A DNA stretch of 63,867 nucleotides, filler included, from Stramenopiles sp. TOSAG23-6 (taxonomy: Eukaryota): assembly GCA_900128565.1 (NCBI GenBank). It is 3 parts of 3 records of this genome, joined end to end, with 100 filler letters (N's around TTAATTAATTAA, not from the genome) between each part and the next. Parts side by side here need not be neighbours in the genome. Positions count along the whole stretch, not along the records: positions 1 to 21,870 come from LT636022.1; positions 21,971 to 43,775 come from LT636023.1; positions 43,876 to 63,867 come from LT636041.1. One strand, written 5' to 3'. The notes below the pieces were generated by a model, which was not told the DNA's origin, did not search any database, and was given only the letters and a program-made list of their open reading frames with translations. The stretch's first letter is position 1. Every line of letters begins with the position of its first letter. Shown here one piece after another: positions 1 through 63,867 of this stretch. The translations under genes and the position numbers were made by a program.

Positions 1-15
1 TGTCGAAATACAACT

Positions 16-474
16 TCAAATAAACTGTTTCCTCAGACCTCCAATCAATTCTTTGAATATTGTGTCATATGGAGTTATTTTGGTATTTTGGTTTCCGATA
101 TTATTAAAATCTCGTGCTTCCCAATACAGACCACTATGGCCTTGATCCCTACTCCAACCGGAGCTTCGGCGACCTATATATTTTGATTTTGCTTTTTCAG
201 CGCTTGTTGAACTAAAACGAAAATGTTTTTTGTTTTCGTTCTTTTCTATTGTTTTTTGTTTTTTGTTCTTTTCGTTTGAAATTGTAGGTGGATTATATAT
301 GTGAGGATATGGACTCCCTTTCTTAAAATATATCCATGGTTTAGTCCTTTCCGGTGCCAATGTAGTGGTAGTTTTCAAAGTCTTTTTTGTCATACCTCTT
401 CCTGGAAGTGCTGATGAAGTCAAACATAAAAAAATCAGGAAAAATAGGATGACTATTTTAAACTCTTCCACCAT
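16..474 (-). CDS. Hypothetical protein with N-terminal signal peptide
   Basis: 152-aa ATG-initiated ORF with a hydrophobic N-terminus (IVILFFLIFLCLTSSA); no recognised domain. Confidence 0.5.
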   Translation of the reverse strand: MVEEFKIVILFFLIFLCLTSSALPGRGMTKKTLKTTTTLAPERTKPWIYFKKGSPYPHIYNPPTISNEKNKKQKTIEKNENKKHFRFSSTSAEKAKSKYIGRRSSGWSRDQGHSGLYWEARDFNNIGNQNTKITPYDTIFKELIGGLRKQFI

Positions 475-806
475 GATCTAATTGTCGACTAAAATTTGTC
501 AAATCTAAAATGATAACTCTTTGTGGACATACAACAAAAAGTAAATTGTTGCTTATTGTGAAGAAAAAAGCACTGGTATTTAAAAATAAATTCAAAAGTG
601 CACCAACTTAAAGTAGAATTTACTACAACAATTGCATAAAAAAAAACGATCGAAGTGAGGTCGACCAAAATACAACTTTTTCTTCGGTCCCGGGTAACAA
701 AAACGACTGTTACTTTTTTAAATTTTGAAATTTAACGGTTGTTATTTACCAAAAAATAATAACAGGTGGAGTATCAAACAACTCCAAACAACTAAAGACT
801 TTCATA

Positions 807-3800
807 ATGCTTCGCCCATTACATAGGACGGGGGATAAAGGTTCCATGCAGGAGACACTTTTAAAAACTCGTAAGCAACCTGAAAGAGTGAAGGAAAGTG
901 CCACAAAGTATGAATGGTGGAAACTGAGAAAAAAATATCACGATCACGCCAAAAAACTCCTAAAAAAAATTAACGTTAACCGTGCAATGTCTGAAGAAAG
1001 CTGGTTCTTGGTAGGTGTAGCATTAGCTGCGGTTGATGAAATTCAAGGTGTTGGTAAAGATGAGGATTGTCCAATAAAATCTCTACAATCAGAATTCGTC
1101 AATTGGACCAAAAAACACCATTGCTTTGAAGATGTTAAAGTAAGTAAAAAAAAGTACGAAACATTTTCGTTGACAATGAGAGATATGATGCAAAAAGCAA
1201 CACCAAATACTGATGATGACGAAAAAGATGAAGAACTCATAGAGCAATATATTATACCTGCTGTGAAATATGCATATCCTCCGCCAGCCATAAAAGGACA
1301 GCAATCAAAACCTTTGACAAAGGATGAAGCTTTAAAGAATAAGATTGTCAATAATTTATGTAGAACAACTTGGGAGAATTGCCAAAAAGCTGTTTCAGCA
1401 ACATACATCAAACGTATTCTACAACGTTTACGCAGAGATCATCCAGATAGTTTTCTTACAGATGATGAATTGCAACAAAAAAAAGAGAAAGAATCCGAAG
1501 GAGAAGAATCAACGAAAAGCAAAACCAAACCAAAAGAAAAAAAAGTAGAAGGGAAAGCGAAAGCGGAAGACGAAATTGGAGAGTCTATTGATGAATCTAT
1601 GAATGAGACAAAGGCAGGAGACAAAGAATCTAAATCAAACGCAAATACTAATGATGAAAGTAAAACGTCTAAAAATAGAGAAAATGAGGAAGAAGAGAGT
1701 AAAAGTAATAAAAAATCCTTTGTGAGACCACCAGATCAAAATGATGATGATTTGTTTGCTGATTGTCCGACGGAACTCCAAGACGAAGCATTGGGTCTTC
1801 GTAGATGGGCACTGGAACAAGTAGGAACTCTTCGACTATCGCGTTGGGCAAATAAAGATGAAAGCGATCTTAAAGAAGAAACAAAAAAACAAAAATTAGA
1901 ATCCAAAATACAAGCAAAACGGAGACATCTCAGCTGGGTAGATCGAAAAAATAAGATGCGAATTCGTTTACCAGAATCAAAAGTAGGAAAACAAAAAAAT
2001 ACTTTTGCCCCACGGAGATTTGATTTTTCTCTAGGAAAACCTCTAAATCGACCAAAACACGTACAAAAAGCTACCACGACGGTCGATATGCTTGGTGGAT
2101 TAGGTTTTAAATATGTTCATGCCGTTGGTCACCGCGCAGAAGGAAATCGTGACTTGCTCAATTCAAGAAAACAGGTTGTGAAATCAGGACATGTATTTAA
2201 GAGTAACTTCATTGATGAAGATGGAGATCACCAAGCTTCAAAATTCCATGAAGAACGGCAAAAGAATTCAAAACAGTCGAAAAAAAAAGCGAATCTTGAA
2301 AAACGATATCGTCGACGTTTTAATTCGTGGCTTGAAAAAAAGTCAAATACTGATAAAGCAATTGAGTATCTTTCAGCGATTCCACACCCGGCAGATATGG
2401 ATTCAAAAGAAGCGCGTTTGGCAGAAGATTTGTGGCAGCGAGTGGGAAAATCATTGAAAGCGATCAATCAAAATTTATTACTTCCTTGGTCCGAATGGTC
2501 AAAAGATTTTCGATCTCCTAATATTTGTCTTGCTTATTGGAATTCATTTGATCCTGTTGCATGTGATGCGCACCAAGTATCATCTGCTGTAAAAACTACT
2601 TTTTTTAAGATGTTCAAAAAGAAACAAGCTGAATTCATCGGTGCATTTGAAAGGGCCTATAGACAATCACACCGTAGAGATGATGAAGAAGAGACCATTG
2701 CCGTCTTAGATTCTCAAACAGCTGGTATTACATACACCGTATTTCAGAAAATGTTGGCAAACCTTGGAATGAAAGTGAGCCTCCGAGAACTTCACAGACT
2801 TTCGCTCTGTCTTGATCGAAAAGCTACAGGTTTGATAACATTATCTGAGCTTGTAACGTTTACAGATGAAAAACAAGATACAGCAAGTCGTCTTAAAAAA
2901 CGTTGCATTTGGGAACAAGCTTGCTCCATTTGTGGAATGCCAGCAGGTTTTGCCATTCGCTTTAAGCTTCTTCGAGATTCTTCTGGTAAAATCATCCGAG
3001 ATCGTATGGGCTACGTAATGCCAATCGGTTCTAAAGCAGCAAAGGAGTACAAAAAGAAAAAAAAGAAAACACGAAAGAGTGGTATCGAAGAGAAATCTGT
3101 TAACGATAGTAGTGAAAGCAATTATGATTCTAATGAAGAGGGTAAATCTGATGATAATGAAATGAATGGTGATAGACTTTGTGATGAACGATTTGAAACT
3201 GAAGATCATAAACGTGCTGTAAATTCTTTAAAACGTGTATCACATTTACACAAAATGCGTGCAAATGAAGATCCTCCTGATATATGTGCTGCAGCAAATT
3301 GGCCACCATCACCAAGGGTAATCACTGATTCATTAAAATATCTAAAGAAAAATGCACGAAATGGTTTAGAAGAACGTAGAGGTAAGGCTCAAAACTTACT
3401 CGGGGGAAAGCCAAAAGCACCAACATTAAACGTAATACGTTTGAAGACAGATTCGCAAGAAGATCTAATGGGATCTCTGAGAATAGTCTATGAGCCTGCC
3501 CCAAATAGTGATCCTGTTGCATTCTTTGTATTGGAGACATGTGGAGCTGAAGGTTCACGACAACAAGTCTTGCAAAAGTGGAAAACAATATGTACAGATC
3601 CAGATTCAGCAGAGAGTAAGCAACAAATGTCGTTAGAATACTTTCATAATGGTCTCCTCCCAAATACACCCTATCACTACCGCATTAGAGCTTTCAATGG
3701 ACATGGAGCATCAGGGTATACACACTCTGTTTTTTGTACTGCCCCTCGTAGCCCGCCACCACCTGTACTCATTCAAGCTACGGCGCTAGTCCTTGTTGTA

Positions 3801-6008
3801 GATTGGTCCACGGCACTTGCTCGACATTTCGCAAATCACAAGAAACAATTAGCAAAATTATGGGATGATATTGATAAAGATAGATCTGGAATGGTATCCA
3901 GAGATGAGTTGCTAGAAGCAGTCAAAAATAATGAAATGCTTCAACATTTCCTTAATCATGCACCTGCAAGTCAAACTATGATTCGTAATTCAATGTCACT
4001 TCATATGAGGTTACGTGTTGAAGATACTGCAGATTTGAGAAGAAGTGTTGATGGGTTTGAAGATGATGAACTGAACAAATCTGTTGCATCGACTATCGGT
4101 AATAGTACATTTACACAGACTCCTAAAATGTCTGTATTTGATTGTATAGCTCAAAATGATGACGAGGAATTAACATGGGAAGAGTTTGAAAGTTTTTTTG
4201 CGGGAAAAGGAGACGAACCTCCACCCCAGACTGAAGCACATGCTGCCAAAGGCACCAAGTATGTGCTGCAACGCTGTGCACATGCACCACCTGAAGATGT
4301 AGAGCAATGGACAGATGTGTACTTGGGCACAGAGACTCGGTTCACAATGAACGGAATGCCAAGCGGTCGCCGCTTCAAGTTTAGAGTCATAGGTGTGAAT
4401 CGTGATGGAGTCGAAAGTCAACCAAGTAAAGAACTCATTGCAGCGACATTACTCCGTGCTCCTCCACCGCCTCAACTTGCAGGTAAAGGCGAAACAGCAA
4501 TAGCCTCAACCGCAGTAAAATTAAGACTTGGTAAACTGTCTCGTATTGGAGGTACAGAAGACGAAGTGGATAATATTCTAAAATTATGGGCAATGCCCCG
4601 GAAAGAACTTGTTGCACAAAAAGAGGCCGGTGTAAGTGTGCGTGCTCTATTTGATCGATTTGATATAGATGGAAGTGGGTCTATCGATGCAGTTGAGATG
4701 AAACCTTTGCTTGCTCTATTAGCTGCTCCTTGCGAGGATTGGAATGTTCAGCAAGCACTAAAGGTTATGGATACCAATAAAAATGGGATAGTTTCTTTTT
4801 TAGAATTCAAAGAATGGTTTGAAAGTGAGGAAACTGTATTTGTAGTTAAACGAGACGATGGAATGCCAGGCAAACAATTACAAGCATTGTTGAAAGGTCG
4901 GACAAACAATAGCAATGTAAAAAAACGACGCTCCGTCAAGACTTCGCCATTAATGAAAACACGGAAACGAGCAAGTTCTAGTTCTAAATCCAAATTAGCT
5001 TTGAGAAGAAGAAATAGCGAAACTGGAAATACTTCGCTTGACACTTTAGAATCTATATTACCACCCCCTGTAAATGGCATGCAACATGTTGCATATCGTG
5101 GAACAAATCGTGTCATACTGTATAGAGGTCTACAGCCAAATACAGCCTATAGATTTGCCGTACGAATTATTTCTAGACAAACATCTTCGGCATTATCACA
5201 GCCATTAACTGTAATGACTCCCCCAAAATCACTTCCAAGACCAGTTCAAATAGCTACTGCAGAGAGGTGGGCACGCATACGACTCTACACTACCAAGACT
5301 GGTGCAAGTCATTACACTATTCAAGTATGCACTAGAGGTCTCCGGGGATCAGAGAAACCTCCGAAAGCAGTGGGTGCAAGGGCAAAAGCAGCATCACAAA
5401 ATCTATCAGGATGGCAAATTATTTGGCAAGGAAGTGGTCCTATTGCACATGTTGTTTCGCTTGCTCCAGCGAAACGATACAAAGTGAGAGTTGTTGCATA
5501 TAATATGCGTGGTGGCACGAGCGAGCCGTCTCCAGTAACTGAAATAAGTACTGTTAAGCGTGGTGAGTACGTAGAGCTTACACCAAATAATGCATCGCAA
5601 TTATTTCGCGTAGAATGCACTGGTGATGTTGTCATTGGAGACACGATACTATTTACAGAACAATTATTCGAAAAATCAATACAAAATAAATCAAGTGGTT
5701 CAAATCGAGGATTTCTTGGTGAACGAACTGTTGCTGCAGTTGTTACGAATGAAAAGTGGGAAGACTTTGGCGACGGAACACAAAAACGGTCAATACTTAT
5801 GGAAGTCCAGTGGTGTACCGTATCTAAAAGGGACATAGTATCACATGTATTACAAGATGGTGCATTTATATGGCGTGATGAGAGTGAAATATTCAAATAT
5901 GAAACATTTCGACTAAAATGGGACGACGAAGCTTCAAGAATACCTTTTGCTAATGAATATAGTGAGCGCTTCGTTATCTCAGATGAGACCAAAGAAATAG
6001 CAAAATAA
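807..6008 (+). CDS. Large EF-hand / fibronectin type III protein with a PriCT-2-like helical domain
   Basis: Intronless 1733-aa ORF. EF-hands (DIDKDRSGMVSRDE, DIDGSGSIDAVE, DTNKNGIVSFLE) and FN3 signatures (LLPNTPYHYRIRAFNGHG, LQPNTAYRFAVR, LAPAKRYKVRVVAYN). Confidence 0.85.
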   Translation: MLRPLHRTGDKGSMQETLLKTRKQPERVKESATKYEWWKLRKKYHDHAKKLLKKINVNRAMSEESWFLVGVALAAVDEIQGVGKDEDCPIKSLQSEFVNWTKKHHCFEDVKVSKKKYETFSLTMRDMMQKATPNTDDDEKDEELIEQYIIPAVKYAYPPPAIKGQQSKPLTKDEALKNKIVNNLCRTTWENCQKAVSATYIKRILQRLRRDHPDSFLTDDELQQKKEKESEGEESTKSKTKPKEKKVEGKAKAEDEIGESIDESMNETKAGDKESKSNANTNDESKTSKNRENEEEESKSNKKSFVRPPDQNDDDLFADCPTELQDEALGLRRWALEQVGTLRLSRWANKDESDLKEETKKQKLESKIQAKRRHLSWVDRKNKMRIRLPESKVGKQKNTFAPRRFDFSLGKPLNRPKHVQKATTTVDMLGGLGFKYVHAVGHRAEGNRDLLNSRKQVVKSGHVFKSNFIDEDGDHQASKFHEERQKNSKQSKKKANLEKRYRRRFNSWLEKKSNTDKAIEYLSAIPHPADMDSKEARLAEDLWQRVGKSLKAINQNLLLPWSEWSKDFRSPNICLAYWNSFDPVACDAHQVSSAVKTTFFKMFKKKQAEFIGAFERAYRQSHRRDDEEETIAVLDSQTAGITYTVFQKMLANLGMKVSLRELHRLSLCLDRKATGLITLSELVTFTDEKQDTASRLKKRCIWEQACSICGMPAGFAIRFKLLRDSSGKIIRDRMGYVMPIGSKAAKEYKKKKKKTRKSGIEEKSVNDSSESNYDSNEEGKSDDNEMNGDRLCDERFETEDHKRAVNSLKRVSHLHKMRANEDPPDICAAANWPPSPRVITDSLKYLKKNARNGLEERRGKAQNLLGGKPKAPTLNVIRLKTDSQEDLMGSLRIVYEPAPNSDPVAFFVLETCGAEGSRQQVLQKWKTICTDPDSAESKQQMSLEYFHNGLLPNTPYHYRIRAFNGHGASGYTHSVFCTAPRSPPPPVLIQATALVLVVDWSTALARHFANHKKQLAKLWDDIDKDRSGMVSRDELLEAVKNNEMLQHFLNHAPASQTMIRNSMSLHMRLRVEDTADLRRSVDGFEDDELNKSVASTIGNSTFTQTPKMSVFDCIAQNDDEELTWEEFESFFAGKGDEPPPQTEAHAAKGTKYVLQRCAHAPPEDVEQWTDVYLGTETRFTMNGMPSGRRFKFRVIGVNRDGVESQPSKELIAATLLRAPPPPQLAGKGETAIASTAVKLRLGKLSRIGGTEDEVDNILKLWAMPRKELVAQKEAGVSVRALFDRFDIDGSGSIDAVEMKPLLALLAAPCEDWNVQQALKVMDTNKNGIVSFLEFKEWFESEETVFVVKRDDGMPGKQLQALLKGRTNNSNVKKRRSVKTSPLMKTRKRASSSSKSKLALRRRNSETGNTSLDTLESILPPPVNGMQHVAYRGTNRVILYRGLQPNTAYRFAVRIISRQTSSALSQPLTVMTPPKSLPRPVQIATAERWARIRLYTTKTGASHYTIQVCTRGLRGSEKPPKAVGARAKAASQNLSGWQIIWQGSGPIAHVVSLAPAKRYKVRVVAYNMRGGTSEPSPVTEISTVKRGEYVELTPNNASQLFRVECTGDVVIGDTILFTEQLFEKSIQNKSSGSNRGFLGERTVAAVVTNEKWEDFGDGTQKRSILMEVQWCTVSKRDIVSHVLQDGAFIWRDESEIFKYETFRLKWDDEASRIPFANEYSERFVISDETKEIAK

Positions 6009-6169
6009 AATTATTAAACAATGAAAACAATAAAGTTTTTATTTTGTTTTTCATTGTTGTGACTTTTATTTACTACAATGCTTTGCTATCATTAGTTGTA
6101 CATGATTACTGAGTGGCCCCTGAAACAATAAGTGCTTGTATTATTTCTCTATGACTTAAAAGAGATTGT

Positions 6170-8479
6170 TTATTGTAACATTCGGTTTATCGCTAAATTA
6201 ATATTCCCTCCACTAATTTCTAAGGATTTTCGAGCTTCATTATAGGAGGCTCCAGTAATAACAACAATTTGTTTTACTTTACATTCTCGCTCATGCTTAC
6301 TTGCTGCAATAGCCAATTCTGTATCTGACGGAGAGGTAAGCAAAGTATTTTCAAAACTTTGACAAATAGTTCTACGACTATTTGGTTTTGTACGAATATT
6401 TGTTTTAATTTGCTTCTTTGTTTTAATTCGCTTATTTGGATTGGATGGTGTAGCATCGGAGTTCATGCTAGATGCAGATCTTTTGAGCATCGAAAGAATA
6501 TTATTAGTCTTTTTGATATTATGTTTTNGNTTNCTTTTTTTTTTNCTNGTTTCGGGACATTCGACTTCCATGTTTTGTTAGAACATTCTTTGCTTCTACT
6601 ATAGCCTTTGCTTGTTTTTTAATACACGAAATTACTTCTTTCCCTTTTCTTGCAGTTACTACAGCATCTACAATAGGTGCTGGGTATTCATATAATACTT
6701 CAACCCGTTGTGCATCTCTGCGACAATTTGAAATGATATCATTATTAATACTTTTTGCACTCTTTCTTTTGCGAATTATACAAACACCAAACTTTTTTTG
6801 AACACTTGCCGGCATTTTCGATGGTTCATGAATCCATTCTTTTGTCACTTTTGAAAGTTCTGGTATGTACTTTCGTATAAATGTACCATACTTATCATGA
6901 TCTTTTCCTTGTTTTGTTACGGAGTACACTCTCATGGCATTAATACCAGTAACTCCACTTTGCATCTGTAGTTGAGGATAGTGAATACCAGGCTCATAAT
7001 CAAGAAAACAGCGAGCGAGATGTTTCCCTATTACACGCCAGTCTAACCATAAATTGTATGCAGCAAAAGAAACAACCATGTCATTTGGGAAAATATTTTC
7101 AAAAAGAAAATTCGTTAGGTTTGGAATTGCGTACGAAAAAAGAAACTTTAAAAAAAGAAAAAAAAAAAATTGTAAAATTAAAAAAACGTACATTGCTCGC
7201 ATTCGAAAATTTAACCACCCATGACGTGAAAGGCACCTCATACACGCATCAACCATAGGAAATCCAGTAAGTCCTTTTTTCCAAGCAACGAAATATTCTT
7301 CATTATGTTCACCTTTACCACAGCGAACCGTATCATAAATTCTAGACTGAGCATGTATTTAAGAAAATATTTCAAAAAAAATTTGTTAGGTACAAAATTT
7401 CGTACGAAAAAAAAATCGAATTTGAAAAAAAATAAAAACATACATGGTATTCAATATCAGGTTCACTTTCCAGCTTTTGTATGAAATGTGAACGCCACCG
7501 TAAACGAGAATGAAAACTTGCAAGTGATCTTGGCCAGCTGTCTTTAGAAAATGATCTACCTGCTTTTTTCTGTTTACGGACAAGTTTTTGCTTCTTTATT
7601 AATTCATGTACAACTCTTCGATTTGAGATATGTCCAAAAGTGAGATAGGCACTTACTGTATTGTAGAAAAATATTTCAAAATGTTTTTTGTTAGGTACAA
7701 AATTGCGTACGAAAAATAAATTCGATTTTTTTGTAAAAAAAAAAATAAAACATACATCGAGAACAAGAATTCCAAGCCAAGGAAGGCGATGAAATACCAC
7801 GTTGATACCCTTCTCCTCTCCTTGTCAACCAATTTTGAAGTACCTGCAGCGCGAGTGTCTCACCACCAGCTTGGCGTTCGACTCTATCTTCCTTATGGTC
7901 ATTAGAAATTAAACCAAGATCTGCAAGCTGAGCAGAAGACTGGATCCCACACGAAGGAAATCCACGACAAAGTTTAACAAAGTCACACGGACCAGGAGAT
8001 GGGTATTGTGGTTGTTGCATAAACTTATTATATCCTAATGTAAACTTGTCCCTATCCTTCAGCCCACGAGTCACACCATTTTGTGTAACTTCTTTGAAAT
8101 TAATCTTCATTTTTCGACAGAAACGTCGAACTCGTTTATCACGTTCAAAGGATTTTCCATGACCTGTTTCTTCATGAGCAAATACGCTTTTAATTTTCTT
8201 ACATTTGTTAAGATCGGCTAGAATATCAGTCGCTTCACCAATTCGGAAAATAATACATGGTTTGTCTTTCTCGTCGTCGAGCATTCCACGTATCAATTCA
8301 TCAAGTACTGATAGACCTTCGTTACAAAAGTTTATGTGACTACCATGGAGAGTTGGATGTGACAGCTGGTCTGGCTCATACATATAAATGATACAAAATG
8401 GACTACGTGCACGTACAGCGAGTGCTAGTGGTCCATTATCGTGAATTCGTGCATCCTTTTTCAACCAAACTACATTCAT
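6170..8479 (-). CDS. DNA photolyase/cryptochrome family protein, probably with a C-terminal UBA-like domain; exons 8479-7756, 7655-7444, 7352-7192, 7077-~6170
   Basis: Motifs VVWLKKDARIHDN, SCSRLSAYLTFG, WKKGLTGFPMVDACMR, WLNFRMRAMVVSF and FLDYEPGIH are contiguous after removing 3 inserts. The frame change near 6529-6548 lies in an N-containing homopolymer. Confidence 0.88.
7078..7191 (-). other. Family intron, GT-AT (114 nt, in frame, stop-free)
   Basis: GCA AT|GTACGT...AATGACAT|G GTT restores RMRAMVVSF. Confidence 0.88.
7353..7443 (-). other. Family intron, GT-AT (91 nt)
   Basis: TAC CAT|GTATGT...AAATACAT|GCT restores the frame into WKKGLTGFP. Confidence 0.88.
7656..7755 (-). other. Family intron, GT-AG (100 nt)
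   Basis: CGA T|GTATGT...AATACAG|TA AGT restores SCSRLSAYL. Confidence 0.9.
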
Positions 8480-8727
8480 TTGCTTCTTCAAGTAATGTGT
8501 TTTTGTTATTTGTTGTTGTGTTTCGTCTCAGGATCAGATCGGACTTTGTTTTTTGTTTTTGCGTTGTTTGAATAAAAACTCCGAAAAAGGGCTCAAAATT
8601 ACAGTTACATCTCTCCTTGCAATTGTACAAGTCAACAAGAACTTCATGTAAACAGACTAGCAAACATTCAACTTTAGATTGAAAAATAAAATAATGAGAA
8701 CGTGTTTTCATTGTAAATAATGCAAAA

Positions 8728-11331
8728 ATGCCTATAGATACTCATAGAAAGGATACATCTACAGACAAACCTATGCTTTCAACACCGACTGTTGACTCCA
8801 AGACAAATTCTGTCAAGAAAGTTGAGTTTACGCTTCCAGTTGAATATAAACGTGGGATACACCCGGACACGGGAAAACGTTGCTACATATGCATTGCAGA
8901 TGGTAGCACTCATGATTCTATTAGAGCAGACGATATGCCCCAAGGGTGGTTTATCAGACAGTCTCAAGATGGTAAAGAATATTTTTATAATCCTGAGTTA
9001 AAGATTTCCCAGTTTGAAGTACCAAATCATAAAGATACTGTCCTCGCAATAGTTGCAAAAAAACGAAAAGATAACAAGGAAATAATCGATAAATTAGAAT
9101 CTGTACAAAAAATTCAAATGCAACGCAGTGCAATGGGAATGCCCCCTCAGGGTAACGATTGGAATGAAGAAAATATTGTAGAGGCAATGCAAATACAATT
9201 CGATCGAGTGGACCAAGCTACACAAAGACGCCGAGCTGGAGATGGCTTTGCATACTTAGGAATTGGTGAACTTGAATTTGAGTCACTTTGGCAATTAACA
9301 ATTTGGGCATTTAAGAGGTTTAAGCCTCAAGGAGTAGCTGTTGATGCTTCTGAATTGAATATGTTACGCACAAGTTTAATCCGTGAAATGGATACTTTAA
9401 TACAAGAATTCAATACACAAAATAAGTATTATGGAAAATCAAAATGGGAAAAAGAATGCAAACCATCTACATTAGACTGGGAAACATATCGTAAGTGGTT
9501 CATTGATGCATTACGACAACTTCGTAGTCGACGTGTTTTACGCAATCGTGTCGCAGAAATATTTAAAATGAATTATGCATCATCTCGTTTACAAGCAATT
9601 ATTCGAGGACAACGTGCAAGAAAATGTGATCCTCGAGCAATAACTATTCAACAAAAATTAAACCCTGTATTAAATCGACAGAAAGAAAGAAAACATATGG
9701 CTTTAGAGCGGAAAAAATCAGCTGCAAAACTTCAAGCAGTTTTTAGAGGTCGACAAACAAGAAAGCAAAGAATTGATTGGAGGTCTGAGGAAACAGTTTA
9801 TTTGAAGTTGTATTTCGACAAATATGATGCAGATAAAAGTGGAGAACTCGATGTGAAAGAACTAAATCTTCTTTTTAAAGATATTGGATGGATTTTCGAT
9901 ATGAGTGAAACAATTCAAATAATGAAGAATTCTGATACAAATGATAGTGGAACAATTGATTTCGGAGAGCTGCTTTTAATAGTAGAATCAAGTAAGCGTA
10001 GAAATACATCGTTAAAACTTGAAATGTTACATAAAAACATGACGGAAACAGAAAATGTGGAGAGAAGCTTAATTGTTCTTTCTACCACAGATGTAGTCCA
10101 ACCGAGTATTTCGAGTGAAAAGACTCAAAAAAGTGAAGTAGTCACAAAAGATGTTGTTATTAGTAGGAGTGAAGATGTTGTTGTTGTTAATAGGAATGAA
10201 GATGTTGTTGTTAGTAAGAGTGAGGATATTGTTGGTGTTATTAGGAGTGAAAAGATGACGAAAGCCTCATATGATGATATGTTACAACGAAAACGTGAAA
10301 GATTCAAAAAACATTTGGTAAAATCTTCTAATGAAAAGATGACGAAAGCCTCATATGATGATATGTTACAGCGAAAACGTGAAAGATTCAAAAAACATTT
10401 GGTAAAATCTTCTAATGAAAAGATGGGGCACGATAGTGAAGCAAATATTAAAGTAGAGGTAAAGCCAATAAAGATACCCCCAGTGGTATCGAGACTTTAC
10501 ACCCATACGAACGAGGGTATGTCTCCAGAGTTCTGGAAGCTTCGAATGCAAAGCATAAAGGAAAGCAATAATCGTAAGTCGAAAATGCTAAAGTATCTCA
10601 AAGAACGAAAGGAAATCAATGGTGGAAAATCAGTATATAATAGATTATATGACAAAAACGTAAGAGAAACACAAAGAATAGCTCGTGAAGAAATGCATAA
10701 TCGAAATGCTCGAAGACTTACAGCACAGAATGAAATATATTATCCTTCTTTTGGATCACCTAAAAATATTCCAAAGAATAAAAAAATGAAGCCGTGGAAA
10801 AATGCATATCCGAGAAGAAAAAAGAAGATAAAAAAGAGTCAAATGAATAAAAATGGAAAAAGAAAAGAACGTAGGACTATAATCGGCAACATTAATATTG
10901 ATAATAATGTACTTCTTCTGGATAAGCAGAAAAATGAAAAACAAAATCAAACAAAACCAGTATCAATTGATCTTGAAACAATGCTACAAAATCATTCAAT
11001 TCAACAAAAGAGAATGGTATTACATCGAAAACAAGCAAATCTTATTTTGCTTTTATCAAAAGCAATAGTGGACAGTGAACCTCAAAGCACAATCAGTCGA
11101 ATACAGAAGAAACTCCGTGCAACTAATAGATCTATCAATACTTTCCCACTCATTCCCCTTGCTTCCCCTTCATTTAAAGTAGACCCTAATCCTAATGCGA
11201 CAAGTAAACCAAAAAATAATGATTTCGATAAGCTAGGTAAAAAAGATTCAGACCTGGAAATTATATCGAATAGTAAAAAATCAGAAATTTCGTCCCTTGT
11301 TTTACCATCCATACAAAAAATACAGAAATAA
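8728..11331 (+). CDS. WW-like / IQ / EF-hand protein
   Basis: Intronless 867-aa ORF: MPQGWFIRQSQDGKEYFYN (WW), LQAIIRGQRAR and LQAVFRGRQTR (IQ), DADKSGELDVKE and DTNDSGTIDFGE (EF-hand). Confidence 0.85.
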   Translation: MPIDTHRKDTSTDKPMLSTPTVDSKTNSVKKVEFTLPVEYKRGIHPDTGKRCYICIADGSTHDSIRADDMPQGWFIRQSQDGKEYFYNPELKISQFEVPNHKDTVLAIVAKKRKDNKEIIDKLESVQKIQMQRSAMGMPPQGNDWNEENIVEAMQIQFDRVDQATQRRRAGDGFAYLGIGELEFESLWQLTIWAFKRFKPQGVAVDASELNMLRTSLIREMDTLIQEFNTQNKYYGKSKWEKECKPSTLDWETYRKWFIDALRQLRSRRVLRNRVAEIFKMNYASSRLQAIIRGQRARKCDPRAITIQQKLNPVLNRQKERKHMALERKKSAAKLQAVFRGRQTRKQRIDWRSEETVYLKLYFDKYDADKSGELDVKELNLLFKDIGWIFDMSETIQIMKNSDTNDSGTIDFGELLLIVESSKRRNTSLKLEMLHKNMTETENVERSLIVLSTTDVVQPSISSEKTQKSEVVTKDVVISRSEDVVVVNRNEDVVVSKSEDIVGVIRSEKMTKASYDDMLQRKRERFKKHLVKSSNEKMTKASYDDMLQRKRERFKKHLVKSSNEKMGHDSEANIKVEVKPIKIPPVVSRLYTHTNEGMSPEFWKLRMQSIKESNNRKSKMLKYLKERKEINGGKSVYNRLYDKNVRETQRIAREEMHNRNARRLTAQNEIYYPSFGSPKNIPKNKKMKPWKNAYPRRKKKIKKSQMNKNGKRKERRTIIGNINIDNNVLLLDKQKNEKQNQTKPVSIDLETMLQNHSIQQKRMVLHRKQANLILLLSKAIVDSEPQSTISRIQKKLRATNRSINTFPLIPLASPSFKVDPNPNATSKPKNNDFDKLGKKDSDLEIISNSKKSEISSLVLPSIQKIQK
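10249..10425 (+). repeat. Near-perfect 84-bp tandem duplication inside CDS
   Basis: Units start at 10249 and 10333, with a partial third at 10417; encodes EKMTKASYDDMLQRKRERFKKHLVKSSN twice. Confidence 0.9.
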
Positions 11332-11360
11332 AAAATGTATTTTGTTTTTATCAGTTTTTT

Positions 11361-12272
11361 TTATATTTTAACAATTTTTAAGTTTTTCGCTTTATAATTT
11401 CGAATTTGAGTTCCATTTTCTTTCAAAAATTCAATCATCCATTTGTTTTTGGCATGATTAAATTTCAATACATTTCCTGTAAGACCTTTGCAAGAACCAG
11501 CAACAGCAACAACACATTTCCCAGTTACAATTTCATCACCATTTTCATCGTGGTTTTGTGCTGGAATTACTACTTGACTTATAGTAAGCGATCGCCTATT
11601 CATTTCTAAAGCAATTTTATCTTCTACTGTTTGATGAAATTGTTCACTATCTTCAAGATCGAGGTAAATATCGTTTAGTTCTTTTGACTTTCTTACTTCA
11701 AGAGACATAGTCTTCAAAGCTTTCTCAAGTTTCGATGTTGCTTCACTGAGGTTTAGTATAGGTTCAGATTGACTTGGTTTTGGAGAATTTTTTTTTGATC
11801 GATTTGGTCTAGGTGGTGGCATTTTTTTCCCCAAATGAATTGCTGGTTTTGGCATTGGCGCTGACGGCAATGGAGGAGGGCATCTCCGAGTCTTCTGTAT
11901 TGGTGATGCTCGAGGAGACAAAATATTCGGTGATAATCTGCCTGACACAGGAACTGACTTCTTTATTGAACTTTGCGTCGGTGGAAATGAATGTATTTGA
12001 TTTCTTTTAGATCGAGAAAGTGGTGTTTTAATTGTATGTGGGAGAGGTGGTGGCCCTTTCTTATGTAATTTTGTTTTAGGTAGAGGTGGTGGAACGTTTT
12101 TGTTTTTAAGTGTAAACTTTCGTCCAAATGTGACGTTTGGCATGACAGACACATATCCCCCTCGTGACTTTACAGAGTTGAGTTCTGTATCCTCAACTTC
12201 CAAAAAGTTTTCGTAGTTTTCTTTGTTATGTATTGTACGATCATTTGAAGTATATGATGCATTATAATCCAT
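11361..12272 (-). CDS. Proline-rich protein with C-terminal KOW/SH3-like fold
   Basis: PPPLP repeats; C-terminal GKCVVAVAGSCKGLTGNVLK resembles a KOW motif; first ATG at 12272. Confidence 0.6.
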   Translation of the reverse strand: MDYNASYTSNDRTIHNKENYENFLEVEDTELNSVKSRGGYVSVMPNVTFGRKFTLKNKNVPPPLPKTKLHKKGPPPLPHTIKTPLSRSKRNQIHSFPPTQSSIKKSVPVSGRLSPNILSPRASPIQKTRRCPPPLPSAPMPKPAIHLGKKMPPPRPNRSKKNSPKPSQSEPILNLSEATSKLEKALKTMSLEVRKSKELNDIYLDLEDSEQFHQTVEDKIALEMNRRSLTISQVVIPAQNHDENGDEIVTGKCVVAVAGSCKGLTGNVLKFNHAKNKWMIEFLKENGTQIRNYKAKNLKIVKI

Positions 12273-12534
12273 ACTTAGAATACGTGGTAATAAAACTGAT
12301 TTTAGTTTGATTTCTTCTACGGTAGTTTGATAGTGGAAATTCAAAATGATGAACGGAAATTTGTAAATGGTACGGAATTTCGTACTTAATATTTCATTTT
12401 GACTGACTATAATTATTTAAAAAAAATAGGAAATCGAGCAGTTTTGTTCCTTTAGGTCAAAACTCTGAAAAAAGAAGATTTTTTTTTCAGAAATTCCTTT
12501 TATTTAAAATGTTATAATATTTCTATTGTATAGA

Positions 12535-13873
12535 TTAGAAACATTTAGATCTCACTATTGTTTGACCAACATCATCATATTCTTGTTTTGTAATTTTCAT
12601 ATTTTTAAATGTACTCAATGAAGCTAGCATTGAGCCTCCTATCCAAGCTCCATATTTTCTCTGTGAATCTGAAAATACTTTTGTAGGTATTTCTATACCA
12701 TTTTGGTACGAAATATCTTGTTGCAATCTATTTATATAATTGGGTAACATGGAAGAGCCTCCAGAAATTACGACTGCATCATATAAAGTATTGCGAGTAT
12801 CTTCATCACATCCTAAAATGCTATCCTGTACTAATTGTGCCACTCCAGCTTCTGAGGCAACTGTATTGTGAAAAAATATTTTTTTTTTTTTTTACCGAAA
12901 ATAAAAAAAAAATCGTTAGGTACAAAATTTGGTACAAAATATTTTTTTAAAATTAAAATTTTGAAATTGAAAACGTACATTCTCGACCTAAAATTTCTGG
13001 GTTAAAAAGCGCCTCAGTACAAGTATATCTAGAAGCAGGATCAATTTGAATGATCTCACCATCGGGTAATTCATAATCAACACCATATCCTCCATCTTTT
13101 AGCTCATTTTGCAAATGTAGAGAAACAGCACAGGTAGCTTCTTTAATTTTTTGAACAATTGACATTTGCGATCTAGAAAATTTTCGACCACGCGAAGAAA
13201 GCATTTTCTGTAAATGTTTATCAATTTCGAGGCCAGCAACTTTATTTTTTTGCGATGCATAGCGTAGACCATATCCTTCGAAGACGGGTAGGGTTGTTGT
13301 CGCACCACCGCCAGCCTCTACAGCTAACCCATTAGTTCTCCCAGTTGAAAATAGAGAAAGTACAGGCTGTGGTGCCACATAAAATCCATTCACTTTAATT
13401 TTTTCAAACATAATTCTACACATATATTCTCTATTCTTGTTATTATTTTGACAAGAATCTGTCAGTAAAACTGGAAGATTATCCACCTCAGGATCAACGT
13501 CCATTGCCTCATACAGTGCCCAATCCCATATTTGTTCAATTGATTCTCTTTTCCCCTCTTTTGAAGACATTTCTCCATTGACAATTGGATAAGTTAAAGA
13601 CATTTTGTTTCTACGGGATAAAGCTGCTTCACCAACAGCAAAACCTTTTTCACTGATTCGAGCAGATACGTCATTTATCCGTCGTTTTTTCTGTTTTCCC
13701 AAAGTTTTTTTTCTAGGTTTGTCGGAATTCGTGTCATCATTACTACCAAGACCTACTGCTGGTTGACCAACTACCGTACGGAATACTGACTGTGGTTGAT
13801 CTTCTCCCGAATAACCTACTTTAGTAGAGAAACTACCAGCATCTATAACGATGGTTTGTTTTACGCTCTTCAT
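12535..13873 (-). CDS. Actin-related protein; exons 13873-12979, 12860-12535
   Basis: IVIDAGSFSTKVGYSGED, YELPDG, VVISGGSSMLP and RKYGAWIGGSMLASLSTF...KCF. Confidence 0.92.
12861..12978 (-). other. Family intron, GT-AG (118 nt)
   Basis: GAA T|GTACGT...GTACCTAAC...AATACAG|TT GCC joins the two actin-like ORFs in frame. Confidence 0.9.
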
Positions 13874-14075
13874 TGAATTTGACTTGAAAAAAACAGTGTG
13901 AAAGATCTTGAGGTCTTGGAGAAGAGAAATTTCTTGTAACGTTTTTTTAAGGTACCGGGTAACTTCTTTTTATTCCGGATAATATTTATAATTATTCTGT
14001 CCCCTTAACCACTTGAACACATTTTTTTTTCAATTTTTAATTTATTATTTTTTTGAAACTTTGCTCAAAATTCCG

Positions 14076-16428
14076 TCAAAATTCCTGAAATGTAAAATAA
14101 TTGGTATGCTCTTTGAATCCATAATCAAAAGGACTATAATTGTAAAGACTTTGCATTTCATTTATGTCTATCCCACAAGTTTGCAATGACTTTTCTAGTT
14201 GCTCTATATAATGAAGGTTATCAATCCTTGTTAATTTTCGTTTCAATTTCGAATTTAATGTATCAAATTTTTTACTTTGTCTGGAGTGAAAGTTAACAGA
14301 GTCCTTGTACCATTTCTGTGTGTATGTAATATATAACATTGGCCTGATTACATTACTTTTGTTTTCACCTCCCCCATGTATTTTGGAAAAATATTATTTT
14401 TTTTCGGTAAAAATTTGTTAGGTACAAAATTTCGTATGAAAAAAAAAANGTNAAAAATTCAATTTTGAAAACGTACATGAGTTAATTTCATATCAAAAAA
14501 TATTGCGCCACCTGCATTAAGTTGAGGTGAAAGAATATATTTTGAATCTTCCCTTTTATTTCTATGTGAATTTATATGAAACCTTGTCGGGCCATGTTCT
14601 TGTTTTATATCTATAAGTGGCCAAAATGAAATTATGTATTTTGGAAAAATATTTCAAAAAAAATCGTTAGGTACAAAATTGCGTACGAAAAAAAAACGAA
14701 TTTGAAAAAAAATTAAAACATACATACCATGTGACTTTTGAGTTTTGCCATCCGAAAACAACGGCCCAGTATCAGCATAAAATGTAAACAATATATCAAA
14801 ATGAAAAATAAAATATGTATTCATATGGAAGATGAAAACATCATATATTTTCTATAGATTTTGTAATACAAAAAGGGATTGAAAGTATTCCTTTACAATA
14901 AGTAAAAAAAATGAATATTTCATACGAAAATTCATACCTAACAAAATAAATAAAGTAAAACATACATGGATTATGAAAAAATATTTCAAAAAAAATCTAA
15001 AAAAAATCGTTAGGTACAAAATTTCGTACGAAAAAAAAAAGACGAATTTGAAAAAAAATAAAACATACATGAGAATGCTGACTTTTTGTCTTTGCTAATG
15101 ATGTCACGGATGAGAGTATACCTATTTCAAAATCATCATTTCCAAGTATTGAATTTAATAAATAATTCACTACTTTATTATCAACCAGCCCCGGATCATC
15201 AAATGTATCGTGAAAAAATATTTTATTTTTATTTTTTTGTTAGGTACAAAATTTCGTACGAAAAAAAAAACATCAAAATTGAAAAAAAATAAAACATACA
15301 TGGTTTTTGTAAAGGTAGATGAACGAGATAACGACCCTCAGAGCTAATCTTTCCCCTAGGGGAATTGTACTTGTCAATTTTCGTTTTCGATTCGTCTAAA
15401 TATTTCTTGAATTCAATTTTTTGAGCTTTTTGAATGTCTCTCAATAAGGATCCATTTATCACGTTTTCTATTGCAACAACACCACATGTATCAAGTATTC
15501 GAATTGCATGCCCAAGTATACGTAATGTTTCGATACTCTCTTTGTACATCGATCGAATTGAACTTGGTATATAAACAGTTATTTTTTCTGTTGTACTACA
15601 CCAGTTTTTGAGTTTTTCGTCTATACTGTTATATTTTAAACGCCAATCAATATACTTTCCACTAAATGTCCAATCGAGAGGCTTAATAATGATACCATTG
15701 TCTTTCGCTCTTTGAATAAGTCTAGATAAATGTTGTTCACTTTGAACTTCTATAGTTCTATCAAAACCACAATTCAAGGCAAGAACTTTTTGGAATGTTG
15801 TAATTGCAGCTGAAAGAAAATAGGTTCTTTCATCCTCTTTTCCTAACCAAATGAGACGCATGTATTGTGAAAAATATTTTTCTTGTAAAATTTGTTAGGT
15901 ACAAAATTCACTACGAAAAAAAACTTCATACAAAAAAAAAAATAAAACATACATTTGCGTAATCGCAATGTCATACAAATTAGCCACATTGTATTTTTCA
16001 CGAGCAACATCAATGAATAGTTGAAGCGCAAGTTGACTCTTTTCTTTGTCAGAGTAGTGTTGATTAGATAAGTCAATTGCTTTACTTCGTAATGCTTTTG
16101 AAGTTAAACATTTGTATGGTTCCATCGCCCACGCCTTTACGACTTGACGTTGCTGTACTGTATCAGATATACCAAACTCAGATAAAGCTGCACCGGATTG
16201 AGATTCCTCCAAAATAGCAGAAAAAACTTCACCTTCAATATCTTCGTTCAATATTAATTTCGAACGCTCGGAACGCACGTTGTAATTATCAACGTCTCCA
16301 AGCAAATTATTCAACCAAACTACTATTTCAGTAGAACTCCAGCTTGACTGTGCTTTCTGATTTTTAACACATTGGGCATATAATACAACTACTAATGATA
16401 GATGAAGAGTAAATGTAAAAGACAACAT
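14076..16428 (-). CDS. PhyH-type Fe(II)/2-oxoglutarate dioxygenase with signal peptide and SAM-like N-terminal region; exons 16428-15953, 15859-15300, 15202-15069, 14776-14724, 14633-14477, 14375-14076
   Basis: After removing the inserts: QHSH-ADTGPLF (HxD), FWPLIDIKQEHGPTRF...SH, AGGAIFFDMKLTH-GGGENKS...RPMLYITY. All exon phases are compatible. Confidence 0.85.
14376..14476 (-). other. Family intron, GT-AT (101 nt)
   Basis: ACT CAT|GTACGT...AAATACAT|GGG restores the HGGGEN distal-His motif. Confidence 0.88.
14634..14723 (-). other. Family intron, GT-AT (90 nt)
   Basis: GGT AT|GTATGT...AAATACAT|A ATT; frame restored. Confidence 0.85.
14777..14965 (-). other. Second, abutting GT-AT intron segment containing an inverted family core
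   Basis: Starts GTATGTTTT directly after the preceding element and ends TTTTAT|GCT GAT, as the HxD motif requires. Confidence 0.65.
14966..15068 (-). other. Family intron, GT-AT (103 nt)
   Basis: TCT CAT|GTATGT...GTACCTAAC...ATAATCCAT|. Confidence 0.8.
15203..15299 (-). other. Family intron, GT-AT (97 nt)
   Basis: CCA T|GTATGT...GATACAT|TT GAT gives KPFDDP. Confidence 0.85.
15860..15952 (-). other. Family intron, GT-AT (93 nt)
   Basis: CAA AT|GTATGT...AATACAT|G CGT joins ORFs 15895-16449 and 15229-15861. Confidence 0.85.
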
Positions 16429-16808
16429 GATGGAACTTGAAAAATACACACTAGTACGATATTAGCTAGTACCCAATATCTGCACACAAAAAAAAAATCT
16501 AACAAGAACGACGAAATCTCCGAAAAAATGGAAAAAATGTCCGATGAGTGTTTTTTTTGCTCTCGTTAGGGTTAGGGTTGCCTTTGATGTTTTTTTAAGA
16601 AGCAAAGAAGGCCTGACAGGCTGACACAAGTGGATAATAGCGCGATAATAGCCCACAATGCATCGAATGTAGTTTTTGTTACTGGACAACAAAAATAGTG
16701 ACAGTTCATCACAAAAGAAATTTGAAAAACACGAATTTTCTGATTAAACTTAAATAGGAGATAAAACTGTTTTTTTTTTTATTTTCTTGAATAATATTAC
16801 ATTTTGCA

Positions 16809-17570
16809 TCAAACTGGTTTCTCAGCTGGTTTATCTACGTCTGAAGATACTTCATCCCCACTATGACTAGATGGCTGGTTATGTATTAAACCAAGCGAAG
16901 CAGCTCGATCCCGTAAGGCTAGAACTGACCGAACATCACGCAAATGTTGAATTTGTTCAAGAAATGGGAGGATATCTAATAAGGCAGTATCATTTGGGTC
17001 ATCTACCCAACCACAAATAGGCACTGCATTTTTCTCACATAGAGAGTAACAAACAGGAGAGTTATCAACTAAAAGAACTTTAGATTGGTCAGCTCGAACT
17101 TTGCTTAAATCTTTCATAAAACATCCAGCCACTTCAGTGCAGCTCTGACGATAATATCTCTGCCTTACAACTCCCTTAGTATCAATACGATCGACAACAG
17201 GATCCGCATATAGTCTTTTACTAGCTGTAAATATTGCAATGTTATACCACTGACTGACATTTTCTAAAAATTCAAGTAAATGAGGCCGACACGATACGTA
17301 AAAGGTACATAATCTAGAACCCTCGTCGAACACATTTACCATAAAATCATAGTCTGAAGTTGGCCGTGTTGTAGAATGTACAAGAGTTTCATCTAAATCT
17401 AACACGAGAGTACATCTATTATGCACTCGCGCACTTACACGCGACTTACCATACAATCGAGTATGACTACAGTTCCTTGATAGACGAGATTTGGTAGCAC
17501 GAGTCTTACCAGTGGACTCATCGTGTGGGAAAAGTTGTGACAGAAACCACGAAGCAACTGTCGAAGCCAT
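16809..17570 (-). CDS. FCP1/CTDSP (NIF) family HAD phosphatase, Dullard/NEM1-like
   Basis: LVLDLDETLVHS, RPHLLEFL, FTAS..YADPVVD and KDLS...LVDNSP motifs. Confidence 0.92.
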   Translation of the reverse strand: MASTVASWFLSQLFPHDESTGKTRATKSRLSRNCSHTRLYGKSRVSARVHNRCTLVLDLDETLVHSTTRPTSDYDFMVNVFDEGSRLCTFYVSCRPHLLEFLENVSQWYNIAIFTASKRLYADPVVDRIDTKGVVRQRYYRQSCTEVAGCFMKDLSKVRADQSKVLLVDNSPVCYSLCEKNAVPICGWVDDPNDTALLDILPFLEQIQHLRDVRSVLALRDRAASLGLIHNQPSSHSGDEVSSDVDKPAEKPV

Positions 17571-17890
17571 TTCTATACTTGTTTATATTACTATTCAATA
17601 TCGATGTGGGTTTCTGGTATCACCCAATTTTTAATCGTTTACTGTAGGTTGCTTGCCCAATTATTAATAAATAGTAGGGAATTTAAGCAAGAAGAACTTG
17701 GCCAAAAACCAGAATGTTCTGTGATTGTGAAGATCCGTTTTACGTTTTACACGAAATAAAAAAAAAAATTGCAATGAATTTTTTTTGATGTTGATTGATG
17801 TTTCAAATGTTTGAATTGAAGAAGAGTTCTAAATTCTAATTCTTCCTCCTCCTCGAGGCTATCATATTTAGAGACTGTCAATTATACAAC

Positions 17891-18989
17891 ATGACCCCAA
17901 TTGTCCAAGTGAAAGCTGGTCTTATGGACCCTGCGTATTTCTTAGGTCGCCGTGAACTAGTCCAATGGGTTAATGCTGAGATTAACACAAATTATCAGAA
18001 AGTGGAAGAGACTGCTTCAGGTGCAGCTGTAGTCCAGCTCTTAGACAAATGTTTCCCAAAAAAGGTTCCTATGCATAAAGTCAACTGGGCTGCTAAAGCA
18101 GATTACGAATATATTCAGAACTACAAAATTATCCAAAAGCTTTTCAACAAATTTAAGGTTGAAAAGCACGTTGATGTCAACAAACTTATTCGTGGAAAGT
18201 ATCAGGATAATCTTGAATGGTTACAGTGGATGAAAGCATTTTTTGAAGCAAACTATAACGAAGCTGAAGAGTACGACGCAGTAGCACGCCGCGCCAAAGG
18301 GAAAGGTGGCTCAAAAGTTAAAACAAATTCAGGTAAGCCTCTAGCTCGTGCACAACGTAAATTGGCAGCTACTCCAGCTCCCGGTGCTGCTGCTCGAAAA
18401 AACAAAAGTCCTGCTAAAAAAGTTCGAGAAGAGTCTCCTTTGAAAGCTGCTTCGTTGAAAGAAAATAATGTAACTTCTCATGTTGGTGCACCAAGACCCC
18501 CGGCTTCAGCATCATCTGAAGCATCAGCGGCATTGAAAGAAAAATGCAAAAATTTGAAAAAAACAAACGAAAAACTCACAACGAAGAATACTTCTCTAAC
18601 TCAGTCAAATGCCGAATTAAAACTAATGGTTGATGGACTCGAGAAGGAACGCGATTTTTACTTTGCAAAACTTCGAGAAGTGGAAGTAATGTTACAAGAC
18701 GTGTACGTTATCATTTCCATTTTTTACCAACATTTTTTTTATAGAAAATTTTGTATGTAACAAAAAAACATTACCAAAAAAAAAATCCTAAACTCTAACT
18801 CTAATTTTTACTAAAAAAAATATTTTTTCATAACTCATGGTGGACGGTAACGACAAAGATATCGAAAAGCCAGATGATGAATCTCAGGTCAAAAAACTTC
18901 TTGATAAGTGTTTTGCTCTTTTATACGCATCCGAAGAAGGCAGCGAGGATTCAACTACAGAACAAGAAACTGGACAAGTTGTTGCGTAG
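17891..18989 (+). CDS. EB1: Microtubule plus-end binding protein EB1 (RP/EB family); exons 17891-18702, 18839-18989
   Basis: CH domain (GRRELVQWVN...GKYQDNLEWLQWMK), EBH motif LEKERDFYFAKLREVE, and LLYASEEG in exon 2. Confidence 0.95.
18703..18838 (+). other. Diverged family intron, GT-AT (136 nt)
   Basis: GAC GT|GTACGT...ATATTTTTTCATAACTCAT|G GTG restores the frame; the next two AGs downstream are out of frame. Confidence 0.75.
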
Positions 18990-19054
18990 TTTTAAGTACA
19001 AAAAATAGTACGAAATCGTTGCGTAGTTTTAAGTACAAAAAATAGTACGAAATC
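18981..19054 (+). repeat. 37-bp perfect tandem duplication spanning the EB1 stop codon
   Basis: gttgcgtagttttaagtacaaaaaatagtacgaaatc occurs twice in tandem. Confidence 0.9.
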
Positions 19055-19325
19055 TCACTATACGTACAACACTGCGTAGTCGTCTAATTACTACTACAAC
19101 TATATATTAATATATAGCTATATGGTCTAGTACTCAAAAACGTTTCTGATATGATATAGATGTTATAACAAAGATAGGAGAGCAAGGCTAAACAATAATA
19201 AATGAAACATTTTTACAACAAAAATAAAAAGTGTTTCATCTCAAATTTATTTTGTTCAAGTTATTTACATTTTAAATTATTTGATGTTTTTACATTAATT
19301 TAAAAATCATGCGCATTCAGTTAAA

Positions 19326-19664
19326 CTAGTATACCTCAATGAAAGGAGGAGTAAAACTGAACTTAACGATATTTAAAAGTCTCAGGGCGACGAGTGTATT
19401 TACAAGGAGAATAAAGCAAATGACGGCAGTAATAGCGTACCATTTAGATTTTAAAGCCGTTTTACGAGCTTCTTTTCGATAGCCATTATTTTTTTGTTGG
19501 CTTGAAATGTAATGGTAACGTACTGAAAAGATACCAATTGGGAAAAACATAACTAAACTCAACCAAGATAACCACATATAACTAGGCACATATATTATAT
19601 CGTCCGCCAGACCAATTCTGTGCTGGACTGGAAGGTCCTGAGTAGTATAACTAAAATATTGCAT
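19326..19664 (-). CDS. CD225/dispanin (IFITM-like) small membrane protein
   Basis: VPSYMWLSWLSLVMFFPIGIFSV...G...EARK.A..SK followed by a second hydrophobic helix. Confidence 0.7.
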   Translation of the reverse strand: MQYFSYTTQDLPVQHRIGLADDIIYVPSYMWLSWLSLVMFFPIGIFSVRYHYISSQQKNNGYRKEARKTALKSKWYAITAVICFILLVNTLVALRLLNIVKFSFTPPFIEVY

Positions 19665-20136
19665 CCTTTTTTCAAATAACTATGTCTATACTTAAGAGAC
19701 TATATTACTTTCAACACTCTAGTATTGTGCCTATATTATGATCAATTCAACTGAGTTATTTAATGAATATCCGGGGCTGTGAAGCACTGTTAAAGAAACC
19801 ACCGGTCAGGCACAGTTGCAAAGAAGCCGCTGCAGGAACTGAGCGGTCAAGCTGTTAAATTCCTGAAAATGGTACCCGGATCACCACATGCCGAATGCCG
19901 AAAAATAAAAATTGAATAATTTTTCGCCCGCTCGCTCGGCAAAAAGATTTTTTTTTGAGTAGCATTTTTATCTCAGATCATCTAAAAAAGGTTCATAATA
20001 TTATTATTTAAACAGGTCTACTTGTGGTGAGCAATTATTATATAAACACAATATAACTGTCATGATTTGGGTAAAGGGTTGTGCTTAAGATTGGGTTCAT
20101 TACAGTGGTGCTTTTATTATTGCTAGTCCACAAAAG

Positions 20137-21785
20137 ATGCTACCCAAGTTGAGTATTTCACTTCCAGAAACTGAGAGTACGCCGTCTCGTAAGTCTTATA
20201 AACCCCTTTCTCCTCTTTCAACAAAGCGTACGTTCAGCGGCGTCGGATCACCATTATCTCGTCGTCCAAGTAAGAAAGTGCTTGAAACACCAAATCATTC
20301 TTTTGTAGATATAAAATTACTTGAACGTATCTTTTTAGACTTGGATCGCGATGGAGATGGTTTAATATCTCGTGATGAGTTTAGGGAAATCTGCTCTAAT
20401 ACAGATTATTTAAATCTCAGCCCAGAAGAAGTAGAGCGAGTGTTCCGTTGCATGGATCGTTCTGAACGCGGTGTCCTGAATTTTAAGCAGTTCAAAAAGG
20501 CAATTCGTCGAAGGAGGTTTATGTCGAGTATAGTGAGCACATATCACGTCAATTTTTTATTCAAAGTTATGCCAAACTACGACTACACAAAGTCGACAGC
20601 TGTGAACTATAAATCTGGTGACAAGACGTTTCATGGTGATTTTGCTAGTATTCGTAAGAAACTTGACTATTCTTATCATGTAAATTATTGTAAGAAACGT
20701 CAGTTGTGGCAGGATGCGGTAATTAAAAGTGTTGCTTCTCGCGGCGAGAGTCAACCAAATCCTTGGGTTGTTTACACATGTGGTCCAATGGGTGCTGGTA
20801 AAGGCTATGCTCTATCGTGGATGTCAAGATTTGGTTATTTTCCTCTGGAAGACATAGTGCATGTTGATCCAGATCATTTTAAACGCTTGATGCCTGAGTG
20901 GAAAGGATATCTGGAACATGTTTGTTTTCATCATATATTTGAAATTTATTTTTTTTCGTACGAAATTTTGTACCTAACGAATTTTTTTCACTAAAAAAAA
21001 TATTTCGAAATATTTTTTCACAGTATAGGATAATGAAACAGCTGGAACTCACTGTCACTTAGAATCTGCATATATGCAAGAGATTGCACAAGAAGTCGGT
21101 TTACAAGACTCGGTAAATATGTGGATTGATGGTAGTCTTCATGATGTACGTTTTCATTTGAATTTCAAATTTTTTTCATACGAAATTTTGTACCTAACGA
21201 TTTTTTTTTTGAAATATTTTCCCAAAATACACGGTTTATGGTTCTCTCAGGTATTTACCACATTACGTCTACGATTTCCTCAATATCGAATTGCAATTTT
21301 TTATGTATATTGTAGTGAACAAGAAGTTCGAAGACGCATGTATGTTTATATGAATTTCTAATTTAATATTTTTTCATACGAAATTTTGTACCTAACGAAT
21401 TTTTTTTTGAAATATTTTTTCACAATACATCGCTAAACGAGCTGAAGAAACTGGGAGAGTCATTCCTGAGAGTATGATTCAAAATTCTCTAGATTCACCA
21501 ATCAAAAGTTTGCGTTTACTTACACCTAAATGTGATTTTGTTGCTCAAATTAATAATGAAGGTCCAACTCCTATTCTTGAAGCTTTTGAAACTATTGACA
21601 GATCAGGTCGTTGGCAACTCATAAGTAATCAATTTTCAACTGATGCAACGCACCCTCTTGATTTCCCAGAAATTTTATCGCCTCTTTTTGTTTCAAAATT
21701 ATATCCTGTACAATGTAAAATATCAAATAATACTGCATTTGGGCTAGTAGTACCAGATGAAGAAAATTGTAAATTGAGCAATTAT
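20137..21785 (+). CDS. EF-hand + zeta-toxin-like P-loop kinase protein, 3' end lost in gap; exons 20137-20919, 21029-21145, 21233-21339, 21431-21785
   Basis: EF-hand DRDGDGLISRDE; P-loop GPMGAGKG; HVDPDHFK; WIDGSL; RAEETGRVIP. Confidence 0.85.
20920..21028 (+). other. Family intron, GT-AG (109 nt)
   Basis: GAA CAT|GTTTGT...CACAGTATAG|GAT restores the frame. Confidence 0.88.
21146..21232 (+). other. Family intron, GT-AC (87 nt, in frame, stop-free)
   Basis: CAT GAT|GTACGT...CCCAAAATACAC|GGT gives DGSLHDGLWF. Confidence 0.78.
21340..21430 (+). other. Family intron, GT-AT (91 nt)
   Basis: CGC AT|GTATGT...AATACAT|C GCT gives VRRRIAKRAEETGR. Confidence 0.88.
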
Positions 21786-21814
21786 GTATGTTTTATTCAT
21801 CGTACATTTCAAAC

Positions 21815-21849
<35 letters not shown>

Positions 21850-21870
21850 AATATTTTTATAAAAAATTTT
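21786..21870 (+). other. 5' part of a family intron truncated by the gap
   Basis: TAT|GTATGTTTT followed by poly-T up to the Ns. Confidence 0.7.
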
Positions 21871-21970
21871 NNNNNNNNNNNNNNNNNNNNNNNNNNNNNN
21901 NNNNNNNNNNNNNNTTAATTAATTAANNNNNNNNNNNNNNNNNNNNNNNNNNNNNNNNNNNNNNNNNNNN
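21871..21970. other. Assembly gap with artificial TTAATTAATTAA linker
   Basis: N-runs flank a six-frame stop linker. Confidence 0.95.
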
Positions 21971-22648
21971 GAATTATACCAAAGAATGCTCAAAGATGGT
22001 AACAGCAATTCAAAAATTGCTTTAATTTTTTTTTCTTGAAAACAAAATAAAAAAATTTTAATTTCAGATTTTTTTTTGTCGAAAGAAATGATGATTAACT
22101 CTGATCGATCAATGTTCTTCTATGTATATTTGGATTCCATACCATTTTTTCTATATAAAAAAAAATGAGAATTTCCATTTCTGTTTTTATTATATTCAAA
22201 ATTCCAGAATTTTTCAAAAGTAGACAAAAATGCTACAAATCTTTGAAACTTAATAATTTTTCACTTGTAAATATTTTCTGAATTCGTCTTTAATTTTGAC
22301 ATCTCTAACGTGTTTTGTATATAACAACAGTTTTGTATGCTTGTCATGTCTAGATTTTCTTATATTGTTGTATTATATTTCAAAAAAAAAAAATTGTTAG
22401 GTACAAAATTTCGTACCAAAAAAAAATTAAATTAATTTTTTTTTAATTTTATGTTACAAAAAACTGTTTTTTTTCATTAGGTTACACATTTCGTATGAAA
22501 AAAAATATAATGAAATATGAAAAAAATACCTTTAAATGCACGTTTTTTAAACGTAAAAAAAAAAGAAGATGAGTTTAAACTAGATGGCACACACATGTCT
22601 CCGCAATATTTGACTGTATTGACTAGTAGAGGATTTGAGAAAATGAAT

Positions 22649-23790
22649 TTATTTGAGACAGCACTGCGGGGCATGGCATGACTCAAAGCGGCATGACGAT
22701 GATAGTTTGTTTGAATTCAACCCCCTGAATTGTATGATAATTGAGTATATTATATGTTTGTTAGTATTATATTATATATATATATATGAATCAGATACAG
22801 TTATTATATGAATTTTGATAGATTACTTACAACGATGTGAGATTTGTTAGTTGACCAATTTCTTTTGGAATTTCACCAGATAGAATATAATGCAAAGCCC
22901 TGAATTGTATGATAATTGAGTACATAATATGTTTGTTAGTATTATAAACGTGTATACTATTGTTTTTAGAATCAATTATTATGTGAAACTTACAAAGAAG
23001 TGACAGACCCACTAGCTTCACATCTGACACCAGACCATTTGCATACATCCGGATTCGTTATCCATTGATCCCTGCCTACCCAAGTATTGCCCCCAGTGGC
23101 ATTGTATAACGCTTTTAAAGCTGTAAAAGGGGAGGGTCTTAGTGTTGGAATATTTGTTGGTGTCAATGTTGTTGGTGTCCATGTTGGTCTTAGTGTTGGA
23201 ATATTTGTTGGTGTTAATGTTGTTCTAAGTGTTGGTCTTAGTGTTGGCATATTTGTTGGTGTCAATGTCGTTGGGTTTGTTGTACCAGACGTTACACTCA
23301 ATGTTACATCAAATGTAAGAGCTATATAAGTAAAAACAGCACTACCAGCAAGACCAAGAAGTGATTTTAATTTACAGACAGTTGAATATCTTCCTGTAGG
23401 ACAAATTACTCTTTGAGTTGGCACATAAATAACAGCAGGATCTCTATCGGATGCTTCTCTTTTAACTGGAATATCGTCAAAAAGTGGAACACTTACATAC
23501 CTGACGTCACCGTCATCATAGAAGTCATCATCGCGCATTTGTAGTAACTGTTCTGGTTCGGGTGAAGCATTAATGGTATCTCGTTCATCTAGTTGATATG
23601 TGTTACCAGTTCTGACAGAAACAACTATAGTACCACTACAAAGTAAACATACAAAGCAATACCAAAGCGCTACTTTATTGCACACTACAAACATATTCGC
23701 TAATGTTGCAATTTTATTGTTCCACTGAAGGAATAGATGCAGACGAAGAAAAACGAAAACACGCCAACACACAACGCGCGTGCTGAACAT
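22649..23790 (-). CDS. Secreted/membrane LRR protein with PT-rich stalk; exons 23790-22994, 22899-22831, 22724-22649
   Basis: LRRNT cap ALKALYNATGGNTW...W...DVCKWSGVRC, plant-type LRR LSGEIPKEIGQLTNLTSL, PT repeats. Confidence 0.75.
22725..22830 (-). other. Conventional GT-AG intron (non-family)
   Basis: TT|GTAAGT...TACTAAC...TTCAG|G. Confidence 0.85.
22900..22993 (-). other. Conventional GT-AG intron (non-family)
   Basis: TT|GTAAGT...TACTAAC...TTCAG|G. Confidence 0.85.
23137..23277 (-). repeat. Coding minisatellite encoding PT repeats
   Basis: About 3 copies of TTLTPTN(I/M)PTLRP. Confidence 0.85.
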
Positions 23791-24001
23791 AAATTTGAAG
23801 CTAAAACAGGTTTGTCATAATATGTCATGGTGAAAAAGGTAAACAAACACGAAATCACACAAAAATTTCAAATTCAAATTCAAATTTTTCAAAATTTCAA
23901 ATACTATCCTCCCTCCCCTCGCGCACCTTCAAAGTTCACCTGTAATTAATTATTCGTGCAAAGCTTCATTGAACACATCTAAGTGAGCAATATAAACAAT
24001 C

Positions 24002-26341
24002 ATGACTGGGGCGTCCAAGACTGAAGGTCTTGGTTTCGTCGCAGTCACTGCTTCAACAGCGGCTGCACGCAAGTCGCGTAAGAGCCGCACACGTAAATCT
24101 CGAAGAGAACGTCGAGGTCGAACTAAAGATGTACTCAAACCTTCACCAAAACCTAATCATCAAACTCCAAAGAATATGGTACCTTCAAATTACGTAAGAA
24201 CAAACAATAATACTGGTGATAAACAATGGAAAAAAATTGTTCAAAACCGAAACGCCCCTTCTCCGTACTCCCAAAGAACCCAAAGAACAACTGTTCTAGA
24301 TCCAAAGCCAGCTGCACTGGAACACGCTCGAGTGAAAGAGCTCAAGAAACAGCACTTTCAAGGGAAAAACTTTGAGAAAGAGAATGTTTCACACAATATG
24401 AATTCTCGCACGAAAAGAAGAAACGGTGCTACCAAAGAAAGGTTTGTAAAAGTAAAAGAAGCGGAGCGGCGACTAAGTCACGTTGGGGAATCTCCAGTTC
24501 GTCGTTTGTCAACTGGAGGACGCCGACTTTCTGGATCTCTCCATATAGGTCCGTATAACCACTCTAAAAAAATGAACAAAAACGTTGATGCCGTAAGCGA
24601 GTTAGAAACGTCATCGAATTCACATCATCGTCGCCTTTCATTTACGAAAAAGAAAACGAAGAAGAGAGAAATACAAAAAGATGTACAGATTCGAGGTCGA
24701 AACTCAAAAAGAGTTCAGGGGACAAAATCTCGATCTCTATCTCGAGCTCGTCGACTTCCCAGTTCACATGTTCATGTTCAAGCTATGAGACAACCACAAA
24801 AGAAGAAAAAGATTTCATATGAACAACTTACACCACCCAAAGTTGAAGTTCCAGTGGTGATTTCTTCAGGGTTTTTCCAAGCAAAACAACGCTCTCATTC
24901 TGTAAGCTTCAAAAGTCCATCATTAGACAGAACTCTTGGCCGTCTACGTTCCACATCTAAAAGAAGATCCAATCGAAAATCAGGAGCGCAAAAAAGAAGA
25001 GCACGATCTATTGCTCGTAAAAAAAGAGAAGAGGAGGTTTCAGGAAATCCATCCGATAAGTGTGCGACTGCTCTTCAATTCAAAGAAAACAACTTTTCGA
25101 ATGAATATATTCAAAACGAAAGTCCAAAACGATCGTCTTCTGTACCACCGCAATCATCCGCTATGAAGGCATCTCGTTCTATTGCTAATCCTGGTATAAC
25201 AAACGTACAACATGAAACTTCTCCTTTCGAAAACGTAAAAGAGATCAATCGAATTCGTTCTATCAAAAACCGACAAAAACGACAACAAAGTAAAACACCT
25301 CGAAAAAGAGATAAAAAAAAGCATAACAATAAGTCGTCTAAATCTCATCGATCTAAAAGAAAGGATAAAAAGAAAAATGCAATGAAAGCCTTGAACACTG
25401 GGTTAAAAAAGAATGTAAATGATCAAAGCCGTTTAAGAGTATTTTCACCTAATGGGGTCGATACTTCGGTTCATCTCGAATCAACTGGAAAACAAGAAAG
25501 TCATCCAAATGCTTGGTTTTCTCCATCTGGAAATATCGCGCAAAAAAAACGACATCAGGAACTATTGCGACAACGTGCAAGAGAAAGTGGCATTGGTCTT
25601 AATAAACTGAATATGAGCTGTACGTCTCTACTTGATTTCGACGCAAAAATGCTACCGTCACCTGCGCCAGTTGCGAAACAAACAGAAAGCTTTATTATGA
25701 ATCGTTCATTGGTAAAAACAAAGCAAATGCTAACGCCACCTAAACCTAAAGAAGATGACACATCTCCAGATCCCAGTAAGTGTGTTCGTAGTGCATTTTC
25801 TGCTGTAATTGGAAAGACACTATTGATCAAAGACAAAAATCGTGCTGATCTTCAAAACCTTGATGCGATCTTTTCTGCAGAGTCCCGACCAGAAACGCCA
25901 ATGTCACCATTGGCTACGATTGCAGCTGCAAAAGGCTTATCAAATCTGAGTCTTCTGTCGGATAACAAAATGGTTGATACACCAATGAGTGATGAAACAC
26001 CGCTCACTATATCGATAGATAAATCGTCTGATACACACTCAAGTGAAAGAGAGTCAGTGAAATCTATTGCTGAAGGAAAGGAAGGTAGAATTTATCTGGA
26101 AATATCTGATGAAGAGAATCTATCTGATCTAGAGAATATACCTACTTTAGAAGTGACCAAAATGGAAGCAAGACTTGAAGGGAAACTTCGTCAACTTCGG
26201 AAATTGCGAGAGTCCAAAATGTCCAGCAAAGCACAAAGTGAAAAAAGCACAGTATGTGGAGTTTCTATAAGACGTAATACGCGGCATACACGAGCAAATG
26301 CAGCAGAACGCGGCGATGCTTGTCAGTGTGTAATAGCGTAA
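24002..26341 (+). CDS. Basic low-complexity protein ending in a CaaX motif
   Basis: Intronless 779-aa K/R/S-rich ORF ending ACQCVIA*. Confidence 0.75.
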   Translation: MTGASKTEGLGFVAVTASTAAARKSRKSRTRKSRRERRGRTKDVLKPSPKPNHQTPKNMVPSNYVRTNNNTGDKQWKKIVQNRNAPSPYSQRTQRTTVLDPKPAALEHARVKELKKQHFQGKNFEKENVSHNMNSRTKRRNGATKERFVKVKEAERRLSHVGESPVRRLSTGGRRLSGSLHIGPYNHSKKMNKNVDAVSELETSSNSHHRRLSFTKKKTKKREIQKDVQIRGRNSKRVQGTKSRSLSRARRLPSSHVHVQAMRQPQKKKKISYEQLTPPKVEVPVVISSGFFQAKQRSHSVSFKSPSLDRTLGRLRSTSKRRSNRKSGAQKRRARSIARKKREEEVSGNPSDKCATALQFKENNFSNEYIQNESPKRSSSVPPQSSAMKASRSIANPGITNVQHETSPFENVKEINRIRSIKNRQKRQQSKTPRKRDKKKHNNKSSKSHRSKRKDKKKNAMKALNTGLKKNVNDQSRLRVFSPNGVDTSVHLESTGKQESHPNAWFSPSGNIAQKKRHQELLRQRARESGIGLNKLNMSCTSLLDFDAKMLPSPAPVAKQTESFIMNRSLVKTKQMLTPPKPKEDDTSPDPSKCVRSAFSAVIGKTLLIKDKNRADLQNLDAIFSAESRPETPMSPLATIAAAKGLSNLSLLSDNKMVDTPMSDETPLTISIDKSSDTHSSERESVKSIAEGKEGRIYLEISDEENLSDLENIPTLEVTKMEARLEGKLRQLRKLRESKMSSKAQSEKSTVCGVSIRRNTRHTRANAAERGDACQCVIA

Positions 26342-26760
26342 AATATATTAAATATTATATTGTTGCAGAGTATATATATAAATACCTGTACTCGTTGATT
26401 TACATTATAAACAAATCGCAATTAAGAGCGAATAATGTAAAAATGGCATTATAATAGAAATAAGATTGTAAAATAATAAGATTTAAAAACATAGTAAAAG
26501 CATTTGAAAAACAAAACAAACACGAAATAATGTGGTTATTCAATGCAATTACGAAAACATTACAGATAAAACTTGGCACAAAATATATTCATAATTATGG
26601 CAGCATAATTCAGCCACATATTGAATAAAAAATTTTATGATAAGAAAAAATAATAAAATGAAACTAAAATGATTATTTCTTTGGATTGACAAAACTAGAC
26701 GCATTCACAAAACATTTATTATAGAAATATTAGCATATGATAATCACTTTACAGTGTTTC

Positions 26761-29700
26761 TTATACTATATTTTCGTCGTCTAATGAATCGCCAGTATCC
26801 CCAGCTAATTCTGAAAATGCAGAATCAAAATCAGCTTCAAAACTGTCTTCTTCATTTTTTTCTTCAGCTTTGTTCGTTTCGTCAACATTAGATTCTTCAT
26901 ATTCGACAACTTCGATATCTTCTTGAGCATCATCATCATCAAGTGGGTTTTCAAACGCACTAAAGTCAGCCCACCTGCCATCACCTGCATCATCATCACT
27001 TCCGCCACCATCACCAGATATATATGTATTATCTGCCATCCCGTATTGTTGCATAAGAGAAGATATATGACCTTCGTCTTCATCAGATGAATCATCAGAA
27101 GAGTCCATATCATGATCACCTCCATTAAAAGCATACCAATCAGAACCACCATTTGCACTGTCACTGTTTCCAGCTCCTACAGTACTAAACATGCCATCTT
27201 TAATGTTTAGCGAATCACCACCAGACACCATACCAGCAAAATCTGGTCTATTATTATTATCAAGACTTGGAGAATTTGGAAGACCACCAAAACTATCGCC
27301 TGCCATTCCGAACATTTGGGATTCAGTATTAAATATTTCATCACTTTGAGCAAGAGCATTAATTGCTTTAAGATCCCCACTCGCGAGCCAACGTTGCCAT
27401 GCTTCATGCACTGAAACGAAATCATAAATATGGATACATTGAATCTTTTCTCTTTCTGCCTTTTTGACAGAATCTTTTGGATCTACTTCTTCCAACTTTT
27501 GTTCTTTTAATTGATCTTCAGCCATTTCGACGGCGGATTCAATACAATTTGCCATAATATGACAATATCCATAGTTGCCTTGAGCTTTTGTAGGCATCTT
27601 CTTAGGGGTACTGATTTTTTCGTCAGATGTCGAAATATCTGTTTCCTTATTCATTTTTTCATTCGAAACTACAGATATATTTTCTTTGTCATCATAACAA
27701 GTTAGCAACCGATCAATTAGTCCATAACCACTAGCATTAGATTCACTATCCGTTTTCCCATCCTCTACAGACGCAAAAAGAAGTTTTTGTATAAAAGACA
27801 TATTATTCTGAATGACTGCCTCGAGTATAAAGACAACATATCGATGAAGCATATTGCACCAGGGAAAATCGAAAAATAAATCAAAACAAATCTGGACAAT
27901 TCCGTTTCTACCAAGATTAGCCAGTAATAAATCTGTATTAATAAAACCTAATGTGATTACTAAAGACATCAATTGAGTTAATAAAAGTCGACTGGGCCCT
28001 AAACGATACATATATTGATGAAAATATTTCAAAAATTAAATTTTTTTGTTAGGTATGGAATGTANTAATTAGGTACAAAATTTTCTATGAAAAAAATAAA
28101 CTCAAAAATAAGAATGAAAACGAACTCTTTGACTCCATAAGTTGACATCATTGTTCCACATGAAGTCTTCAATACCTTGCATAAATTTTCATGCTGTGAT
28201 AAAATTGACAAAACTACTGGAGGCATTGGAGACGCTGTAGAATACTTTGGAAGTTGTCCCAATTCCTATATTGTGAAAAATATTTTTTTTTTTTTTTACC
28301 GAAAATAAAAAAAAATGTTAGGTATGAAATTTCGTACAAAAACAAATATGTAAAAATTTAAATTTTGAAAACGTACAAGTGCTTCCGTTGCATTCATACC
28401 AGAAACATGAATTCTTTCCCCAGGGGAGGTAGCAGATAATTCAATGTCATTTTGTTCCTGTATATATCTCTCTTCTCGATTCAAGTGCTCACGTTCAATT
28501 CCTTGTGCTATATTCTCTAATAAACATACCAAAACTTTAAGTGCTGATTCTTGTGCTCCTCGACTACGTCGTTTCATTTCTACATGTATTGTGATTTTTT
28601 TTTTTTAGTTTCAAAAAAAAAAAAATCGTTAGGTACGAAATTTCGTATAAAAACAAATGTAGGTAAAAAATTGTATTGTAACAAACGTACATCTACAGAG
28701 TCATCTAATAAAACTGAAGTCATCTGACAAACAATTTCCACGAGTCTTTCACAAGAGTCTTTTTCAAGGAGGATATCATATACTGTGAAAAAATATTTTT
28801 TTTTTTTTTTTACTGAAAAAAAAAAAAATCGTTAGGTATGAAATTTTTTTTCGAGAAAAATGTGGGTAAAAATTTAATTTTGAAAAACGCACATTCACAC
28901 GAACTGTGGGTGTGACATGAGTGTGTACAGCAATACTTTGCAACACTTCTGTTGCATTTTGCTGCATATCAATCGGACAATCCGGAGAAATACAATCCAA
29001 CAAAACTTTAATAATAGCTGCATCACCGCCAAAAGCTTTGGGTTGACAGTAACTTTCTTGAGCTTCAGCAGTGGCTGTGCTATTCAAATCTGTAGCTAAG
29101 TCTTCTAGTATGCCATCGACGTTATCTGTATCACCTTCATTATTTTCTGTATCATTTGTCTCGCTATCTTTACCATCTGTATCAATGGAAGTCCTTCTAA
29201 AAGACGAAGTAAACGAGTCTAACTCGTTATTCAATTCCATTTTTTCTTCTGCTACATTAAGAGGTAAAGCCAACATAATTCGCAAAATTTCGGCCACTGA
29301 ACAATCACCCATATGTCGAACAAATTTTGGTAACATATTTGAAGCAACATCTGTATCCAGAAAAAGTAACACTTCCTGAGGTTTTCGCTGTGAAATCATT
29401 TGTAACACTTTACAAATATAACCAGATTGCCACGTTGGAAGTGGCGCTTTTTGCTCTAGAATGTTGAAAATGCTCAACAGAAGATTGTTATTATCGAAAT
29501 CAACAAGAGCATCAATAATTGCTGTGACATCGCAACAAATAATCTCACACGCCAAGTATGGGTACTTAAGTCGCTCAACCTCGGTTGCTGTATCACTTGG
29601 AGGATCCACTATAAAACTTATAAGGCTTTGTAAAGTCTCACCTTTAGTGAGATATTCGATTAAATTGCTATTGAGTCCTTTTACCTCTTGTAAAAGTTCC

Positions 29701-29963
29701 TCTTCTTCCAGAAGTTCTACAAGGCTAAAATCTTCTTTTTCCAAAATGTCGCTTACAGGGCTATATTTGTAAAGTGTAGACAGGAAAATAGAAGAGTTAG
29801 CACACTGGAGCAAAAAAAGGAATTGTCATGAGTTAAACAAAAAAAAAGTGAAAAGAATACTCATGAAAAGATGAAAAACATTGAGAAGTATATATTGTGC
29901 GTACCTCCTTGTATTGAAAAAGATATTCCCTGACGTCCAAATGGAGCCACTGCCATCCTCCAT
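26761..29963 (-). CDS. SAPS / PP6 regulatory subunit (SIT4-associated protein); exons 29963-29905, 29760-28893, 28777-28691, 28583-28377, 28265-28126, 28009-26761
   Basis: SPVSDILEKEDFSLVELLEEEELLQE, KYPYLACEII, LGPSRL, DLFFDFPWCNMLH, GNYGY and an acidic tail. All exon phases are compatible. Confidence 0.92.
28010..28125 (-). other. Family intron, GT-AT (116 nt)
   Basis: AAA GA|GTTCGT...CAATATAT|G TAT gives KEYRLGPSRL. Confidence 0.8.
28266..28376 (-). other. Family intron, GT-AG (111 nt)
   Basis: GCA CTT|GTACGT...CAATATAG|GAA restores the frame. Confidence 0.88.
28584..28690 (-). other. Family intron, GT-AT (107 nt)
   Basis: GTA GAT|GTACGT...AATACAT|GTA restores the frame. Confidence 0.85.
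28778..28892 (-). other. Family intron, GT-AT (115 nt)
   Basis: GTG AAT|GTGCGT...CACAGTATAT|GAT; the nearby CAG would frameshift to a stop. Confidence 0.83.
29761..29904 (-). other. Conventional GT-AG intron (non-family)
   Basis: AG|GTACGC...GCTAAC...TATAG|C CCT gives RSPVSDIL. Confidence 0.8.
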
Positions 29964-30232
29964 TGTACAAACAATCAGAATACGGGAACACCTATAGACC
30001 GAGGAAGATTTTTTGCAATTGCCACTTATGAAGTATAGGCGCGAAACATCAAAGCGATGATTGAGATTGATTATTGATTTTGAGATAAATTCCCAAATTC
30101 GCTGCTCTTCGATCGATTTACAATGATTAGTAGTAATTCCATCAGCTTATAAAAAATGTCAAATTTATAATATAAATAGTACTTTTTGTGTGTTCACATG
30201 AATAACGCAAAAGGTATAATAAACCATTGATA

Positions 30233-32097
30233 ATGATGGGGACTCCGCCAGTCCTCTCGTATACAGTCCGTCGAGATCCTTTGTTTCAAACAGAGCGAAA
30301 TGAATCAGATAATAGAGAAAGTGATCGAGACATTGTTAGTATTTTCCCTGTATATAAGCGACGATTTTGGCTTCTGTTTTTATTGTCTTCTTCAAGTTTT
30401 TTACAGTCTTTGTACTGGATGACATACTCCACGGTACGTCATGAAGTTAAAGAAATGTATCATTGGTCTACCGATAATGTATTTGACCTGGTGACATGGA
30501 GCCAAATTGTTTATATTCCTCTCGCTTTTATCGTAGGCCCTTTAGACCATCATGTTGGCTTAGTTGGGAACATAACGATTTCCTTTATTCTAATTGCACT
30601 TGGTTCTTCCATCCGCTGCATCCCAGCGAGTTCAGAAGTATCATTAATTCTTGCCCATGTTTCACAGTTTGCAATTGCTTGTGCTGGTGCAATTGTCGTC
30701 ACATCCCCCTCAAAGTTATCCGCAACATGGTTTGGATCACGCAACAGAGTTGTAGCAACTTCAGTGATTATTGTTTCAAATCTTCTGGGTATTGCAGCAG
30801 CCCTTCTGATACCCTTTGCGGATATGAATTCTGTAGATATCCGTCATTTATTACACATGCAGGCGATTGTGGGTGGTGCATTTGTGCTTTGTTCAATACT
30901 TGATTTCATATGTTGTGGATCAATACCGAAAGAAGCTCCAAGTCGATCTGCATGCTTACAGCGTCAACGAAGAATTGCTACCAGAAGTGGATCAAGAACC
31001 GAATGTAGACAGCGTTTTAATGAAAATGAAGATATTTCATGGAATAGTGCAGTGCATCAAAACTCAGAAGACAGAGTTGATAAAACATGTACGTTTTCAT
31101 CATGAATTTTAAATTTATTTTTTTCGTATGAAATTTTGTACCTAACAACTTTTTTTTTTTTTCACAATACATGCCTGTGCCTATGTTTAGGATGTTCGAA
31201 TATTTGCGCTGAAGTTCCAAAACTATTGAAAAACTATAATTTTATGCTGTTAGCATGTTTTTACGGATTGAGTCATGGAGCTTATGTTGGTTGGATTAGG
31301 GTTTTAACCCCATTGATGGTTCGAAAAAATAGTGGTGCTCATACAGAATCCGATTTACTCGGCCTAACTACAGTCTCTTGTGGTGTCGTTGGTGGTGTCA
31401 TTGGGGGTATTTTTGGATCGTGCTATCTTTCAAGATTTGGCTCAGTAAAAGGTTTGATGGCATGTTTGCTCTTGTTCTCTTCAATCTGTTTTTCTATATT
31501 TGTTTTATTTGCAAATGATCCTTTTGGATGGTGTCCAACAAATGATGTGAGTGCCTTTAATGTTTTTATTGCTCAAAACGAAACCCCAAATGATGATGTA
31601 TGGATTCTTCATAATAATAAGCTAGTTATGAGAATCCTTTTTGTATCAAATGGATTAGGTTCTTTCTTTTTACTCGCTACAGCAGGTTTGTGTTATGAAA
31701 CTGCAGTAGAATCTGTGTATCCATCAAATGAAGTATCAACTAATGCAACGCTAATGCTTACAATGCACATTGTAGCTGGTATCTTTGAAATAGTCACTAA
31801 AATGATCACAGAGGAAAAAGATATCCTCAACTGGATTCTTCCAATCAGTACCTTATTTTCTGTCTTTCTTCTTCTACCTTATGTATGTTTTATTTTTTTT
31901 AATTTTTTATCTACATTTTTTTTCGTACGAAATTTTGTACCTAACAAAAATTATTTTTTTTTTTTTTGAAATATTTTTCCAAAATATAGAAAGAGTTTCA
32001 TAAAAGGACTCTTGTTGATGAAGGGCAAACAAATAGGCACAGAGTTATGGTTTATTCTCTCTCAGAAGAAGAAGATGAAAGTGCTACAATATTTTAA
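30233..32097 (+). CDS. MFS transporter, SLC49 (FLVCR/DIRC2)-like; exons 30233-31088, 31173-31882, 31990-32097
   Basis: VYKRRFWLLFLLS, PSKLSATWFG..R..AT, YETAVESVYP..E and multiple TM helices. Confidence 0.88.
31089..31172 (+). other. Family intron, GT-AT (84 nt)
   Basis: ACA T|GTACGT...AATACAT|GC; using the next AG downstream would create TGA. Confidence 0.85.
31883..31989 (+). other. Family intron, GT-AG (107 nt)
   Basis: CCT TAT|GTATGT...AAATATAG|AAA gives PYKEFHKR. Confidence 0.88.
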
Positions 32098-32407
32098 TCT
32101 GAAAAATAAGATATTTCGTTCTCTCTATGGAGAACCCTAACCCTAATGAAAATGAAAATTCAGAAAATATGTTTATGGATTTCTTTACTTTGTGTACCAA
32201 CTATAAATTTTGACAATATAATATGCATTGATTTTTCCATATTTTTTTAGTTATATAATATTTTTTTTTTCGGTTTTTTACTCTTGTATAATTCTATTAC
32301 CATGTCCTACTCCTTCCTACACCTGCATGAAAAAATTTGAACCTTTTTATATAAATTTTTCGGGATTTTTCGTGTTAGCGCGTCCAGTCAAGTCAAAAAA
32401 GTTTACG

Positions 32408-32441
<34 letters not shown>
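32408..32441. repeat. (CT)n microsatellite upstream of ATR
   Basis: Run of ct dinucleotides. Confidence 0.85.
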
Positions 32442-32526
32442 AAAAAAATCTCAAGAGAGATCAAGACCTCTCTATCGTAAAGTCGCTGAATAAGTCAGCA
32501 ATGATAAAACCATTGCAAAAATTATC

Positions 32527-35500
32527 ATGACAAACTCTAAATGTATAGTAGATCAGTTTGTAGATAAATTGCGAGAGCATTATCACGAACGCCATAGTCA
32601 TGGAAATGTTACTCAGAGCGATGATTCATGCAAAAACATTCTATTGCTTTTTAGAAACCATATGCCTTCAATATATAAGCGATTTGTTTCGCCCCATGTT
32701 AGGGCTGCTTCGCGGGAGGCAAACGCAAAACGAACATCTCTACCACCTCCCCGTCATATAGTGCCATTTTGTACAATGCTGAATCTGTTATTGACAAAAG
32801 CTGTGTGTCCACACTCCATTTCTATTTTCCATAGCTGGCCTTTGGAAGAAAAGTCGTTTGCTCAATTTTTCCAGTTATACACTTTACTTGGTTTACAACA
32901 ATTCAAAATACATCACCATATAATTGCAGATACCCTCCTGTTACTTACACAAGTGCTATATGAATATCAACTACTTTCTTTTGTGTTATTGTTTGAAGAT
33001 GCAACACTATTGTTACAAGACCTGATAGTAGCCGAGGAATTAATTCAGCGAGCACCAGAAAAATTTTGTGGGCTTGAAATAGCAAGTTTCTGTACATTTT
33101 CTAAGAGTTGCAAGCGTCAGTGGGTAGAGCATAATAATAGTAATAAAAGAAAAGAAACAAAAAAATGTAAAGTCCCGGGCGATTCTCCAAACAGAAATTT
33201 TTTACCTTTAATGATATGGCTTCCTGGAAAAGGAATAAAAAGTGCATGTGAAGCAATTACAAAAGTAAGACTTCTTAAAAGAGCTACACAGTGGATTTTA
33301 GCGGGTATGTTGGTCCCTGAATCTGCCCAACAATTAGCGCTTTCAATGCCCTCTACAATTTCAAAGCCTCCGACGAATTCAGTACCAAACCCTAATTCTA
33401 TGTCACCACCTCCACTCATTGCGACAGAACGTGAAGAAACACCTACTTCTACTGCAAGAAATTACTATGCTGGTAATGGGTATCAATTTATTGTTAGTAG
33501 CACAGGTATAGTTGACATGTTATGGTCATTAACACAAGCCTCTATTAATAGGTGTGCAAACAATATTGTCCAGAAAAAAACGAACACAGAAAATTCGAAC
33601 TCAATAAACAATTATTCTACTTTCACTTTACAGTTACATGTAGCGACATCAACATTACGACTCATTCAAAGTATGCTTATTGTGGGAGGTATTATATATA
33701 ATGATATTGATGCCAATATTGGTACTTCTATAGCTGGGACAGGATTCTCTACAATATTGACTTCTATTTTGAAATTTCTTGAAAGTTTGCATGAATATGA
33801 CAGACAAAATATTGGTATTGATAATAGCCCTTCTAATGATGTAAGTAGAATAAGATCTATTATCTGTGATATTGATAAAGCAGCTTCGGCATGTATTGCT
33901 CTCTGTCTCCGAATAAATTTTTCGCATTCAGTTAGTCAAAAATGTTTTGGTTTTAGTACGTGTCCAAATGCAGTTACCAGTGTTATATCATCAAATATTG
34001 CGACTATTATAAGAGATCATCGGCATAAATATGGATCAAATAATGCATCTAGAGATGCATCCAATTCTATTTTGATGAAAACTTCTGGTAATTATTTATT
34101 GCTTGCTAGTAATATTTCTGACATTATAAAGGTTATTGTAAGTACGGTCCATTCAACACATGCGTTGCAATTACGTGTCACTTTATCACAAACTCTACGA
34201 AAAATGATTGACACAAATCTCATAGCTCCTGTCCGAGCGATGGATATGATAGGATTGTTAATGCGCGTATTTATTAAAGAGGAATATGATACAAAACATA
34301 TTACCAAAAATACCAAAAATACCAAAAATACCAAAAACACCAAAAATAGAATGAATAATGATTTTGATGACAATGTATGTTTTTATTTATTTTTTGAATT
34401 TCGATTTTTTTTCGTACGAAATTTTGTACCTAACGTTTTTTTTTTGAAATATTTTTCCAAAATACATGTTCATCATGTATTTAGATATGAAGTGAGAAAA
34501 AGTATTGTACAATGTATAGTATCTGTACTAGATAGTGTTTCCGAGGTAGATCGAGTGAATATATTAACAATTGCGAATGAAAATTTTGTCGGAAATTCCC
34601 GGGATAAACAACATGATACATGTAGTACTATTCAGGTAACAAATATTAGTAGAAATAAAGGTAAATCAACTCGAAAGAGAAAACGAAATCAAACAGAAAA
34701 AATATTGAAATGTCAATCTAACCCTAACCCTAATGATAATTTCGAAAAAAAAAAGAAGACAGTTCACAATATGTCTCCATTATATTTCAAATTCAAATCG
34801 ATGATTAATAATGCAATAGAAGCATCAACAGAAATTCAAAGTATGTCGCATATATGTACAGTGCTTATTGCTTTGTTACGAGTATATCATTATAATAATG
34901 TTAGGGTTAATGCGATGGAGGATAGAAAGGAAAGTAACCCTAACCCTAATCATCAGTGGTCTGACCCTGGTACCCAAGAAAATAGAACCACTGATGCTCT
35001 GGAAAATAGAAATATTGATAACCCTAACCCTAATAGTAAATCTGCAGCATTTTGTATAATACAATGCTACTTGACCCTTCTGAAATCTGAAGGGTTTTGT
35101 ACTCTTCTGGAAACATCAGACGAAAACGAAAGATTGACAATTTCAATAGTGAGTGCGGCACTTGATGTATTTTTTATTTTTTTTCAATTTTTTATATATT
35201 TTTTTTTTTTTGAAAATTTTGTACCTAACAAATTTAAGTTTTTTTTTTTGAAATATTTTTTCATCATACATGCCGCACACGAAATTATCATTGCTTTATC
35301 AGGAGACTGTATAGTGGCAGATTGTTTACAAGAATGGAATATCCTGGCAAAATTAACTTTTCGTGTAGGCTGTTGTAAACAAATATTAAACAACTTTCAC
35401 TTTGAGAATTTGGAGATTTTTGAAAATTTTGTGCCGATTCCACTTCGTGGGATTTCTTTCTGTCTTTCAGTTTTACCTCTAGTGCTTTCAAAGATGAAAT

Positions 35501-38500
35501 ATACAGAAGATGAATTGTCCGACCAAAATTGGTTAAAGAGAGGTAATCAACAAATATGGCCGTTGTGTAGATTTTGGGATGCCTTAGAACATGTATGTTT
35601 TATTATTTTTTTTAACAAAAAAATCGAATTTATTTTTTTTTTTTGGTAAAAAAATTTTGTACCTAACATTTTTTTTTAGATTTTTTTTTTTGAAATATTT
35701 TNCNAAANTTCATGATTGTGGAGAAATTCGTGTAGCTGCTGTTCTTGCTTTACCAGCATATATACATGAATGTAGTTCATTCGTGTTGAGTTCAAAATCT
35801 GGAGAAGATGTACCTTTCTCCATATCTCATAAGTGTATTATAGAAAAATCAGTTTTAGTAAATATGGCTAATGTTATTATAGATTTGACATTATGCGATG
35901 ATGATATACGAGTTCGACTTGCTACAATTGATGTTATGGCATCGCTTGTGTGTGCTTGCTCCGGGAGTGCATCTTGGTCCCTTAATAAAGAGATGCGAAA
36001 CGTTGGTTCCCATGCGTTTTTGTCTCTTCAATGCAGCAGTAGGGATACAATCACAATACAAAATAATATTGTAGAGAGTGATATTGAACGGTACAGAGAA
36101 ATGTGTCATTACTGTTTGAATGAATGGATGTCGCGTATACGATATCTATTAGCTTCTTCTAACTCTGAAGAAAGAGTGTATGCAGCTCGGGCTATCAATC
36201 AATTCGTTGCACACGGAAGTATCAATCAACTTTCAGAATGTAGTCAAGACAAACCTTTCAGAAATAATAGTATTCAGATATCATCAGAGTCTATATCGCC
36301 ACCTCCACTCACTGCAACAGGGTCATCAGTATTGGAACAATTGATTTGTCTACTCCGAGATCATTCCTTTACTGTTCGTGAATCCGTTGCGTTAAGTATG
36401 AGTATATTTGTGCGCCGCCAAAATGAATTTCTAGAAGTTGTTTTTCCAAGAAATTCGTGTAAGCAAAGTGTCTTTGTTGCAACCCTGTTGAGAATGTCAA
36501 AGCAGTTTCCCGAACAATATTATGAAATTGTATGTATGTTTTCATCATTTATTTTATTTTTGTTTTTTTTGCTCAAAACAATCCAAGTTCTGTCGTTGAA
36601 TTTATCATGTACCTAACGAATAACAAATTTGACATATTTTTTCATGATTCATGTATCATTGGATGCGAGTCACGTCGAGAATCTCCTTTACTCATATGGT
36701 CACTCATTCAACTCTTTACATGTTGGATTGAATGTGTCAGTAGAAATCATGAAATCGTACCCAAAGGAAATACTACAAATGATACTACGAAAAATGCAAA
36801 TATCGCTATTGCAGCTTGTCATTTTGTTCGGAGAATTGTGATTGCTCAAAAGGCTAACTCGCTACATGAGCTAATTGAAGCAATTCCAAATGGTCGTATC
36901 GAAATATATCCACATTTGGTGCAAGAACTTTTCCGCCCTGCGTCCAAAATATTAATGAAACAGAGTGATCATTGGGCTTCATCATGCAATAATAGTCATA
37001 TGGATATTGATGAAGGTAAGAATACAAATAATTCGGAAGATGTATTAGATATGAAATTTGGTACGGATATAGTGTATACTCAAATGAAGAAGTTCTTGTG
37101 TGAATTTGCTTCACATTCTCAGTGGTCTGGTCATGATGCAATAGTCACATTAATTGATGAAGCATATGACATAAGCTTACAACAGCATGGAATGGAAGAT
37201 GGTATTGTACTCATGTTTTTAAGACGAGTAACCCCATCTGTGTTGTCATCATTGTCTTCAACAAATAATCGTGCAACGCTTTTAGTATTAGCTCAACAAA
37301 TGCAAGTTTTGCCTGCCTTCATCTCCGACAAAAATGGAGGCTTTGCAAAATATGACTATAAGCCGAAAGAATGGGTTCGCAATTTATTCATTCCTACCCA
37401 TAAATCCCGAGGAAAGCAAGCACTAAGTACAAAGTATATTACGTTTATGCTTGCTGACATCATCTTAAATCCTGTATCTGATAGTGGAATGAATGCTATC
37501 CGAAATTTAATATATGACGTATTTGATACCAGTGTTCATTATGATGAATTAGTACACGTTTTCTTTTCAAAAATATTAGTATTTTTGTCTTGGCAACTAA
37601 GTGGTCTAAAACCAGAATATGCACGAAATGCATTAAAAACACTTGCTAAAATACTACAGCACACTGATGCATTCCCCAAGTTGTGTGCAAATACTGCAAC
37701 AAAACAGAATTGCGCTTCAGACTCAGTAAAATCTAAAACATCACATAATATGACGACCTCTCCTGATGGTATAATTGATTTGACAGGTAAACCTGATCAT
37801 TTGAATGAAGCTACTGGAAATGAAAATAATTTATCCCCAAATATTGATGTGAATAGTTCACTTGTAACAATGCGCTCGCGTCTTGTAACTAAGCATTTTT
37901 TGTATATCATAGCTAAATTATTCAGCACAAATTTCTTAGAAAGCGTCGGTTATGTTAGAGGTTGCAAACGCGCTTTGATTTCTATGCAAGAACTTGTACG
38001 TATGAATAGAGAAGGTAGAGCTGAGCTGGTCCGATTGAACAAAGAAGTAACTGTAGATGCATTACTTGATCCGTATTTCCCTAAAATAATGGGGACACTT
38101 CAACTATCATTACGCAGTAAAAACCTTTCCTTGAGATCTGTTGCGTGTGACACTTTGAAAATTTATTTGGAAGGTATATCGTGGCCAACTATTTCAATTA
38201 ATTTAAATTCTATCGTTGTAGAATTATTGACTTGTATTAAACCTAGTATTGTAAAAAATGAAGACAGAAAAACAACAACAAATTATAGAAATAGTATCCC
38301 TCCAAAAATTAATCATAACCCAAATCATTCTGACCCTAACACAGATGTTGATCCTCACCTGAAGGCTCTCGACATTCTCCAATATTTAATTGTCGAAAAT
38401 CGAGATCGTTTGAAGGATGGGTACCCACAGATACCGTTTGTGAAACCAATGATTTCAGAATGGTTTTTTGAAGACAATAATTCAAATGCTAATTTTTATA

Positions 38501-41500
38501 ATGTAATGCGGGAGTGTGACGATACATCGAAGATATCTGGTGAAAATGTAAGATCTGCCGCTGGCAATAATAATGGTAATAATGATAATAATGATAATAN
38601 ACTTTCGCAATTACGATCTGGTCTTTTAGAAGTCTGTTCAGTTGTTCAGAGTGAATTGGGTGATCAATCAATCGAAACACGGATCAAATCTCTTCTAGAT
38701 TTAACTTCTCACGATAATGCTGGTGTCAAAGCTGCGGTATTAAACGAATTACGTCGGACTTTACAATCATTTGAATCATCTGAATCATCTCCACATTTAT
38801 TATCTATCAATGGTGTTGGTGCTGGTAGCAAAATGAGACCTTTAATAAATCAAGTTATGAAAGCCTTGTTGATGTTGTGTCGCACAGAAACTACAAAAGA
38901 AGTCTTAGAAAGATGCGCGATGTGCTTTGGACAATTAGGTGCAATTGATCCTGATAGAATATGTATTGATACATCAGAGCAAGAAATTGTAACACTCACT
39001 GGTAATCAAAAACGCGGAAAGGAACTCGTGTGTGAGTTGATATCGGGTTATTTAGTGAGAAGTCTCGCGCAAAATCAGGATACATTATTCGTTGATCGTG
39101 TGGCTGTCGCAATCCAAAATCTACTATGCGCTTTAGGGAAAATGTTTGGTATTTGCCAAGGAAATTGTGCTATAACTCATGGCGCCGCAGATGCACATAA
39201 AGAAGATTTACCACCAGCGTTGTGTAAACTATTTGATGACGTTGTCCTCGAAGTTGTAAGACCATACTGGAAGACTCGATACACACTTTTGAATCCAATT
39301 ATTTCATCTATTACTCTAATTTACCAACCTGGTATTTCTTTTCAAGATTGGCTTGGTAAGTGGACCCGGTACTTGACGCATTTTGTTACTGGTGAAGATA
39401 AACCCATATTTGAGGCATGTAGAGGTATGTTAGCATACACTGTATCAACACCCTTGTTTTTATTACCATATTTAGTCAAAAATTTTCTTGGCAGTGAAAT
39501 TAATCCTGATGAAATTGGCGACTCTCAAGATAAAGAAGTTATTTCAGTAGAATCTGTCAATACGGTAAATATTGTACTAAAGGAAGTACTTGCAGTACTT
39601 CGAGGAAGTAGTTCAAAAAGAACGCAGTTTGCTGGTGAAGCCCGTCGTTGCACACAAGCTGTGTTCTCTATGTTAGATCAATTGGATTCATGGCAAAAGT
39701 TTGAAAAAAAGAAAGCAATTGCGGGACAACGCTTATATGCTAAGAATATTTCCACAAAGACTAAAAAACGCTACGATTTTGAATTTAAAGTTGTGGAGGA
39801 ATTATTTAAGCGAATTCCTAGGAAACTTCTAAGCGATGCTGCATATCATTGTGGTGCATTCGCTCGATCTTTGCAAAGTGCCGAAGAAGATTTGCGGAAT
39901 AGATATAATTCGGCAAGTCCTCTGGAAGTAACATCATCACATAATACTAGTACGTGGTCCAGAGAGGAAACTCGAACACTTCAGAAGATCTATGTATGTT
40001 TTCAGGATCAATTTTAAATTCATTTATTTTTCGTACACAATTTTGTACCTAACAAAAAAAAATGAAAATATTTTCCCAAAATACATGCATCGTTAGAAGA
40101 AAGCGATGGTTTAAGCGGCGTTGCAACATTACGTGCAAAGTCGACAAAAATTAAGAAATCTGTGGAAACTTGCAGTAAGACTCATGTATCTTCAAAACGA
40201 AGAAATAATAAAANATGTTTAGAATCTCTTGATACTCAAGAAAAACAAAAATATTCTGAAGTTGCAGGAATTTCCCTCGCAGAACGAATTATTGATTTTG
40301 TAGATGCTGCTAAATGGACAGAAGCGCAAATGTGTTACGAACAAGCGTTACAGAGAAAGGTGTATAATGAAAATGTTGGGAAGAAAATAAGTAGTAGTGC
40401 AGTATGTAATAACGAATTTCTAAAAGATGAAAAAGAAAATGAGAAAAGACTTCGTTCGGGAGAAGGCGTCCCCGATGACTTTACGAAACGATTAAAGATT
40501 AGTAATTCTAGTAAGAATAAAAAAAAACAGTTTGTTAAGATGAAAGGAGGTAATCGTCGTTCTGCGCGTGTATCCTCTAGAAAATTGAAGAGTAAACAAA
40601 AAACGATAGACAATGATAATGAAGACAATATTGAGAAAATTGCAAGTCAATTAGATGAACAATTTAAGTCAGAAACAAACCCAGTGAAGCAAAATGTAGA
40701 AATTATGATTGAAGAAAAACAAAAACAAGATAACGAAAATCATAAACTTACAGAAGCTGAGTTGCATGAAGGAATTTTAACATGCTTGCGCAATTCAGGT
40801 CAATTGGGATCAGTACTGATTCATGTCGAAGGCATTGGCGTTTCCGCTCCTGTTCTTGCCAAACGACTTATGCATTTTGCAGCCAATGCAGCTTGGCAGC
40901 TCGAACGTTGGCCACAATTAGTTGAGTGTTTAAAGCGATCGCCTTGTAAAAGTTTAGTAAATTTCGCTGCTGGTACTGATCATCTTTCAAATGAAAAAAC
41001 AAACTATGTACAATTTAATGATTCAACAAAGTTACCTGATGATGCATTTTGTAAGTTGAGTAGAAATAATGTCGCAAGTGATAATAATTTTGAATTATAT
41101 ATTGGCGCTGCATTGTTAGCCTTACACCAGCGACGGTATAAAGAATTTAAAGAAATTTTATCAACTGCGCGGCTTGAGATTATGGGTCCTCTGTCCGCTG
41201 CTTGCATGGAGTCGTATAGTCGATCATATCCACAGTTACTTCGTTTACACATGCTCTCTGAACTTGAAGATGGTGTAGCTCTTATCTGTGAGAGTGCAGG
41301 AGTTACAACTTCAGGTGCCAGTCGCGAAGTGAACATTGGTGCTTTCAAAAAAAGATGGGAACGTAGAATGGAACTGACCCCAGCGACTATGGCTATACGT
41401 CGTCCTTTGATGGCATTACGTCGGGCTGTATATAGATTAGGTGGTCAGCATGACATGGTTGGTCACACTTGGTTAGAACTAGCAAAACTTGCACGCGTTA

Positions 41501-43465
41501 GCAAAGATTACATGTGTGCCCAATATGCCTTGACAAATGCGCAACATTTGAGAATGTCATCTCAATTAGATACAGCAAGTAGTGAAAGGTTTTTACTACA
41601 TTTTGCGGCGTGTACTCGAATGGAATCTGCAAAATTACTGATGACAAGAGGCGAAGAACGAAATGCACTTGTACAGATTGAGCCTTCTGAATTTAATAAA
41701 AATGGGCGTTTTATAACACATACAGCTGTAGATAGTACTGATCCGAAAACAATTCGTGCAGCACAAGAAGAAAGTTTACAACGAGCACGAACTTTATTAT
41801 TAGCGACCGAATGGTTACAGGAATTGAAACTAAAGCAAGGTAGTGAATTGGTTGAACGATTTAATGCGGTAGTGGAAGAGTGTCCTCGCTGGGAGGAAGG
41901 TCATTTTGCTCTTGGCAGATATTATGATTATGTTCTAACCGAGTTGGAGAAACGAAAAAAAGATCCACAATCAATATCTACTGTTAGAGAATATGTAATT
42001 CATGTGATTCATAATTATGGCACGTCCTTGCAATTTGGTAGTGACAAAATCTTCCGATCAATGCCGAGATTATTGACATTATGGTTCAAATATGGATTGT
42101 TATTTTATAAACAAATTTCAATGTCTCAACGGACAAACGCAAACTGTAGTGTGAACGGACGCAGAAAATCCCAAGTAAACAACGAAGACGATGAAACACT
42201 CTGTAAATTAATGATGGCATTAGTCGCAAAACTTCCTTCCTATCAATGGCTTACAGCATTACCACAGTTAATTTCGCGGATTAGTCATGTTTGTTTTATT
42301 TTTTTTTCAAATTCGTTTTTTTTCGTACGAAATTTTGTACCTAACAAATTTAAGTTTTGTTTTTTTGAAATATTTTTCCAAAATACATCCGAATGACAAA
42401 GTTTGGAATATTTTACGTGAAATTATTGCGAAAATTTTGTATACTTACACTGGGCAAGCTCTATGGAGTGTTATGGGTTTAATGCAATCTCAAGGTGTCT
42501 TACGAAAAAAACGTGGAACTGACATTGTGAAAAGGGCAATATCTTATGTATGTTTTCATCAGAAAAAAAAATCATTTTTTTCGCATGAGAATTCTATGAC
42601 CAAACGAATGTTTTTTCTAAAATATATATATATTTTTTCACAATACATGGTGATAAAGAACGAAATATAACGAGTCATCAATTAAGAACTGCTAAAATTC
42701 TTTTTGAAGAACTCATAAAATTTGCTTTAAATCGAAATGGACGGCGGGGTAAAATGCAATTACAATGGAAGCCTTCTGTTTTACAGTCACCGGCGTTGAG
42801 GAAACAAGGACTAGTCGTTCCAACACAACAGACGCTTACTGTTACATTACCTGCTGCATCACCTTTCCGGGATATTCCGGGAGATGATCCAGATTTGGTG
42901 TTTCCACCCACCGAACAAACAGTGATTTATGCACTTGGTAAAGAAGCCGATGTAATGGCATCGAAAGAACGACCAAAGAAAATGAATTTGGTTGGTAGTG
43001 ATGGAAAACTGAGGCATTTCTTATTAAAGTCAGAAAAAAAAGGCGATTTGCGAAAAGATTCTCGACTGATGGAGTTTAATACAGTAGTAAATCGATTATT
43101 ACAGCGCAATCCTGAGACAAGAAGGCGTAAGATTCAACTTCGTACATATGCTGTTGTTTGTCTCGATGAAACATGTGGGATTATGGAATGGGTGTACAAT
43201 ACTGCTGGTCTCCGGATATTGATACGGGATTCATATGTGGCCGCAGGTCACCAGAAGCCTATGATCATTACAACAAATATACGTTCACAATATGAAAAAA
43301 TACAAAGAGAAAATAAGAATAATATAACTAAAATGGCCGAAGCATATGAAAATGATATTTTACCACATTTTCCCGCGATTCTTCACCAATGGTTTCTTGC
43401 ATCATCTTCTGATCCAACGAATTGGTTCGATCGTAGAGTTGCGTTTGCTCGCTCTGTCGCAGCGT
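32527..43465 (+). CDS. ATR: PIKK kinase ATR (3' end missing); exons 32527-34374, 34468-35166, 35272-35592, 35714-36533, 36653-39993, 40087-42288, 42389-42547, 42649-43465
   Basis: HEAT/UME region, GQLGAIDP, LQKIYASLEESDGLSGV, FAT domain SMPRLLTLW, QLISRISHP, kinase SKERPKK...GSDG...DLRKDSRLMEF...LRTYAV...CGIMEWV. Confidence 0.93.
34303..34347 (+). repeat. 9-bp coding tandem repeat (TKN)x5
   Basis: accaaaaat units. Confidence 0.85.
34375..34467 (+). other. Family intron, GT-AT (93 nt, in frame, stop-free)
   Basis: GAC AAT|GTATGT...CCAAAATACAT|GTT; full family consensus. Confidence 0.83.
35167..35271 (+). other. Family intron, GT-AT (105 nt, in frame, stop-free)
   Basis: CTT GAT|GTATTT...CATACAT|GCC. 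Confidence 0.82.
35593..35713 (+). other. Family intron, GT-AT (121 nt)
   Basis: GAA CAT|GTATGT...TTCAT|GAT joins two ATR ORFs in frame. Confidence 0.83.
36534..36652 (+). other. Family intron, GT-AT (119 nt)
   Basis: GTA T|GTATGT...GTACCTAAC...GATTCAT|GT joins two ATR ORFs in frame. Confidence 0.8.
39994..40086 (+). other. Family intron, GT-AT (93 nt)
   Basis: ATC TAT|GTATGT...AAATACAT|GCA gives LQKIYASLEESDG, matching the ATR LQKLYAAMHEPDG-type motif. Confidence 0.92.
42289..42388 (+). other. Family intron, GT-AT (100 nt)
   Basis: AGT CAT|GTTTGT...AAATACAT|CCG gives QLISRISHPNDKVW. Confidence 0.92.
42548..42648 (+). other. Family intron, GT-AT (101 nt)
   Basis: TCT TAT|GTATGT...AATACAT|GGT; in frame with the kinase ORF. 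Confidence 0.85.
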
Positions 43466-43555
43466 GTATGTTTTATATGAATTTCTAATTTAATATTTTT
43501 TTCATACGAAATTTCGTACCTAACGATTTTTTTTGAAATATTTTTCAAAATACAA
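43466..43555 (+). other. Family intron with uncertain 3' end (AA at the acceptor position)
   Basis: GCG T|GTATGT...GTACCTAAC...AAAATACAA; the downstream sequence does not continue the ATR kinase. Confidence 0.55.
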
Positions 43556-43710
43556 GCTCGATTAAAACAAAGAAAGAAAAAAAAAAAAAAAAATGTAGAT
43601 AAAAATAAAATTGAAAAAAAATCTGAAAGTCAAATTTATTTTACAGATAAGAATCGTTGCCAAAAATATGTTGAGAGATGTAAATCAACCTATTTTACCT
43701 TTGTTCACGC

Positions 43711-43775
43711 GTAGGTTTTCAAAATTGAATTTTGAATTTTTTTTTTTGGTAGAAAATTTTGTACCTAAGAAAAAA
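43711..43775 (+). other. 5' part of a family element truncated by the gap
   Basis: GTAGGTTTTC...GAAAATTTTGTACCTAA followed by Ns. Confidence 0.6.
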
Positions 43776-43875
43776 NNNNNNNNNNNNNNNNNNNNNNNNN
43801 NNNNNNNNNNNNNNNNNNNTTAATTAATTAANNNNNNNNNNNNNNNNNNNNNNNNNNNNNNNNNNNNNNNNNNNN
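43776..43875. other. Assembly gap with artificial TTAATTAATTAA linker
   Basis: N-runs flank a six-frame stop linker. Confidence 0.95.
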
Positions 43876-43927
43876 GTACCTAACAAATTTAAGTTTTTTT
43901 TTTTTGAAATATTTTTCCAAAATACAT
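43876..43927 (+). other. 3' part of a family intron ending in AT
   Basis: GTACCTAAC...CCAAAATACAT|GAA AGA opens the RNB exon in frame. Confidence 0.78.
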
Positions 43928-44872
43928 GAAAGAGATCCAATGCTTGATTCGTGTTTACAAGTTCTCGCAACAGAACCCATGCAAGAAGCGCAGTATTTTA
44001 GATGTGGTTCTGAAATGGATCCAGCTTCTCGTCGTCATTATGCATTAAATATTCCATATTACACTCATTTTACATCGCCAATTCGTCGGTATGCGGATGT
44101 ATGTTTTATTTTTTTTCAATTTCGAATTTTTTTTCGTACTAAATTTTGTACCTAACGGGGTTTTTTTTTCAAATATTTTTCCAAAATACATATAATGGTT
44201 CATCGTGCACTAAGTCTCATAATAGATGTTGGTTCTAATAATTCTGAATTAAATAATTTGTTAAAAATTAATCAAGAAAGTGGTCATAATGATGAATCTA
44301 CGAATGAAAAGATGATTGCATTGGCGTATCAGCATATTGGGCGTTCTATTGATGATATTGAAAAGGTTGCTGAACACTGCAATGAAAAAAAAACTGCTTC
44401 AAAATCAGCTCAAGATGAAAGTGATAAAGTATTTTTTGCCGTATGGCTGCGTAATAAATACCGTAGTGGTAATCCTGTGGAGACGTTGGGGATTGTTCTG
44501 AGTATGGGTGAAAAGTATTTCCGTATTTTTATGCCACAATTTGGATATGATCAACAAGTGACTTGGCAAGATATTCAGCCAGATGCTGAATTGATTGGAT
44601 TTACAGGTTCTGAGCATCAAAGATGTCTCATTCGACTACTGGGTGATATTTCAAGTAGTAGTGTTGATAATGAAGAAAACAAAACAAGAAACGAAAAACA
44701 AGACAACACAAAAGAAAAACCAGAGATTGTTAGTAGTAATAACACTATTGATTTACAAGTTCTTCGGCGTTTAAAGGTTTGTCTTACCGCAAACGTAGTT
44801 AAAACTAGACTTAAAATAAGTATATTGATACGTGGAGTATGGGATGAATCAAAAGATGCATATTATTCTTGA
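43928..44872 (+). CDS. DIS3L2: DIS3-like exoribonuclease 2, C-terminal part (5' end lost in gap); exons 43928-44098, 44192-44872
   Basis: [34 protein letters not shown] and [14 protein letters not shown]. Confidence 0.85.
44099..44191 (+). other. Family intron, GT-AT (93 nt)
   Basis: GCG GAT|GTATGT...AAATACAT|ATA ATG restores the RNB signature [13 protein letters not shown]. Confidence 0.93.
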
Positions 44873-44928
44873 TTATATTTTTTCAATAGATTTTTTTATA
44901 TGGATTTTTTTTCCAATTTATTTGTTTT

Positions 44929-46033
44929 TCATTTTTTTTTACTTCCTTTGTTTTCTTTCTCGGTACTTTCTATTTGAGTTTCATTTTTTTTTCCTCCTTT
45001 CTCGCCACTTTTTTCTTTTGAATTCATAAGCATTGTAGCACCTAAAGCACCAAGTTGACCAAAGAATTCCGTATTATTCCAAAATTGAAGTCCAAGATTT
45101 TCCGCAAAGATTTTATCGCAATCACTATGGTCGTCATCTCTTCCCGCAGCATCACCAACATAAAAACTCTTTTCTATACAAGGATATCGCTTTGTTTGTA
45201 AGTATTTTGGTAATAATAAACTGAGCAGTTTCCATAATGGGTGATTGCCACGTGTCAAACAATCAGTACAATTATCAGGAACTTTTTTATTTTTGATTTC
45301 ATGGGAACTCCATTTCCGAAATGCATCTTTGCTAGTTGCAACAAGAAAAAGAATTGGACATGGTAATTTTAAATGATTAAAAATAGATTCCATGCGAAAC
45401 ACTTTTTCAGATATAGATTTTTCAATTCTATCAATGCGTTTTTTTCGTAAAGAACCTTTCATGTATTTTGGAAAAATATTTCAAAAAAAATTCGTTAGGT
45501 ACGAAATTTCGTACAAAACAAAATTCGAAATTGAAAAAAAATAAAACATACAACTCGTCCGGGTGTTTACCACGGCCTGCAATATTAGCACCATTACTAA
45601 TAATCACAATTTGGTAACCAGCAGATGCTACAGTGTGTAAACTTTCACTTACACCAGGCATTAAATCACGGGGTATAGATAGTGGTGGAAGAACCTTGCT
45701 CCATGAATTGCCCTTGCAGATGCAACCATCAAAATCAAACGCAGCTATCGGTAAAACATTCTCATGTAACTTTGAAGAATGTGTCAACTGATCTATTGAA
45801 CCTTCAAACCAACGTACGAGGCACGTTGACTTTGTTTTCTTTCCAGAGGATAGTTTCACACAGTGTGCCGACCAATGCTCTGGTAGTTTACAACAATTGA
45901 ACGTTGGTTTACCGACACCTACTACTCCACTTTTTCGTATAGACGCAGACTTCATGAAATCGAATGCATTCTTCGGTTTAGAGGCAGACTTTTCTTCCAG
46001 GCGCATTCTTTTTGTGGGTCTATTCTCTGACAT
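44929..46033 (-). CDS. PNKP-type DNA 3'-phosphatase (HAD); exons 46033-45552, 45460-44929
   Basis: IAAFDFDGCI, GYQIVIISN and FYVGDAAGRDDDHSDCDKIFAENLGLQF. Confidence 0.88.
45461..45551 (-). other. Family intron, GT-AT (91 nt)
   Basis: GAG TT|GTATGT...AAATACAT|G AAA; the exon ends in TT, so the boundary cannot slide to AT-AC. Confidence 0.88.
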
Positions 46034-46287
46034 GGGAATAAATAACTCAAATCAAGACTTTAATATCAAGACAGGAAGATATTATAATGTGTCACAGCGA
46101 ATCATATTCTTGTCGATGTTGCGTTGACAACGAAGAAAATTGTTTTGCATTTCGATTTGATTTCGATTTGTCCGTTTTTTTGGTCCGTTATTCGTACAAA
46201 CCAAAGCAAAACAGTACAATAATAGCTTACGCTTACTACTGAATACAGCTAGTAAATTTTTTGTGTACTGGCATAACAAAATACATT

Positions 46288-49200
46288 ATGGATACAAGTG
46301 TTGATAGTCTTTCGTTATCAAAACTAGAGCGTGAACAACGCCAAAGTGATAAACGCCAGGCTTTCTATGGAGAATCGTCTTTTGAAAGTGACTCTTTCGA
46401 GGAGAATTCTTTCGAAGAAAGTTTAGGATCGGACAACTCATCCGGAGGATCTCTGCAATACATTACAACATCTCGAATTCAACAGCACATGGAATTTAAT
46501 AGTACAACAACATCTCATGTGGGAAATTATGATGTACCACAATTATCATCTGACAAATCGACCAAGAGTGAAGAAAGTTATTCGAGTCAAGCTACAGACG
46601 ATTACAACAATTCGTCTTTTGAAAAAGCAAGTTATGAAGCCGACAGCTTTGAATCAGGAGATAGTCACTCTGGTGATACGTATCAGCCTGTGGATCATGG
46701 AATAAAATCTAAATATGCATCTCAAAACTTGTCTGAAGCTCGCCGTGAATCTAAATTTGAACCAGACAATATTGAAACAACTCCTATTGTCATCAACGAT
46801 AAATATATTTTAAAAAAGATTATAGGAAATGGGAGTTTTTCTAAAGTTTGGTATGGAACAGAATCAACTACAGGTAGAGATTTTGCTGTGAAGGTTATGA
46901 AGTCATACAAAAGTGATAATTCTATTGACGCCCAGCGAAGACAAAAGGTTCTTATGAATGAAATTAAAATACTTTTGTATCTACAACAGTCTTTGTATAA
47001 GAATATTAGCAGGTTTGTAGATTGGTTTGAACATTCTGAAAAATTATATCTAATTACACCTTTGATGAGAGGAGGTACATTATTAGATAGGATAACAAAG
47101 GCAAAGCCTTACTCAGAAAAATTTGTTTCTGGTGTAATTTTTGAAATAACAAATAATTTGAAAAAACTGCATGAAAATGGAATTATTCATCGAGATATCA
47201 AACCTTCAAATGTAATGTATGAATCAAATACGATACACTCTTCGCTACATATAATTGATTTTGGTCTTTCTGTGCTAAATAACGATTGTGTTACAGGCAC
47301 TAAAATAGTTGGAAGTCCAGCATATATTTCTCCTGAAATATTAAGAAATAGAGAATACACTGTAGCTGGAGATGTGTGGAGTCTTGGTGTAATATTGTAT
47401 ATTTTACTCGCTGGTTCGCCTCCATTTCATGGGAAATCCCGAAATGAATTATTTAGTAATATTCGTAGAGGGCAAATAGTAATGACAGATGCTGTATTTG
47501 GATGTATTTCGAATGCAGCAAAAGATTTGCTTCGTCGAATGCTTCATATTGACCCTACCCTCCGTATTAGCACTGCTGAAATTCTGGAGCATCGATGGAT
47601 TAAACATGATATGTTTCTTAGTGAAACTCCAATTTATGAAACATTTACACGTTTACAGGAATATACTAAACAAAGGAGATATAAAGCAAATGAAAACGCT
47701 TGTATTTGGGGATCTGACAATCGTATATTTCATAATTCTTTAGATAATTCAATGTCAATAGTAAATACTATGCCAGCTTCGGTTTCTAATATTCAACATA
47801 ATATGGAATATGGAAATAGTCATATTGTCGCGAAAGCATTTGCGATAAAGTATAATCCACCTACAGTTGTGTTGCAGTATGTACATAACACTGAACCTGA
47901 ACACTTAAAAACGTTTGATATGGTGCTATCAGGTATACATAGAGGTAGTGAAAAAGACGGTATCGTTTATCAAATACTTTGGCGATTGCAGAAAAAGTTT
48001 GGTCCATTTTATGAGTTTGACAAAGGACAAATTCGTAATCTTGTAGAAAAACTCCTTAACTACACCCCCGTTATAAGCGGGTATAAGTCGTGCATCGATA
48101 AAGTATCAAATAATCTTGATTTTAGTAATCGCATTGAAGTTCAAGATGATAAGTATCACAATTCAAATAATACGACGAAAAAGGATAAAAATATATCACT
48201 ATCAATGCCAGTCATGTATGGATTGAAGTTTAATCCTCCAGCAATTGCATTGCAATATTTTGATGAAAATGCAAAAATTAAATTACCTCGAAGCATTATT
48301 ATTCGGATTCCCAACCTTGCACGAACTTCAAATGTTCAATTTGTATTTCAGAATGTTCTCCAAAGCATGCGAACTCGATTTTTATTATCAAATGTTGATT
48401 GTGATTTGATTGATAAGAAACAATTACTTCATTTAATACAAAAACTGATAGATAATTCACCAGATTTGAAAGAAAATGTATTAAATGAAAACAAATCGGT
48501 AGATACTAACAATGGCACCGATACAAATCAGATGAAACCAATACATATGAAATATTCATTTCAAAGTCATCCGACAGCGATGACATTGGTCCCTTTAAAT
48601 ACTGATGTACAGACAGGTGCAGGGACAGATTTATCTCCGTTTGTCGCTCAATTAAGAAGAATAAAAGAATCTTTGTGTATTCGCCGCATACAAAAATGGT
48701 GGCGTAAATTATGGAATGTTCGTAGACGTGGTCGACAATTTATTAATTTATGTAAGGAAAAGTTTCAATATTTAGAACAACAGATAATACATAATAGATC
48801 TTCCATGGAGGACAAACTAAATATACATTTAGATAAATTATCAAATGAAATAAAAATGTTGCACTTAAATTCCACAGAGCAATGTAACGAAATTCTGAAA
48901 AAAAAAATGGATAAAAATAATAACAAAGTAAATGATGTAATCCAAGTACAAAAACAGTTAAAAGACGAACTTTCTAAAACTTTATTGCAAAATGTAGAAA
49001 ATATTAGTCATAAAATGAATGATCAAATGAATAAAATATTCATAGAATTAAGTCTGAAATTAAATGAGACAATGGGAAAAAAATTTGAAGATATTCAAAA
49101 TTCATTTGAAGATTTCATAACAACATCAACTGTAAAATCCCCCATACTTGCTACCAATGCGGCGAACGTAGAAGCGAAGTTAAATACAGATATAAAAAAT

Positions 49201-49902
49201 GATGAATTGAGTTCAAAGTTTGTGAAAGAATATTTAAAGAAAGAACTTTCTGAAATTTCTGAATCTATGGAAAGGCAAAATAATGTTGCAATTAAGGAAC
49301 TTAGAGATTTAAATGAAAAGACAACAAACGATTTTTTAGAGATGGAAAGTCGATGGAAGGCTGTGGAGTCTGTGACACAGAATCTCAATCATCAGTCAAA
49401 AGATATAAAATTACAAATCAAAACACTGAAAAATGATCTGAAGGATGTTCCCGCTGCTGCAATAAAATTAGTAAATGCACTGGATGATTCGCATAATGTG
49501 AAACTAAATAGTGCTTTGAATAATTCGGCTAATATAAAGCAAAATGAAACAAATAACGTGAAAGAGACTCGTGAGTCAAAAGATTACCCTATTGTAAAAG
49601 ATACATCTTCATTTGTAAAGGTCATAGCGACAGGCCAACAGACTGTGCCTAATTTAATGACTACTGTTCAAGTCAAACCACAAACATCTGCAACTGAAAT
49701 ACCACTTGGGTTGAAATCAAGTGTACAATCTTCATTTCCTCTTCTTCGAAAACACACATTTGGTATTACGGATGAAATTACGTCAATGATATCTACTATA
49801 TCTAAACTATCAGCAGCATCAAAACGGGCACAACATGATCATCATAAGCGGATGAATTTATTGATGAACAGTAAAACAATATTGAAACCAAATTCATTTT
49901 GA
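46288..49902 (+). CDS. CAMK-group Ser/Thr kinase with two CEP19-like modules, an IQ motif and a coiled coil
   Basis: GNGSFSKV, AVK, HRDIKPSN, DFG, GSPAYISPE and DVWSLG; later AKAFAIKYNPPTVVLQY, YGLKFNPPAIALQY and IQKWWR. Confidence 0.88.
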   Translation: MDTSVDSLSLSKLEREQRQSDKRQAFYGESSFESDSFEENSFEESLGSDNSSGGSLQYITTSRIQQHMEFNSTTTSHVGNYDVPQLSSDKSTKSEESYSSQATDDYNNSSFEKASYEADSFESGDSHSGDTYQPVDHGIKSKYASQNLSEARRESKFEPDNIETTPIVINDKYILKKIIGNGSFSKVWYGTESTTGRDFAVKVMKSYKSDNSIDAQRRQKVLMNEIKILLYLQQSLYKNISRFVDWFEHSEKLYLITPLMRGGTLLDRITKAKPYSEKFVSGVIFEITNNLKKLHENGIIHRDIKPSNVMYESNTIHSSLHIIDFGLSVLNNDCVTGTKIVGSPAYISPEILRNREYTVAGDVWSLGVILYILLAGSPPFHGKSRNELFSNIRRGQIVMTDAVFGCISNAAKDLLRRMLHIDPTLRISTAEILEHRWIKHDMFLSETPIYETFTRLQEYTKQRRYKANENACIWGSDNRIFHNSLDNSMSIVNTMPASVSNIQHNMEYGNSHIVAKAFAIKYNPPTVVLQYVHNTEPEHLKTFDMVLSGIHRGSEKDGIVYQILWRLQKKFGPFYEFDKGQIRNLVEKLLNYTPVISGYKSCIDKVSNNLDFSNRIEVQDDKYHNSNNTTKKDKNISLSMPVMYGLKFNPPAIALQYFDENAKIKLPRSIIIRIPNLARTSNVQFVFQNVLQSMRTRFLLSNVDCDLIDKKQLLHLIQKLIDNSPDLKENVLNENKSVDTNNGTDTNQMKPIHMKYSFQSHPTAMTLVPLNTDVQTGAGTDLSPFVAQLRRIKESLCIRRIQKWWRKLWNVRRRGRQFINLCKEKFQYLEQQIIHNRSSMEDKLNIHLDKLSNEIKMLHLNSTEQCNEILKKKMDKNNNKVNDVIQVQKQLKDELSKTLLQNVENISHKMNDQMNKIFIELSLKLNETMGKKFEDIQNSFEDFITTSTVKSPILATNAANVEAKLNTDIKNDELSSKFVKEYLKKELSEISESMERQNNVAIKELRDLNEKTTNDFLEMESRWKAVESVTQNLNHQSKDIKLQIKTLKNDLKDVPAAAIKLVNALDDSHNVKLNSALNNSANIKQNETNNVKETRESKDYPIVKDTSSFVKVIATGQQTVPNLMTTVQVKPQTSATEIPLGLKSSVQSSFPLLRKHTFGITDEITSMISTISKLSAASKRAQHDHHKRMNLLMNSKTILKPNSF

Positions 49903-49999
49903 AGTTGATACTATTAACTTATTACGCAGNCAGTTTTGACGAATGTTATTAAAAATTATAAAGAAATATCAACAAACTATATCAGGAATCTAGATGACT

Positions 50000-50569
50000 T
50001 TATTTCTGTTTTTTTTGCTGTAGTTTTAACCCGGAAATTTTCAATACAGAATTTGTACCAAATTTCGTAGTTAACAAAGTTCGAATTTTCTGCTGAGTGT
50101 CACCTCCTTTAATATTAGGAGTATTTTTGACTTGTTTTGATCCCACGGCTCCCCGCCACTGCGTTTCCCTCTGTAAGTTTACATTGTATATCCAATATCC
50201 AATGGATAAAAGTGGAAGCAATAGTGTTAACATCAATGTTTTCCCAGTAAGAAAGCAAGATACCAAGGCTAATGTAAACAAAGTACGCATGAGATATGTA
50301 ATTAGGTTATCCTTGACTACCGGAGAGATTCCTGAAAGTGATAAACAACCACCTGATTGATCTCCATTACTGGCATCCTTCGCTAAAGAATATATAATCG
50401 TGGATAATACCATGAAGCAAAATGAAGTCACTCCTGCGTATTCATTGATTCTATTGTAATCTATATGGAGAAAATAAGCTAAAGTTTTAATTGACAAAAG
50501 AAAACCCGTTGCGAGAAAGATCAAAGTTACAGGCATTAAAATATCTTTTTCGTAACTTGAAGAAGACAT
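50000..50569 (-). CDS. Hypothetical multi-pass membrane protein
   Basis: 189-aa ATG ORF with about 4 hydrophobic segments. Confidence 0.6.
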   Translation of the reverse strand: MSSSSYEKDILMPVTLIFLATGFLLSIKTLAYFLHIDYNRINEYAGVTSFCFMVLSTIIYSLAKDASNGDQSGGCLSLSGISPVVKDNLITYLMRTLFTLALVSCFLTGKTLMLTLLLPLLSIGYWIYNVNLQRETQWRGAVGSKQVKNTPNIKGGDTQQKIRTLLTTKFGTNSVLKISGLKLQQKKQK

Positions 50570-50872
50570 GGAACAATACAGTATAAAATATAAACGGTCA
50601 ATTCCTCAAAAGACAAATGATAATTCGTTTGGCTCTGTGTCACTCTAACATTTATAAGCAAGAATTCAACTCAAGTGGCCATCGCGATCGGATCTGATGG
50701 CCAACAATCGAAATCCGGCGGCGTTTCTATTTTGCCGTTTCTTTTTCGGCGGTTTTTTTTTGGATCTTTGTTCATTCATTTCGGTTAAGTTTTAGTGTCC
50801 CCCACATAACGTTGTTACTATATAATACAAGAGTCTTTTCCCAAATTGCGACAACGATTGATTACTAAAAAC

Positions 50873-53800
50873 ATGAATGTTTCAGACAAAAACGATTTCC
50901 ATGTCCTCTCTCCTCGAGCTACATATAGAGGTGAGCAAGCAAACCCTCTTGCTGTTGCTCACGCGTCGGTTGAAACTCGACCTATCCCAGGCGTTCAAAA
51001 CCGACAACATATCGACAGCACACAGAGTAGAAAGTATAACCCTCGACAAGCTGTAAATGCACAAAGAGCCAATTTGGATCAAAGAGTACAAACTGGGGCA
51101 TCAGTGCAATCAAAAGAATATGAAAATGGTGTGAAAGAAAAACAAATTATGGGTATCTCTAAAAGTTTATTTTTAGCTATTACGATCGGTGCTATCGCCG
51201 TATCTGCGATAATTACAGGACTTTACGTTAAACATTTATCAACAAAGACAAAAATACAAATGATGCAGAATGAACTATGGGGTGCAAAAACAGAATTGAA
51301 GTTTAGTCAAGAGAATAACGGTGGTGTTTCATTTGAAACTCAGGCTCAAATTAATAAAATTGTCAAAACTTTGCCATCTTTAAAAACTACAGTAAAGGAC
51401 TTAAAACAGAGTAAGTTGCTCGTTGAAGAATCTACTGCTTCTAGAGCCGAAAATCAGCTAATATCTGGAGTGACCAAAGAAGAGGCGACTGCAATCGCAA
51501 AAGTGGTACAAGAAGAATCAAAAACAACACTTATCGCACGAATCAGAAAAGAAATTCTAGAAACTGAAGAAGCTATGAAAGAACTTGCGGCGGAAAGTGC
51601 AGATAATGACGATACAATTGCAAGTGTACGTAAATCACTTGAAAACACCAAACTAAAGCTCAAAAGGGTTGAGACGAGAAGTGATTTGGAGAAAACAGAT
51701 AAAGAGATAACGGCGTTGCTCATCGAATTAAAAGCGATTCTAACGAAAGTAAGAGAAGCACAGTCTCTCAGTGTCGGTAAGAAATTGAATACTATTGATA
51801 ATCAGTTGAATTCGTTAAATACTTTCAGTCGAACAAACAACGATAATGTTGAACTGCTACAAGCGCAGATCACCAGGATGCGTGATGAGCTTGGGCATGA
51901 AGAAAATGAAATGGAGCAAATCAAAAGTCAGGCAAAGAAAACTATAGCTCAGAGTAAGAAAACAACGGAATCGCTCAAGTCTTCCACCGAGTTAGACAGC
52001 CTCAGAGCAAGGGTAGATATTGTAAGACGGCAGTGTAACATATACAAGGAGGCACTTGAAGGAATACCATCAAGAAATGGATACGTAACAACGGCATTGT
52101 CAAAAATTGAAAAGGCGATGAGATCAGCAAAGTTAATGACTTCAGCATCTAATATTTTTGAAGCCAAAAAGAATACTAAAGATGCAGAATCTGAACTCGA
52201 CTCAGCTGTGTCGCCAGCTCACAATGCCCTTGGTAGTGAATCCTTGAGAATAGGTGACACTATGAAAGCATTTGCAAAAGGCATTACTGGAGATAAAGTC
52301 AAGCCTTGGATGGAAAAAATTTCGGAAGGGTTAGACTACGCAAATAATGCTATCTCCAATACTGAGGTGAGAAGCAAGAAAATGTTTATCGGGATGTTGG
52401 AAGATTCACAGGTTGCTTATGCAAATGCGGTGATTGGATTTGCATCAATATTAAAATTAAAACTAAAAGATCAAACTGAAAACAATCAGCGTCTCGAAGC
52501 TCTTAATTCTATTCGTATTGCGGAAACAAATGCAATGTTAGCTAAACAACGATCTGCACAAGGTCTGGGTTTGGTAAATATTAACATTGCCGTTAAACAA
52601 CTTGTCATCGCCAAAAACGCAAGTAATTCAGTTGAGACATTTAACAAAAATAAAGCAATATCTGACGTAAAAAAAATAACAGCAACGTTGCGTGCAATGA
52701 AAGATATTTTACCAAATAAATATCTACACAAAGCTGAAACACTCCTTACCAAGTCCGAGAGAAGTATTTCAATTGCAGAAGATTGGAAATCTACCACGCC
52801 TGATGTATTTAAGACAAATTTTAGCTACACAATACAATACTTAACAAATGCAATACTGGATGCAATGGTGCCTGGTCTGGATTCAAAACTTAAGGATCAA
52901 TCACGTTCAGATACACGAGAAAGGGCGTTGGGTGAAGTCGGTAAAGCAAAGATTGGCGCAACAAAGTCCAAGGAATTCGCAAAATATACCAAGTGGTCTA
53001 TGTCGTTGTCAAATCTAAAGCTTTCAATTTTATCACTAAAGGAAGCTGCATCGCCATTTTCATCAACTGAATCTCTTAACAATAATGTATTTATAACCAC
53101 GTTGCGCAACATGGCATCAGACGTACGAAGCATGAANAAATATTTAACGCCTTCAAATCAAAAAAAGTTGGTTGCTGATGTAAATTTGGCTGTACAAAAG
53201 GCAAATGAGGCTGAAAAGAATATGTTGGATAAACGTTTGTTTGCAAAAAATATCAGTGTGTCAATAAATATGTATGCATACGCAATTGGTGGCTTACTTT
53301 TTACTGGGGTAAACTTAAGACTTTTAGACATAAAGAGTACAGCTCGGGGAAAACATGCTCTCTTTGAAGCCAGTAAAGCATTTGATTATGCTATACAGAC
53401 TAAAAAACTAACCAAAAAAGATCAATTGTCCGAAGCTTTGTCATCAGTAGAAATTGCATTTGAATGCTTACAGGAAGCAGCTGCTGGACTTTCATCATCA
53501 AACTCTCAATTTGGTTTTGAAAAGAAAACAGTAATGGATAAATTGGAAAAATATCCAAAAACATTGCTCGCGATGGGCTTGCACTTGTCGAGTTCCAGAA
53601 AAAAAACACTCGAAAAGAAAGTAAAAAAAGCCGTGTCGGCTTTCAAAGATGCCAATAGTGCAAGAGCAGATAATGCTAGTTTCGACAAAGAGATAGCAAT
53701 AGCAATACAGTATTTCGGTGAAACTATGAACTTTCTTGGTTATCGATTGAAACCCAATGTAAATGCGATACCAGAGGGGCCTGATCAGATTAGCGCCACC

Positions 53801-56800
53801 AAAAAGATCAACATTGCCAGAGATGATGGAGATGCTGCAGCAACATTTGCCCAAAAAAATGACTTAAAATCGGCATTTCATAAAGTCGAAAATGCCTTTA
53901 TCGCATTGCAGGAAGCAGAACATGCTATTGTCATCGGATTGCTCAGAAGCATGGAAGAACCCTTGCTCAAGATGGCGGAACATGTCTTAAGTGTGGAAAA
54001 GAAAAAAAATACAATCTCCCGTATAAAAGGTGGGCGAGCATCTGCGGATACTGCAAATAGAAATATATCTGATGAAAAGAGATTTGCTGCAGATGCGAAA
54101 AAAACAGTGGAAAACTACGCCTTTGCAATAAAAGGTGAAATATTATCAACAATTCGTCAAAAATTAAGGATGTTGAATGATGATAAAAAACAAGACGCTT
54201 TAAACAAAACAGATACAATTGAAACAAATTCAGAAGCTGCGCAACAACTTGTAAATACTGGGGATTTTCGCCAGGCTTTGGAAAAACTTACACTCGCATT
54301 TCAGGAATTAAAAGAAACAGAAGCTATTATATCTCAGCGAGACGAAAGTTTTGACGATAAAGAAGCTGCGAATAAGGTATTAATAGAATTCGCGGAAACA
54401 TTACTTCCACTAAAAACGTATTTACCTGCTTCAAAGCGTAACAATATGGAAGAACAGTTGGAGCGAGCTGTCCGTTACGCAAAAACTGCAAAAAGTAAAT
54501 TTTCTAATGAAAAACAATTCAATAGGTTCATGAACCAATCAATTGAAGCGTATGCAAATACAATAAAAGGGGATGTAGCTAGAAGTATAAAAACCAATCT
54601 GGAAAGTCTAGAAGATAACGATAAACCCACCAGAGATTCCAAATTAAGAGCTAAAGATAATGCCGACGCAGCTGATGAGGATGCAAACTCATCTATAATA
54701 CTAATACGCGAGAAACAATTACAAAGTGGCTTTGTAAAACTTGTAAACGCAGTAAAAGCAATACAAGAAGCAGAAAGATCAATTGCGATTGTAGTACTTA
54801 AGGGAATGGCTTCTCCTTTGCGTGGTATCAAATCATACTTATCAGATGAAAAAAAGGTAGAAGAGGCTGAACGTTATATCAAACAGGCAAGTGATTCCGT
54901 TAACCGAGCAGAAGATGATATTACCAATGACATAACATATAAACGACTTATATCTGAATCGATAGGGAAATATGCAAGTGTAATATTGAATACATTATTT
55001 TTAGGAATAAAAAATGAAATCGACAAGCTACCAGAAGGTAAAGCAAAAGTGAGTGCTTTACAAGAAGTTGGTACAGCTAAAGCTGACGCGATAGCTGCTG
55101 AAAACTATGCAAAACACCAAGATGTAAAAACTTCATTGGGTAATCTACAGTCTGCGTATGTAGCAATGCAGAATTCTGCCGCAGCGTTTTCAGTAAAAAT
55201 TCTCTTAAATATGGCAGCAAATTTAAACATACTAAATAAACAAGTATCAAGTGGCATAGCCGAAAAGGAAGCATCTATGTATATTAAAGAAGCTATGCGA
55301 CTTGCTAAAGACGCAGAAGGAAACATAGCCGACAAAGATACATTTTCCGATTCTGCATGTGAATCAATAACTTACTATGCAATAGCAATACAGAATAAAA
55401 TTTTACCTAATCTTGAAGAAATGATTAAAAGGGAAATTCCATTAGGCACCGTGAGAGATGCTGCTTTAAAATCAGCTGATAGGACTAAAGATGAGGTAAA
55501 AAATATTCAAAAGCGGACTGCTGACACAAATTTTCCCGGAGCTTTTGAATTACTGAAGACTACATTTGCATCTTTGCAAACAACTGAAGCGTCATTTGAC
55601 ATAACAATGCTCTTAAAAATGGAATTATCATTAAAAGCAATGACTAAACATTTGACCGTTACAGCAAAAGATCGTACTGAAAAATTAATTGATGAAGCAG
55701 TGATACTTCGTGATGAAGCTGTCAAGAATTTGTCCAATCGCTCAATATACGAATCGTTTATGTGTAGGGCAATTAAAAAGTATGCGAAAAGTGTATATAC
55801 CGACATACTCCCAAGTATTAAACAAAAACTTGTACCTCATCTAGAAGGTGGTGAGAAAGCAAAAGCCATAGGTACATCTCTAGATTGTAAAGACAACGCA
55901 GAAAGTGCTGAACTCGAGGCGAATAAAAACAATTTACCCAAGGCTTTGCAAAATATCAAAACGTCATTTCACTCGCTTGAAATTGTAGAAGCTTTAGTTC
56001 CAGAAACAGACAAAGAATTTGTCATAATTTTAAAAAATATATCATCAACATTGAGAAATATGAAAGCATTTACAATTTCAAAGAAAACACAATCTGAAGT
56101 GGATGCATATGCAGCTCGTGCATATAGTTATACAAGTAATGCTGAGAATGTAGCACACAAAAATAAAACAGAATTTAACAGAAATATGGGATTAGCTATA
56201 ATAACGGATATACATAATATCACAAAAATAATGTATGCAGATATATATAAAAGTATAGATAATCAGCTAAAAGGTATTGCACATACACATGCTATAGAAG
56301 AACTGAGAAATGCAAAAAAAAAGTGTCAAGAGGCTGAAAACATTGTTGATGACACATCTTGGAAGAATGGCTTGCAGCTACTACAAGAAGGAGTAACTGC
56401 TCTTCAAAACACTGTGACTTTGTTGGATCTGGATAAGCCATACGTTGCAGATACTTTGATTAATATAGCTCGACCTTTACGACATATGAAAGCTTACATG
56501 ACGCACAATCTTGCCAGAAAAACTGAAAACTCAATAAATCAGGCAAATGCGGCAGCAATCAAAGCACTTGAATTTGTAACAGACCGAGTTCAATTTGAAA
56601 AATATGTGAGTACATCTATTAAATTATATGCCATCATTATGCAGACCGTCATCCAACCCGAAATAGTACGTAATTTTCAAAAGCTTCCAAAAGAAAACCC
56701 AACAGTAGCCGATGCAATCCGAATAACAAATTTAGTCCAAAAGTTATGCACTGACGCTCAATCGCTTATAGCTGGCGGTTCTAAATGGGGGGATGCGTTC

Positions 56801-59800
56801 CCGAAGATAATAGATGCATCAACGTTACTTCGCCAAGCTGCAACTGAGCTGGTAGACAAGAAAGATACTGCGAATGTGTTAGAACATTATTCACAGTTTT
56901 TACAATCACTTTCACGTTTTGTTTCGATAAGTCCTATTCCTAGGACAGGTCTGTGTTTTCGCCAGACAATATGTCCCAAGGGTTCAAATCAAGAAAATGC
57001 CATTGGGTTATCTGTAAAAGGGGAATACTCTGCAAAATTCGCAAAAACATATAGAGAAAATAATTATGAATTTGAATTGGCAATAAGTACTTCAATTAAA
57101 TCATATGGACTAGCCATACATGATTACATTTTACCTGATGTAATGTCAAAAATGAAAGAGCTTCGCAGTAGTGAAACTGTTGCACTGAAACTTCTCGAGA
57201 AATCAGTGATACTTAGTAAAGCTACGACGATTCTTGCCGAAGAACAAAACTGGGCGGACGCTAAATTTGAATTAGAAAATGTCATCTCAAATCTTACCGA
57301 TGCGGTGAAAGTGTTTGAGGACGACAAAACTGATTTACACAGACGACTAAAACAAACAGGAGAAACAATAGTATCGTTTAAGAGGTTTCTATCCGAAACA
57401 TTTTTGGGTCATACAACTAAAGAAACATCTTTGAATGAAAAATTAAGCACTACACAAACGGAGGTAAGTGATGCAGCATCGAATATAAAAGATGATACAA
57501 AGTTTGCACAGTATATGAAAGCTGCAATAGTCCATTATGCTGAAGCTGTAAGCACTTTTCAGGGGGATATACTTGTACAGTTGAGGGAGAGGAAGGAGAC
57601 AAATAAAAATATGTCTCAAATCCAAATTATGGATATCAATGACAGTATTGAAGATGCAGAGGAGGCATTAGTACAGAGCACCAAAGCTACAGAGAATGTA
57701 GCATCGTGGCAATCAAGTCTCGACGCTTTAATATATTCAAGTACCTTACTCGAATCTGCAGCTGAGTCTTTAATAGACAAAAGTATAGAGGTTGGTTCAC
57801 TCGTTAATATTAGTACATCATTGCGAGGTATGAAGCAATACACATCAGTCACAACATCGGCTAGTGCCGAACTTGAAATAGCTGAAGGAATAAAATATGC
57901 TTATTCTGCGAGTGTGGGTTTACAAGAACAAGATTTACCAAAGTACATAAAAAATATAACATTATCAACATTGCATTGTGCAAATGCTATGGTATTTTTG
58001 CAACCTGAAATCTTAGCCAATATTCAAAAGCAACCCGAGAGTGATGCCAGAAATGTTGCTATTGTAAACGTCGAATTGGCATTGTCACGGGCAATATTAG
58101 CTAGAAGTTTAAATCGGGGAGGAAAGTGGTCTGAAGCATTATCTCGATTAAGTATTGCGAATGATTCACTTCGTTTAGGTCTACTGTTTATACCACAAAG
58201 GAAGATTCAGCTTACAAAGTATCTGACGGAACCATTACGTCATCTGAATCATTTCTTACCTGAAAAGTATGGACCATCCGCAGAGCAGAGTATATCAACT
58301 GCTTTAAACTTTGTGAATGCAGCATACACTGATATCACAAATAAAGACGTTTCTAAGTACAAAGCTAATTTGGAGAAAGCAATTCGGAACATTGCTGAAA
58401 CAATAAAGACTGAAATATTCCCTGGTTTAACAGAAAAAGTTGCTGCTGTGAACTTAGAGAAAACAGCGACGACTAATGTAACGAAATATATTGTTTTGGC
58501 TAAAGAAAATGTAAATGCGGCGATTGACTATTTAAAAGGTTCAGATATTTTAAAGATGACAAACGCTTTAAATAAGCTTTCGGGTGGAATTAGTGATATC
58601 CAATTAGTAGTGTCATATATTCCACCAGACACAGCTTATACAGTAGATGTGCTATTTCAACTTGGTGACTCGTTGAAAATTTTGAGATCATTTCTCTCGA
58701 TGGCCGATGAAGAATATCTAGATAAACAAATAAATAAAGGTGTAAAAGCATCAGTTTTGGCAAAAAAGAATAGATTAACAAGAACGGCGGCCTTCGTTAA
58801 AAATGTAGCAGATGCAATTAAGTTTTATGCTTCTGGGTTAATGAATCAAACTTCAGATACCATTGAAACAATATTAAAAGTAACCCCAAATTGTCCAAAA
58901 TGTATTAACGCAGCTTTTGACGTAAATATTGCTCAAGGTGAACTAAGAAATGCTTATTTGTATGCGAGTAATGGTGGCTGGATTGAAGCATTTCCTAAGT
59001 TAATTGGTGGATTTTCCCGTCTTCAAAGCGCATCAGTTGAATCAATGAACACACGAGATATACACAAAAAAGTGGACGAGTTGTTCGAATATGCTACAAA
59101 ATTACATGAAATAGAGCTACATTTAACACCTGATCAAGAAGATGTTGTAAATACAAAAATAAAGGAGGCCCGAGTTAATGCAAATGATGCTAGAACAAAC
59201 GCATTATCAAACAATCGAGAAGCCTTTTTCACTTCCATAAATACAACCCTTCAAAAATATGGAAATATTGTATCTTTATTCATCGTACCATACATAAAGA
59301 AGAATGCTGAAGAATTTTCCAAAACTAATTCTGAAATTTCATCCACAAAAGCTATCAGAGAACATATCATTGAAAACGCAGATAAAGCTCTAGAAAGTAG
59401 TAAATGGGCTATAAAGTTCACCAACGAACAAAGATGGTCCTTGGCTTTACCAAAACTAATATTAGCGATGCAATATCTGAACCAGGCAGTCGAAAAGTTG
59501 CCAGTAGACGAAAACTATGTAATAGTTAGGCTCAAAAACATGAGTGGATCGTTTGAACGAGTAATAGGAAAATTTTGGCCTATGTACGATGAAAGGCTAC
59601 CATACACAAGAATGCTTAATGATGCAAAAGATCTACTAACACTATCTGAGACCAATGTAAAGGATAAGGATACACTTGGATTTGTGAGAAATATCACTGA
59701 ATTACTAGGAAAATTTGCCAAGATTCTTTCCGAGGTAATAGAACCTGCAGTAAAATCCGCATTGATTAATCGTAAAGACCAGATCGAAGATACTGAGTAT

Positions 59801-62800
59801 CATATGGGAACTATAAATTTGCATGATGTGATAAATCACACTAAAGCTAGTACTTTATATTGTGAAAAGAAAAACATTTCAAAAGCATTCAACGAACTAT
59901 CTACAGCTTTCACAAGTTTCAAAGCCTCGATGATGATTATAGTGGATAAACAAGAACTTATTGAGACATTGAACAGTCTGGAAATACCACTCAAAGATTT
60001 GAGATATTATATTCCGAATGAACGACCGGCAGGCAAAACAACATCGCCCCGTGAAGAATATATGTCACTATTGTTTCAAGCTATTAAACATGGGAGCATT
60101 GCTAGAACAAAAGGTCAACCGACAGATTATTTCAAGCCAAATTTAGCGTCTGCTATTCAAAAGTACACAGGATCAATAACTACATATATAGGTCCTCGTA
60201 TCAAGGAACTCTTACAAGAAGAAACTAATAGCGATATTGATAAAACAAACGCACTTGAGCATGTGGAAACATCAATTAAATTGGCTTCATCTATAAATGA
60301 ATTATGTGGCCAATCATCGCTGCTAGAAGCAGAATGGTTATTAATTGATGCAGTTCATGCTCTTCAGCGTGCTGAAAATACATTACCAAGGAACAAAAGT
60401 TTTATGATCGAGAGACTTTCAGACACAGCTGAAGTATTGCGACACTTTCAAATGTATTTACCAGTGGATTATCGTTATGTATTGAATGATTTAATTCGTC
60501 AAAGGGATGAGTCGTTGGAAATCGCCAAACGTCACAAAGACAATGTGTCAGAGTTTACAAAAGAAATATTGAGGGTATTCACCCTGGATGCACAAATAAT
60601 GAAAGGTGTATTAATCCCAAAAATAAAATTGATATTAGATGATTTTATTCGTGGGGGCAATTCAGATGAACACGGTGACAAAGCACATCTTCAGACATTA
60701 CTTGTAAAATTGAATAATGCAAAATCAAAACTAAACGAAAGTAATAACAATGGCGATGATAATTGGGTAAAAACAAACCATATTTTGAAGACATGTATGT
60801 ACTTAATCATCGAAGTAGTCGATCAATTACCATTAGATAGAGACTATATAGTTGAATTTTTAGAAGATATGTATAAACCACTATATGAAATGACTGAAGA
60901 TACTACAGTAAGGAATAGTCTGGAAACAGCAAAGCCTAAAATAGTACGAGCAATTTCTAAAAAGGATCAAACAAGTGCAATAGACATTGAAATATTCAAC
61001 CTAGCGATTAATGAAACAATAAAAATTTATTCAGAAAATATGGCTGCTCAAATATCAAACAGTACAAAATCACGACTTGAGAAGAAACAAGCAACTATAA
61101 GTATTGATGCTGCCAAAATAGATGTAGATAAAGCAAAATATTTTGCTACTAATGCAAAGACTTTGGCAAATACATCGCTCAATTGGGAAGAAGCAATCCC
61201 CAATGCTTTTATGGCATTTGAATATCTTACTAAAGCATATTCACAATTATGGGATAGAGCCCCTAAAATTCAATTACTGAGAGGAATGCACACTCCGATA
61301 TATTTTATGTTTGGATATTGTGATCGTACCAAATTAGATGAAAATGAAAGATTAATCGTAAAAGCAAGCGGGGATGCAAATATTCTTAGCGTGGATCTTA
61401 GCTACGAGAACTTTGCGAACAATATGTCTCACTCCATCGAAAACTATGCAAAGGTTCTAGACTCATATGTTATTGTTAATTGGGATAAAGAGATTAAAAA
61501 ACTTGTTGGTGGCGTAAAAAATTCTGCGCAAGCGAAATTGATTATGGCTAGCAGATACGCCAAGATTGCGCGAAGACAAGCTATTACGAAAAAGTGGGGT
61601 ATTGCATTGTTGGCACTCGAAGAAGCTAAACAGCTACTTCTGGAAATTGAGCCACAACTACCACAAGATAAGATGAAAATATTTGCCGCTAGTTTCATGA
61701 AAGGTTTAGATATACAAGTGAAGGCAAGTATTCCAAAATATGCAGTTGAAGTAGATAATATGGAACTTAAGGCAGCTCATGAAATTGCTCTAAAAGCATA
61801 TAAGGTAAGAGCATCAAACAATGAAATTGAATACAGAAGTCAAATTTGTGCAACAATGAAAACCTACACCTCAATTTTGTCTCGCGACACAGATATATGC
61901 ATCGCACAGTTAAAAGAAAAGCCCGATTCGAACACAAAAGCAAGAGCGATTAATGAAGCTAATAGTGCCAAAACACAATTTTCAAGTGTAAACAGCATTA
62001 TAGATAGTAACCAATCTCATTGGTTCAGAGCAATGAATAAATTTGAAACAGGATTTGCGGAAATACGGAATGCGTACGTTTCATTGGTGGATAAAACTAC
62101 AGCTATTTATGAGTTGGATGCATTAATGAGACCGCTCATGAGAATGGACCCGCGATGGTTATCAAGTGACACTAAAAAAGACAAGTTATCAGAGAGTGTA
62201 GCTAATGCAATTGCTTCAATGTGGCACGCATCAACGTACATTGGTGGTAATATTATGATGGTACCCACTGAAGTCAAATTTAATGGTGATTGTAGTGATG
62301 GAAAAGAGGTCAAAGTATTACAAGGTAATAGCGACAATCCGGGGACTATTGAAGAAAAGTGGAAGAGGTGTTCTTCGTCATGCTTACAGAGGAAGTCCCC
62401 TTTGGAAGGAAGCTGGGATGGTTTCACTACCCTTGGAATGGTAATGAATGAATCAACAGGACAATGCTATTGTGAGAACATGGATTCCGCAACGTGTCGA
62501 AGAAACACTGGGGGAAGCTACAAACGCAAAGACTGGCTAAGGGTTCAGATGGGTAATGAGGCTAATCCTACGCTATTTGCAAAGTATATGATTGACGCAA
62601 TTAAATTTTTCAGAGATGGTTTTGTAGAAATTGCAGCAAAAGAAATGAAGTTAAAACTTCGGTCAAAAGAATGCAAATACTATTATGCTTGTAAGATTAT
62701 TGTTGATGAAATAATCAAAGGTGAAAAAGGCTTAGGCGAAGCATATACAATGGCAATGGGGAGATGGTCAAATGCGAAACCTAAACTAAAAGAGGGTACA

Positions 62801-63867
62801 AATCATTTACAAACAGCTTTGCTAAATACTCAAGGATTTGACCCAGATCTTAAATATATATCAATTATGTATCAGTTCAACTTGATGTATCGACTTACTA
62901 TCGTCGTGGATCTTCTACTTGATCAATTGAAACCAGACATAAATAAGTACGCCATTGAGAATTATGCTAATACGATTCATACACGGTTAGAAGAAGGTGT
63001 ATATGAAGTGGAACAGATGGAACTTAAAACTGCAAATAACTACAATGCTCTCAAAGACGATATTTATGCTGTTCATGGTGCATTTTATACTCTATTTAAT
63101 GAGTATTTAATTGGCAACGGTGTGAACACCGTAGGGAAAATGCGAGAAACAAATGATGCATTCGTACCAATATCTTCAGAGGAGTCATTCAAATTACATG
63201 ACGTTGCTCGAAAGCGAATCAACGAATTTGACCAAATGAAATCAAATAGCAAGTATACACTTGTTGAGTACAACAAAATGGCAAATTTATTATTTGAAGG
63301 TTCTTTCTACATGTATAATGCTCTCTGGACAAGAGAAGCAACACTAGAACTTCTTGAATTAAATTTGAAAAAGTCTTACTTCATCGAATCATTGCTTCGT
63401 GGAATTGTTTCGGTTTTACCTGACGTAAAACTGCTATCAGGACGGTATGATTTTTGGATTCCTTTAAATGAAGCAAATCGTAATTGGCGTCTTGCTAGAG
63501 GTGAAGTTGATGGGAAGTTTCCTTCAAATTATGTAGACGGATTTGGGTCCCTTATGGGAATTTCCATGCTCAATTACTTTAAATTTTTCGAAAAAATAAT
63601 GCCTACAATAATGAATATGTACAACAGACAGAGTACAAATCAAAGTGATATAAATTATGCCACAATAAGGGGTGGGAGGAGCGGAAAATTATACCGGTCA
63701 AATTGGTGGTTCGTCGTCAAAGGACATCTTGATGCATCAAAAGAATACACGTATGTTTTATTTTTTTTTGTATAATTTTTTTTTTTCGTACGAAATTTTG
63801 TACCTAACAAAATTTTTTAGTTTTTTTTTTCAAATATTTTTCCAAAATACATGTATCTGGGAAAGGC
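50873..63867 (+). CDS. Giant type-II membrane protein with coiled coil and many alpha-helical repeats (runs off the window); exon 50873-63750, next exon from 63853
   Basis: >4290 codons open; single TM (LFLAITIGAIAVSAIITGLYV); recurring A/L-rich helical units; Cys-rich insert near 62280-62535. Confidence 0.85.
63751..63852 (+). other. Family intron, GT-AT (102 nt)
   Basis: TAC AC|GTATGT...CGTACGAAATTTTGTACCTAAC...CCAAAATACAT|G TAT CTG. Confidence 0.8.

Follow-up and report, generated by a model that had tools for sequence, protein, structure and literature searches.

The window, that is, the whole stretch of 63,867 nucleotides analysed here, comes from a stramenopile that probably belongs to MAST-3, judging by the label of the nearest record. 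Short, mutually similar inserts interrupt eleven of its genes, encoding a photolyase, an actin-related protein, a probable 2OG-Fe dioxygenase, EB1, an EF-hand/P-loop (zeta-domain) protein, a SAPS-domain protein, an MFS protein, ATR, DIS3L2, a PNKP-like protein and a protein of 4321 residues (Table 1). An independent recount gave 29 clean, complete inserts of 84-136 nt, all of which begin with GT; 23 end in AT, five in AG and one in AC, exactly as an earlier, sequence-only reading had counted them. This number excludes the copy at 43466-43556, two copies that run into N gaps, and a degenerate copy near 22400. The first of these was left out because it is probably a chimera of ATR and DIS3L2, and eight homologues among the matches listed extend 175-234 residues past this point. 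Signal counts given below for 30 copies refer to the clean set plus this chimeric copy. The window itself contains N gaps and one chimeric junction.

Pairwise identity among the 29 copies, which lie in 11 unrelated genes, has a median of 0.66 and a maximum of 0.91; such similarity of introns at unrelated gene positions is the mark of introners. Across the window TACCTAAC is found 30 times, where 1.03 occurrences would be expected, and none of 100 shuffled sequences reached 30. In the independent recount, the branch-like motif lies on the strand of the host gene in each of the 29 clean inserts. The earlier statement that the inserts are always oriented with their host is true of this set, but an inverted core is found inside the segment 14777-14965 (segment B), and the degenerate copy near 22400 lies outside any definable gene.

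Excision of the inserts produces long open frames in nine gene models and also in EB1, the ATR tail and the 4321-residue gene. In the round of nine models, those of ATR and RNB overran an unremoved insert and a gap. All 11 gene models are free of stops as far as the last junction, in agreement with the claim that excision restores the frame. Gene model P0001 contains the same cut at 12861-12978, but it is a prediction and not independent. The atlas leads for the dioxygenase exon are all below 0.9, one of them being PhyH.

Table 1. Copies of the intron family in the window
Position	Strand	Gene	Ends	Remarks
7078..7191	-	photolyase	GT..AT	exon ends AT; 79/79 spanning homologues (80 loci) fix length
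7353..7443	-	photolyase	GT..AT	exon ends AT; 75/77 spanning homologues
7656..7755	-	photolyase	GT..AG	exon ends AT; 77/77 spanning homologues
12861..12978	-	actin-related	GT..AG	recount and frame
14376..14476	-	probable 2OG-Fe dioxygenase	GT..AT	RNA contig, one side
14634..14723	-	dioxygenase	GT..AT	match of contig X1 record 1 to window stops at 14633, as predicted
14777..14965	-	dioxygenase	ends AT	segment B; family donor, inverted core; removed jointly with 14966-15068
14966..15068	-	dioxygenase	GT..AT	directly before segment B; RNA contig resumes at 15068, as predicted
15203..15299	-	dioxygenase	GT..AT	frame only
15860..15952	-	dioxygenase	GT..AT	frame only
18703..18838	+	EB1	GT..AT	diverged; exon ends GT; RNA contigs, two studies
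20920..21028	+	EF-hand/P-loop (zeta-domain)	GT..AG	44/66 homologues of equal length; variable loop
21146..21232	+	EF-hand/P-loop	GT..AC	exon ends AT; 65/66 homologues
21340..21430	+	EF-hand/P-loop	GT..AT	65/66 homologues
21786..21870	+			incomplete, family donor into N gap; uncounted
22355..22510 (approximate limits)	-	outside definable genes		degenerate, two cores; uncounted
28010..28125	-	SAPS-domain	GT..AT	doubled core; exon ends GA; frame only
28266..28376	-	SAPS-domain	GT..AG	exon ends TT; frame only
28584..28690	-	SAPS-domain	GT..AT	sole same-length GT-AG alternative, 4 bases on
28778..28892	-	SAPS-domain	GT..AT	frame only
31089..31172	+	MFS	GT..AT	shortest (84 nt); frame only; no canonical alternative within 30 nt
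31883..31989	+	MFS	GT..AG	cut 2 bases earlier gives in-frame stop
34375..34467	+	ATR	GT..AT	frame only; 0/150 homologues span
35167..35271	+	ATR	GT..AT	frame only; 0/150 homologues span
35593..35713	+	ATR	GT..AT	contains N; frame only; 0/150 homologues span
36534..36652	+	ATR	GT..AT	diverged; frame only; 0/150 homologues span
39994..40086	+	ATR	GT..AT	70/101 spanning homologues; no canonical alternative within 30 nt
42289..42388	+	ATR	GT..AT	130/133 spanning homologues
42548..42648	+	ATR	GT..AT	diverged, without core motif; weak homologue test, 37/114
43466..43556	+	truncated ATR kinase domain to DIS3L2 fragment		probable chimera; uncounted
43710..43927	+		ends AT	broken by N gap; uncounted
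44099..44191	+	DIS3L2, within RNB motif	GT..AT	homologues
45461..45551	-	PNKP-like	GT..AT	exon ends TT; recount and frame
63751..63852	+	4321-aa gene	GT..AT	exon ends AC; no leftward slide

Evidence for exact removal of the inserts

Homologous proteins fix the excised length at six AT-ended introns (7078, 7353, 21340, 39994, 42289 and 44099) and at the AC-ended intron 21146. The homologue lengths at 7353 also rule out an in-frame AG 6 nt downstream. The exon upstream of 44099 ends at D708 of DIS3L2 chain 8e27_A, and both of the RNB homologues examined continue through the junction without a gap. No homologue was found in the search with the SAPS gene, none of 150 spans the four N-terminal ATR junctions, and viral contigs contained none of PNKP. 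The intron at 63751 is weakly fixed, since only 15 nt of its downstream exon lie in the window and two frames are open. All five protein motifs that had been cited for exact excision are present in the sequence; four were tested against homologues, and the fifth, at 14376, is tested by RNA on one side.

AG is the near-universal intron end. A GT-AG or GC-AG alternative of the same length is found within 30 nt at only one of the 24 non-AG junctions, and a canonical AG nearby is therefore rejected as a general explanation. At seven of the 24, no canonical alternative within this distance keeps the frame. An AG between the branch-like motif and the 3' end, which would need to be skipped, is present in seven of the 23 AT-ended introns.

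Three marine metatranscriptome contigs break exactly at four predicted AT junctions. RNA contigs were matched to positions 14453-21870 alone, where nine complete units lie. The depth of the three contigs is 2.8-4.5, and the joints, which are absent among the joints listed, were derived from the ends of the matching pieces and depth arithmetic. The match of contig X1 record 1 begins exactly at the predicted joint 14476, the other side being outside 14453-21870, and the RNA gap at segment B measures 52 letters, equal to the 52 predicted. Segment B has no CTAAC on the sense strand and no recognisable branch site. The region 14718-14870 is also present unspliced in one contig of run X3, and a 478-nt contig, of which 7 letters are unplaced, ends 4 bases before it would reach the 15203 junction. 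None of the contigs listed bridges 15203, 15860, 20920, 21146 or 21340, which proves nothing at that depth.

The breaks of the EB1 contigs, at 18701 and 18838, coincide with the predicted joint. The EB1 intron is the most diverged copy of the family and yet these contigs contain no other letters in 138 and 91 bases, which argues against their origin from an intron-less allele. Such alleles would be the source of all joined contigs if there were no RNA splicing and the inserts were artefacts of assembly or amplification, inactivating insertions in a single cell, or segments removed from DNA. The gaps and the chimeric junction of the window would suit this explanation, and close relatives can differ in the presence of introns. 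It is nevertheless highly improbable: the copies are diverged from each other, follow the strand of the gene within single open frames of conserved genes, and recur, again ending in AT, in independent public runs. This end is seen in loose ends at 14965 and 21430, and its recurrence rules out a systematic G-to-T error in base calling. The exon-joined contigs are probably spliced transcripts. The frames are restored and three contigs are joined at four junctions. Homologues and a few RNA contigs thus support exact removal of the GT-AT inserts in conserved genes, which is the supported part of the claim of routine GT-AT splicing in essential genes; the word "routinely" rests on the three contigs.

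At 24 of the 29 junctions the last two bases of the upstream exon are AT, a point missed by the sequence-only reading. Over 31 units, 25 have this exon end, compared with a background of 0.098 (p ~3e-20), and in 19 of the 29 clean copies AT stands on both sides of the intron. Because the AT at the exon end duplicates that at the intron end, 19 of the 23 AT cuts can be read two bases earlier, in an AT-AC-like manner, and give identical mRNA in either register. The protein motifs do not fix the GT-AT label at these sites. AT-AC is a known pair, and the true ends could be AT...AC or AT...AT, making GT-AT an error of register. However, GT is invariant and the AT preceding it is not. The exons ending in GT at 18703 and in TT at 45461 do not allow the slide, and the earlier cut predicts EB1 breaks at 18699 and 18836, which are not those found. 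It also creates a stop at 31883 and, at 7656, a residue present in none of 77 homologues; the split codon there is L (61 L, 15 I, 1 M and no V in the homologues), supporting the GT donor. Compared with ATATCCTT, the slid donor has 3-5 mismatches in 8 positions. The non-slidable sites and the RNA favour the GT-AT register, and an earlier cut is scarcely to be believed.

Candidate splice signals of the family

The donor is GT in all 30 copies, with G at +5 in 29 of them and the exact hexamer GTATGT in 17. CCTAAC is present in 28 of the 30 at a distance of 27-55 nt from the 3' end, with a long U tract after it, and TACCTAAC is the putative branch site. A is invariant at -2 (30/30), whereas -1 is occupied by T in 23 copies, G in six and C in one. 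A GT donor with G at +5, together with a branch motif of the CTRAY consensus type and a pyrimidine tract, is characteristic of U2-type introns; the AG end of this type is found in five of the 29 clean copies. The GT-AG and GT-AT copies share a common body. A separate AG-ended subfamily is rejected, since similarity among the AG copies does not exceed that within random sets of five (fraction 0.38). Rfam gave no matches and no snRNA in the window.

The family might instead be removed by a transformed minor (U12-type) spliceosome, which by nature tolerates more variation in the last base. Blastocystis, a stramenopile and kin to MAST-3, has 253 minor introns, and TACCTAAC is similar to the U12 branch sequence TTCCTTRAC. 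GT-AT is a productive U12 pair (PMC1557818), and Physarum gained U12 introns in mass with a co-evolved branch site (10.1101/2020.10.12.336362). Against this, every copy has at least two mismatches to GTATCCTT, and the U12 donor RTATCCTT is mismatched at 2-4 positions when aligned at GT and at 3-5 when aligned at the slid AT. The frequent GTATGT and G at +5 point away from U12, and the family motif is shorter than the U12 branch sequence and is separated from the 3' end by its 27-55 nt and the U tract. Removal by a minor spliceosome is therefore improbable.

The ends of the copies could instead guide a non-spliceosomal or separate machine by pairing, as proposed for euglenid nonconventional introns. 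AUGUAU can pair with AUACAU, and some copies fold into long rods. However, the folding z score against shuffles has a median of -1.0 and is below -2 in only 3 of 27 copies, and structure-guided removal is rejected on this ground. The pairing is neither stable nor conserved: compensation is absent, C at +4 standing opposite A in 8 of 10 copies. The invariant GT, the A at -2, the branch-like site and the GT-AG members fit a spliceosome, which makes such a machine very improbable.

Possible routes of spread and a proposed mechanism

A 4-base terminal inverted repeat lies beside the 2-base duplication, the ends reading GTAT...ATAC. Terminal pairs from +1/-3 to +4/-6 are complementary in 24, 25, 23 and 18 of 30 copies, and +5/-7 in none; the inverted repeat is only about 4-7 bases long. 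The base after the AT target is mostly G (22/31). The exon-side bases are ancestral where this can be tested (L at 7656 and M at 7078). As judged from sequence, the flanking AT would be a target-site duplication of the kind left by a MITE-like DNA transposon with a DNA transposase as its maker; the window shows neither a transposase nor an autonomous partner. The term introner, applied in the sequence-only reading, is supported by the similarity of the copies, the short terminal inverted repeat and the AT duplication. Helitrons insert between A and T without duplication, and a Helitron-like insertion would give the same sequence at AT sites. It is not favoured, because the intron at 7656 ends in AG, yet the T on its exon side is ancestral.

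One copy lies outside reading frames, compared with about 8 expected for even insertion at AT in both orientations (P ~0.003, a rough estimate); for insertion in one orientation 4 would be expected (P 0.09, also rough). A plain DNA transposon does not predict 1 copy against about 8. It is possible that GT-AT splicing is accompanied by RNA-borne spread, through reverse splicing or the patching of DNA breaks with intron RNA by AT microhomology, AT then being the site preference of an altered spliceosome and not the footprint of a transposase. The sense orientation of all 29 clean copies, their rarity outside frames, the very short inverted repeat and the unseen transposase are consistent with this. 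RNA runs are rich in family sequence, with 17 to 1641 matched contigs per run, and in two of the joints listed a family 3' end runs into a family 5' end, the arrangement expected of circles or tandem copies. The short side of these joints is, however, 20-24 letters, and they may stem from other copies; selection by itself removes antisense exonic copies; and the identity of exon and intron ends, the inverted ends and the palindromic core are usual marks of DNA elements. RNA-borne spread is unlikely.

We consider it moderately probable that the inserts are an introner family, removed as GT...YAT by a U2-type spliceosome that is relaxed at the last intron base. Introners, or self-copying introns, would have colonised the genes of a small marine stramenopile that otherwise has few introns. 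Along with a strong donor (GTAYGTTTT), each copy would bring a palindromic core that closes with TACCTAAC, a tract rich in U, and ends that form a short inverted repeat. It would land at an AT dinucleotide, often followed by G, and duplicate it, the second AT becoming the last two bases of the intron. The derivation of an acceptor from the target duplication is an established introner route. The U2 spliceosome acting on the family would then cut GT...YAT exactly, restoring the original message; it would keep the need for A at -2 and drop that for G at -1. Some copies would later have turned to AG, several independent times.

The relaxation would be due to a changed second-step factor or U2AF. 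In yeast without Prp18, CAU and UAU rank first in use among non-G acceptors, poly(U) aids them, a pair between G+1 and U-1 is proposed, and C or A at -1 is disfavoured (PMC10711555). The order of bases at -1 in the family matches the preference order of this yeast. The loss of Prp18 alone would be insufficient, since Cyanidioschyzon, which has neither Prp18 nor Slu7, shows no observed inaccuracy (PMC10158995). More tentatively, and with less than even confidence, YAT might have replaced YAG as the standard acceptor of the lineage genome-wide. The family 3' motif, and not the first AG, would select the cut; U2 snRNA would be altered for TACCTAAC; and one AT-duplicating introner would have supplied nearly all introns, the element and the spliceosome co-evolving.

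Implications and relation to known systems

Why introns end in AG, and how far the spliceosome may depart from this, is an open question. The known exceptions alter both ends together, which makes the cause hard to read. In the present family variation is confined to the last base, the donor, the branch-like site and the A at -2 being retained. Side by side, the AT, AG and AC versions of one element amount to a natural experiment, with a single variable, on how the first intron base contacts the last. The model points to a splicing machine in which one highly conserved check is loosened, and it predicts specific, genome-readable changes in Prp18, Slu7, Prp8 or U2AF. It also provides a route by which an AT-duplicating element would become a harmless intron. 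In genomes of this kind, wrong models are to be expected from standard gene callers and introner surveys.

Motif searches of metagenome and viral contigs found no DNA of a close relative, and distant homologues show protein continuity only. The exact core motif has no match in metagenome contigs and the degenerate motif none in viral contigs; a looser three-part pattern hit three mutually overlapping, phage-like loci that do not align to the window and are ascribed to chance.

The sequence-only reading knew of no lineage in which GT-AT dominates, but AT-ended introns are already a major class in Fritillaria, AT being the commonest 3' end in F. pellucida (44%) and F. borealis (34%) (PMC13326754). 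The Fritillaria introns resemble the family in their inverted repeats and target duplications, in a YAY triplet that both precedes the intron and closes it, and in U2 removal, which is proposed for the present family (PMC13326754; PMC11282704). In F. borealis, however, both ends are diverse (AG/AC 18%, AG/AT 16%, canonical 5%; PMC13326754), whereas the present family has an invariant strong GT donor, a near-invariant branch-like site, a 2-base duplication and a stramenopile host, and every intron found belongs to it. The AT-ended introns of F. pellucida may include many GT/AT pairs. The literature searched contains no set of introns in which GT-AT dominates while donor and branch are intact; the Fritillaria class tables and the introner datasets may bear on this point.

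The introners of Micromonas, Chrysochromulina and Aureococcus are likewise short non-autonomous repeats in exons (PMC11282704; 10.1101/2022.06.06.494994; PMC12130899). In them, too, the element supplies the donor and the duplicated target the acceptor, leaving the mRNA length unchanged; the acceptor co-opted by Micromonas IE1 is AG. In a 2025 introner survey the accepted 3' ends were limited to AG and AC, and odd families that lacked verification were dropped; a family like the present one would therefore probably be missed. ISL2EU elements also duplicate a 2-base AT target, but the described families are from animals, have ends that begin with GG and insert at A|AT|T (PMC4482050). Membership is rejected, as the ends here begin with GT in 30 of 30 copies and the flanks are not A and T, the next base being mostly G.

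Amoebophrya and euglenids have mass repeated introns with non-AG ends (PMC7789003; PMC11282704). Those of Amoebophrya show no dominant end pair, and U1 is undetected there. The euglenid introns are held by end pairing and removed as circles, in contrast to the spliceosome-like signals and chance-level folding of the present family. The U12 expansion of Physarum is similar in its mass intron gain next to a dinucleotide duplication and its unusual branch, but has a U12 donor, RT-AG or AT-AC ends and a branch 9-12 nt from the end (10.1101/2020.10.12.336362). The HAU acceptors of Prp18-less yeast (PMC10711555) share with the family the GT donor, a CAU or UAU acceptor after a U tract and the proposed G+1/U-1 pair. 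In that yeast they are a minor error product of a mutant, whereas here they form the majority class in conserved genes.

The intron family, its host genes and its host

The intron family is real, and its members are probably spliced as GT-AT introns. A search for the core motif, together with a donor/acceptor profile scan of the window, located 31 complete units. Setting aside segment B (14777-14965) and copy 43466-43556 leaves 29 clean copies of 84-136 nt in 11 genes, of which 23 end in AT, five in AG and one in AC, the same figures as those of the sequence-only reading. TACCTAAC occurs 30 times in the window against 1.03 expected. Long frames open once the inserts are taken out: all 11 gene models are free of stops as far as the last junction, in agreement with the earlier claim that excision restores the frame, and the junctions lie in phase 0 (16), phase 1 (5) or phase 2 (8). 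A non-exhaustive search of the window found no introns outside the family.

The hosts named by Pfam are a photolyase, an actin-related protein, EB1, an EF-hand/zeta-domain protein, a SAPS protein, an MFS transporter, ATR, DIS3L2 and PNKP; there was no Pfam match for the candidate dioxygenase or the 4321-aa frame. The dioxygenase, named from an HxD motif, is a probable 2OG-Fe enzyme with a weak lead to PhyH. Transfer of the photolyase gene is a lead only, because the search covered prokaryote genomes only. The residues missing from P0001, the public model of the actin-related gene, suggest introns invented by a standard pipeline. Variants of the core (e.g. 20957-20978) and of the donor (C or T at +4) are largely changes of CG to TG or CA, a pattern, judged without statistics, that decay of methylated CpG would give.

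The closest protein to the actin-related gene is a EukProt record with the label GSMAST32; in the part that aligns, the two differ only by two gaps and two residues. The label suggests that the host is MAST-3, a marine heterotrophic stramenopile. Two of the 9 top ATR relatives checked carry an organism name, both oomycetes. The four RNA runs containing part of the window (X1-X4) are seawater metatranscriptomes.

Further features observed in the window
Position	Strand	Observation
6519-8479	-	photolyase-family gene with three family introns; bacterial relatives 40-49% identical over last exon, mostly Bacteroidota among 80 loci kept (prokaryote genomes only searched)
10233-10420	+	exact internal duplication of ~87 bases inside the 8698-11331 frame
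12956-13876	-	open frame with 16 and 10 residues that P0001 lacks
14777-15068	-	two units abutting without an exon; inverted core of the second can pair with the first unit's core and branch motif
20137-21870	+	EF-hand and zeta-toxin-like P-loop protein; 67 longer relatives, named ones mostly algae/protists
21871-21970 and 43776-43875		N gaps sharing one 12-base linker, in or adjoining family copies
22514-22680	+	~54-codon frame with DGxH-like motif (limits approximate), a possible gene remnant, beside a degenerate copy on the opposite strand
50810-63867	+	frame of >4300 codons without Pfam match, running off the window; end SH3-like by eye

Removed lengths and the register of the cut

Conserved motifs had been said to fix the excised length. 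Among homologues spanning 8 residues on each side of the junction, the length agrees at 7078 (79 of 79, from 80 loci), 42289 (130 of 133), 39994 (70 of 101) and 44099 (2 of 2), but at 42548, a weak test, in only 37 of 114. It is likewise the same at 7353 (75/77), 7656 (77/77), 21146 and 21340 (65/66 each) and 20920 (44/66); the four N-terminal ATR junctions are spanned by none of 150 homologues, and the searches yielded no homologue to compare for the SAPS gene or, among viral contigs, for PNKP. Seven of the 24 non-AG junctions have no frame-keeping GT/GC-AG alternative inside 30 nt, and one, at 28584, has an alternative of the same length. An in-frame AG lies downstream of the family donor at five, and its use is ruled out by homologues at all three that are testable.

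The upstream exon ends in AT at 25 of the 31 units (24 of the 29 clean copies) against 0.098 in coding DNA, a feature overlooked by the sequence-only reading, and the downstream exon begins with G at 22 of 31. The element ends are GTAT...ATAC, the first four pairs being complementary in 24, 25, 23 and 18 of 30 copies, and the core is an imperfect palindrome. Exon AT, complementary ends and palindromic core together are the features that an AT-duplicating insertion would have. The AG-ended copies are scattered among the AT-ended ones, a distribution suggesting that copies changed to AG more than once after they had inserted.

With AT also on the exon side, 19 of the 23 AT-ended copies would yield an identical mRNA if cut 2 bases earlier. 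The GT register is favored over this earlier cut because GT is invariant (30/30) while the preceding AT varies, because the EB1 contigs described below break at the GT-AT joint, because the earlier cut at 31883 brings a stop codon, and because the residue at 7656 is L, I or M, never V, in 77 homologues.

RNA contigs and irregular units

Contigs of the four runs were placed on 14453-21870. At the EB1 intron, an X1 contig starts at 18838 and an X4 contig from another study ends at 18701, without other letters, each covering one side of the joint only. These ends equal the predicted GT-AT joint; a cut 2 bases earlier would give 18699/18836, and the next AG 18702/18859. A 478-nt contig from the poly(A) run X1 has two matching stretches, 14476-14633 with 4 other letters and 15068-15198 with none, separated by 52 letters. 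The leftmost joints (14476, 14633, 15068) and the gap (52) are those predicted; thus, 14634-14723 and 14777-15068 are absent from this contig, and its start indicates that 14376-14476 is broken at the donor side. The intervening bin depth of 0.94 corresponds to 52 letters at the contig's depth. The contig ends 4 bases before the junction that follows, and 7 of its letters are unplaced. The RNA support consists of three contigs of depth 2.8-4.5, with joints inferred from piece ends and not among the joints listed. The comparison covered RNA runs only, and the contigs may stem from intron-less alleles. An X3 contig is unspliced across 14718-14870.

The RNA runs are rich in family sequence that comes from other loci (17 to 1641 contigs placed). 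Loose contig ends at 14965 and 21430 indicate that other copies share the AT end, which is therefore not the assembly error considered earlier. Contig joints from 14476 to 14634 (X2) and from 14478 to 14633 (X3), with short sides of 20-24 letters, connect the 3' end of one family unit with a family 5' end, as tandem copies at another locus or circles of the whole intron would do.

In segment B, a family donor is combined with an inverted core; CTAAC is missing from the sense strand, and the AT end lies 38 nt past a family-type end. It may be removed after 14966-15068 in a second step, or together with it; recursive splicing, a rescued dead intron and an amplification fold-back are all possible explanations of the arrangement. 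At copy 43466-43556 (+) the ATR kinase is cut 175-234 residues short (8 homologues listed) and a DIS3L2 fragment follows, both genes being incomplete in the window; the junction is probably a mis-join, or recombination, between two copies. The position of the N gaps suggests that the repeat breaks assembly. Even insertion in both orientations would place ~8 copies outside reading frames (rough gene limits), but just one is there, so the family may spread via RNA.

Splicing machinery and known systems

The donor is GTATGT, the yeast-type donor, exactly in 17 of 30 copies. No copy comes closer than two mismatches to the U12 donor, by the consensus given in a Physarum study. A branch-like motif lies 27-55 nt from the intron end with a U tract behind it, and A at -2 is invariant. 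Folding of the copies does not exceed that of shuffles, and no covariation was found between intron ends. These observations favor removal by a U2 spliceosome relaxed at -1. Of the 23 AT-ended introns, 7 have an AG between branch and end, at 11-20 nt from the branch, and one of the 7 has a second AG at 50 nt; use of all but one of these AGs would break the frame. Either such AGs lie too near the branch to be used, or the end is marked by the conserved 3' motif rather than by the first AG.

In yeast without Prp18, CAU and UAU serve as acceptors, helped by poly(U); C or A is disfavored, and a G+1/U-1 pair has been proposed (PMC10711555). This preference matches the order AT, then AC, in the family. 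Cyanidioschyzon has neither Prp18 nor Slu7 and inaccuracy was not observed (PMC10158995), which counts against a simple Prp18-loss account.

GT-AT introns are rare elsewhere: 7 of U12 type, from four species, and a single conserved one of U2 type are described (PMC1557818); Amoebophrya has no dominant end pair (PMC7789003). The term 'GT-AT' is absent from the diplonemid passages compared, and no word starting 'splic' occurs in those of two papers with MAST-3 genomes (PMC5778133; 10.64898/2026.04.17.719054). The comparison, which also took in a minor-intron survey and Entamoeba, found no GT-AT-dominated lineage and no such introns in MAST-3 in the literature searched, most subscription papers being outside it. 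ISL2EU (PMC4482050) shares the AT duplication, but its ends differ.

The family behaves as an introner would that takes its acceptor from the duplication, as described for introners whose acceptors are drawn from the target duplication (PMC11282704; 10.1101/2022.06.06.494994); a 2025 introner survey accepted AG and AC as 3' ends (PMC12130899). In Fritillaria, more introns end in AT than in any other pair, at 44% for F. pellucida and 34% for F. borealis; a YAY triplet stands at both intron ends, U2AF is duplicated, and the main intron classes of F. borealis begin with AG (PMC13326754). The family parallels the Fritillaria 3' end and, unlike Fritillaria (5' ends compared for F. borealis), keeps all other signals canonical and uniform.

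What the first reader, a model, noticed from the sequence alone, without database searches (positions are those of the whole stretch)
7353..44191. Transposon-like architecture: AT target duplication plus terminal inverted repeats
Seen in sequence: 24 of 29 complete copies are preceded by exonic AT and most end in AT, giving AT[GTATGTTTT...AAAATAC]AT. The bracketed ends are imperfect inverted repeats (GTAT(G)TTTT versus the reverse complement of AAAATAC). The first downstream base is G in 21 of 29 copies and CAT is the commonest upstream triplet, suggesting a palindromic (C)AT(G) target preference. Established knowledge: introners are MITE-like elements whose splicing removes the element plus one TSD copy, often taking one splice site from the TSD. 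Inference: the donor comes from the TIR and the acceptor is the AT of the TSD, which explains the AT 3' end and scarless insertion.
Basis: partly seen in the sequence, partly recalled or inferred. Interest (0 to 1): 0.88.

Follow-up and report, generated by a model that had tools for sequence, protein, structure and literature searches.

The report
Mobile intron family ending in AT
A marine protist's genes are peppered with near-identical 90-120 base introns that start with the usual GT but mostly end in AT instead of AG, and they look like copies of one mobile element.

Summary
I curated 30 introns of one family (GTAYGTTTT...TTCGTACGAAATTTTGTACCTAAC...AAAATAC+AT). 24 of 30 follow an exonic AT, 23 of 30 end in AT, 21 of 30 are followed by G, and CAT is the commonest upstream triplet. 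AT makes up 9.5% of coding dinucleotides here, giving P about 1e-19.

Removing each copy from its G through its final AT or AG restores the reading frame. The result gives gap-free alignments to homologues and matches two RNA contigs. Four AT-ending copies lack an upstream AT, so the boundaries are GT-AT, not AT-AC.

- **Inverted ends.** They are no better than shuffled ends.
- **AT pair.** It fits a 2-bp target duplication, but equally an element that carries its own AT and prefers AT|G sites.
- **Untestable.** No empty site, whole genome or transposase could be examined.

A protein name from one source (P0147) points to a MAST-3-type marine stramenopile. Acceptors taken from a target duplication, and AT acceptors, are already known in Fritillaria tunicates. 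My searches found no such report for this lineage.

Verdict: a real introner-like family and a new member of a known kind.

The parts
7078..7191 (-). Family intron, AT|GTACGT...GACAT|G, in a photolyase-like gene
   Evidence: Removing it gives the gap-free junction NFRMRAM|VVSFA against 8 homologues.
7353..7443 (-). Family intron, CAT|GTATGT...ATACAT|G
   Evidence: Profile hit; in frame; junction EYH|AQS aligns without a gap.
7656..7755 (-). Family intron ending in AG, with upstream AT
   Evidence: junction SCSR|LSAY.
12861..12978 (-). Family intron ending in AG (subfamily with GTACGTTTTCAA... and ...CACAATACAG) in an actin-related gene
   Evidence: In frame. The junction is contiguous in the public protein P0147.
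14376..14476 (-). Family intron, CAT|GTACGT...ATACAT|G
   Evidence: In frame. The RNA contig X1 record 1 stops its match exactly at this boundary.
14634..14723 (-). Family intron, TAT|GTATGT...ATACAT|A
   Evidence: RNA contig X1 record 1 lies on 14476-14633 and 15068-15198. Exactly 53 letters lie between, the length of the predicted exon 14724-14776.
14777..15068 (-). Compound 292-base intron. It holds a complete sense copy (14966-15068), an antisense-oriented copy (about 14887-14965) and a decayed tail ending TTTTAT|G.
   Evidence: Sequence; + strand core match; in frame; the RNA contig length fits.
15203..15299 (-). Family intron, CAT|GT...ATACAT|T
15860..15952 (-). Family intron, AAT|GT...ATACAT|G
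18703..18838 (+). Diverged family intron, CGT|GTACGT...CTCAT|G, with no upstream AT
   Evidence: RNA contig X4 record 28 joins 18701 to 18838 directly. That skips 136 bases, equivalent to GT...AT.
20920..21028 (+). Family intron, CAT|GTTTGT...GTATAG|G, ending in AG
21146..21232 (+). Family intron, GAT|GTACGT...ATACAC|G; acceptor uncertain (AC here, or AT or AG further downstream)
   Evidence: One search lists several in-frame ends.
21340..21430 (+). Family intron, CAT|GT...ATACAT|C
28010..28125 (-). Family intron, AGA|GTTCGT...ATATAT|G, in a SAPS-domain gene
28266..28376 (-). Family intron, CTT|GTACGT...ATATAG|G
28584..28690 (-). Family intron, GAT|GTACGT...ATACAT|G
28778..28892 (-). Family intron, AAT|GTGCGT...CACAGTATAT|G. 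A CAG five bases upstream of the end would break the frame.
31089..31172 (+). Family intron, CAT|GT...ATACAT|G, in an MFS transporter gene
31883..31989 (+). Family intron, TAT|GT...AAATATAG|A. The acceptor is either this AG or the AT two bases before it.
34375..34467 (+). Family intron in an ATR-like kinase gene, AAT|GT...ATACAT|G
   Evidence: In frame between ORFs of 627 and 393 codons.
35167..35271 (+). Family intron, GAT|GTATTT...ATACAT|G
35593..35713 (+). Family intron, CAT|GT...TTCAT|G
36534..36652 (+). Family intron, TAT|GT...ATTCAT|G
39994..40086 (+). Family intron, TAT|GT...ATACAT|G
   Evidence: In frame between ORFs of 1156 and 769 codons.
42289..42388 (+). Family intron, CAT|GTTTGT...ATACAT|C
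42548..42648 (+). Diverged family intron, TAT|GTATGT...ATACAT|G, missed by the first profile
43466..43556 (+). Family copy after CGT with an unresolved 3' end (ATACAAG). The rest of the kinase domain is not on this contig.
44099..44191 (+). Family intron, GAT|GT...ATACAT|A, in a DIS3L2-like RNase gene
   Evidence: The upstream exon aligns through its last residue to ...FTSPIRRFAD, residue 708 of 8e27_A. In frame.
45461..45551 (-). Family intron, GTT|GTATGT...ATACAT|G, with no upstream AT, in a PNK3P phosphatase gene
   Evidence: In frame between ORFs of 166 and 176 codons. The exon ends match consecutive parts of PF08645 and of 1yj5_A.
63751..63852 (+). Family copy, CAC|GTATGT...ATACAT|G, at the window end after a 4313-codon ORF
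   Evidence: The downstream frame cannot be tested.
22360..22545 (-). Two decayed copies in tandem, downstream of an LRR gene (UTR or intergenic)
   Evidence: E = 4.6e-8 and 0.0029.
22700..22993 (-). Two canonical introns of another kind (GTAAGT...TACTAAC...TTCAG) whose upstream exons end in TT. They serve as a contrast.

Best explanation
This is an introner-like family: a short non-autonomous mobile element that has inserted into many unrelated genes of a MAST-3-type marine stramenopile. Each copy is removed as a U2-type intron. The element supplies a yeast-like donor (GTAYGT), a conserved branch site (GTACCTAAC, branch A a median 37 bases from the 3' end) and a T-rich tract. Splicing runs from that G to the dinucleotide just before the downstream exon. 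That dinucleotide is AT in about three quarters of copies and AG in about one sixth. The mRNA therefore returns exactly to the pre-insertion sequence, which kept a single AT.

Shown: the family, the sense-strand location, scarless removal, and the GT-AT boundaries.

Inferred: the element inserts as DNA at AT, preferring (C)AT(G). It duplicates the AT, so the 3' copy becomes the acceptor. T-to-G change later turns some acceptors into AG. The spliceosome of this lineage accepts AT.

My odds: mobile intron family spliced GT-AT, about 0.85. Acceptor AT made by a 2-bp target duplication rather than carried by the element, about 0.5.
For: - **Family.** 30 profile hits and 30 curated introns. They account for nearly all ORF breaks in about 20 unrelated genes.
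- **Frames.** 26 of 29 are in frame by the longest flanking ORFs.
- **Homology.** Three junctions in the photolyase-like gene align gap-free to 8 homologues. The PNK3P and DIS3L2-like exon ends fit their homologues. The AG-type junction matches the public protein P0147.
- **RNA.** Contigs from two studies fit. X4 record 28 joins 18701 to 18838. X1 record 1 fits removal of 14634-14723 and 14777-15068.
- **GT-AT rather than AT-AC.** 18703, 28125, 45551 and 63751 end in AT without an upstream AT.
- **AT pair and C/G flanks.** P = 9e-20, 3e-9 and 0.0098.
- **Family-specific exonic AT.** Two canonical introns follow TT.
- **Phases.** They fit AT and ATG site supply.
- **DNA-level insertion.** One antisense copy is nested in an intron. 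A sense copy sits exactly at the CAT|G edge of that older intron.
- **High copy number.** 3 of 4 contig ends at the artificial joins fall inside copies. RNA-contig depth is in the thousands over the element against at most tens over exons.
- **Precedent.** Exonic YAY before the intron and YAY as its last three bases in Fritillaria, with 3'AT in 34-44% of introns (PMC13326754, section 21 read). Target-duplication-derived splice sites in Micromonas introners (PMC11282704, passages).
Against: - Inverted ends are not above chance. Folding z-scores are -4.4, -2.2, -1.6, -0.8, +0.4 and +0.5.
- The AT pair cannot be told from a palindromic end or from an AT carried by the element.
- 6 of 30 copies lack an upstream AT, among them two of the least diverged (45551, 63751).
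- The antisense nested copy reads AA[...]AT, not AT[...]AT.
- No empty site, no polymorphism, no autonomous partner and no clear intergenic copies were available. Pfam found no transposase domain in the 37 translated stretches scanned.
- Only 63.9 kb of joined contigs was seen.
- The acceptor is not simply the first AT. A mean of 4.2 other ATs lie between the branch A and the acceptor, so how the site is chosen is unexplained.
- The RNA evidence comes from assembled contigs of metatranscriptomes. These could also be intron-less DNA.
Confidence: 0.55

Rival explanations
1. The element carries its own terminal AT, so the unit is GTAYGT...ACAT, and it makes no duplication. It lands after an exonic AT, usually before G, in one of two ways: its insertion machinery prefers AT|G, or it spreads by reverse splicing into transcripts at sites that resemble a ligated exon junction, followed by reverse transcription and recombination.
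For: - 4 of 23 AT-ending copies have no upstream AT, two of them young (45551, 63751).
- 4 of 5 AG-ending copies follow AT.
- The antisense nested copy has AT only on its 3' side.
- Every clearly genic copy is in the sense strand.
- The inverted ends are at chance level.
Against: - One nested copy lies antisense to its host gene, which reverse splicing cannot produce.
- 5 of the 6 non-AT upstream dinucleotides are one change away from AT (GT, TT, GT, TT, AC), as decay of a duplicated AT would give.
- Identity of exon end and intron end is the known signature of a target duplication in Fritillaria and Micromonas (PMC13326754 section 21; PMC11282704 passages).
- Sense-only survival is also expected from selection.
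Confidence: 0.27
2. The copies preceded by AT are really AT-AC introns (ATGTATG...AATAC), spliced through the known A-C end pairing. The GT-AT reading would then be an artefact of the repeated AT.
For: For the 19 copies with AT on both sides, the spliced product is the same under GT-AT, TG-CA and AT-AC boundaries (plus 42548).
Against: - 18703 (RNA joint) and 45551 (frame and homology) cannot be AT-AC; nor can 28125 (frame) or 63751 (its upstream dinucleotide is AC; its downstream frame could not be tested).
- The AG-ending copies share the same donor.
- GTAYGT in the GT register is the classical donor. In the AT register the donor would be ATGTAT.
Confidence: 0.08
3. The family is spliced by a minor (U12-like) spliceosome, which tolerates varied 3' ends. 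This would parallel the transposon-derived U12-type introns proposed for Physarum.
For: - GTATGTTTT matches 7 of 9 positions of the U12-type donor RTATCCTT(T).
Against: - Positions +5 and +6 are GT, not CC or CT.
- The best conserved block is CCTAAC, with its branch A 27-55 bases (median 37) from the 3' end. In Physarum the motif sits at 9-12 bases.
- No minor snRNA could be looked for. Rfam found nothing in the window, which says little.
Confidence: 0.06
4. The introns are old, and they look alike through strong splicing constraints or gene conversion rather than through mobility.
For: Intron-poor lineages often have rigid donor and branch motifs.
Against: - Similarity runs along the whole 90 bases, including stretches with no known signal, such as the palindrome TTTCGTACGAAA and GAAATATTTTTCC.
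- Subfamilies have linked 5' and 3' variants.
- There are nested and tandem copies.
- The assembly breaks inside copies.
Confidence: 0.04

Closest known systems
Non-canonical introns of Fritillaria (larvacean tunicates), derived from MITE-like transposons
   Same: - The exon end and the intron's last bases repeat each other: a YAY triplet before the 5' splice site and as the last three bases.
- 3'AT is the most frequent acceptor (44% in F. pellucida, 34% in F. borealis), with a U-rich tract.
- A transposon origin with TIR and target duplication is proposed.
Sources: PMC13326754 section 21, read; PMC11282704, passages. Henriet 2019 itself is not held.
   Different: - The host here is a unicellular stramenopile, not an animal.
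- The donor here is a canonical GTAYGT in 24 of 30 copies, whereas F. borealis mostly has AG donors.
- The repeat is 2 bases (AT). Position -3 is not copied: C in 9 of 24 upstream, against about 20 of 23 at the intron end.
- One family accounts for nearly all introns seen.
Introner elements of Micromonas pusilla and Aureococcus anophagefferens
   Same: Short repeated introns in unrelated genes. One splice site comes from the element and the other from the target duplication, and removal is scarless (PMC11282704, passages and the legend of its Fig. 2).
   Different: Those have clear TIRs, 3-base or longer duplications and GT/GC-AG boundaries. Here the duplication would be 2 bases, the TIR is not demonstrable, and the acceptor is AT.
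Physarum polycephalum U12-type introns proposed to derive from a transposon with TA duplication
   Same: A 2-base palindromic direct repeat at the intron edges, a donor of the form RTATxTTT, and non-canonical ends that include GT-AT (bioRxiv 10.1101/2020.10.12.336362, passages).
   Different: Physarum has its branch motif 9-12 bases from the 3' end and the minor spliceosome. Here a CTAAC branch lies about 37 bases upstream with a GTATGT donor, which points to the major spliceosome.
Amoebophrya introner elements
   Same: A marine protist with repeated non-canonical introns and short direct repeats across the boundaries (PMC7789003, passages).
   Different: Those have 8-20 base inverted repeats that form hairpins, highly variable ends and a GC-rich genome. 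Here there is one conserved family with standard donor and branch signals.

Membership tests
Introner (intron-generating mobile element) | Many near-identical introns in unrelated genes | tested here: met
   30 curated copies in about 20 genes of different families.
Introner (intron-generating mobile element) | Precise removal from the mRNA, restoring the uninterrupted coding sequence | tested here: met
   Frames, 26 of 29; gap-free homologue alignment at 3 junctions; RNA contigs.
Introner (intron-generating mobile element) | Target site duplication flanking the element | tested here: inconclusive
   AT on both sides in 19 of 30, with upstream AT in 24 of 30 (P = 9e-20). But AT is palindromic, and an element-borne AT plus a site preference predicts the same. 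4 AT-ending copies lack the upstream AT.
Introner (intron-generating mobile element) | Terminal inverted repeats (for the DNA-transposon type) | tested here: inconclusive
   Only GTAT/ATAC plus T/A runs. The alignment score of the ends equals that of shuffles (13.3 against 12.0; 3 of 27 at <=5%).
Introner (intron-generating mobile element) | Recent mobility: presence/absence between strains or relatives, and empty sites | not testable with these tools
   No genome is held. The metagenome and viral scans gave only chance hits. The read-laying run was used for splicing.
Introner (intron-generating mobile element) | Copies in either orientation and outside genes | tested here: inconclusive
   One antisense copy nested in an intron, and two decayed copies downstream of a gene. 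The window is almost all coding.
Introner (intron-generating mobile element) | Autonomous partner encoding a transposase with the same ends | not testable with these tools
   No transposase domain in the window stretches scanned. The whole genome is not available.
U2-type (major) spliceosomal intron | GTRNGT-like donor, YTRAY branch site 20-50 bases upstream of the acceptor, pyrimidine tract | tested here: met
   GTATGT 17 and GTACGT 8 of 30 (plus 42548). CCTAA was found in 29 of 30, with the branch A 27-55 bases from the end.
U2-type (major) spliceosomal intron | AG acceptor | tested here: not met
   AT in 23 of 30 and AG in 5 of 30.
U12-type (minor) intron | RTATCCTT donor, and a TCCTTRAC branch motif close to the 3' end | tested here: not met
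   Donor positions +5 and +6 are GT. The conserved branch motif lies a median 37 bases upstream. The consensus is quoted.

The most novel reading that the evidence does not exclude
A single 2-bp-duplicating transposon has written most of this stramenopile's introns, and its spliceosome has shifted to use AT as the main acceptor. That would be a second, independent and unicellular case, after Fritillaria tunicates, of mobile introns and the splicing machinery evolving together. A side effect would follow: gene finders that expect GT-AG would break such genes, which would deflate gene counts and mimic pseudogenes in assemblies of this lineage.
Probability: 0.4. Interest if true: 0.8.

Novelty: new member of a known kind. 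Interest (0 to 1): 0.62.

Why it matters
Almost every eukaryote ends its introns in AG. Here 23 of 30 introns in a 64-kb sample of a common marine protist lineage end in AT, yet they keep a textbook donor and branch site. If this holds genome-wide, three things follow.

- **A comparative test.** It would be an independent replicate of the Fritillaria case in a far simpler organism. What must change in acceptor recognition (U2AF, second-step factors) to tolerate AT could then be studied by comparison.
- **A clean case of intron gain.** One family accounts for nearly all introns seen, the target context is measurable, and AG-ending copies may show acceptors maturing after insertion.
- **A practical warning.** GT-AG-only gene prediction will split or discard such genes. 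I saw one public gene model of this organism that differs from the open reading frame by two internal gaps. The MAST-3 genome papers I could search do not mention unusual introns in their main texts.

Tried and rejected
- **Whole genome.** None is held, so there was no genome-wide census and no transposase search.
- **Earlier findings tool.** It was closed.
- **Rfam on the window.** No family matched.
- **More copies or empty sites.** I scanned metagenome contigs (64 loci) and viral contigs (6 loci) with a 17-base core of the element. A profile search of the 64 metagenome loci found only two short weak matches (E = 9e-4 and 3e-4) and no family copy. The 6 viral loci were not profiled; I took them as chance hits of a 17-mer.
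- **Read laying.** I repeated it on an N-free part. Parts of the stretch without cover say nothing.
- **TA-duplication parse (Tc1/mariner style).** Rejected. It would make the empty site 6 bases longer than the spliced product, against the gap-free alignment.
- **3- or 4-base duplication (ATG or CATG).** Rejected. Position -3 is not copied: C in 9 of 24 upstream but nearly always C at the intron end. The downstream G is 21 of 30, not all.
- **Tunicate origin of the window.** Rejected. The best named relatives of a conserved phosphatase are protists and fungi, and an identical protein carries a MAST-type name.
- **Age trend.** AG-ending copies score lower against the family profile than AT-ending ones, but not significantly (Mann-Whitney p = 0.16).
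- **Protein atlas look-up for taxonomy.** Uninformative.
- **Henriet 2019.** Not held.
- **Residue-level check of the DIS3L2-like junction.** Incomplete. The downstream exon only aligns from its residue 43.


Full report
**What is there**

The window is AT-rich (about 35% G+C) and almost wholly coding, with very long ORFs. Short insertions of 84-136 bases interrupt these ORFs, and they are clearly copies of one sequence: GTAYGTTTT(A/C)..., a T-run, TTTCGTACGAAATTTTGTACCTAAC, another T-run, then GAAATATTTTTCCAAAATAC followed by AT.

The 9-mer GTATGTTTT occurs 18 times against 1.75 expected. A profile built from 16 N-free copies found 30 hits at E<=1e-3. A second profile built from curated copies added only partial or decayed ones. 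All clear copies lie in the sense of the gene they interrupt.

The window is not one piece of genome. Two spacers of the form N44-TTAATTAATTAA-N44 (21871-21970 and 43776-43875) join separate contigs. An ATR-like kinase gene stops before the second spacer, and a DIS3L2-like RNase gene starts after it. Three of the four contig ends at these spacers lie inside family copies.

**The observation**

I fixed both ends of 30 introns.
- 24 of 30 follow an exonic AT.
- 23 of 30 end in AT and 5 of 30 in AG. One seems to end in AC (21146, uncertain), and one is unresolved (43466).
- 21 of 30 are followed by G.
- CAT is the commonest upstream triplet (9 of 30).

AT makes up 9.5% of dinucleotides in 50,152 coding bases of the window, so 24 of 30 has P = 9e-20. 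G downstream has P = 3e-9. C at -3 (9 of 24 AT sites against 16%) has P = 0.0098. The family also extends beyond the stated range, to 7078-7191, 45461-45551 and 63751-63852.

**They are introns, and the boundaries are GT-AT**

*Frames.* Removing each copy from its first G through its last base joins the longest flanking ORFs in frame in 26 of 29 cases. The three misses are:
- 18703, where a shorter open frame fits and RNA supports the joint.
- 31883, which has two possible acceptors two bases apart.
- 63751, at the window end.

*Homology.* In the photolyase-like gene, removal of 7656-7755 (AG type), 7353-7443 and 7078-7191 (both AT type) gives a protein that aligns to eight homologues with no gap at any junction. 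One junction lies inside the invariant block NFRMRAM|VVSFA. The AG-type junction of the actin-related gene is contiguous in the public protein P0147.

*RNA.* Assembled contigs from seawater metatranscriptomes of two studies fit.
- X4 record 28 joins 18701 directly to 18838, with no mismatch on either side. That skips 136 bases, equivalent to GT...AT.
- X1 record 1 lies on 14476-14633 and 15068-15198 with exactly 53 letters between. That is the length of the exon 14724-14776 predicted from GT-AT boundaries. The middle piece itself was not listed, so this step is an inference from lengths.
- Contigs cannot exclude intron-less DNA, but that would give the same junction.

*Not AT-AC.* Where AT flanks both sides, GT-AT, TG-CA and AT-AC boundaries give the same product. 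However, four AT-ending copies have no upstream AT: 18703 (GT), 28125 (GA), 45551 (TT) and 63751 (AC). For 45551 the frame links ORFs of 166 and 176 codons. Its exon ends also match consecutive parts of the PNK3P profile and of mouse PNKP...GRGKHPDE against ...GRGKLPAE at residue 90. So the acceptor really is AT.

**Splicing signals**

The donor is GTATGT in 17 copies and GTACGT in 8. CCTAA(C) was found in 29 of 30, with the presumed branch A 27-55 bases (median 37) from the 3' end. This is a major-spliceosome pattern.

Two things are unexplained.
- A mean of 4.2 other AT dinucleotides lie between the branch A and the acceptor used.
- In 28778-28892 and 20920-21028, a CAG five bases before the end appears to be skipped, judged by frame only.

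The site is therefore not chosen as 'first AT' or 'first AG'.

**Is it a transposon with an AT duplication and inverted ends?**

*In favour.*
- The AT pair is far above chance.
- The exonic AT looks specific to the family. The only two other introns I could define are canonical (GTAAGT...TACTAAC...TTCAG, in an LRR gene), and they follow TT.
- Intron phases (0:14, 1:5, 2:4 for AT sites) fit the supply of AT and ATG sites in coding DNA (p = 0.20 and 0.29).
- Five of the six non-AT upstream dinucleotides are one change from AT.
- The compound intron 14777-15068 holds a complete sense copy placed exactly at the CAT|G edge of an older intron. That older intron begins with a copy in the opposite orientation: its CCTAAC core reads on the + strand, while the gene is on the - strand. 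Reverse splicing cannot produce an antisense copy.

*Against, or left open.*
- **Inverted ends.** Local alignment of the first 28 bases with the reverse complement of the last 28 scores 13.3 on average, against 12.0 for shuffles. Only 3 of 27 copies are reached by 5% or fewer of shuffles. What remains is GTAT/ATAC at the very tips, a single family-level coincidence, plus a TTCAAA/TTTGAA block.
- **RNA folds.** They give z-scores from -4.4 to +0.5.
- **Palindromic AT.** Because AT is its own reverse complement, the flanks can be read as a duplication, as part of a palindromic end (C)ATGTAT...ATACAT(G), or as an element-borne AT plus a preference for AT|G. All three predict the same empty site.
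- **Mismatched pairs.** Four AT-ending copies lack the upstream AT, including two of the least diverged. Four of five AG-ending copies have it. The antisense copy reads AA[...]AT.
- **Longer duplications.** They are excluded, because position -3 is not copied. A TA parse is excluded because it would not be scarless.
- **Missing tests.** No empty site, polymorphism, intergenic census or transposase could be examined. No genome is held, and the scans of public contig collections with a 17-base core returned only chance hits.

**Organism**

A conserved phosphatase has an identical Logan protein and a EukProt member in the same cluster. Its best named relatives are fungi and protists, not tunicates. 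The actin-related gene is identical, apart from two internal gaps, to a EukProt protein whose name marks it as MAST-3-type. I therefore take the host to be a MAST-3-like marine stramenopile, and I name only the lineage.

**Comparison with what is known**

- **Splice site from a target duplication.** The idea is established for Micromonas and Aureococcus introners (review PMC11282704, passages).
- **Fritillaria.** This is the closest parallel. A YAY triplet precedes the intron and also forms its last three bases. 3'AT is the commonest acceptor in F. pellucida (44%) and F. borealis (34%). Divergent U2AF paralogues bind the odd ends (PMC13326754, abstract and section 21 read). The original 2019 paper is not held.
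- **Physarum.** It offers a second parallel: a proposed transposon with a TA duplication behind U12-type introns, among which GT-AT occurs (bioRxiv 10.1101/2020.10.12.336362, passages). The donor and branch distance here do not fit the minor type.
- **Amoebophrya.** Its introners differ in having long inverted repeats (PMC7789003, passages).

I found no description of such introns in this lineage.
- Searches for introner with GT-AT and non-canonical, for GU-AU or GT-AT with protist introns, and for introner with MAST-3, MAST-4, Nanomonadea, Incisomonas or Solenicola turned up no such report; among the 15 of 60 papers listed, none held 'introner' together with a MAST term.
- The main texts of three MAST-3 genome papers do not discuss splice sites: PMC5778133, bioRxiv 10.64898/2026.04.17.719054 and PMC12614181 (passages only).

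**Verdict**

The object is a real, abundant introner-like family spliced as GT-AT introns. The AT repeat is solid. The inverted repeats are not. The step 'acceptor = duplicated target' remains an inference, at about even odds against an element-borne AT.

It is a new member of a known kind. It is of real interest because it places AT-acceptor splicing and near-total intron gain from one family in a unicellular, ecologically common lineage.

Noticed in passing
21871-21970 and 43776-43875: Spacers of 44 N, TTAATTAATTAA, then 44 N join separate contigs. The gene before the second spacer (ATR-like kinase) is not the gene after it (DIS3L2-like RNase), so neighbours across spacers need not be neighbours in the genome.
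   Followed up: yes
12980-13969 (-) against P0147: The public protein of this actin-related gene is identical to the open reading frame, except that it lacks 16 and 10 residues that are open in the DNA. The first lost stretch (SVFRTVVGQPAVGLGS) resembles, from memory, a conserved actin-fold motif. These look like falsely predicted introns in the public model.
   Followed up: partly
22700-23020 (-): An LRR gene (LSGEIPKEIGQLTNLTSL) has two near-identical canonical introns, GTAAGT...ATACTAAC...CAATTCAG. They probably arose by tandem duplication of an exon-intron unit. The reading frame ends soon after, so the gene may be truncated.
   Followed up: partly
50810-63775 (+): A single open frame of 4321 codons with no Pfam match at E<=1e-4. 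It ends at a family intron at the window edge.
   Followed up: no
Element core, e.g. 7390-7410 (-): The core holds a perfect 12-base palindrome, TTTCGTACGAAA, just before the branch site. It is conserved in most young copies. It could be a protein-binding site or a hairpin, and it causes weak profile hits on the opposite strand.
   Followed up: no
14453-21870 (read laying): In two metatranscriptome runs the summed contig depth over element positions is in the thousands, against tens or less over the exons. Many contigs join one copy to another. The family is very abundant in those samples, whether as unspliced RNA, excised introns or DNA.
   Followed up: no
14985-15000 (-), 35660-35680 (+), 63815-63825 (+): Several AT-ending copies carry a TAG about 12 bases after the branch A that is evidently not used as the acceptor.
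   Followed up: partly
6519-8479 (-): The photolyase/cryptochrome-like protein ends at ...KHGSRMSRN..., near single N bases in the assembly (6528-6548). Its closest homologues continue into a C-terminal zinc-finger-like tail (W.C..CTF.N). The 3' end of this gene may be incomplete, or it may hold a further intron.
   Followed up: no

Follow-up and report, generated by a model that had tools for sequence, protein, structure and literature searches.

Two abutting introns, probably the product of two insertions at one AT dinucleotide, in the catalytic motif of a protist dioxygenase gene

The catalytic HxD motif of a dioxygenase gene from the marine protist Stramenopiles sp. TOSAG23-6 is interrupted by 292 nt (minus strand, 15068-14777; all positions refer to the window, the whole stretch of 63,867 nt of DNA that was analysed). 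In our view the interruption consists of two intron units of independent origin, placed end to end by two hits on one AT dinucleotide of the His codon CAT, a reading to which we assign a probability of about 0.6. The upstream unit (E1; 14966..15068, minus strand, 103 nt) opens with GTATGTTTT at 15068 and closes with ATCCAT at 14966. The downstream unit (seg2; 14777..14965, minus strand, 189 nt) opens with a second GTATGTTTT at 14965 and closes with TTTTAT at 14777. At the boundary between the two (...ATCCAT/GTATGTTTT, 14966/14965) a 3' splice site abuts a 5' splice site, and the exon that separates the units has zero length. The last codon of exon 2 (15069..15202, minus strand) is CAT, for the catalytic His, and supplies the target dinucleotide AT that the two units share; the 53-nt exon 3 (14724..14776, minus strand) begins at 14776 with GCT GAT, the A-D of H-A-D. 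The original prediction had described abutting introns with a zero-length exon in the HxD motif, the second of them a 189-nt segment with a plus-strand core at about 14919-14942 and a TTTTAT end directly before GCT GAT. We reproduced all these coordinates and letters, and the RNA evidence described below agrees with a mature transcript that lacks the 292 nt. E1 is an ordinary sense copy of a family of introner elements, and seg2 would be a far more decayed or rearranged unit.

Judging from its alignments, the host gene is probably a PhyH-type dioxygenase. Its spliced translation aligned to 15 homologues with no gaps across the motif (QH-SHADTG / QH-WHADAG), as it also did at three other junctions (PF, HG/II and H/GG), which bears out the earlier claim that H-A-D requires the removal of all 292 nt. 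All four homologues tested clear the cut-off of the Pfam PhyH model (29.7-42.8 bits), and the spliced protein aligns along the catalytic half; exon 4, used as a single-exon query against the same model (PF05721), scored 14.8 bits with a cut-off of 22. One member of the homologue cluster bears the source name 'ectoine hydroxylase-related dioxygenase (phytanoyl-CoA dioxygenase family)', and protein word searches with exon 1, exon 5 and exon 4 returned no matches, hence no predicted protein across the junction. Four other introns of this gene, all on the minus strand, belong to the same family as E1: they lie between exons 0 and 1 (15860..15952), exons 1 and 2 (15203..15299), exons 3 and 4 (14634..14723) and exons 4 and 5 (14376..14476, with two N inside).

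The removal of the 292 nt is indicated by a 478-nt contig from a poly(A) metatranscriptome (X6 record 9). Positions 131-288 of this record correspond to 14476-14633 of the window and positions 341-471 to 15068-15198, the latter piece, from exon 2, with 0 differences; both the intron between exons 3 and 4 (14634-14723) and the interval 14777-15068 are skipped. Between the exon 4 and exon 2 pieces the record has 52 unlisted letters and one ambiguous C, which together equal the 53-nt length of exon 3. This spacing implies that all 292 nt were removed with no micro-exon retained. It fits the expected final product, in which 15069 is joined to 14776, and excludes a micro-exon within 14777-14965, which had been named as a refutation of the original prediction. 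The contig is consistent with a spliced mRNA, and an intronless DNA allele of a relative would give an identical contig. Within seg2, the sequence GAATACAT (14815..14822, minus strand) resembles the 3' end of the family and is unused, with 38 nt of intron downstream of it: as a 3' end it is ruled out both by the reading frame and by the distance between the exons in the RNA contig. A contig from another study (X8 record 25) is continuous over 14718-14870. Among the matches listed, no independent contig covers 14871-14965 and none bridges the E1/seg2 junction (14965/14966), which rests on the assembly of the window itself; runs X1 and X2, which hold 0.98 of the words of the window, may be the source of this assembly. 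The junctions 15069/14965 and 14966/14776 are likewise absent among the listed matches to assembled contigs. Rows of the type '15070 to 14965, goes back 106' in the DNA run X3 have short sides (31) and an intervening sequence that is not known, and we attribute them to other family copies that map to these positions, so that they are not evidence on the locus. In the same samples the word depth of the family reaches 25,108, compared with 5-9 in unique bins of X3, and depth in repeat-covered bins is uninformative for the E1/seg2 locus.

Introners are a leading explanation of bursts of intron gain. The family found here is composed of MITE-like copies of about 84-118 nt, with a short terminal inverted repeat of 7-9 nt (GTAT(G)TTTT ... 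AAAATAC) and a near-palindromic core (GTAC-G-AAATTT-T-GTAC). Within the window, the core has 23 matches at three mismatches or fewer, against 0.00 expected, and 31 nhmmer hits at E < 1e-3 correspond to 30 copies. E1 is a full-length sense copy that matches the family profile over positions 1-92 (41.0 bits, E 7.3e-12); its core, which holds the CTAAC branch motif, lies at 15009-15030 and matches exactly, and its best relative within the window is at 42289-42388 (87%). We tested by frame 22 intervening units, namely 21 family copies and the E1/seg2 composite, and in 21 of them, the composite included, removal gave a sense frame, the 22nd being at the window end. When tested in the same way, 20 of the 21 family copies are in sense orientation and the last is at the window end, so, as far as the window goes, the claim is correct that no antisense core other than that of seg2 lies within a CDS. 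Rfam returned no family match across the whole window, and the core used as an exact pattern was found at 0 loci in metagenome contigs and 0 in viral contigs. The literature matches listed for the family motifs, 15 of 583, were only unrelated primers.

We characterized the ends of the family on 22 delimited sense copies, E1 included. All 22 begin with GT, within a start of GTAYGT or GTTTGT, and all have CTAAC at 27-55 nt from the 3' end, while the last dinucleotide is AT in 15 copies, AG in five, AC in one and AA in one. The exon dinucleotide upstream of the intron is AT in 18 of the 22; position -3 is C in 11 copies, and position +1 is G in 14. The ends are symmetric, (AT)GTAT...ATAC(AT), such that GT...AT can be read in both directions. 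The family duplicates a 2-bp AT target. One terminus of the element itself is GT and the opposite one ...YA, so that the element with one copy of the AT reads GT...AT and is spliced out. Since the duplicated target is the 2-bp AT, most copies (15 of 22) end in AT and not in AG. A 4-bp CATG duplication was also considered and rejected, because C precedes AT in just 11 of 22 copies and the C of ...ACAT is element-borne in 18. U12-type introns have an ATATCC-like donor consensus. We discarded a U12-type reading of the family, the donor of which is GTATGT-like and not ATATCC-like, with CTAAC at its 27-55 nt distance. This family-wide GT...AT pattern, with its secondary change to AG, probably merits more attention than the tandem arrangement.

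In seg2, the resemblance to the family is confined to two short segments. Its first 10 nt are the sense 5' end of the family, and a reverse-oriented core is found on the plus strand (14918..14942), where 14919-14942 reads TTCATACGAAAATTCATACCTAAC, with four mismatches to the 22-nt core and the CCTAAC side on the opposite strand; the other ~140 nt show no family match, and the 108-nt 3' part has no second copy within the window. When aligned to the reverse-complemented family consensus, seg2 is identical at 24 of 28 positions (0 of 500 shuffles as high), while the alignment to the family in sense is not significant (96 of 500 shuffles reach the score). The direct comparison of E1 and seg2 gave 0 of 500 shuffles reaching the antisense score and 156 of 500 reaching the sense score, and this lack of significant sense similarity led us to reject a tandem duplication of one intron. 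With nhmmer the reverse core scored 13.7 bits (E 0.0023), and the sense strand of seg2 had no family hit at E <= 10. The best reverse-strand palindrome 'echo' of a true sense copy reached 11.1 bits, 2.6 below the core of seg2. The reverse core thus appears to be above chance, albeit not strongly so. A full-length antisense copy was not found in seg2, as just 28 nt align (24 identical), or, in the antisense nhmmer alignment, profile positions 34-85 across a long insert that extends into E1. On the transcribed strand, an antisense copy of the family has no CTAAC branch motif or T-tracts. The transcribed strand of seg2 is also devoid of CTAAC, and its candidate branch sites are weak (TTCAT and TTGAT, respectively 24 nt and 18 nt from the 3' end). 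Thus seg2 keeps the family 5' terminus and the reverse core, and we propose that its unique tail supplies the branch site and the TAT 3' end. The original prediction had suggested that the older intron was an antisense insertion, able to function because the family ends read GT...AT both ways. The property of the ends stands, but the antisense similarity is limited to the 28-nt core, and an antisense insertion functioning as an intron is only weakly suggested.

The position of E1 is the one expected for an insertion at the donor of an intron. E1 is flanked by C-AT ... AT-G, and the G of the C-AT-G site at which it lies is also the first base of seg2; overall, the window contains 204 CATG sites, 18 of which straddle an element boundary. 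A family intron opens with G and closes with C-A-T, and its boundaries therefore rebuild the preferred C-AT-G target. It is thus to be expected that a further insertion will occasionally fall precisely on the boundary of an intron, and two abutting introns are an expected by-product of the target choice of the element. Introns can stack end to end because the boundaries rebuild the preferred site, even within a catalytic motif and with no harm to the gene. Of the two units, E1 probably arrived later, since its match to the profile is full-length and that of seg2 is not. The shared AT is compatible with either order of insertion; of the earlier claim that an element had inserted at the donor of an older intron, the C-AT-G site agrees with the location, and the order is one of the two that the shared AT allows. 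In metagenome contigs searched with exon 1 for related loci, none of 267 pattern matches was confirmed. No allele lacking E1 or lacking seg2 was found, and it is an inference that two separate events took place.

Other histories of the 292 nt are conceivable. The whole of seg2 could be an old intron, either a decayed family member or of other origin, on whose donor E1 landed, and its reverse core could be a resemblance due to chance or to the palindrome. The near-palindromic core, which gives sense copies reverse echoes of up to 11.1 bits against the 13.7 of seg2, and the dissimilarity to the family of all but the sense-like first 10 nt would favor such a history. However, the match includes the orientation-specific CCTAAC, its antisense score is reached by none of the 500 shuffles, and echoes always accompany a stronger, co-located sense hit, which in seg2 does not exist at E <= 10. 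We therefore hold this explanation to be unlikely. A single composite or fold-back unit, generated by aberrant transposition, gap repair or template switching, would account for two inverted cores 66 nt apart with 84% complementarity and for the single AT between E1 and seg2. The divergence of the arms (21 of 25), the dissimilar flanks of the two cores, the completeness of E1 with both its ends, and the 108-nt 3' part of seg2 with no second copy in the window nonetheless make this quite improbable. Finally, an artefact of assembly or amplification, such as a repeat-induced join or a chimera, might have produced the initial ~95 nt of seg2 or its junction with E1. In favor of this are the lack of any independent contig over 14871-14965 and the 14965/14966 junction among the matches listed, the high repetitiveness of the family in the same samples (depth up to 25,108 compared with 5-9), the N runs in the window, and an apparently small, single-sample data set. 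Yet an inverted chimera would copy the neighboring sequence exactly, and the arms are just 84% complementary; X8 record 25 moreover confirms 14718-14870, and hence a real non-family intron tail beside exon 3. An intron must exist at this site in any case, given that the RNA joins exons 2 and 3, which the DNA keeps apart, and we deem an artefact highly improbable.

A further alternative concerns the boundaries and not the history. Owing to the repeated AT, those of both units can also be read with a shift of 2 nt, as AT...AC introns that would leave an identical mRNA. AT-AC is a known splice pair, named also in PMC1557818; AT precedes GT in 18 of 22 copies, and AC occupies -4/-3 in 18 of 22. 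Under this reading, however, the last two bases would be CC in E1 and TT in seg2, and four of the 22 copies would lack an initial AT, whereas GT within the GTAYGT or GTTTGT start is invariant (22 of 22). In addition, five of the seven copies with a last base other than T have G, hence the canonical AG, as selection on the 3' splice site would yield. The AT...AC boundaries are therefore rather unlikely, and we retain GT...AT units that derive from two insertions at one AT.

The opposite orientation of the two cores has a predicted consequence for splicing. The core of E1 (15009..15033, minus strand) and the reverse core of seg2 (14918..14942, plus strand) form two inverted-repeat arms of 25 nt. 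In the predicted fold of the 292-nt RNA (MFE -50.1 kcal/mol, z -5.32, 0 of 200 shuffles as stable), a core-core duplex of 25-26 bp is present in both the MFE and the centroid structure; for three lone family copies the predicted energies are -9.5 to -12.8 kcal/mol, with z between -1.3 and -1.9. If the cores paired in the pre-mRNA, the CTAAC of E1 would be buried and the inner 3' splice site/5' splice site pair would be looped out. The predicted masking of this branch site would favor one-step removal or a seg2-first order over recursive splicing that starts from the upstream unit. In the one-step route, removal would extend from the outer GT (15068) to the TAT at 14777; alternatively, seg2 would be spliced first, thus freeing the branch site of E1, which would follow. 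A transposon-made complex intron of this type, in which RNA structure dictates the order of removal (downstream unit first, or both units together by way of a weak tail branch site, and with AT 3' ends), is a tentative model that we regard as doubtful. If true, it would represent natural, structure-gated splicing around a zero-length exon in a lineage whose spliceosome accepts a last intron base other than G. With 292 nt, two complete units and one predicted masking duplex, the locus is a small natural test case for whether abutting short introns are removed jointly or sequentially, and for how a spliceosome tolerant of ...AT chooses among many YAT triplets.

Zero-nucleotide recursive splice sites, or ratchet points, of Drosophila and vertebrates, on which PMC5126111 cites Duff et al. 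2015, have the same abutment of a 3' and a 5' splice site, so that a donor is recreated once the upstream part has been spliced out. Compared with them, E1/seg2 totals 292 nt, has a junction that is apparently transposon-made, and is composed of two halves that are each a self-sufficient intron. Ratchet points are conserved and lie in very long introns, according to the available part of PMC5126111.

Introner elements and MITE-derived introns of Micromonas, Aureococcus, dinoflagellates and Amoebophrya are likewise short non-autonomous repeats that form introns in unrelated genes. They share with the present family short terminal inverted repeats, a target site duplication that supplies part of the splice site, and removal that restores the frame. 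The available portions of the sources report introner families with one or both splice sites derived from the duplication (PMC9860276) and introners that carry direct as well as inverted repeats and whose boundaries are ambiguous and non-canonical (PMC7789003). The present family differs in its 2-bp AT target, while its GTATGT donor stays yeast-like and its branch motif is CTAAC. No end-to-end introner pair with a zero-length exon is described in the available portions of PMC9860276, PMC7789003 and PMC12130899.

Fungal stwintrons (spliceosomal twin introns) resemble E1/seg2 in being complex intervening sequences whose excision can take either two consecutive reactions or a single one. In the stwintron proper, the outer intron has its donor, branch or acceptor element split by the inner one, while at E1/seg2 no splice element is split: no signal is interrupted because the junction precedes the first G of the donor of seg2, and the arrangement is not a stwintron sensu stricto. 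As far as their available text goes, PMC7138796 and PMC8469720 describe a [D6,7] 'sensu lato' stwintron with abutting donors in Lipomyces, and some stwintrons that are repeated and internally symmetrical. In the available part of PMC8469720, the stwintron units of Hypoxylaceae have no flanking duplications, unlike the present family, which has the AT duplication.

The minus-strand gene running from about 16300 to 14076 lies in AT-rich eukaryotic nuclear DNA (GC 0.28-0.42 per 2 kb) with long open frames, where other genes encode an actin-family protein, an ATR-like kinase and a protein kinase. The C-terminal half of the gene probably encodes a PhyH-type Fe(II)/2-oxoglutarate dioxygenase. Exon 4 alone matches Pfam PhyH weakly (14.8 bits; cut-off 22), exon 5 as query retrieved 149 relatives (HMMER), all four relatives tested pass the PhyH cut-off, and the source name of one cluster member is ectoine hydroxylase-related, phytanoyl-CoA dioxygenase family protein. 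The exons, all on the minus strand, lie at 15859-15300, 15202-15069 (exon 2), 14776-14724 (exon 3, 53 nt), 14633-14477 (exon 4) and 14375-14076 (exon 5). We aligned the scripted spliced translation with 15 homologues and found no gap across QH-SHADTG, whose counterparts are QH-WHADAG, WHSDTG and WHRD...; the remaining three junctions also show conserved residues. The 292 nt at 15068-14777 therefore interrupt the iron-binding H-A-D precisely at the CAT/GCT boundary, in agreement with the original prediction.

This 292-nt composite consists of two abutting parts. The upstream one (E1; 15068-14966, 103 nt) matches a repeat family in sense orientation over its full length (41.0 bits over profile positions 1-92, nhmmer) and is 87% identical to its closest relative in the window. 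The downstream one (second segment; 14965-14777, minus strand, 189 nt) starts with the family's GTATGTTTTA and carries the family core in reverse orientation (14919-14942, plus strand). This core agrees with the reverse-complemented consensus at 24 of 28 positions, a score that none of 500 shuffles attained, and is detected by nhmmer at 13.7 bits (E 0.0023). Caution is due because the family core is close to a palindrome: on the reverse strand, true sense copies produce echoes scoring up to 11.1 bits. Since the match includes the CCTAAC side and no sense hit occurs there, the sequence argues for a genuine reverse core rather than a palindrome echo. In the sense direction, the second segment resembles significantly neither the family consensus (96 of 500 shuffles) nor E1 (156 of 500), which rules out that one intron was duplicated in tandem. 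Its other approximately 140 nt, which contain an unused GAATACAT at 14822-14815 and a final 38 nt ending in TTTTAT, match nothing else in the window.

Transcription evidence comes from a 478-nt contig (X6 record 9; depth 4.46) of a poly(A) metatranscriptome. Its positions 131-288 match 14476-14633 with 4 differences, and positions 341-471 match 15068-15198 with none. The 52 letters in between, plus one base assignable to either side, equal the 53 nt of exon 3. This fits the removal from RNA of 14634-14723 and of the entire 14777-15068, with exon 3 identified from the contig spacing, and leaves no space for a micro-exon within 14777-14965, the alternative named in the original prediction. An intron-less DNA allele of a relative would look the same. 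Retention of either E1 or the second segment would introduce a stop codon (sequence read by eye). A contig from another study, unspliced or DNA (X8 record 25), extends over 14718-14870, where it shows 2 differences, and confirms the non-family tail adjoining exon 3. None of the contigs listed bridges the 14965/14966 junction, which rests on the window's own assembly; two runs holding 0.98 of the window's words may be the source of that assembly. The observation of two abutting introns with a zero-length exon inside the HxD motif is confirmed in the sequence and fits the RNA spacing. The idea of an antisense insertion is weakly supported: of the second segment, the 28-nt core is the sole antisense part.

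A single short element, GTATGTTTT...CGTACGAAATTTTGTACCTAAC...AAAATACAT, recurs as the introns of the dioxygenase gene. Its 22-nt core occurs 23 times in the window at up to 3 mismatches (0.00 expected) and 27 times at up to 4 substitutions, including one palindrome echo and the reverse copy in the second segment. A profile built from 20 copies returned 31 hits at E < 1e-3, corresponding to 30 copies because one is divided by a run of Ns. We tested 22 intervening units, namely 21 family copies and the composite. In 21 of the 22, composite included, removal restores a sense-orientation frame that stays open for 105 nt or more to either side; the other unit sits at the window end.

GT begins each of the 22 sense copies that were delimited, including E1; the copies end in AT (15), AG (5), AC (1) or AA (1). 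The exon dinucleotide directly upstream is AT in 18 of the 22, preceded by C in 11, and the first exon base downstream is G in 14. The family reads as a MITE-like element, GTAT...ATAC, which prefers C-AT-G sites and duplicates their 2-bp AT; the element plus one AT copy would make a GT...AT intron. With the AT present twice, AT...AC boundaries would yield an identical mRNA. We consider them unlikely and prefer GT...AN, since GT is invariant among the 22 copies, AT...AC would leave E1 ending in CC and the second segment in TT, and five of the seven copies lacking a final T end in G, giving the canonical AG. The last intron base seems free and drifting toward G. Were such a non-canonical 3' splice site used genome-wide, it would be of greater note than the tandem. 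Examples of the 22 copies are 7353-7443, 14634-14723 and 34375-34467; those ending in AG are 7656-7755, 12861-12978, 20920-21028, 28266-28376 and 31883-31989. Of the four intron sites of the dioxygenase gene that were checked by homology, three (14477|14375, 15069|14776, 15300|15202) are preceded by C-A-T, as a consequence of the C-AT-G target; at two of these three the C-A-T is a histidine codon, catalytic His included.

The flanks of E1, C-AT...AT-G, are the consensus site of the family, with the AT ending the His codon and the G of the 3' flank being the first base of the second segment. The original interpretation, an element inserted at the donor of an older intron, is partly supported. 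Family introns have G just inside the 5' boundary and C-A-T at the 3' end, so that element boundaries rebuild the target: the window has 204 CATG sites, and 18 of them span such a boundary. Given also that copies are clustered (variance/mean 2.16 in 2-kb bins) and five lie in this gene besides the second segment, it is foreseeable that a second insertion should fall precisely on an intron boundary, and no special mechanism is needed; the tandem itself is to be expected from the way targets are chosen. The shared AT is compatible with either order of arrival. E1 would be the later one, only because it matches the profile over its full length and the second segment does not.

As both parts have a donor and a YAT end, either could be removed first, or the two at once, with the same mRNA by every route. 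The 292-nt RNA has a predicted fold of -50.1 kcal/mol (z -5.32; equalled in 0 of 200 shuffles), whereas lone family copies fold weakly (-9.5 to -12.8 kcal/mol, z -1.3 to -1.9). Both MFE and centroid structures pair the E1 core, including its CTAAC branch motif, with the reverse core in a long duplex, and place the inner 3'ss|5'ss in a 66-nt loop. If this duplex masks the E1 branch site, one-step removal from the outer GT, or removal of the second segment and then E1, would be likelier. The transcribed strand of the second segment has no CTAAC; apart from TTCAT, 24 nt from the 3' end, and TTGAT, 18 nt from it, the segment offers no branch candidate.

In the sense of the term given in PMC9860276 and PMC7789003, the family counts as an introner, unusual in its 2-bp AT duplication and hence mostly AT 3' ends. 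A limited text search of introner papers turned up no end-to-end pair. The inner junction resembles a zero-nucleotide recursive splice site as described in PMC5126111, with putative recursive use; unlike those sites, the intervening sequence is short and the junction apparently transposon-made. Strictly defined, the term stwintron (PMC7138796, PMC8469720) does not apply, as no splice element is interrupted. The interest of the composite lies in providing a small natural case for testing how abutting introns are spliced, and in its membership of a family with non-AG 3' ends.

Besides the second segment, five copies lie within approximately 1.6 kb of the dioxygenase gene (14376-15952), four within 0.9 kb of a SAPS-domain gene (28026-28892) and three within 0.5 kb at 20920-21430. 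The 13-kb open frame at 50810-63775 has a single copy, at its extreme end; the 4,321-codon plus-strand frame there (50810-63772) has no Pfam match at E <= 1e-5. The diverged copy at 28026-28125 has a doubled branch-site region, ...GTACCTAAT..(N)..CATACCTAAC. Core-like fragments in either orientation lie outside coding sequence (12369-12392, 22363-22512, 50052-50080), and the pair 22363-22428 and 22472-22512 has no 5' end. The 93-nt copy at 34375-34467 is stop-free in the frame of the surrounding 1,051-codon open stretch (32494-35649); if retained, it would add 31 in-frame residues without breaking the protein. Seawater data, both DNA and RNA, contain the family or its close relatives in very high abundance. 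In the bins with family copies (14453-21800; runs X3, X7 and X8), word depths are in the thousands, up to 25,108 in the DNA run X3 and 7,131 in X7, and unique bins have depths of 5-9 in X3.

Follow-up and report, generated by a model that had tools for sequence, protein, structure and literature searches.

The intron at 28778-28892 on the minus strand, a 115 nt interruption (GTGCGT...CACAGTATAT) of a SAPS-family (PP6 regulatory subunit) gene, belongs to a family of about 30 near-identical, transposon-like introns in which the unit has a normal GT at its 5' end and mostly AT at its 3' end. The reading that we favour, with a probability of about 0.55, is that these are transposon-derived introns which are removed by the spliceosome and which have a fixed 3' site that is independent of a terminal G. 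The true anomaly is the absent terminal G, rather than the skipping of AGs. All of the introns recognised in the window (the whole stretch of 63,867 nucleotides from Stramenopiles sp. TOSAG23-6 that was analysed) are members of this family, and the copies differ among themselves, so that they are not one collapsed repeat.

The window contains 29 full copies of 84-121 nt and four fragments. The family layout runs from GTAYGTTTT at the 5' end through a TACCTAAC block that hardly varies and a T tract to a 3' terminal inverted repeat, which ends ...A-N. The 5' end has the U1/U6-fitting GT of a U2-type intron: G at +1 and T at +2 are found in 29/29 copies, G at +5 in 28/29 and T at +6 to +8 in 29/29. 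Conservation at this end reaches +9. The ACC-AA columns of the branch block are invariant in the 29-copy alignment, and CCTAAC, with T runs after it, is present in 28 of the 29 copies, the exception being CCAAAC in the copy at 42548. The family thus has the CTRAY-type branch motif and downstream pyrimidine tract of U2-type introns, with branching itself predicted from the sequence; the block sits 27-55 nt from the intron end. The 3' motif is ATATTTTTYCAMAATACA-N, its position -11 being divided between C (16 copies) and T (13). A occupies position -2 in every copy (29/29), followed as the last base by T in 22, by G in six and by C in one; the final AG of a U2-type intron is therefore lacking in 23/29 copies. 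In 23 of the 29 the first base of the following exon is a purine (G in 20, A in three). TACCTAACGA, with at most one mismatch, occurs 30 times compared with 2.3 expected and a maximum of six in 100 shuffles, and a profile made from the family copies matches 33 places in the window and none of the 119 unrelated matches listed.

The copies that end in AT on the minus strand are at 7078-7191 (photolyase/cryptochrome gene), 7353-7443 (with an in-frame CAG at +6), 14376-14476, 14634-14723, 15203-15299, 15860-15952, 28010-28125 (GTTCGT...TATAT, with 146 open codons through the junction), 28584-28690 (with a TAG 4 nt downstream that is out of frame) and 45461-45551 (GT...AT, in a PNK3P-domain gene). 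Those on the plus strand are at 21340-21430, 31089-31172 (MFS transporter gene), 34375-34467 (in the ATR-type kinase gene at 32494-43775), 35167-35271, 35593-35713 (which includes three N), 36534-36652, 39994-40086, 42289-42388, 42548-42648 (the copy with the degenerate branch block), 44099-44191 (in a DIS3L2-like gene) and 63751-63852 (GT...AT, followed by 15 nt of exon and then the window end). The copy at 21146-21232 (plus strand) ends in AC. AG ends are found at 7656-7755, 12861-12978 (actin-family gene, with a T/A-run hairpin) and 28266-28376 on the minus strand and at 31883-31989 and 43466-43556 on the plus strand, the last of these ending AAG, with a putative downstream exon and low-complexity sequence up to the contig end. 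Among the fragments, a partial copy at 22364-22428 (minus strand, profile positions 27-97) lies outside the recognised ORFs, the 5' half of a copy at 43711-43770 (plus strand) is cut by a contig end, and a 3' half at 43875-43927 (plus strand) is at a contig start and ends ACAT before the DIS3L2-like exon.

Removal of the GT...AN unit is needed for the long reading frames to stay open in 11 genes, with spliced ORFs of 283 to 2269 codons. With this positional boundary the frame is open at 26 of the 28 junctions directly tested, which are those of all copies but the one at 63751, where only about 15 nt of exon lie downstream. The two junctions that are not open are both in one gene (g3) and are resolved by a composite intron of 217 nt at 14852-15068 (minus strand, GT...AG overall), in which the sense copy 14966-15068 and an inverted copy at 14852-14965 are placed tail to tail. 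A 474-codon ORF is obtained only if 15068-14852 is removed whole, and so 14966-15068, which had been listed among the introns by the sequence-only reading, does not stand alone. In the DIS3L2-like gene the ORF is open through the junction at 44099-44191, and the upstream exon stops at RNB profile position 313/326 and at residue 708 of a solved DIS3L2 chain. Preservation of the frame is automatic if GT...AN is the inserted DNA plus one copy of the target site; the open frames consequently show what has to be removed and not the position of the cut.

At four non-AG junctions the boundary agrees exactly with the numbering of Pfam profiles or with alignments of homologues. At 7191-7078 the FAD_binding_7 profile runs from 32 to 76, continues through a split codon and resumes at 78-195, and at 42289-42388 the HEAT_ATR profile is matched over 2-31 and then 32-81. 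The positional boundary at 21146 retains the residues GLWFSQ, which are present in 15 of 18 spanning homologues and are deleted if the in-frame CAG at +18 is used; that at 21340 retains AKRAEETGR, present in 16 of 17 spanning homologues and deleted by the nearest in-frame AG. The conserved residues beside these boundaries could be remnants of a recent insertion. Among the 22 stand-alone non-AG copies there are only three in which the conserved donor is in frame with the first AG at 12 nt or more past the branch A, and the acceptor would thus not be the first AG beyond the branch exclusion zone, as is expected of a U2-type intron. In-frame GT/GC-AG pairs within 60 nt exist at every copy (2 to 22 of them) and are not discriminating. 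These results support a 3' boundary at a fixed place, the end of the conserved 3' motif, and AG scanning does not explain it. The claim of the sequence-only reading that the 3' site is set by the motif or by pairing of the intron ends, and not by AG scanning, is supported for the fixed position relative to the motif and is not supported for end pairing, which shows no covariation.

The SAPS-family gene (26764-29825, minus strand) has a Pfam SAPS match on its last exon, and removal of the flagged intron and three sibling copies gives a single ORF of 871 codons. In the flagged intron, all of whose features are given on the minus strand, the element supplies the 5' splice site GTGCGT at 28887-28892 (family consensus GTAYGTTTT), the TACCTAAC branch-type motif is at 28831-28838, its A at 28832 being the presumed branch point, 54 nt from the end of the intron, and the 3' terminal motif ATATTTTTTCACAGTATAT, as defined by the 29-copy alignment, is at 28778-28796. 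The intron at 28892-28778 has the GTGCGT start and, as had been noted, ends CACAGTATAT. Within a T13-CAGT-A16 stretch at 28796-28828 the first CAG (28815-28813) falls into the loop of a U/A hairpin that is predicted by folding; a second CAG (28783-28785) lies 5 nt before the inferred end. It had been proposed that use of this second CAG would cause a frameshift to a TGA, and this is confirmed with the donor at 28892: the TGA is reached after 21 codons. The T13-CAG, with its G at 28813, is the stronger skipped acceptor, 19 nt past the branch A, and its use leads to an immediate stop, so that both CAGs give stops with the family donor. The donor GT at 28900/28899, paired with the CAG at 28785-28783, gives an in-frame canonical alternative. 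The T13-CAG, this alternative and the composite nature of 14966-15068 had been overlooked previously.

The sister copy at 20920-21028 (plus strand), in an EF-hand/Zeta-toxin-domain gene, starts with GT and ends CACAGTATAG; its terminal TAG is used and its first CAG, 5 nt before the end, is skipped, as had been claimed. This junction is the same as in the database CDS P0001, and of 34 spanning homologues 33 carry residues at this place. Other AGs lying between CTAAC and the end inferred for the copy had also been pointed out in 35593-35713, 42289-42388 (an AAG 10 nt past the branch A) and 14966-15068 as acceptors that are passed over. They are present, and further examples are found in the copies at 35167, 15952 and 63751, but all of these AGs are 10-13 nt past the branch A. 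This zone is normally unused, and the skipping of the AGs in all six copies is therefore unremarkable.

Protein searches were made with exon A of the SAPS gene. There was no match among proteins of near length, three distant matches (none of them a model from the same organism) among longer proteins and, among 1.84 billion representatives, best identities of 41-43% over residues of about 20-190 only; no transcript-derived protein of the same organism across the flagged junction was found in these searches. The region of the junction is variable in an alignment of 24 SAPS homologues, where the positional and canonical models are not separable. The predicted fold of the flagged intron is no more stable than those of shuffled sequences (z-score of -0.94), and pairing of its ends is not predicted (pair probability of 0.02).

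The family has two features of introners: 29 similar copies in 11 unrelated genes, and terminal inverted repeats with nine terminal pairs. Across the family 82.9% of the cells of this terminal pairing can pair, compared with 26-62% in slid registers; there is no covariation in the terminal stem, the same 82.9% of paired cells being also reached by 169 of 500 shuffles, and pairing of the ends is predicted (p > 0.4) in only 12 of the 29 copies. The exon bases at -2 and -1 are A and T in 25 and 27 of the 29 copies, respectively, and the element ends in AT in 22. As AT is its own reverse complement, a target-site duplication and an extension of the repeat are inseparable, and no empty site was found for the duplication. 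The copies were also considered as AT-AC introns, which was rejected as a general rule with five exceptions: the 5' flank is not AT at 28125 (GA), 45551 (TT) and 63751 (AC), the copy at 21146 ends in AC and that at 28892 would become AT-AT. Every one of the 29 genic copies runs in the same sense as its host ORF, and the only inverted copy lies inside an intron, namely the composite. Such a uniform orientation is expected of strand-specific RNA signals and not of DNA excision.

No transposase was seen in the window, and Rfam and tRNA scans of it returned nothing, including no snRNA genes. An exact 22-mer of the element core had no matches in viral_contigs and none in metagenome_contigs. A gapped three-motif pattern was found at no fewer than 119 loci; among the matches listed none fits the family profile, and these loci were rejected as relatives of the element and are attributed to chance.

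The flagged interruption would thus be one member of a young, MITE-like 'introner' family derived from a transposon, in which each copy brings along a strong 5' splice site (GTAYGTTTT), a palindrome together with a motif of the branch type (TTTCGTACGAAATTTTGTACCTAAC), a tract of T and, at the 3' end, a terminal inverted repeat. The copies would leave the pre-mRNA through the spliceosome, most likely the major (U2-type) one, with branching at the adenosine of CTAAC and a second-step cut at a fixed position, right behind the base that closes the 3' terminal repeat of the element (...Y-A-N). Apart from the pyrimidine at -3 and the A at -2 nothing would be kept, the terminal G being dispensable (T > G > C). 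We know of no established precedent for a terminal T as the majority class at U2-type 3' splice sites. Some earlier AGs would be bypassed for being too near to the branch (10-13 nt), the T13-CAG of the flagged intron for lying in the loop of a hairpin between the U run and the A run, and the CAG at -5 for lying just before the end of the element, where the positional site would win, as in the sister copy. RNA splicing would take place at exactly these bases, and this adenosine would be the one that branches. Candidates for what recognises the 3' end are a second-step active site with relaxed requirements, a U2AF-like factor that has diverged, and a transient pairing to the 5' end; a structural explanation of the 3' site is no more than a possibility.

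For the flagged intron only, canonical splicing could join the upstream donor at 28899-28900 (GTGTGA, minus strand, 8 nt upstream of the element) to the second CAG. The resulting mRNA would lose eight exon bases, keep the last five bases of the element and remain in frame without a stop, with the protein changed in only three or four residues at a junction that is too variable among SAPS homologues to separate the two models. This would mean, however, that the donor carried by the element itself, the boundary mark in each of the 28 other copies, is bypassed together with the better T13-CAG 30 nt earlier, and the homologous CAG of the sister copy must be skipped in any case; moreover, we estimate that a frame-compatible GT occurs within a few tens of bases by chance in around half of cases. 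We regard this as distinctly unlikely. A minor (U12-type) or transformed minor-like spliceosome, with the branch site in the A-rich 3' motif 6-9 nt before the end, would apply to the whole family and is also unlikely. The 5' core [G/A]TATCCTT of U12-type introns is absent (G at +5 in 28/29, T or C at +4 and T at +6 in 29/29), although conservation does extend as far as +9 and most copies are also readable as AT...AC. Such spliceosomes accept varied terminal dinucleotides and place the 3' site at a short fixed distance from the branch site, and a 3' site at a fixed position is as predicted by this mechanism, but the best-conserved internal block is of the CTAAC type and is 27-55 nt from the end, whereas the branch site TTCCTT[G/A]AC is matched only partly by the 3' motif, in which CC is variable, and the window is without snRNA genes. 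In the preprint on Physarum, GT-AT is given as 17% of those U12-type boundaries that are non-canonical, and new U12-type introns are proposed to arise from a transposon whose termini are inverted and which duplicates 2 nt of its target (bioRxiv 10.1101/2020.10.12.336362).

Removal independent of the spliceosome, as in euglenids, would rely on the paired terminal repeats, with an unknown machinery making staggered cuts in the helix. The complementarity of the ends noted above and the 2-nt direct repeat that overlaps the boundaries speak for it, and the purine exon start in 23/29 copies resembles the purine preference described for the Euglena code (PMC12501133). The signature of that code, CDG at +4 to +6 and CH'G near the end, is nevertheless absent, the positions +4 to +6 being YGT and -8 to -6 being A/C-A-A; GT and the branch motif are strongly conserved and a T tract is present, and the lack of covariation and the small number of copies with predicted pairing (12/29 at p > 0.4, with 0.02 for the flagged intron) further make this mechanism quite improbable. 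It is very improbable that the elements are never removed (dead genes, or MITEs in pseudogenes), are removed at the DNA level or are artefacts of assembly. The assembly is a draft with runs of N and contig joins, and contigs break within copies, but the 29/29 sense orientation, the intact flanking ORFs in 11 genes (including ATR, DIS3L2-like, SAPS and photolyase) and the differences between the copies all argue against such an origin.

Taking spliceosomal removal at a fixed, G-independent 3' site as the preferred reading, we consider the odds to be about even that, in a marine stramenopile lineage labelled MAST-3, the second step of the spliceosome has no need of a terminal G and that a proliferating GT...CTAAC...YA-T transposon with an AT target site made GT-AT the majority class, possibly replacing nearly all older introns. 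The MAST-3 label comes from the database record of one of the genes in the window. Seven seawater runs, six of which are recorded as RNA, contain 5-13% of the words of 20001-30000, a share that is not evidence of expression or habitat.

The only CDS found in the database for the window, P0001, has canonical AGs forced upon it, which deletes six and nine conserved residues, and also loses the P-loop to a 54-nt intron that is spurious. Errors of this kind make it likely that the proteomes of this lineage used in phylogenomics and functional surveys are damaged in the same way. If GT-AT has indeed become the majority class in this lineage, tools that force AG would annotate genes of such genomes wrongly by the thousand, and part of the low gene counts or of the apparent pseudogenes reported for their assemblies may be artefacts. 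If the preferred reading is correct, the family would be a natural system with textbook 5' splice and branch sites in which the last intron base alone is free, offering a clean way to study how the 3' site is found by the spliceosome and how much weight is carried by the contact of the first intron base with the last. It would also be the third or fourth independent lineage in which a transposon invasion is paired with relaxed splice-site rules.

Several known systems share parts of this behaviour. The introner elements of Amoebophrya (Syndiniales) are described as repeated introns resembling non-autonomous TIR transposons, with inverted repeats that join both ends, direct repeats of 3-5 nt that overlap the exon/intron boundaries and splice sites that are not GT-AG and on which standard gene prediction fails (Farhat et al. 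2021, PMC7789003). The same account reports no clear terminal dinucleotide signature and no detection of U1. The present family is alike in its transposon-like repeated introns, inverted repeats, direct repeats at the boundaries and non-GT-AG sites, but has a perfect GT with an extended consensus and a near-invariant CTAAC, with only the last base deviant; its direct repeat is 2 (to 3) nt and its lineage is stramenopile by database label. The introns of the tunicate Fritillaria borealis are described as MITE-derived, lineage-specific and removed by the major spliceosome, and their 3' ends are reported to be A-N rather than AG, with diverged U2AF paralogues recognising the non-canonical 3' ends (Henriet et al. 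2019, summarised in PMC11282704; Soo et al. 2026, PMC13326754). Lineage-specific introns and A-N 3' ends are shared with Fritillaria; the 5' end is canonical here, whereas it is described as non-canonical there, with AG-AC and AG-AT prevailing.

The introners of Micromonas, Aureococcus and other aquatic eukaryotes are described as DNA-transposon-like, with TIRs, target-site duplications and their own splice signals, a new intron arising wherever one inserts (Huff et al. 2016; Gozashti et al. 2022/2025). They have in common with our family the many near-identical copies in unrelated genes and the self-supplied splice signals, but the cited accounts give them canonical splice motifs, while 23/29 copies here are without an AG end. 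The U12-type introns of Physarum polycephalum, whose 5' site is given in the preprint as [AG]TATC[CT]TT and whose branch site, TTTGA, is placed at 10-12 nt from the end (Larue, Elias and Roy, bioRxiv 10.1101/2020.10.12.336362), are similar in their proposed transposon origin, their non-canonical termini including GT-AT and a 3' site at a fixed short distance from a motif; in contrast, +5 is G here and the branch-type block is 27-55 nt from the end. The nonconventional introns of euglenids are described as being without a pyrimidine tract and excised as circles by an unknown machinery (PMC12501133, PMC11282704, PMC4770533), and in Euglena the CDG at +4 to +6 pairs with a CH'G 5-6 nt before the end (PMC12501133). 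Non-canonical borders, inverted repeats that join the ends, junction repeats resembling target-site duplications and a purine at the exon start are shared with this account; the CAG/CTG pairing signature is absent here, and the classical 5' and branch signals are conserved. In the literature, supplements aside, no paper was found that connects introners or non-canonical introns to MAST-3, Nanomonadea or Incisomonas. The G-independent positional 3' site is best read as a variant of the known non-canonical, transposon-derived introns, here with a canonical 5' end.

The window, eukaryotic sequence with a G+C content of about 34%, is AT-rich and gene-dense, uses the standard code and holds at least three contigs, spaced by N44-TTAATTAATTAA-N44 at 21871-21970 and 43776-43875. 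With at most one mismatch, TACCTAACGA occurs 30 times in the window against 2.3 expected, and its surroundings make up a complete repeated unit of 84-121 nt. We curated 28 copies and added one later; within the window, a profile built from these 29 recovers all of them and four further fragments, and it matches none of the 119 unrelated loci listed. The consensus is (AT)GTATGTTTT ... TTTCGTACGAAATTTTGTACCTAAC - T run - GAAATATTTTTYCAMAATACAT. With the introns anchored at their ends, all 29 have G at +1, T at +2 and T from +6 to +8, and 28 have G at +5; at the 3′ end, position -3 is C (23) or T (five), -2 is A in every copy and -1 is T (22), G (six) or C (one). All 29 lie in the sense orientation of the host frame, and the single inverted copy sits within an intron. 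Among the ORFs modelled in the window no intron outside the family was recognised; two suspicious ORF gaps looked intergenic.

The flanking exons are also biased: the upstream exon has A at -2 in 25 copies and T at -1 in 27, this AT is preceded by C in 12 of the 29, and G opens the downstream exon in 20. Such a (C)AT|G context is palindromic and has the look of a preferred target site. The AT flank is kept in four of the six AG-ending copies (7755, 12978, 20920 and 31883, each named by its 5′ end), where the last base seems to have changed from T to G once the copy was inserted, by drift or by selection towards a canonical acceptor. Two partial copies matched by the profile lie away from recognised exon junctions: 22364-22428 (minus strand) is close to the start of a contig, and 18703-18764 (plus strand) is where an EB1-like gene ends. 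They could be dead copies or introns of UTRs.

The intron at 28892..28778 (minus strand) reads GTGCGTTTTTC...TACCTAACGA-T13-CAGT-A16-TATTTTTTCACAGTATAT and splits a gene that has, in its last exon, a match to the SAPS family of PP6 regulatory subunits. The sequence-only reading, which held that the acceptor here skips available AGs, is confirmed with corrections. Its coordinates and letters are right when the minus strand is read directly, and in the translated model the CAG 5 nt before the end, used with the family donor, does cause a frameshift and a TGA. The first AG, a CAG after the 13 T's and 19 nt past the presumed branch A, leads to an immediate stop. The sister copy at 20920-21028 (plus strand) must, as had been claimed, skip a CAG at -5 to reach the TAG at the element end; the database CDS has the same junction, and the residues there are found in 33 of 34 spanning homologues. 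The other AGs cited as skipped do exist, but most are uninformative because they lie 10-13 nt past the branch A, a zone that spliceosomes normally leave unused.

AG scanning fails to explain the 3′ sites of the family. When the conserved donor is joined to the first AG at least 12 nt past the presumed branch A, the frame is kept in only three of the 22 stand-alone non-AG copies (7443 at +6, 15299 at +30 and 21146 at +18), and in 21146 use of that AG would remove conserved residues. Cutting each copy from its GT through the base after the invariant A instead leaves ten gene models with unbroken ORFs that range from 283 to 2269 codons, and 26 of 28 junctions fall inside a long ORF. Both failing junctions belong to one gene, in which a sense copy (15068-14966) adjoins an inverted copy (14965-14852); removal of the whole of 15068..14852 (217 nt, GT...AG) yields a 474-codon ORF across all five junctions. 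The pair behaves either as a single GT...AG intron of 217 nt or as two introns that abut directly, leaving no exon in between. Its members, on opposite strands, meet tail to tail with the terminal AT in common, which suggests insertion of the element into the (C)AT(G) that arises where another copy ends.

Four non-AG junctions fit protein families exactly, independently of frame. At 7191-7078 (minus strand) the FAD_binding_7 profile runs from 32 to 76, through one split codon, and on from 78 to 195; at 42289-42388 (plus strand) HEAT_ATR positions 2-31 are followed by 32-81. On the plus strand, the positional boundary keeps GLWFSQ at 21146-21232, which ends in AC (a segment that 15 of 18 spanning homologues have), and AKRAEETGR at 21340-21430, which ends in AT (16 of 17). 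The exon upstream of 44099-44191 stops at RNB profile position 313 of 326 and, in a solved DIS3L2 chain, at residue 708. At the RNA level, we put the probability of a positional, non-AG 3′ boundary for the family at roughly 0.7.

The gene at 20089-21870 (plus strand) has a database CDS, P0001 (a eukprot record of 430 aa), with 428 of 430 aligned residues identical; we take the 'MAST32' in its source name as a MAST-3 label. P0001 relies on forced canonical splice sites: it ends intron 21146 at a CAG 18 nt further on and intron 21340 at a GAG 27 nt further on, losing six and nine conserved residues, respectively, and a spurious 54-nt GT-AG 'intron' costs it the P-loop segment QPNPWVVYTCGPMGAGKG, which aligned homologues retain.

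Side observations concern the contig ends and long ORFs. At the 43776-43875 join both contigs end inside family copies (43711-43770 and 43875-43927); an ATR-type gene breaks off mid kinase domain and a DIS3L2-like gene begins mid RNB domain. Past the intron at 43466-43556, the frame at 43557-43775 (plus strand) runs into lysine-rich low-complexity sequence where the remainder of the PI3K-type kinase domain was expected; this intron may have its true 3′ end past the point where the contig stops. An unbroken ORF of 4313 codons at 50810-63750 (plus strand), without a Pfam match at E ≤ 0.001, ends at a family intron. Short runs of the telomere-like hexamer CCCTAA/CCTAAC occur at 32136, 34723, 34939 and 35023 (plus strand) and 16570 (minus strand); those at 34723, 34939 and 35023 are coding, giving Asn-Pro repeats in the N-terminal part of the ATR-type gene product.

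A kept frame tells what must be removed, not the site of chemistry. AT both precedes and ends most copies, and the GT...AT unit therefore also has the form expected of a transposon insertion plus one 2-nt target-site copy. In AT-flanked copies ending in ACAT, cuts at GT...AT, TG...CA or AT...AC give identical mRNA, and the ambiguity is broken only by copies lacking the AT flank or the ACAT end: 28125 (flank GA), 45551 (flank TT), 63751 (flank AC), 21146 (ends AC) and 28892 (which would be AT...AT). An AT-AC reading is impossible for each of these; only GT...A-N fits 29/29 copies. Some canonical GT/GC-AG pair that preserves the frame lies within 60 nt of every copy. For 28892 it joins a donor GT at 28900/28899 to the CAG at 28785-28783 and alters only three or four residues of the protein; SAPS homologues are too variable at this junction to choose between the models, and the protein collections searched held no transcript-derived protein of this organism spanning it. 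We consider this canonical version unlikely, and a positional non-AG boundary at the RNA level reasonably probable for this intron.

As to how the 3′ site is set, between 27 and 55 nt separate the CTAAC adenosine from the intron end in different copies, which means that the site is not fixed by its distance from that motif. It follows the point where the 3′ repeat ends, also in the copies with a repeat one base shorter (7443 and 28125). The sequence-only proposal of a position- or motif-defined site is supported, while its suggestion of end pairing is unproven. The intron ends are complementary (82.9% of cells paired over nine terminal pairs, against 26-62% in slid registers), which is simply the terminal inverted repeat, and covariation in this pairing does not exceed that of shuffles (169 to 235 of 500 reach the observed values). 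In predicted folds 12 of the 29 copies have the G+1:C-3 pair at a probability above 0.4; in 28892 this probability is 0.02, and the fold of that intron is no better than shuffles (z = -0.94). Copies without the exonic AT still follow the positional rule. End pairing may help the choice of site. A subfamily (12978, 28376, 28690 and 28892) is predicted to form a T-run/A-run hairpin between the branch motif and the end, with the first CAG of 28892 inside the loop; AGs hidden in such hairpins are known from yeast. We lean slightly towards a mechanism in which a spliceosome, probably U2-type, would remove the copies, the element itself bringing the donor and branch site, and the second step would take Y-A-N at the element end as the 3′ site. 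Its main rival, removal by the minor (U12-type) spliceosome, draws on the tolerance of GT-AT ends and the distance-set 3′ site of U12-type introns, as described in part of bioRxiv 10.1101/2020.10.12.336362, but the U12-type 5′ core and branch site that this preprint gives are not those of the family, making it improbable.

The literature search, supplements aside, found no paper tying MAST-3 or Nanomonadea to non-canonical introns or introners; in the accessible text of PMC5778133 'intron' appears twice, in the methods for aligning transcripts, and in that of a 2026 preprint eight times, solely on genome architecture. According to the portions available of the sources cited, Amoebophrya introner elements have inverted and direct repeats and non-canonical ends, and make gene predictors fail (PMC7789003), Fritillaria has MITE-derived AG-AC and AG-AT introns with diverged U2AF paralogues (PMC11282704, PMC13326754) and canonical introners carry TIRs and target-site duplications (PMC7789003 among others). 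Other near cases are the Physarum U12-type expansion (bioRxiv 10.1101/2020.10.12.336362) and the euglenid nonconventional introns, whose defined signature, as given there (PMC11282704, PMC12501133), is absent from the family. The present family is unlike all of these in departing from the rule at its last base only, with a 5′ site and branch motif of the textbook kind.
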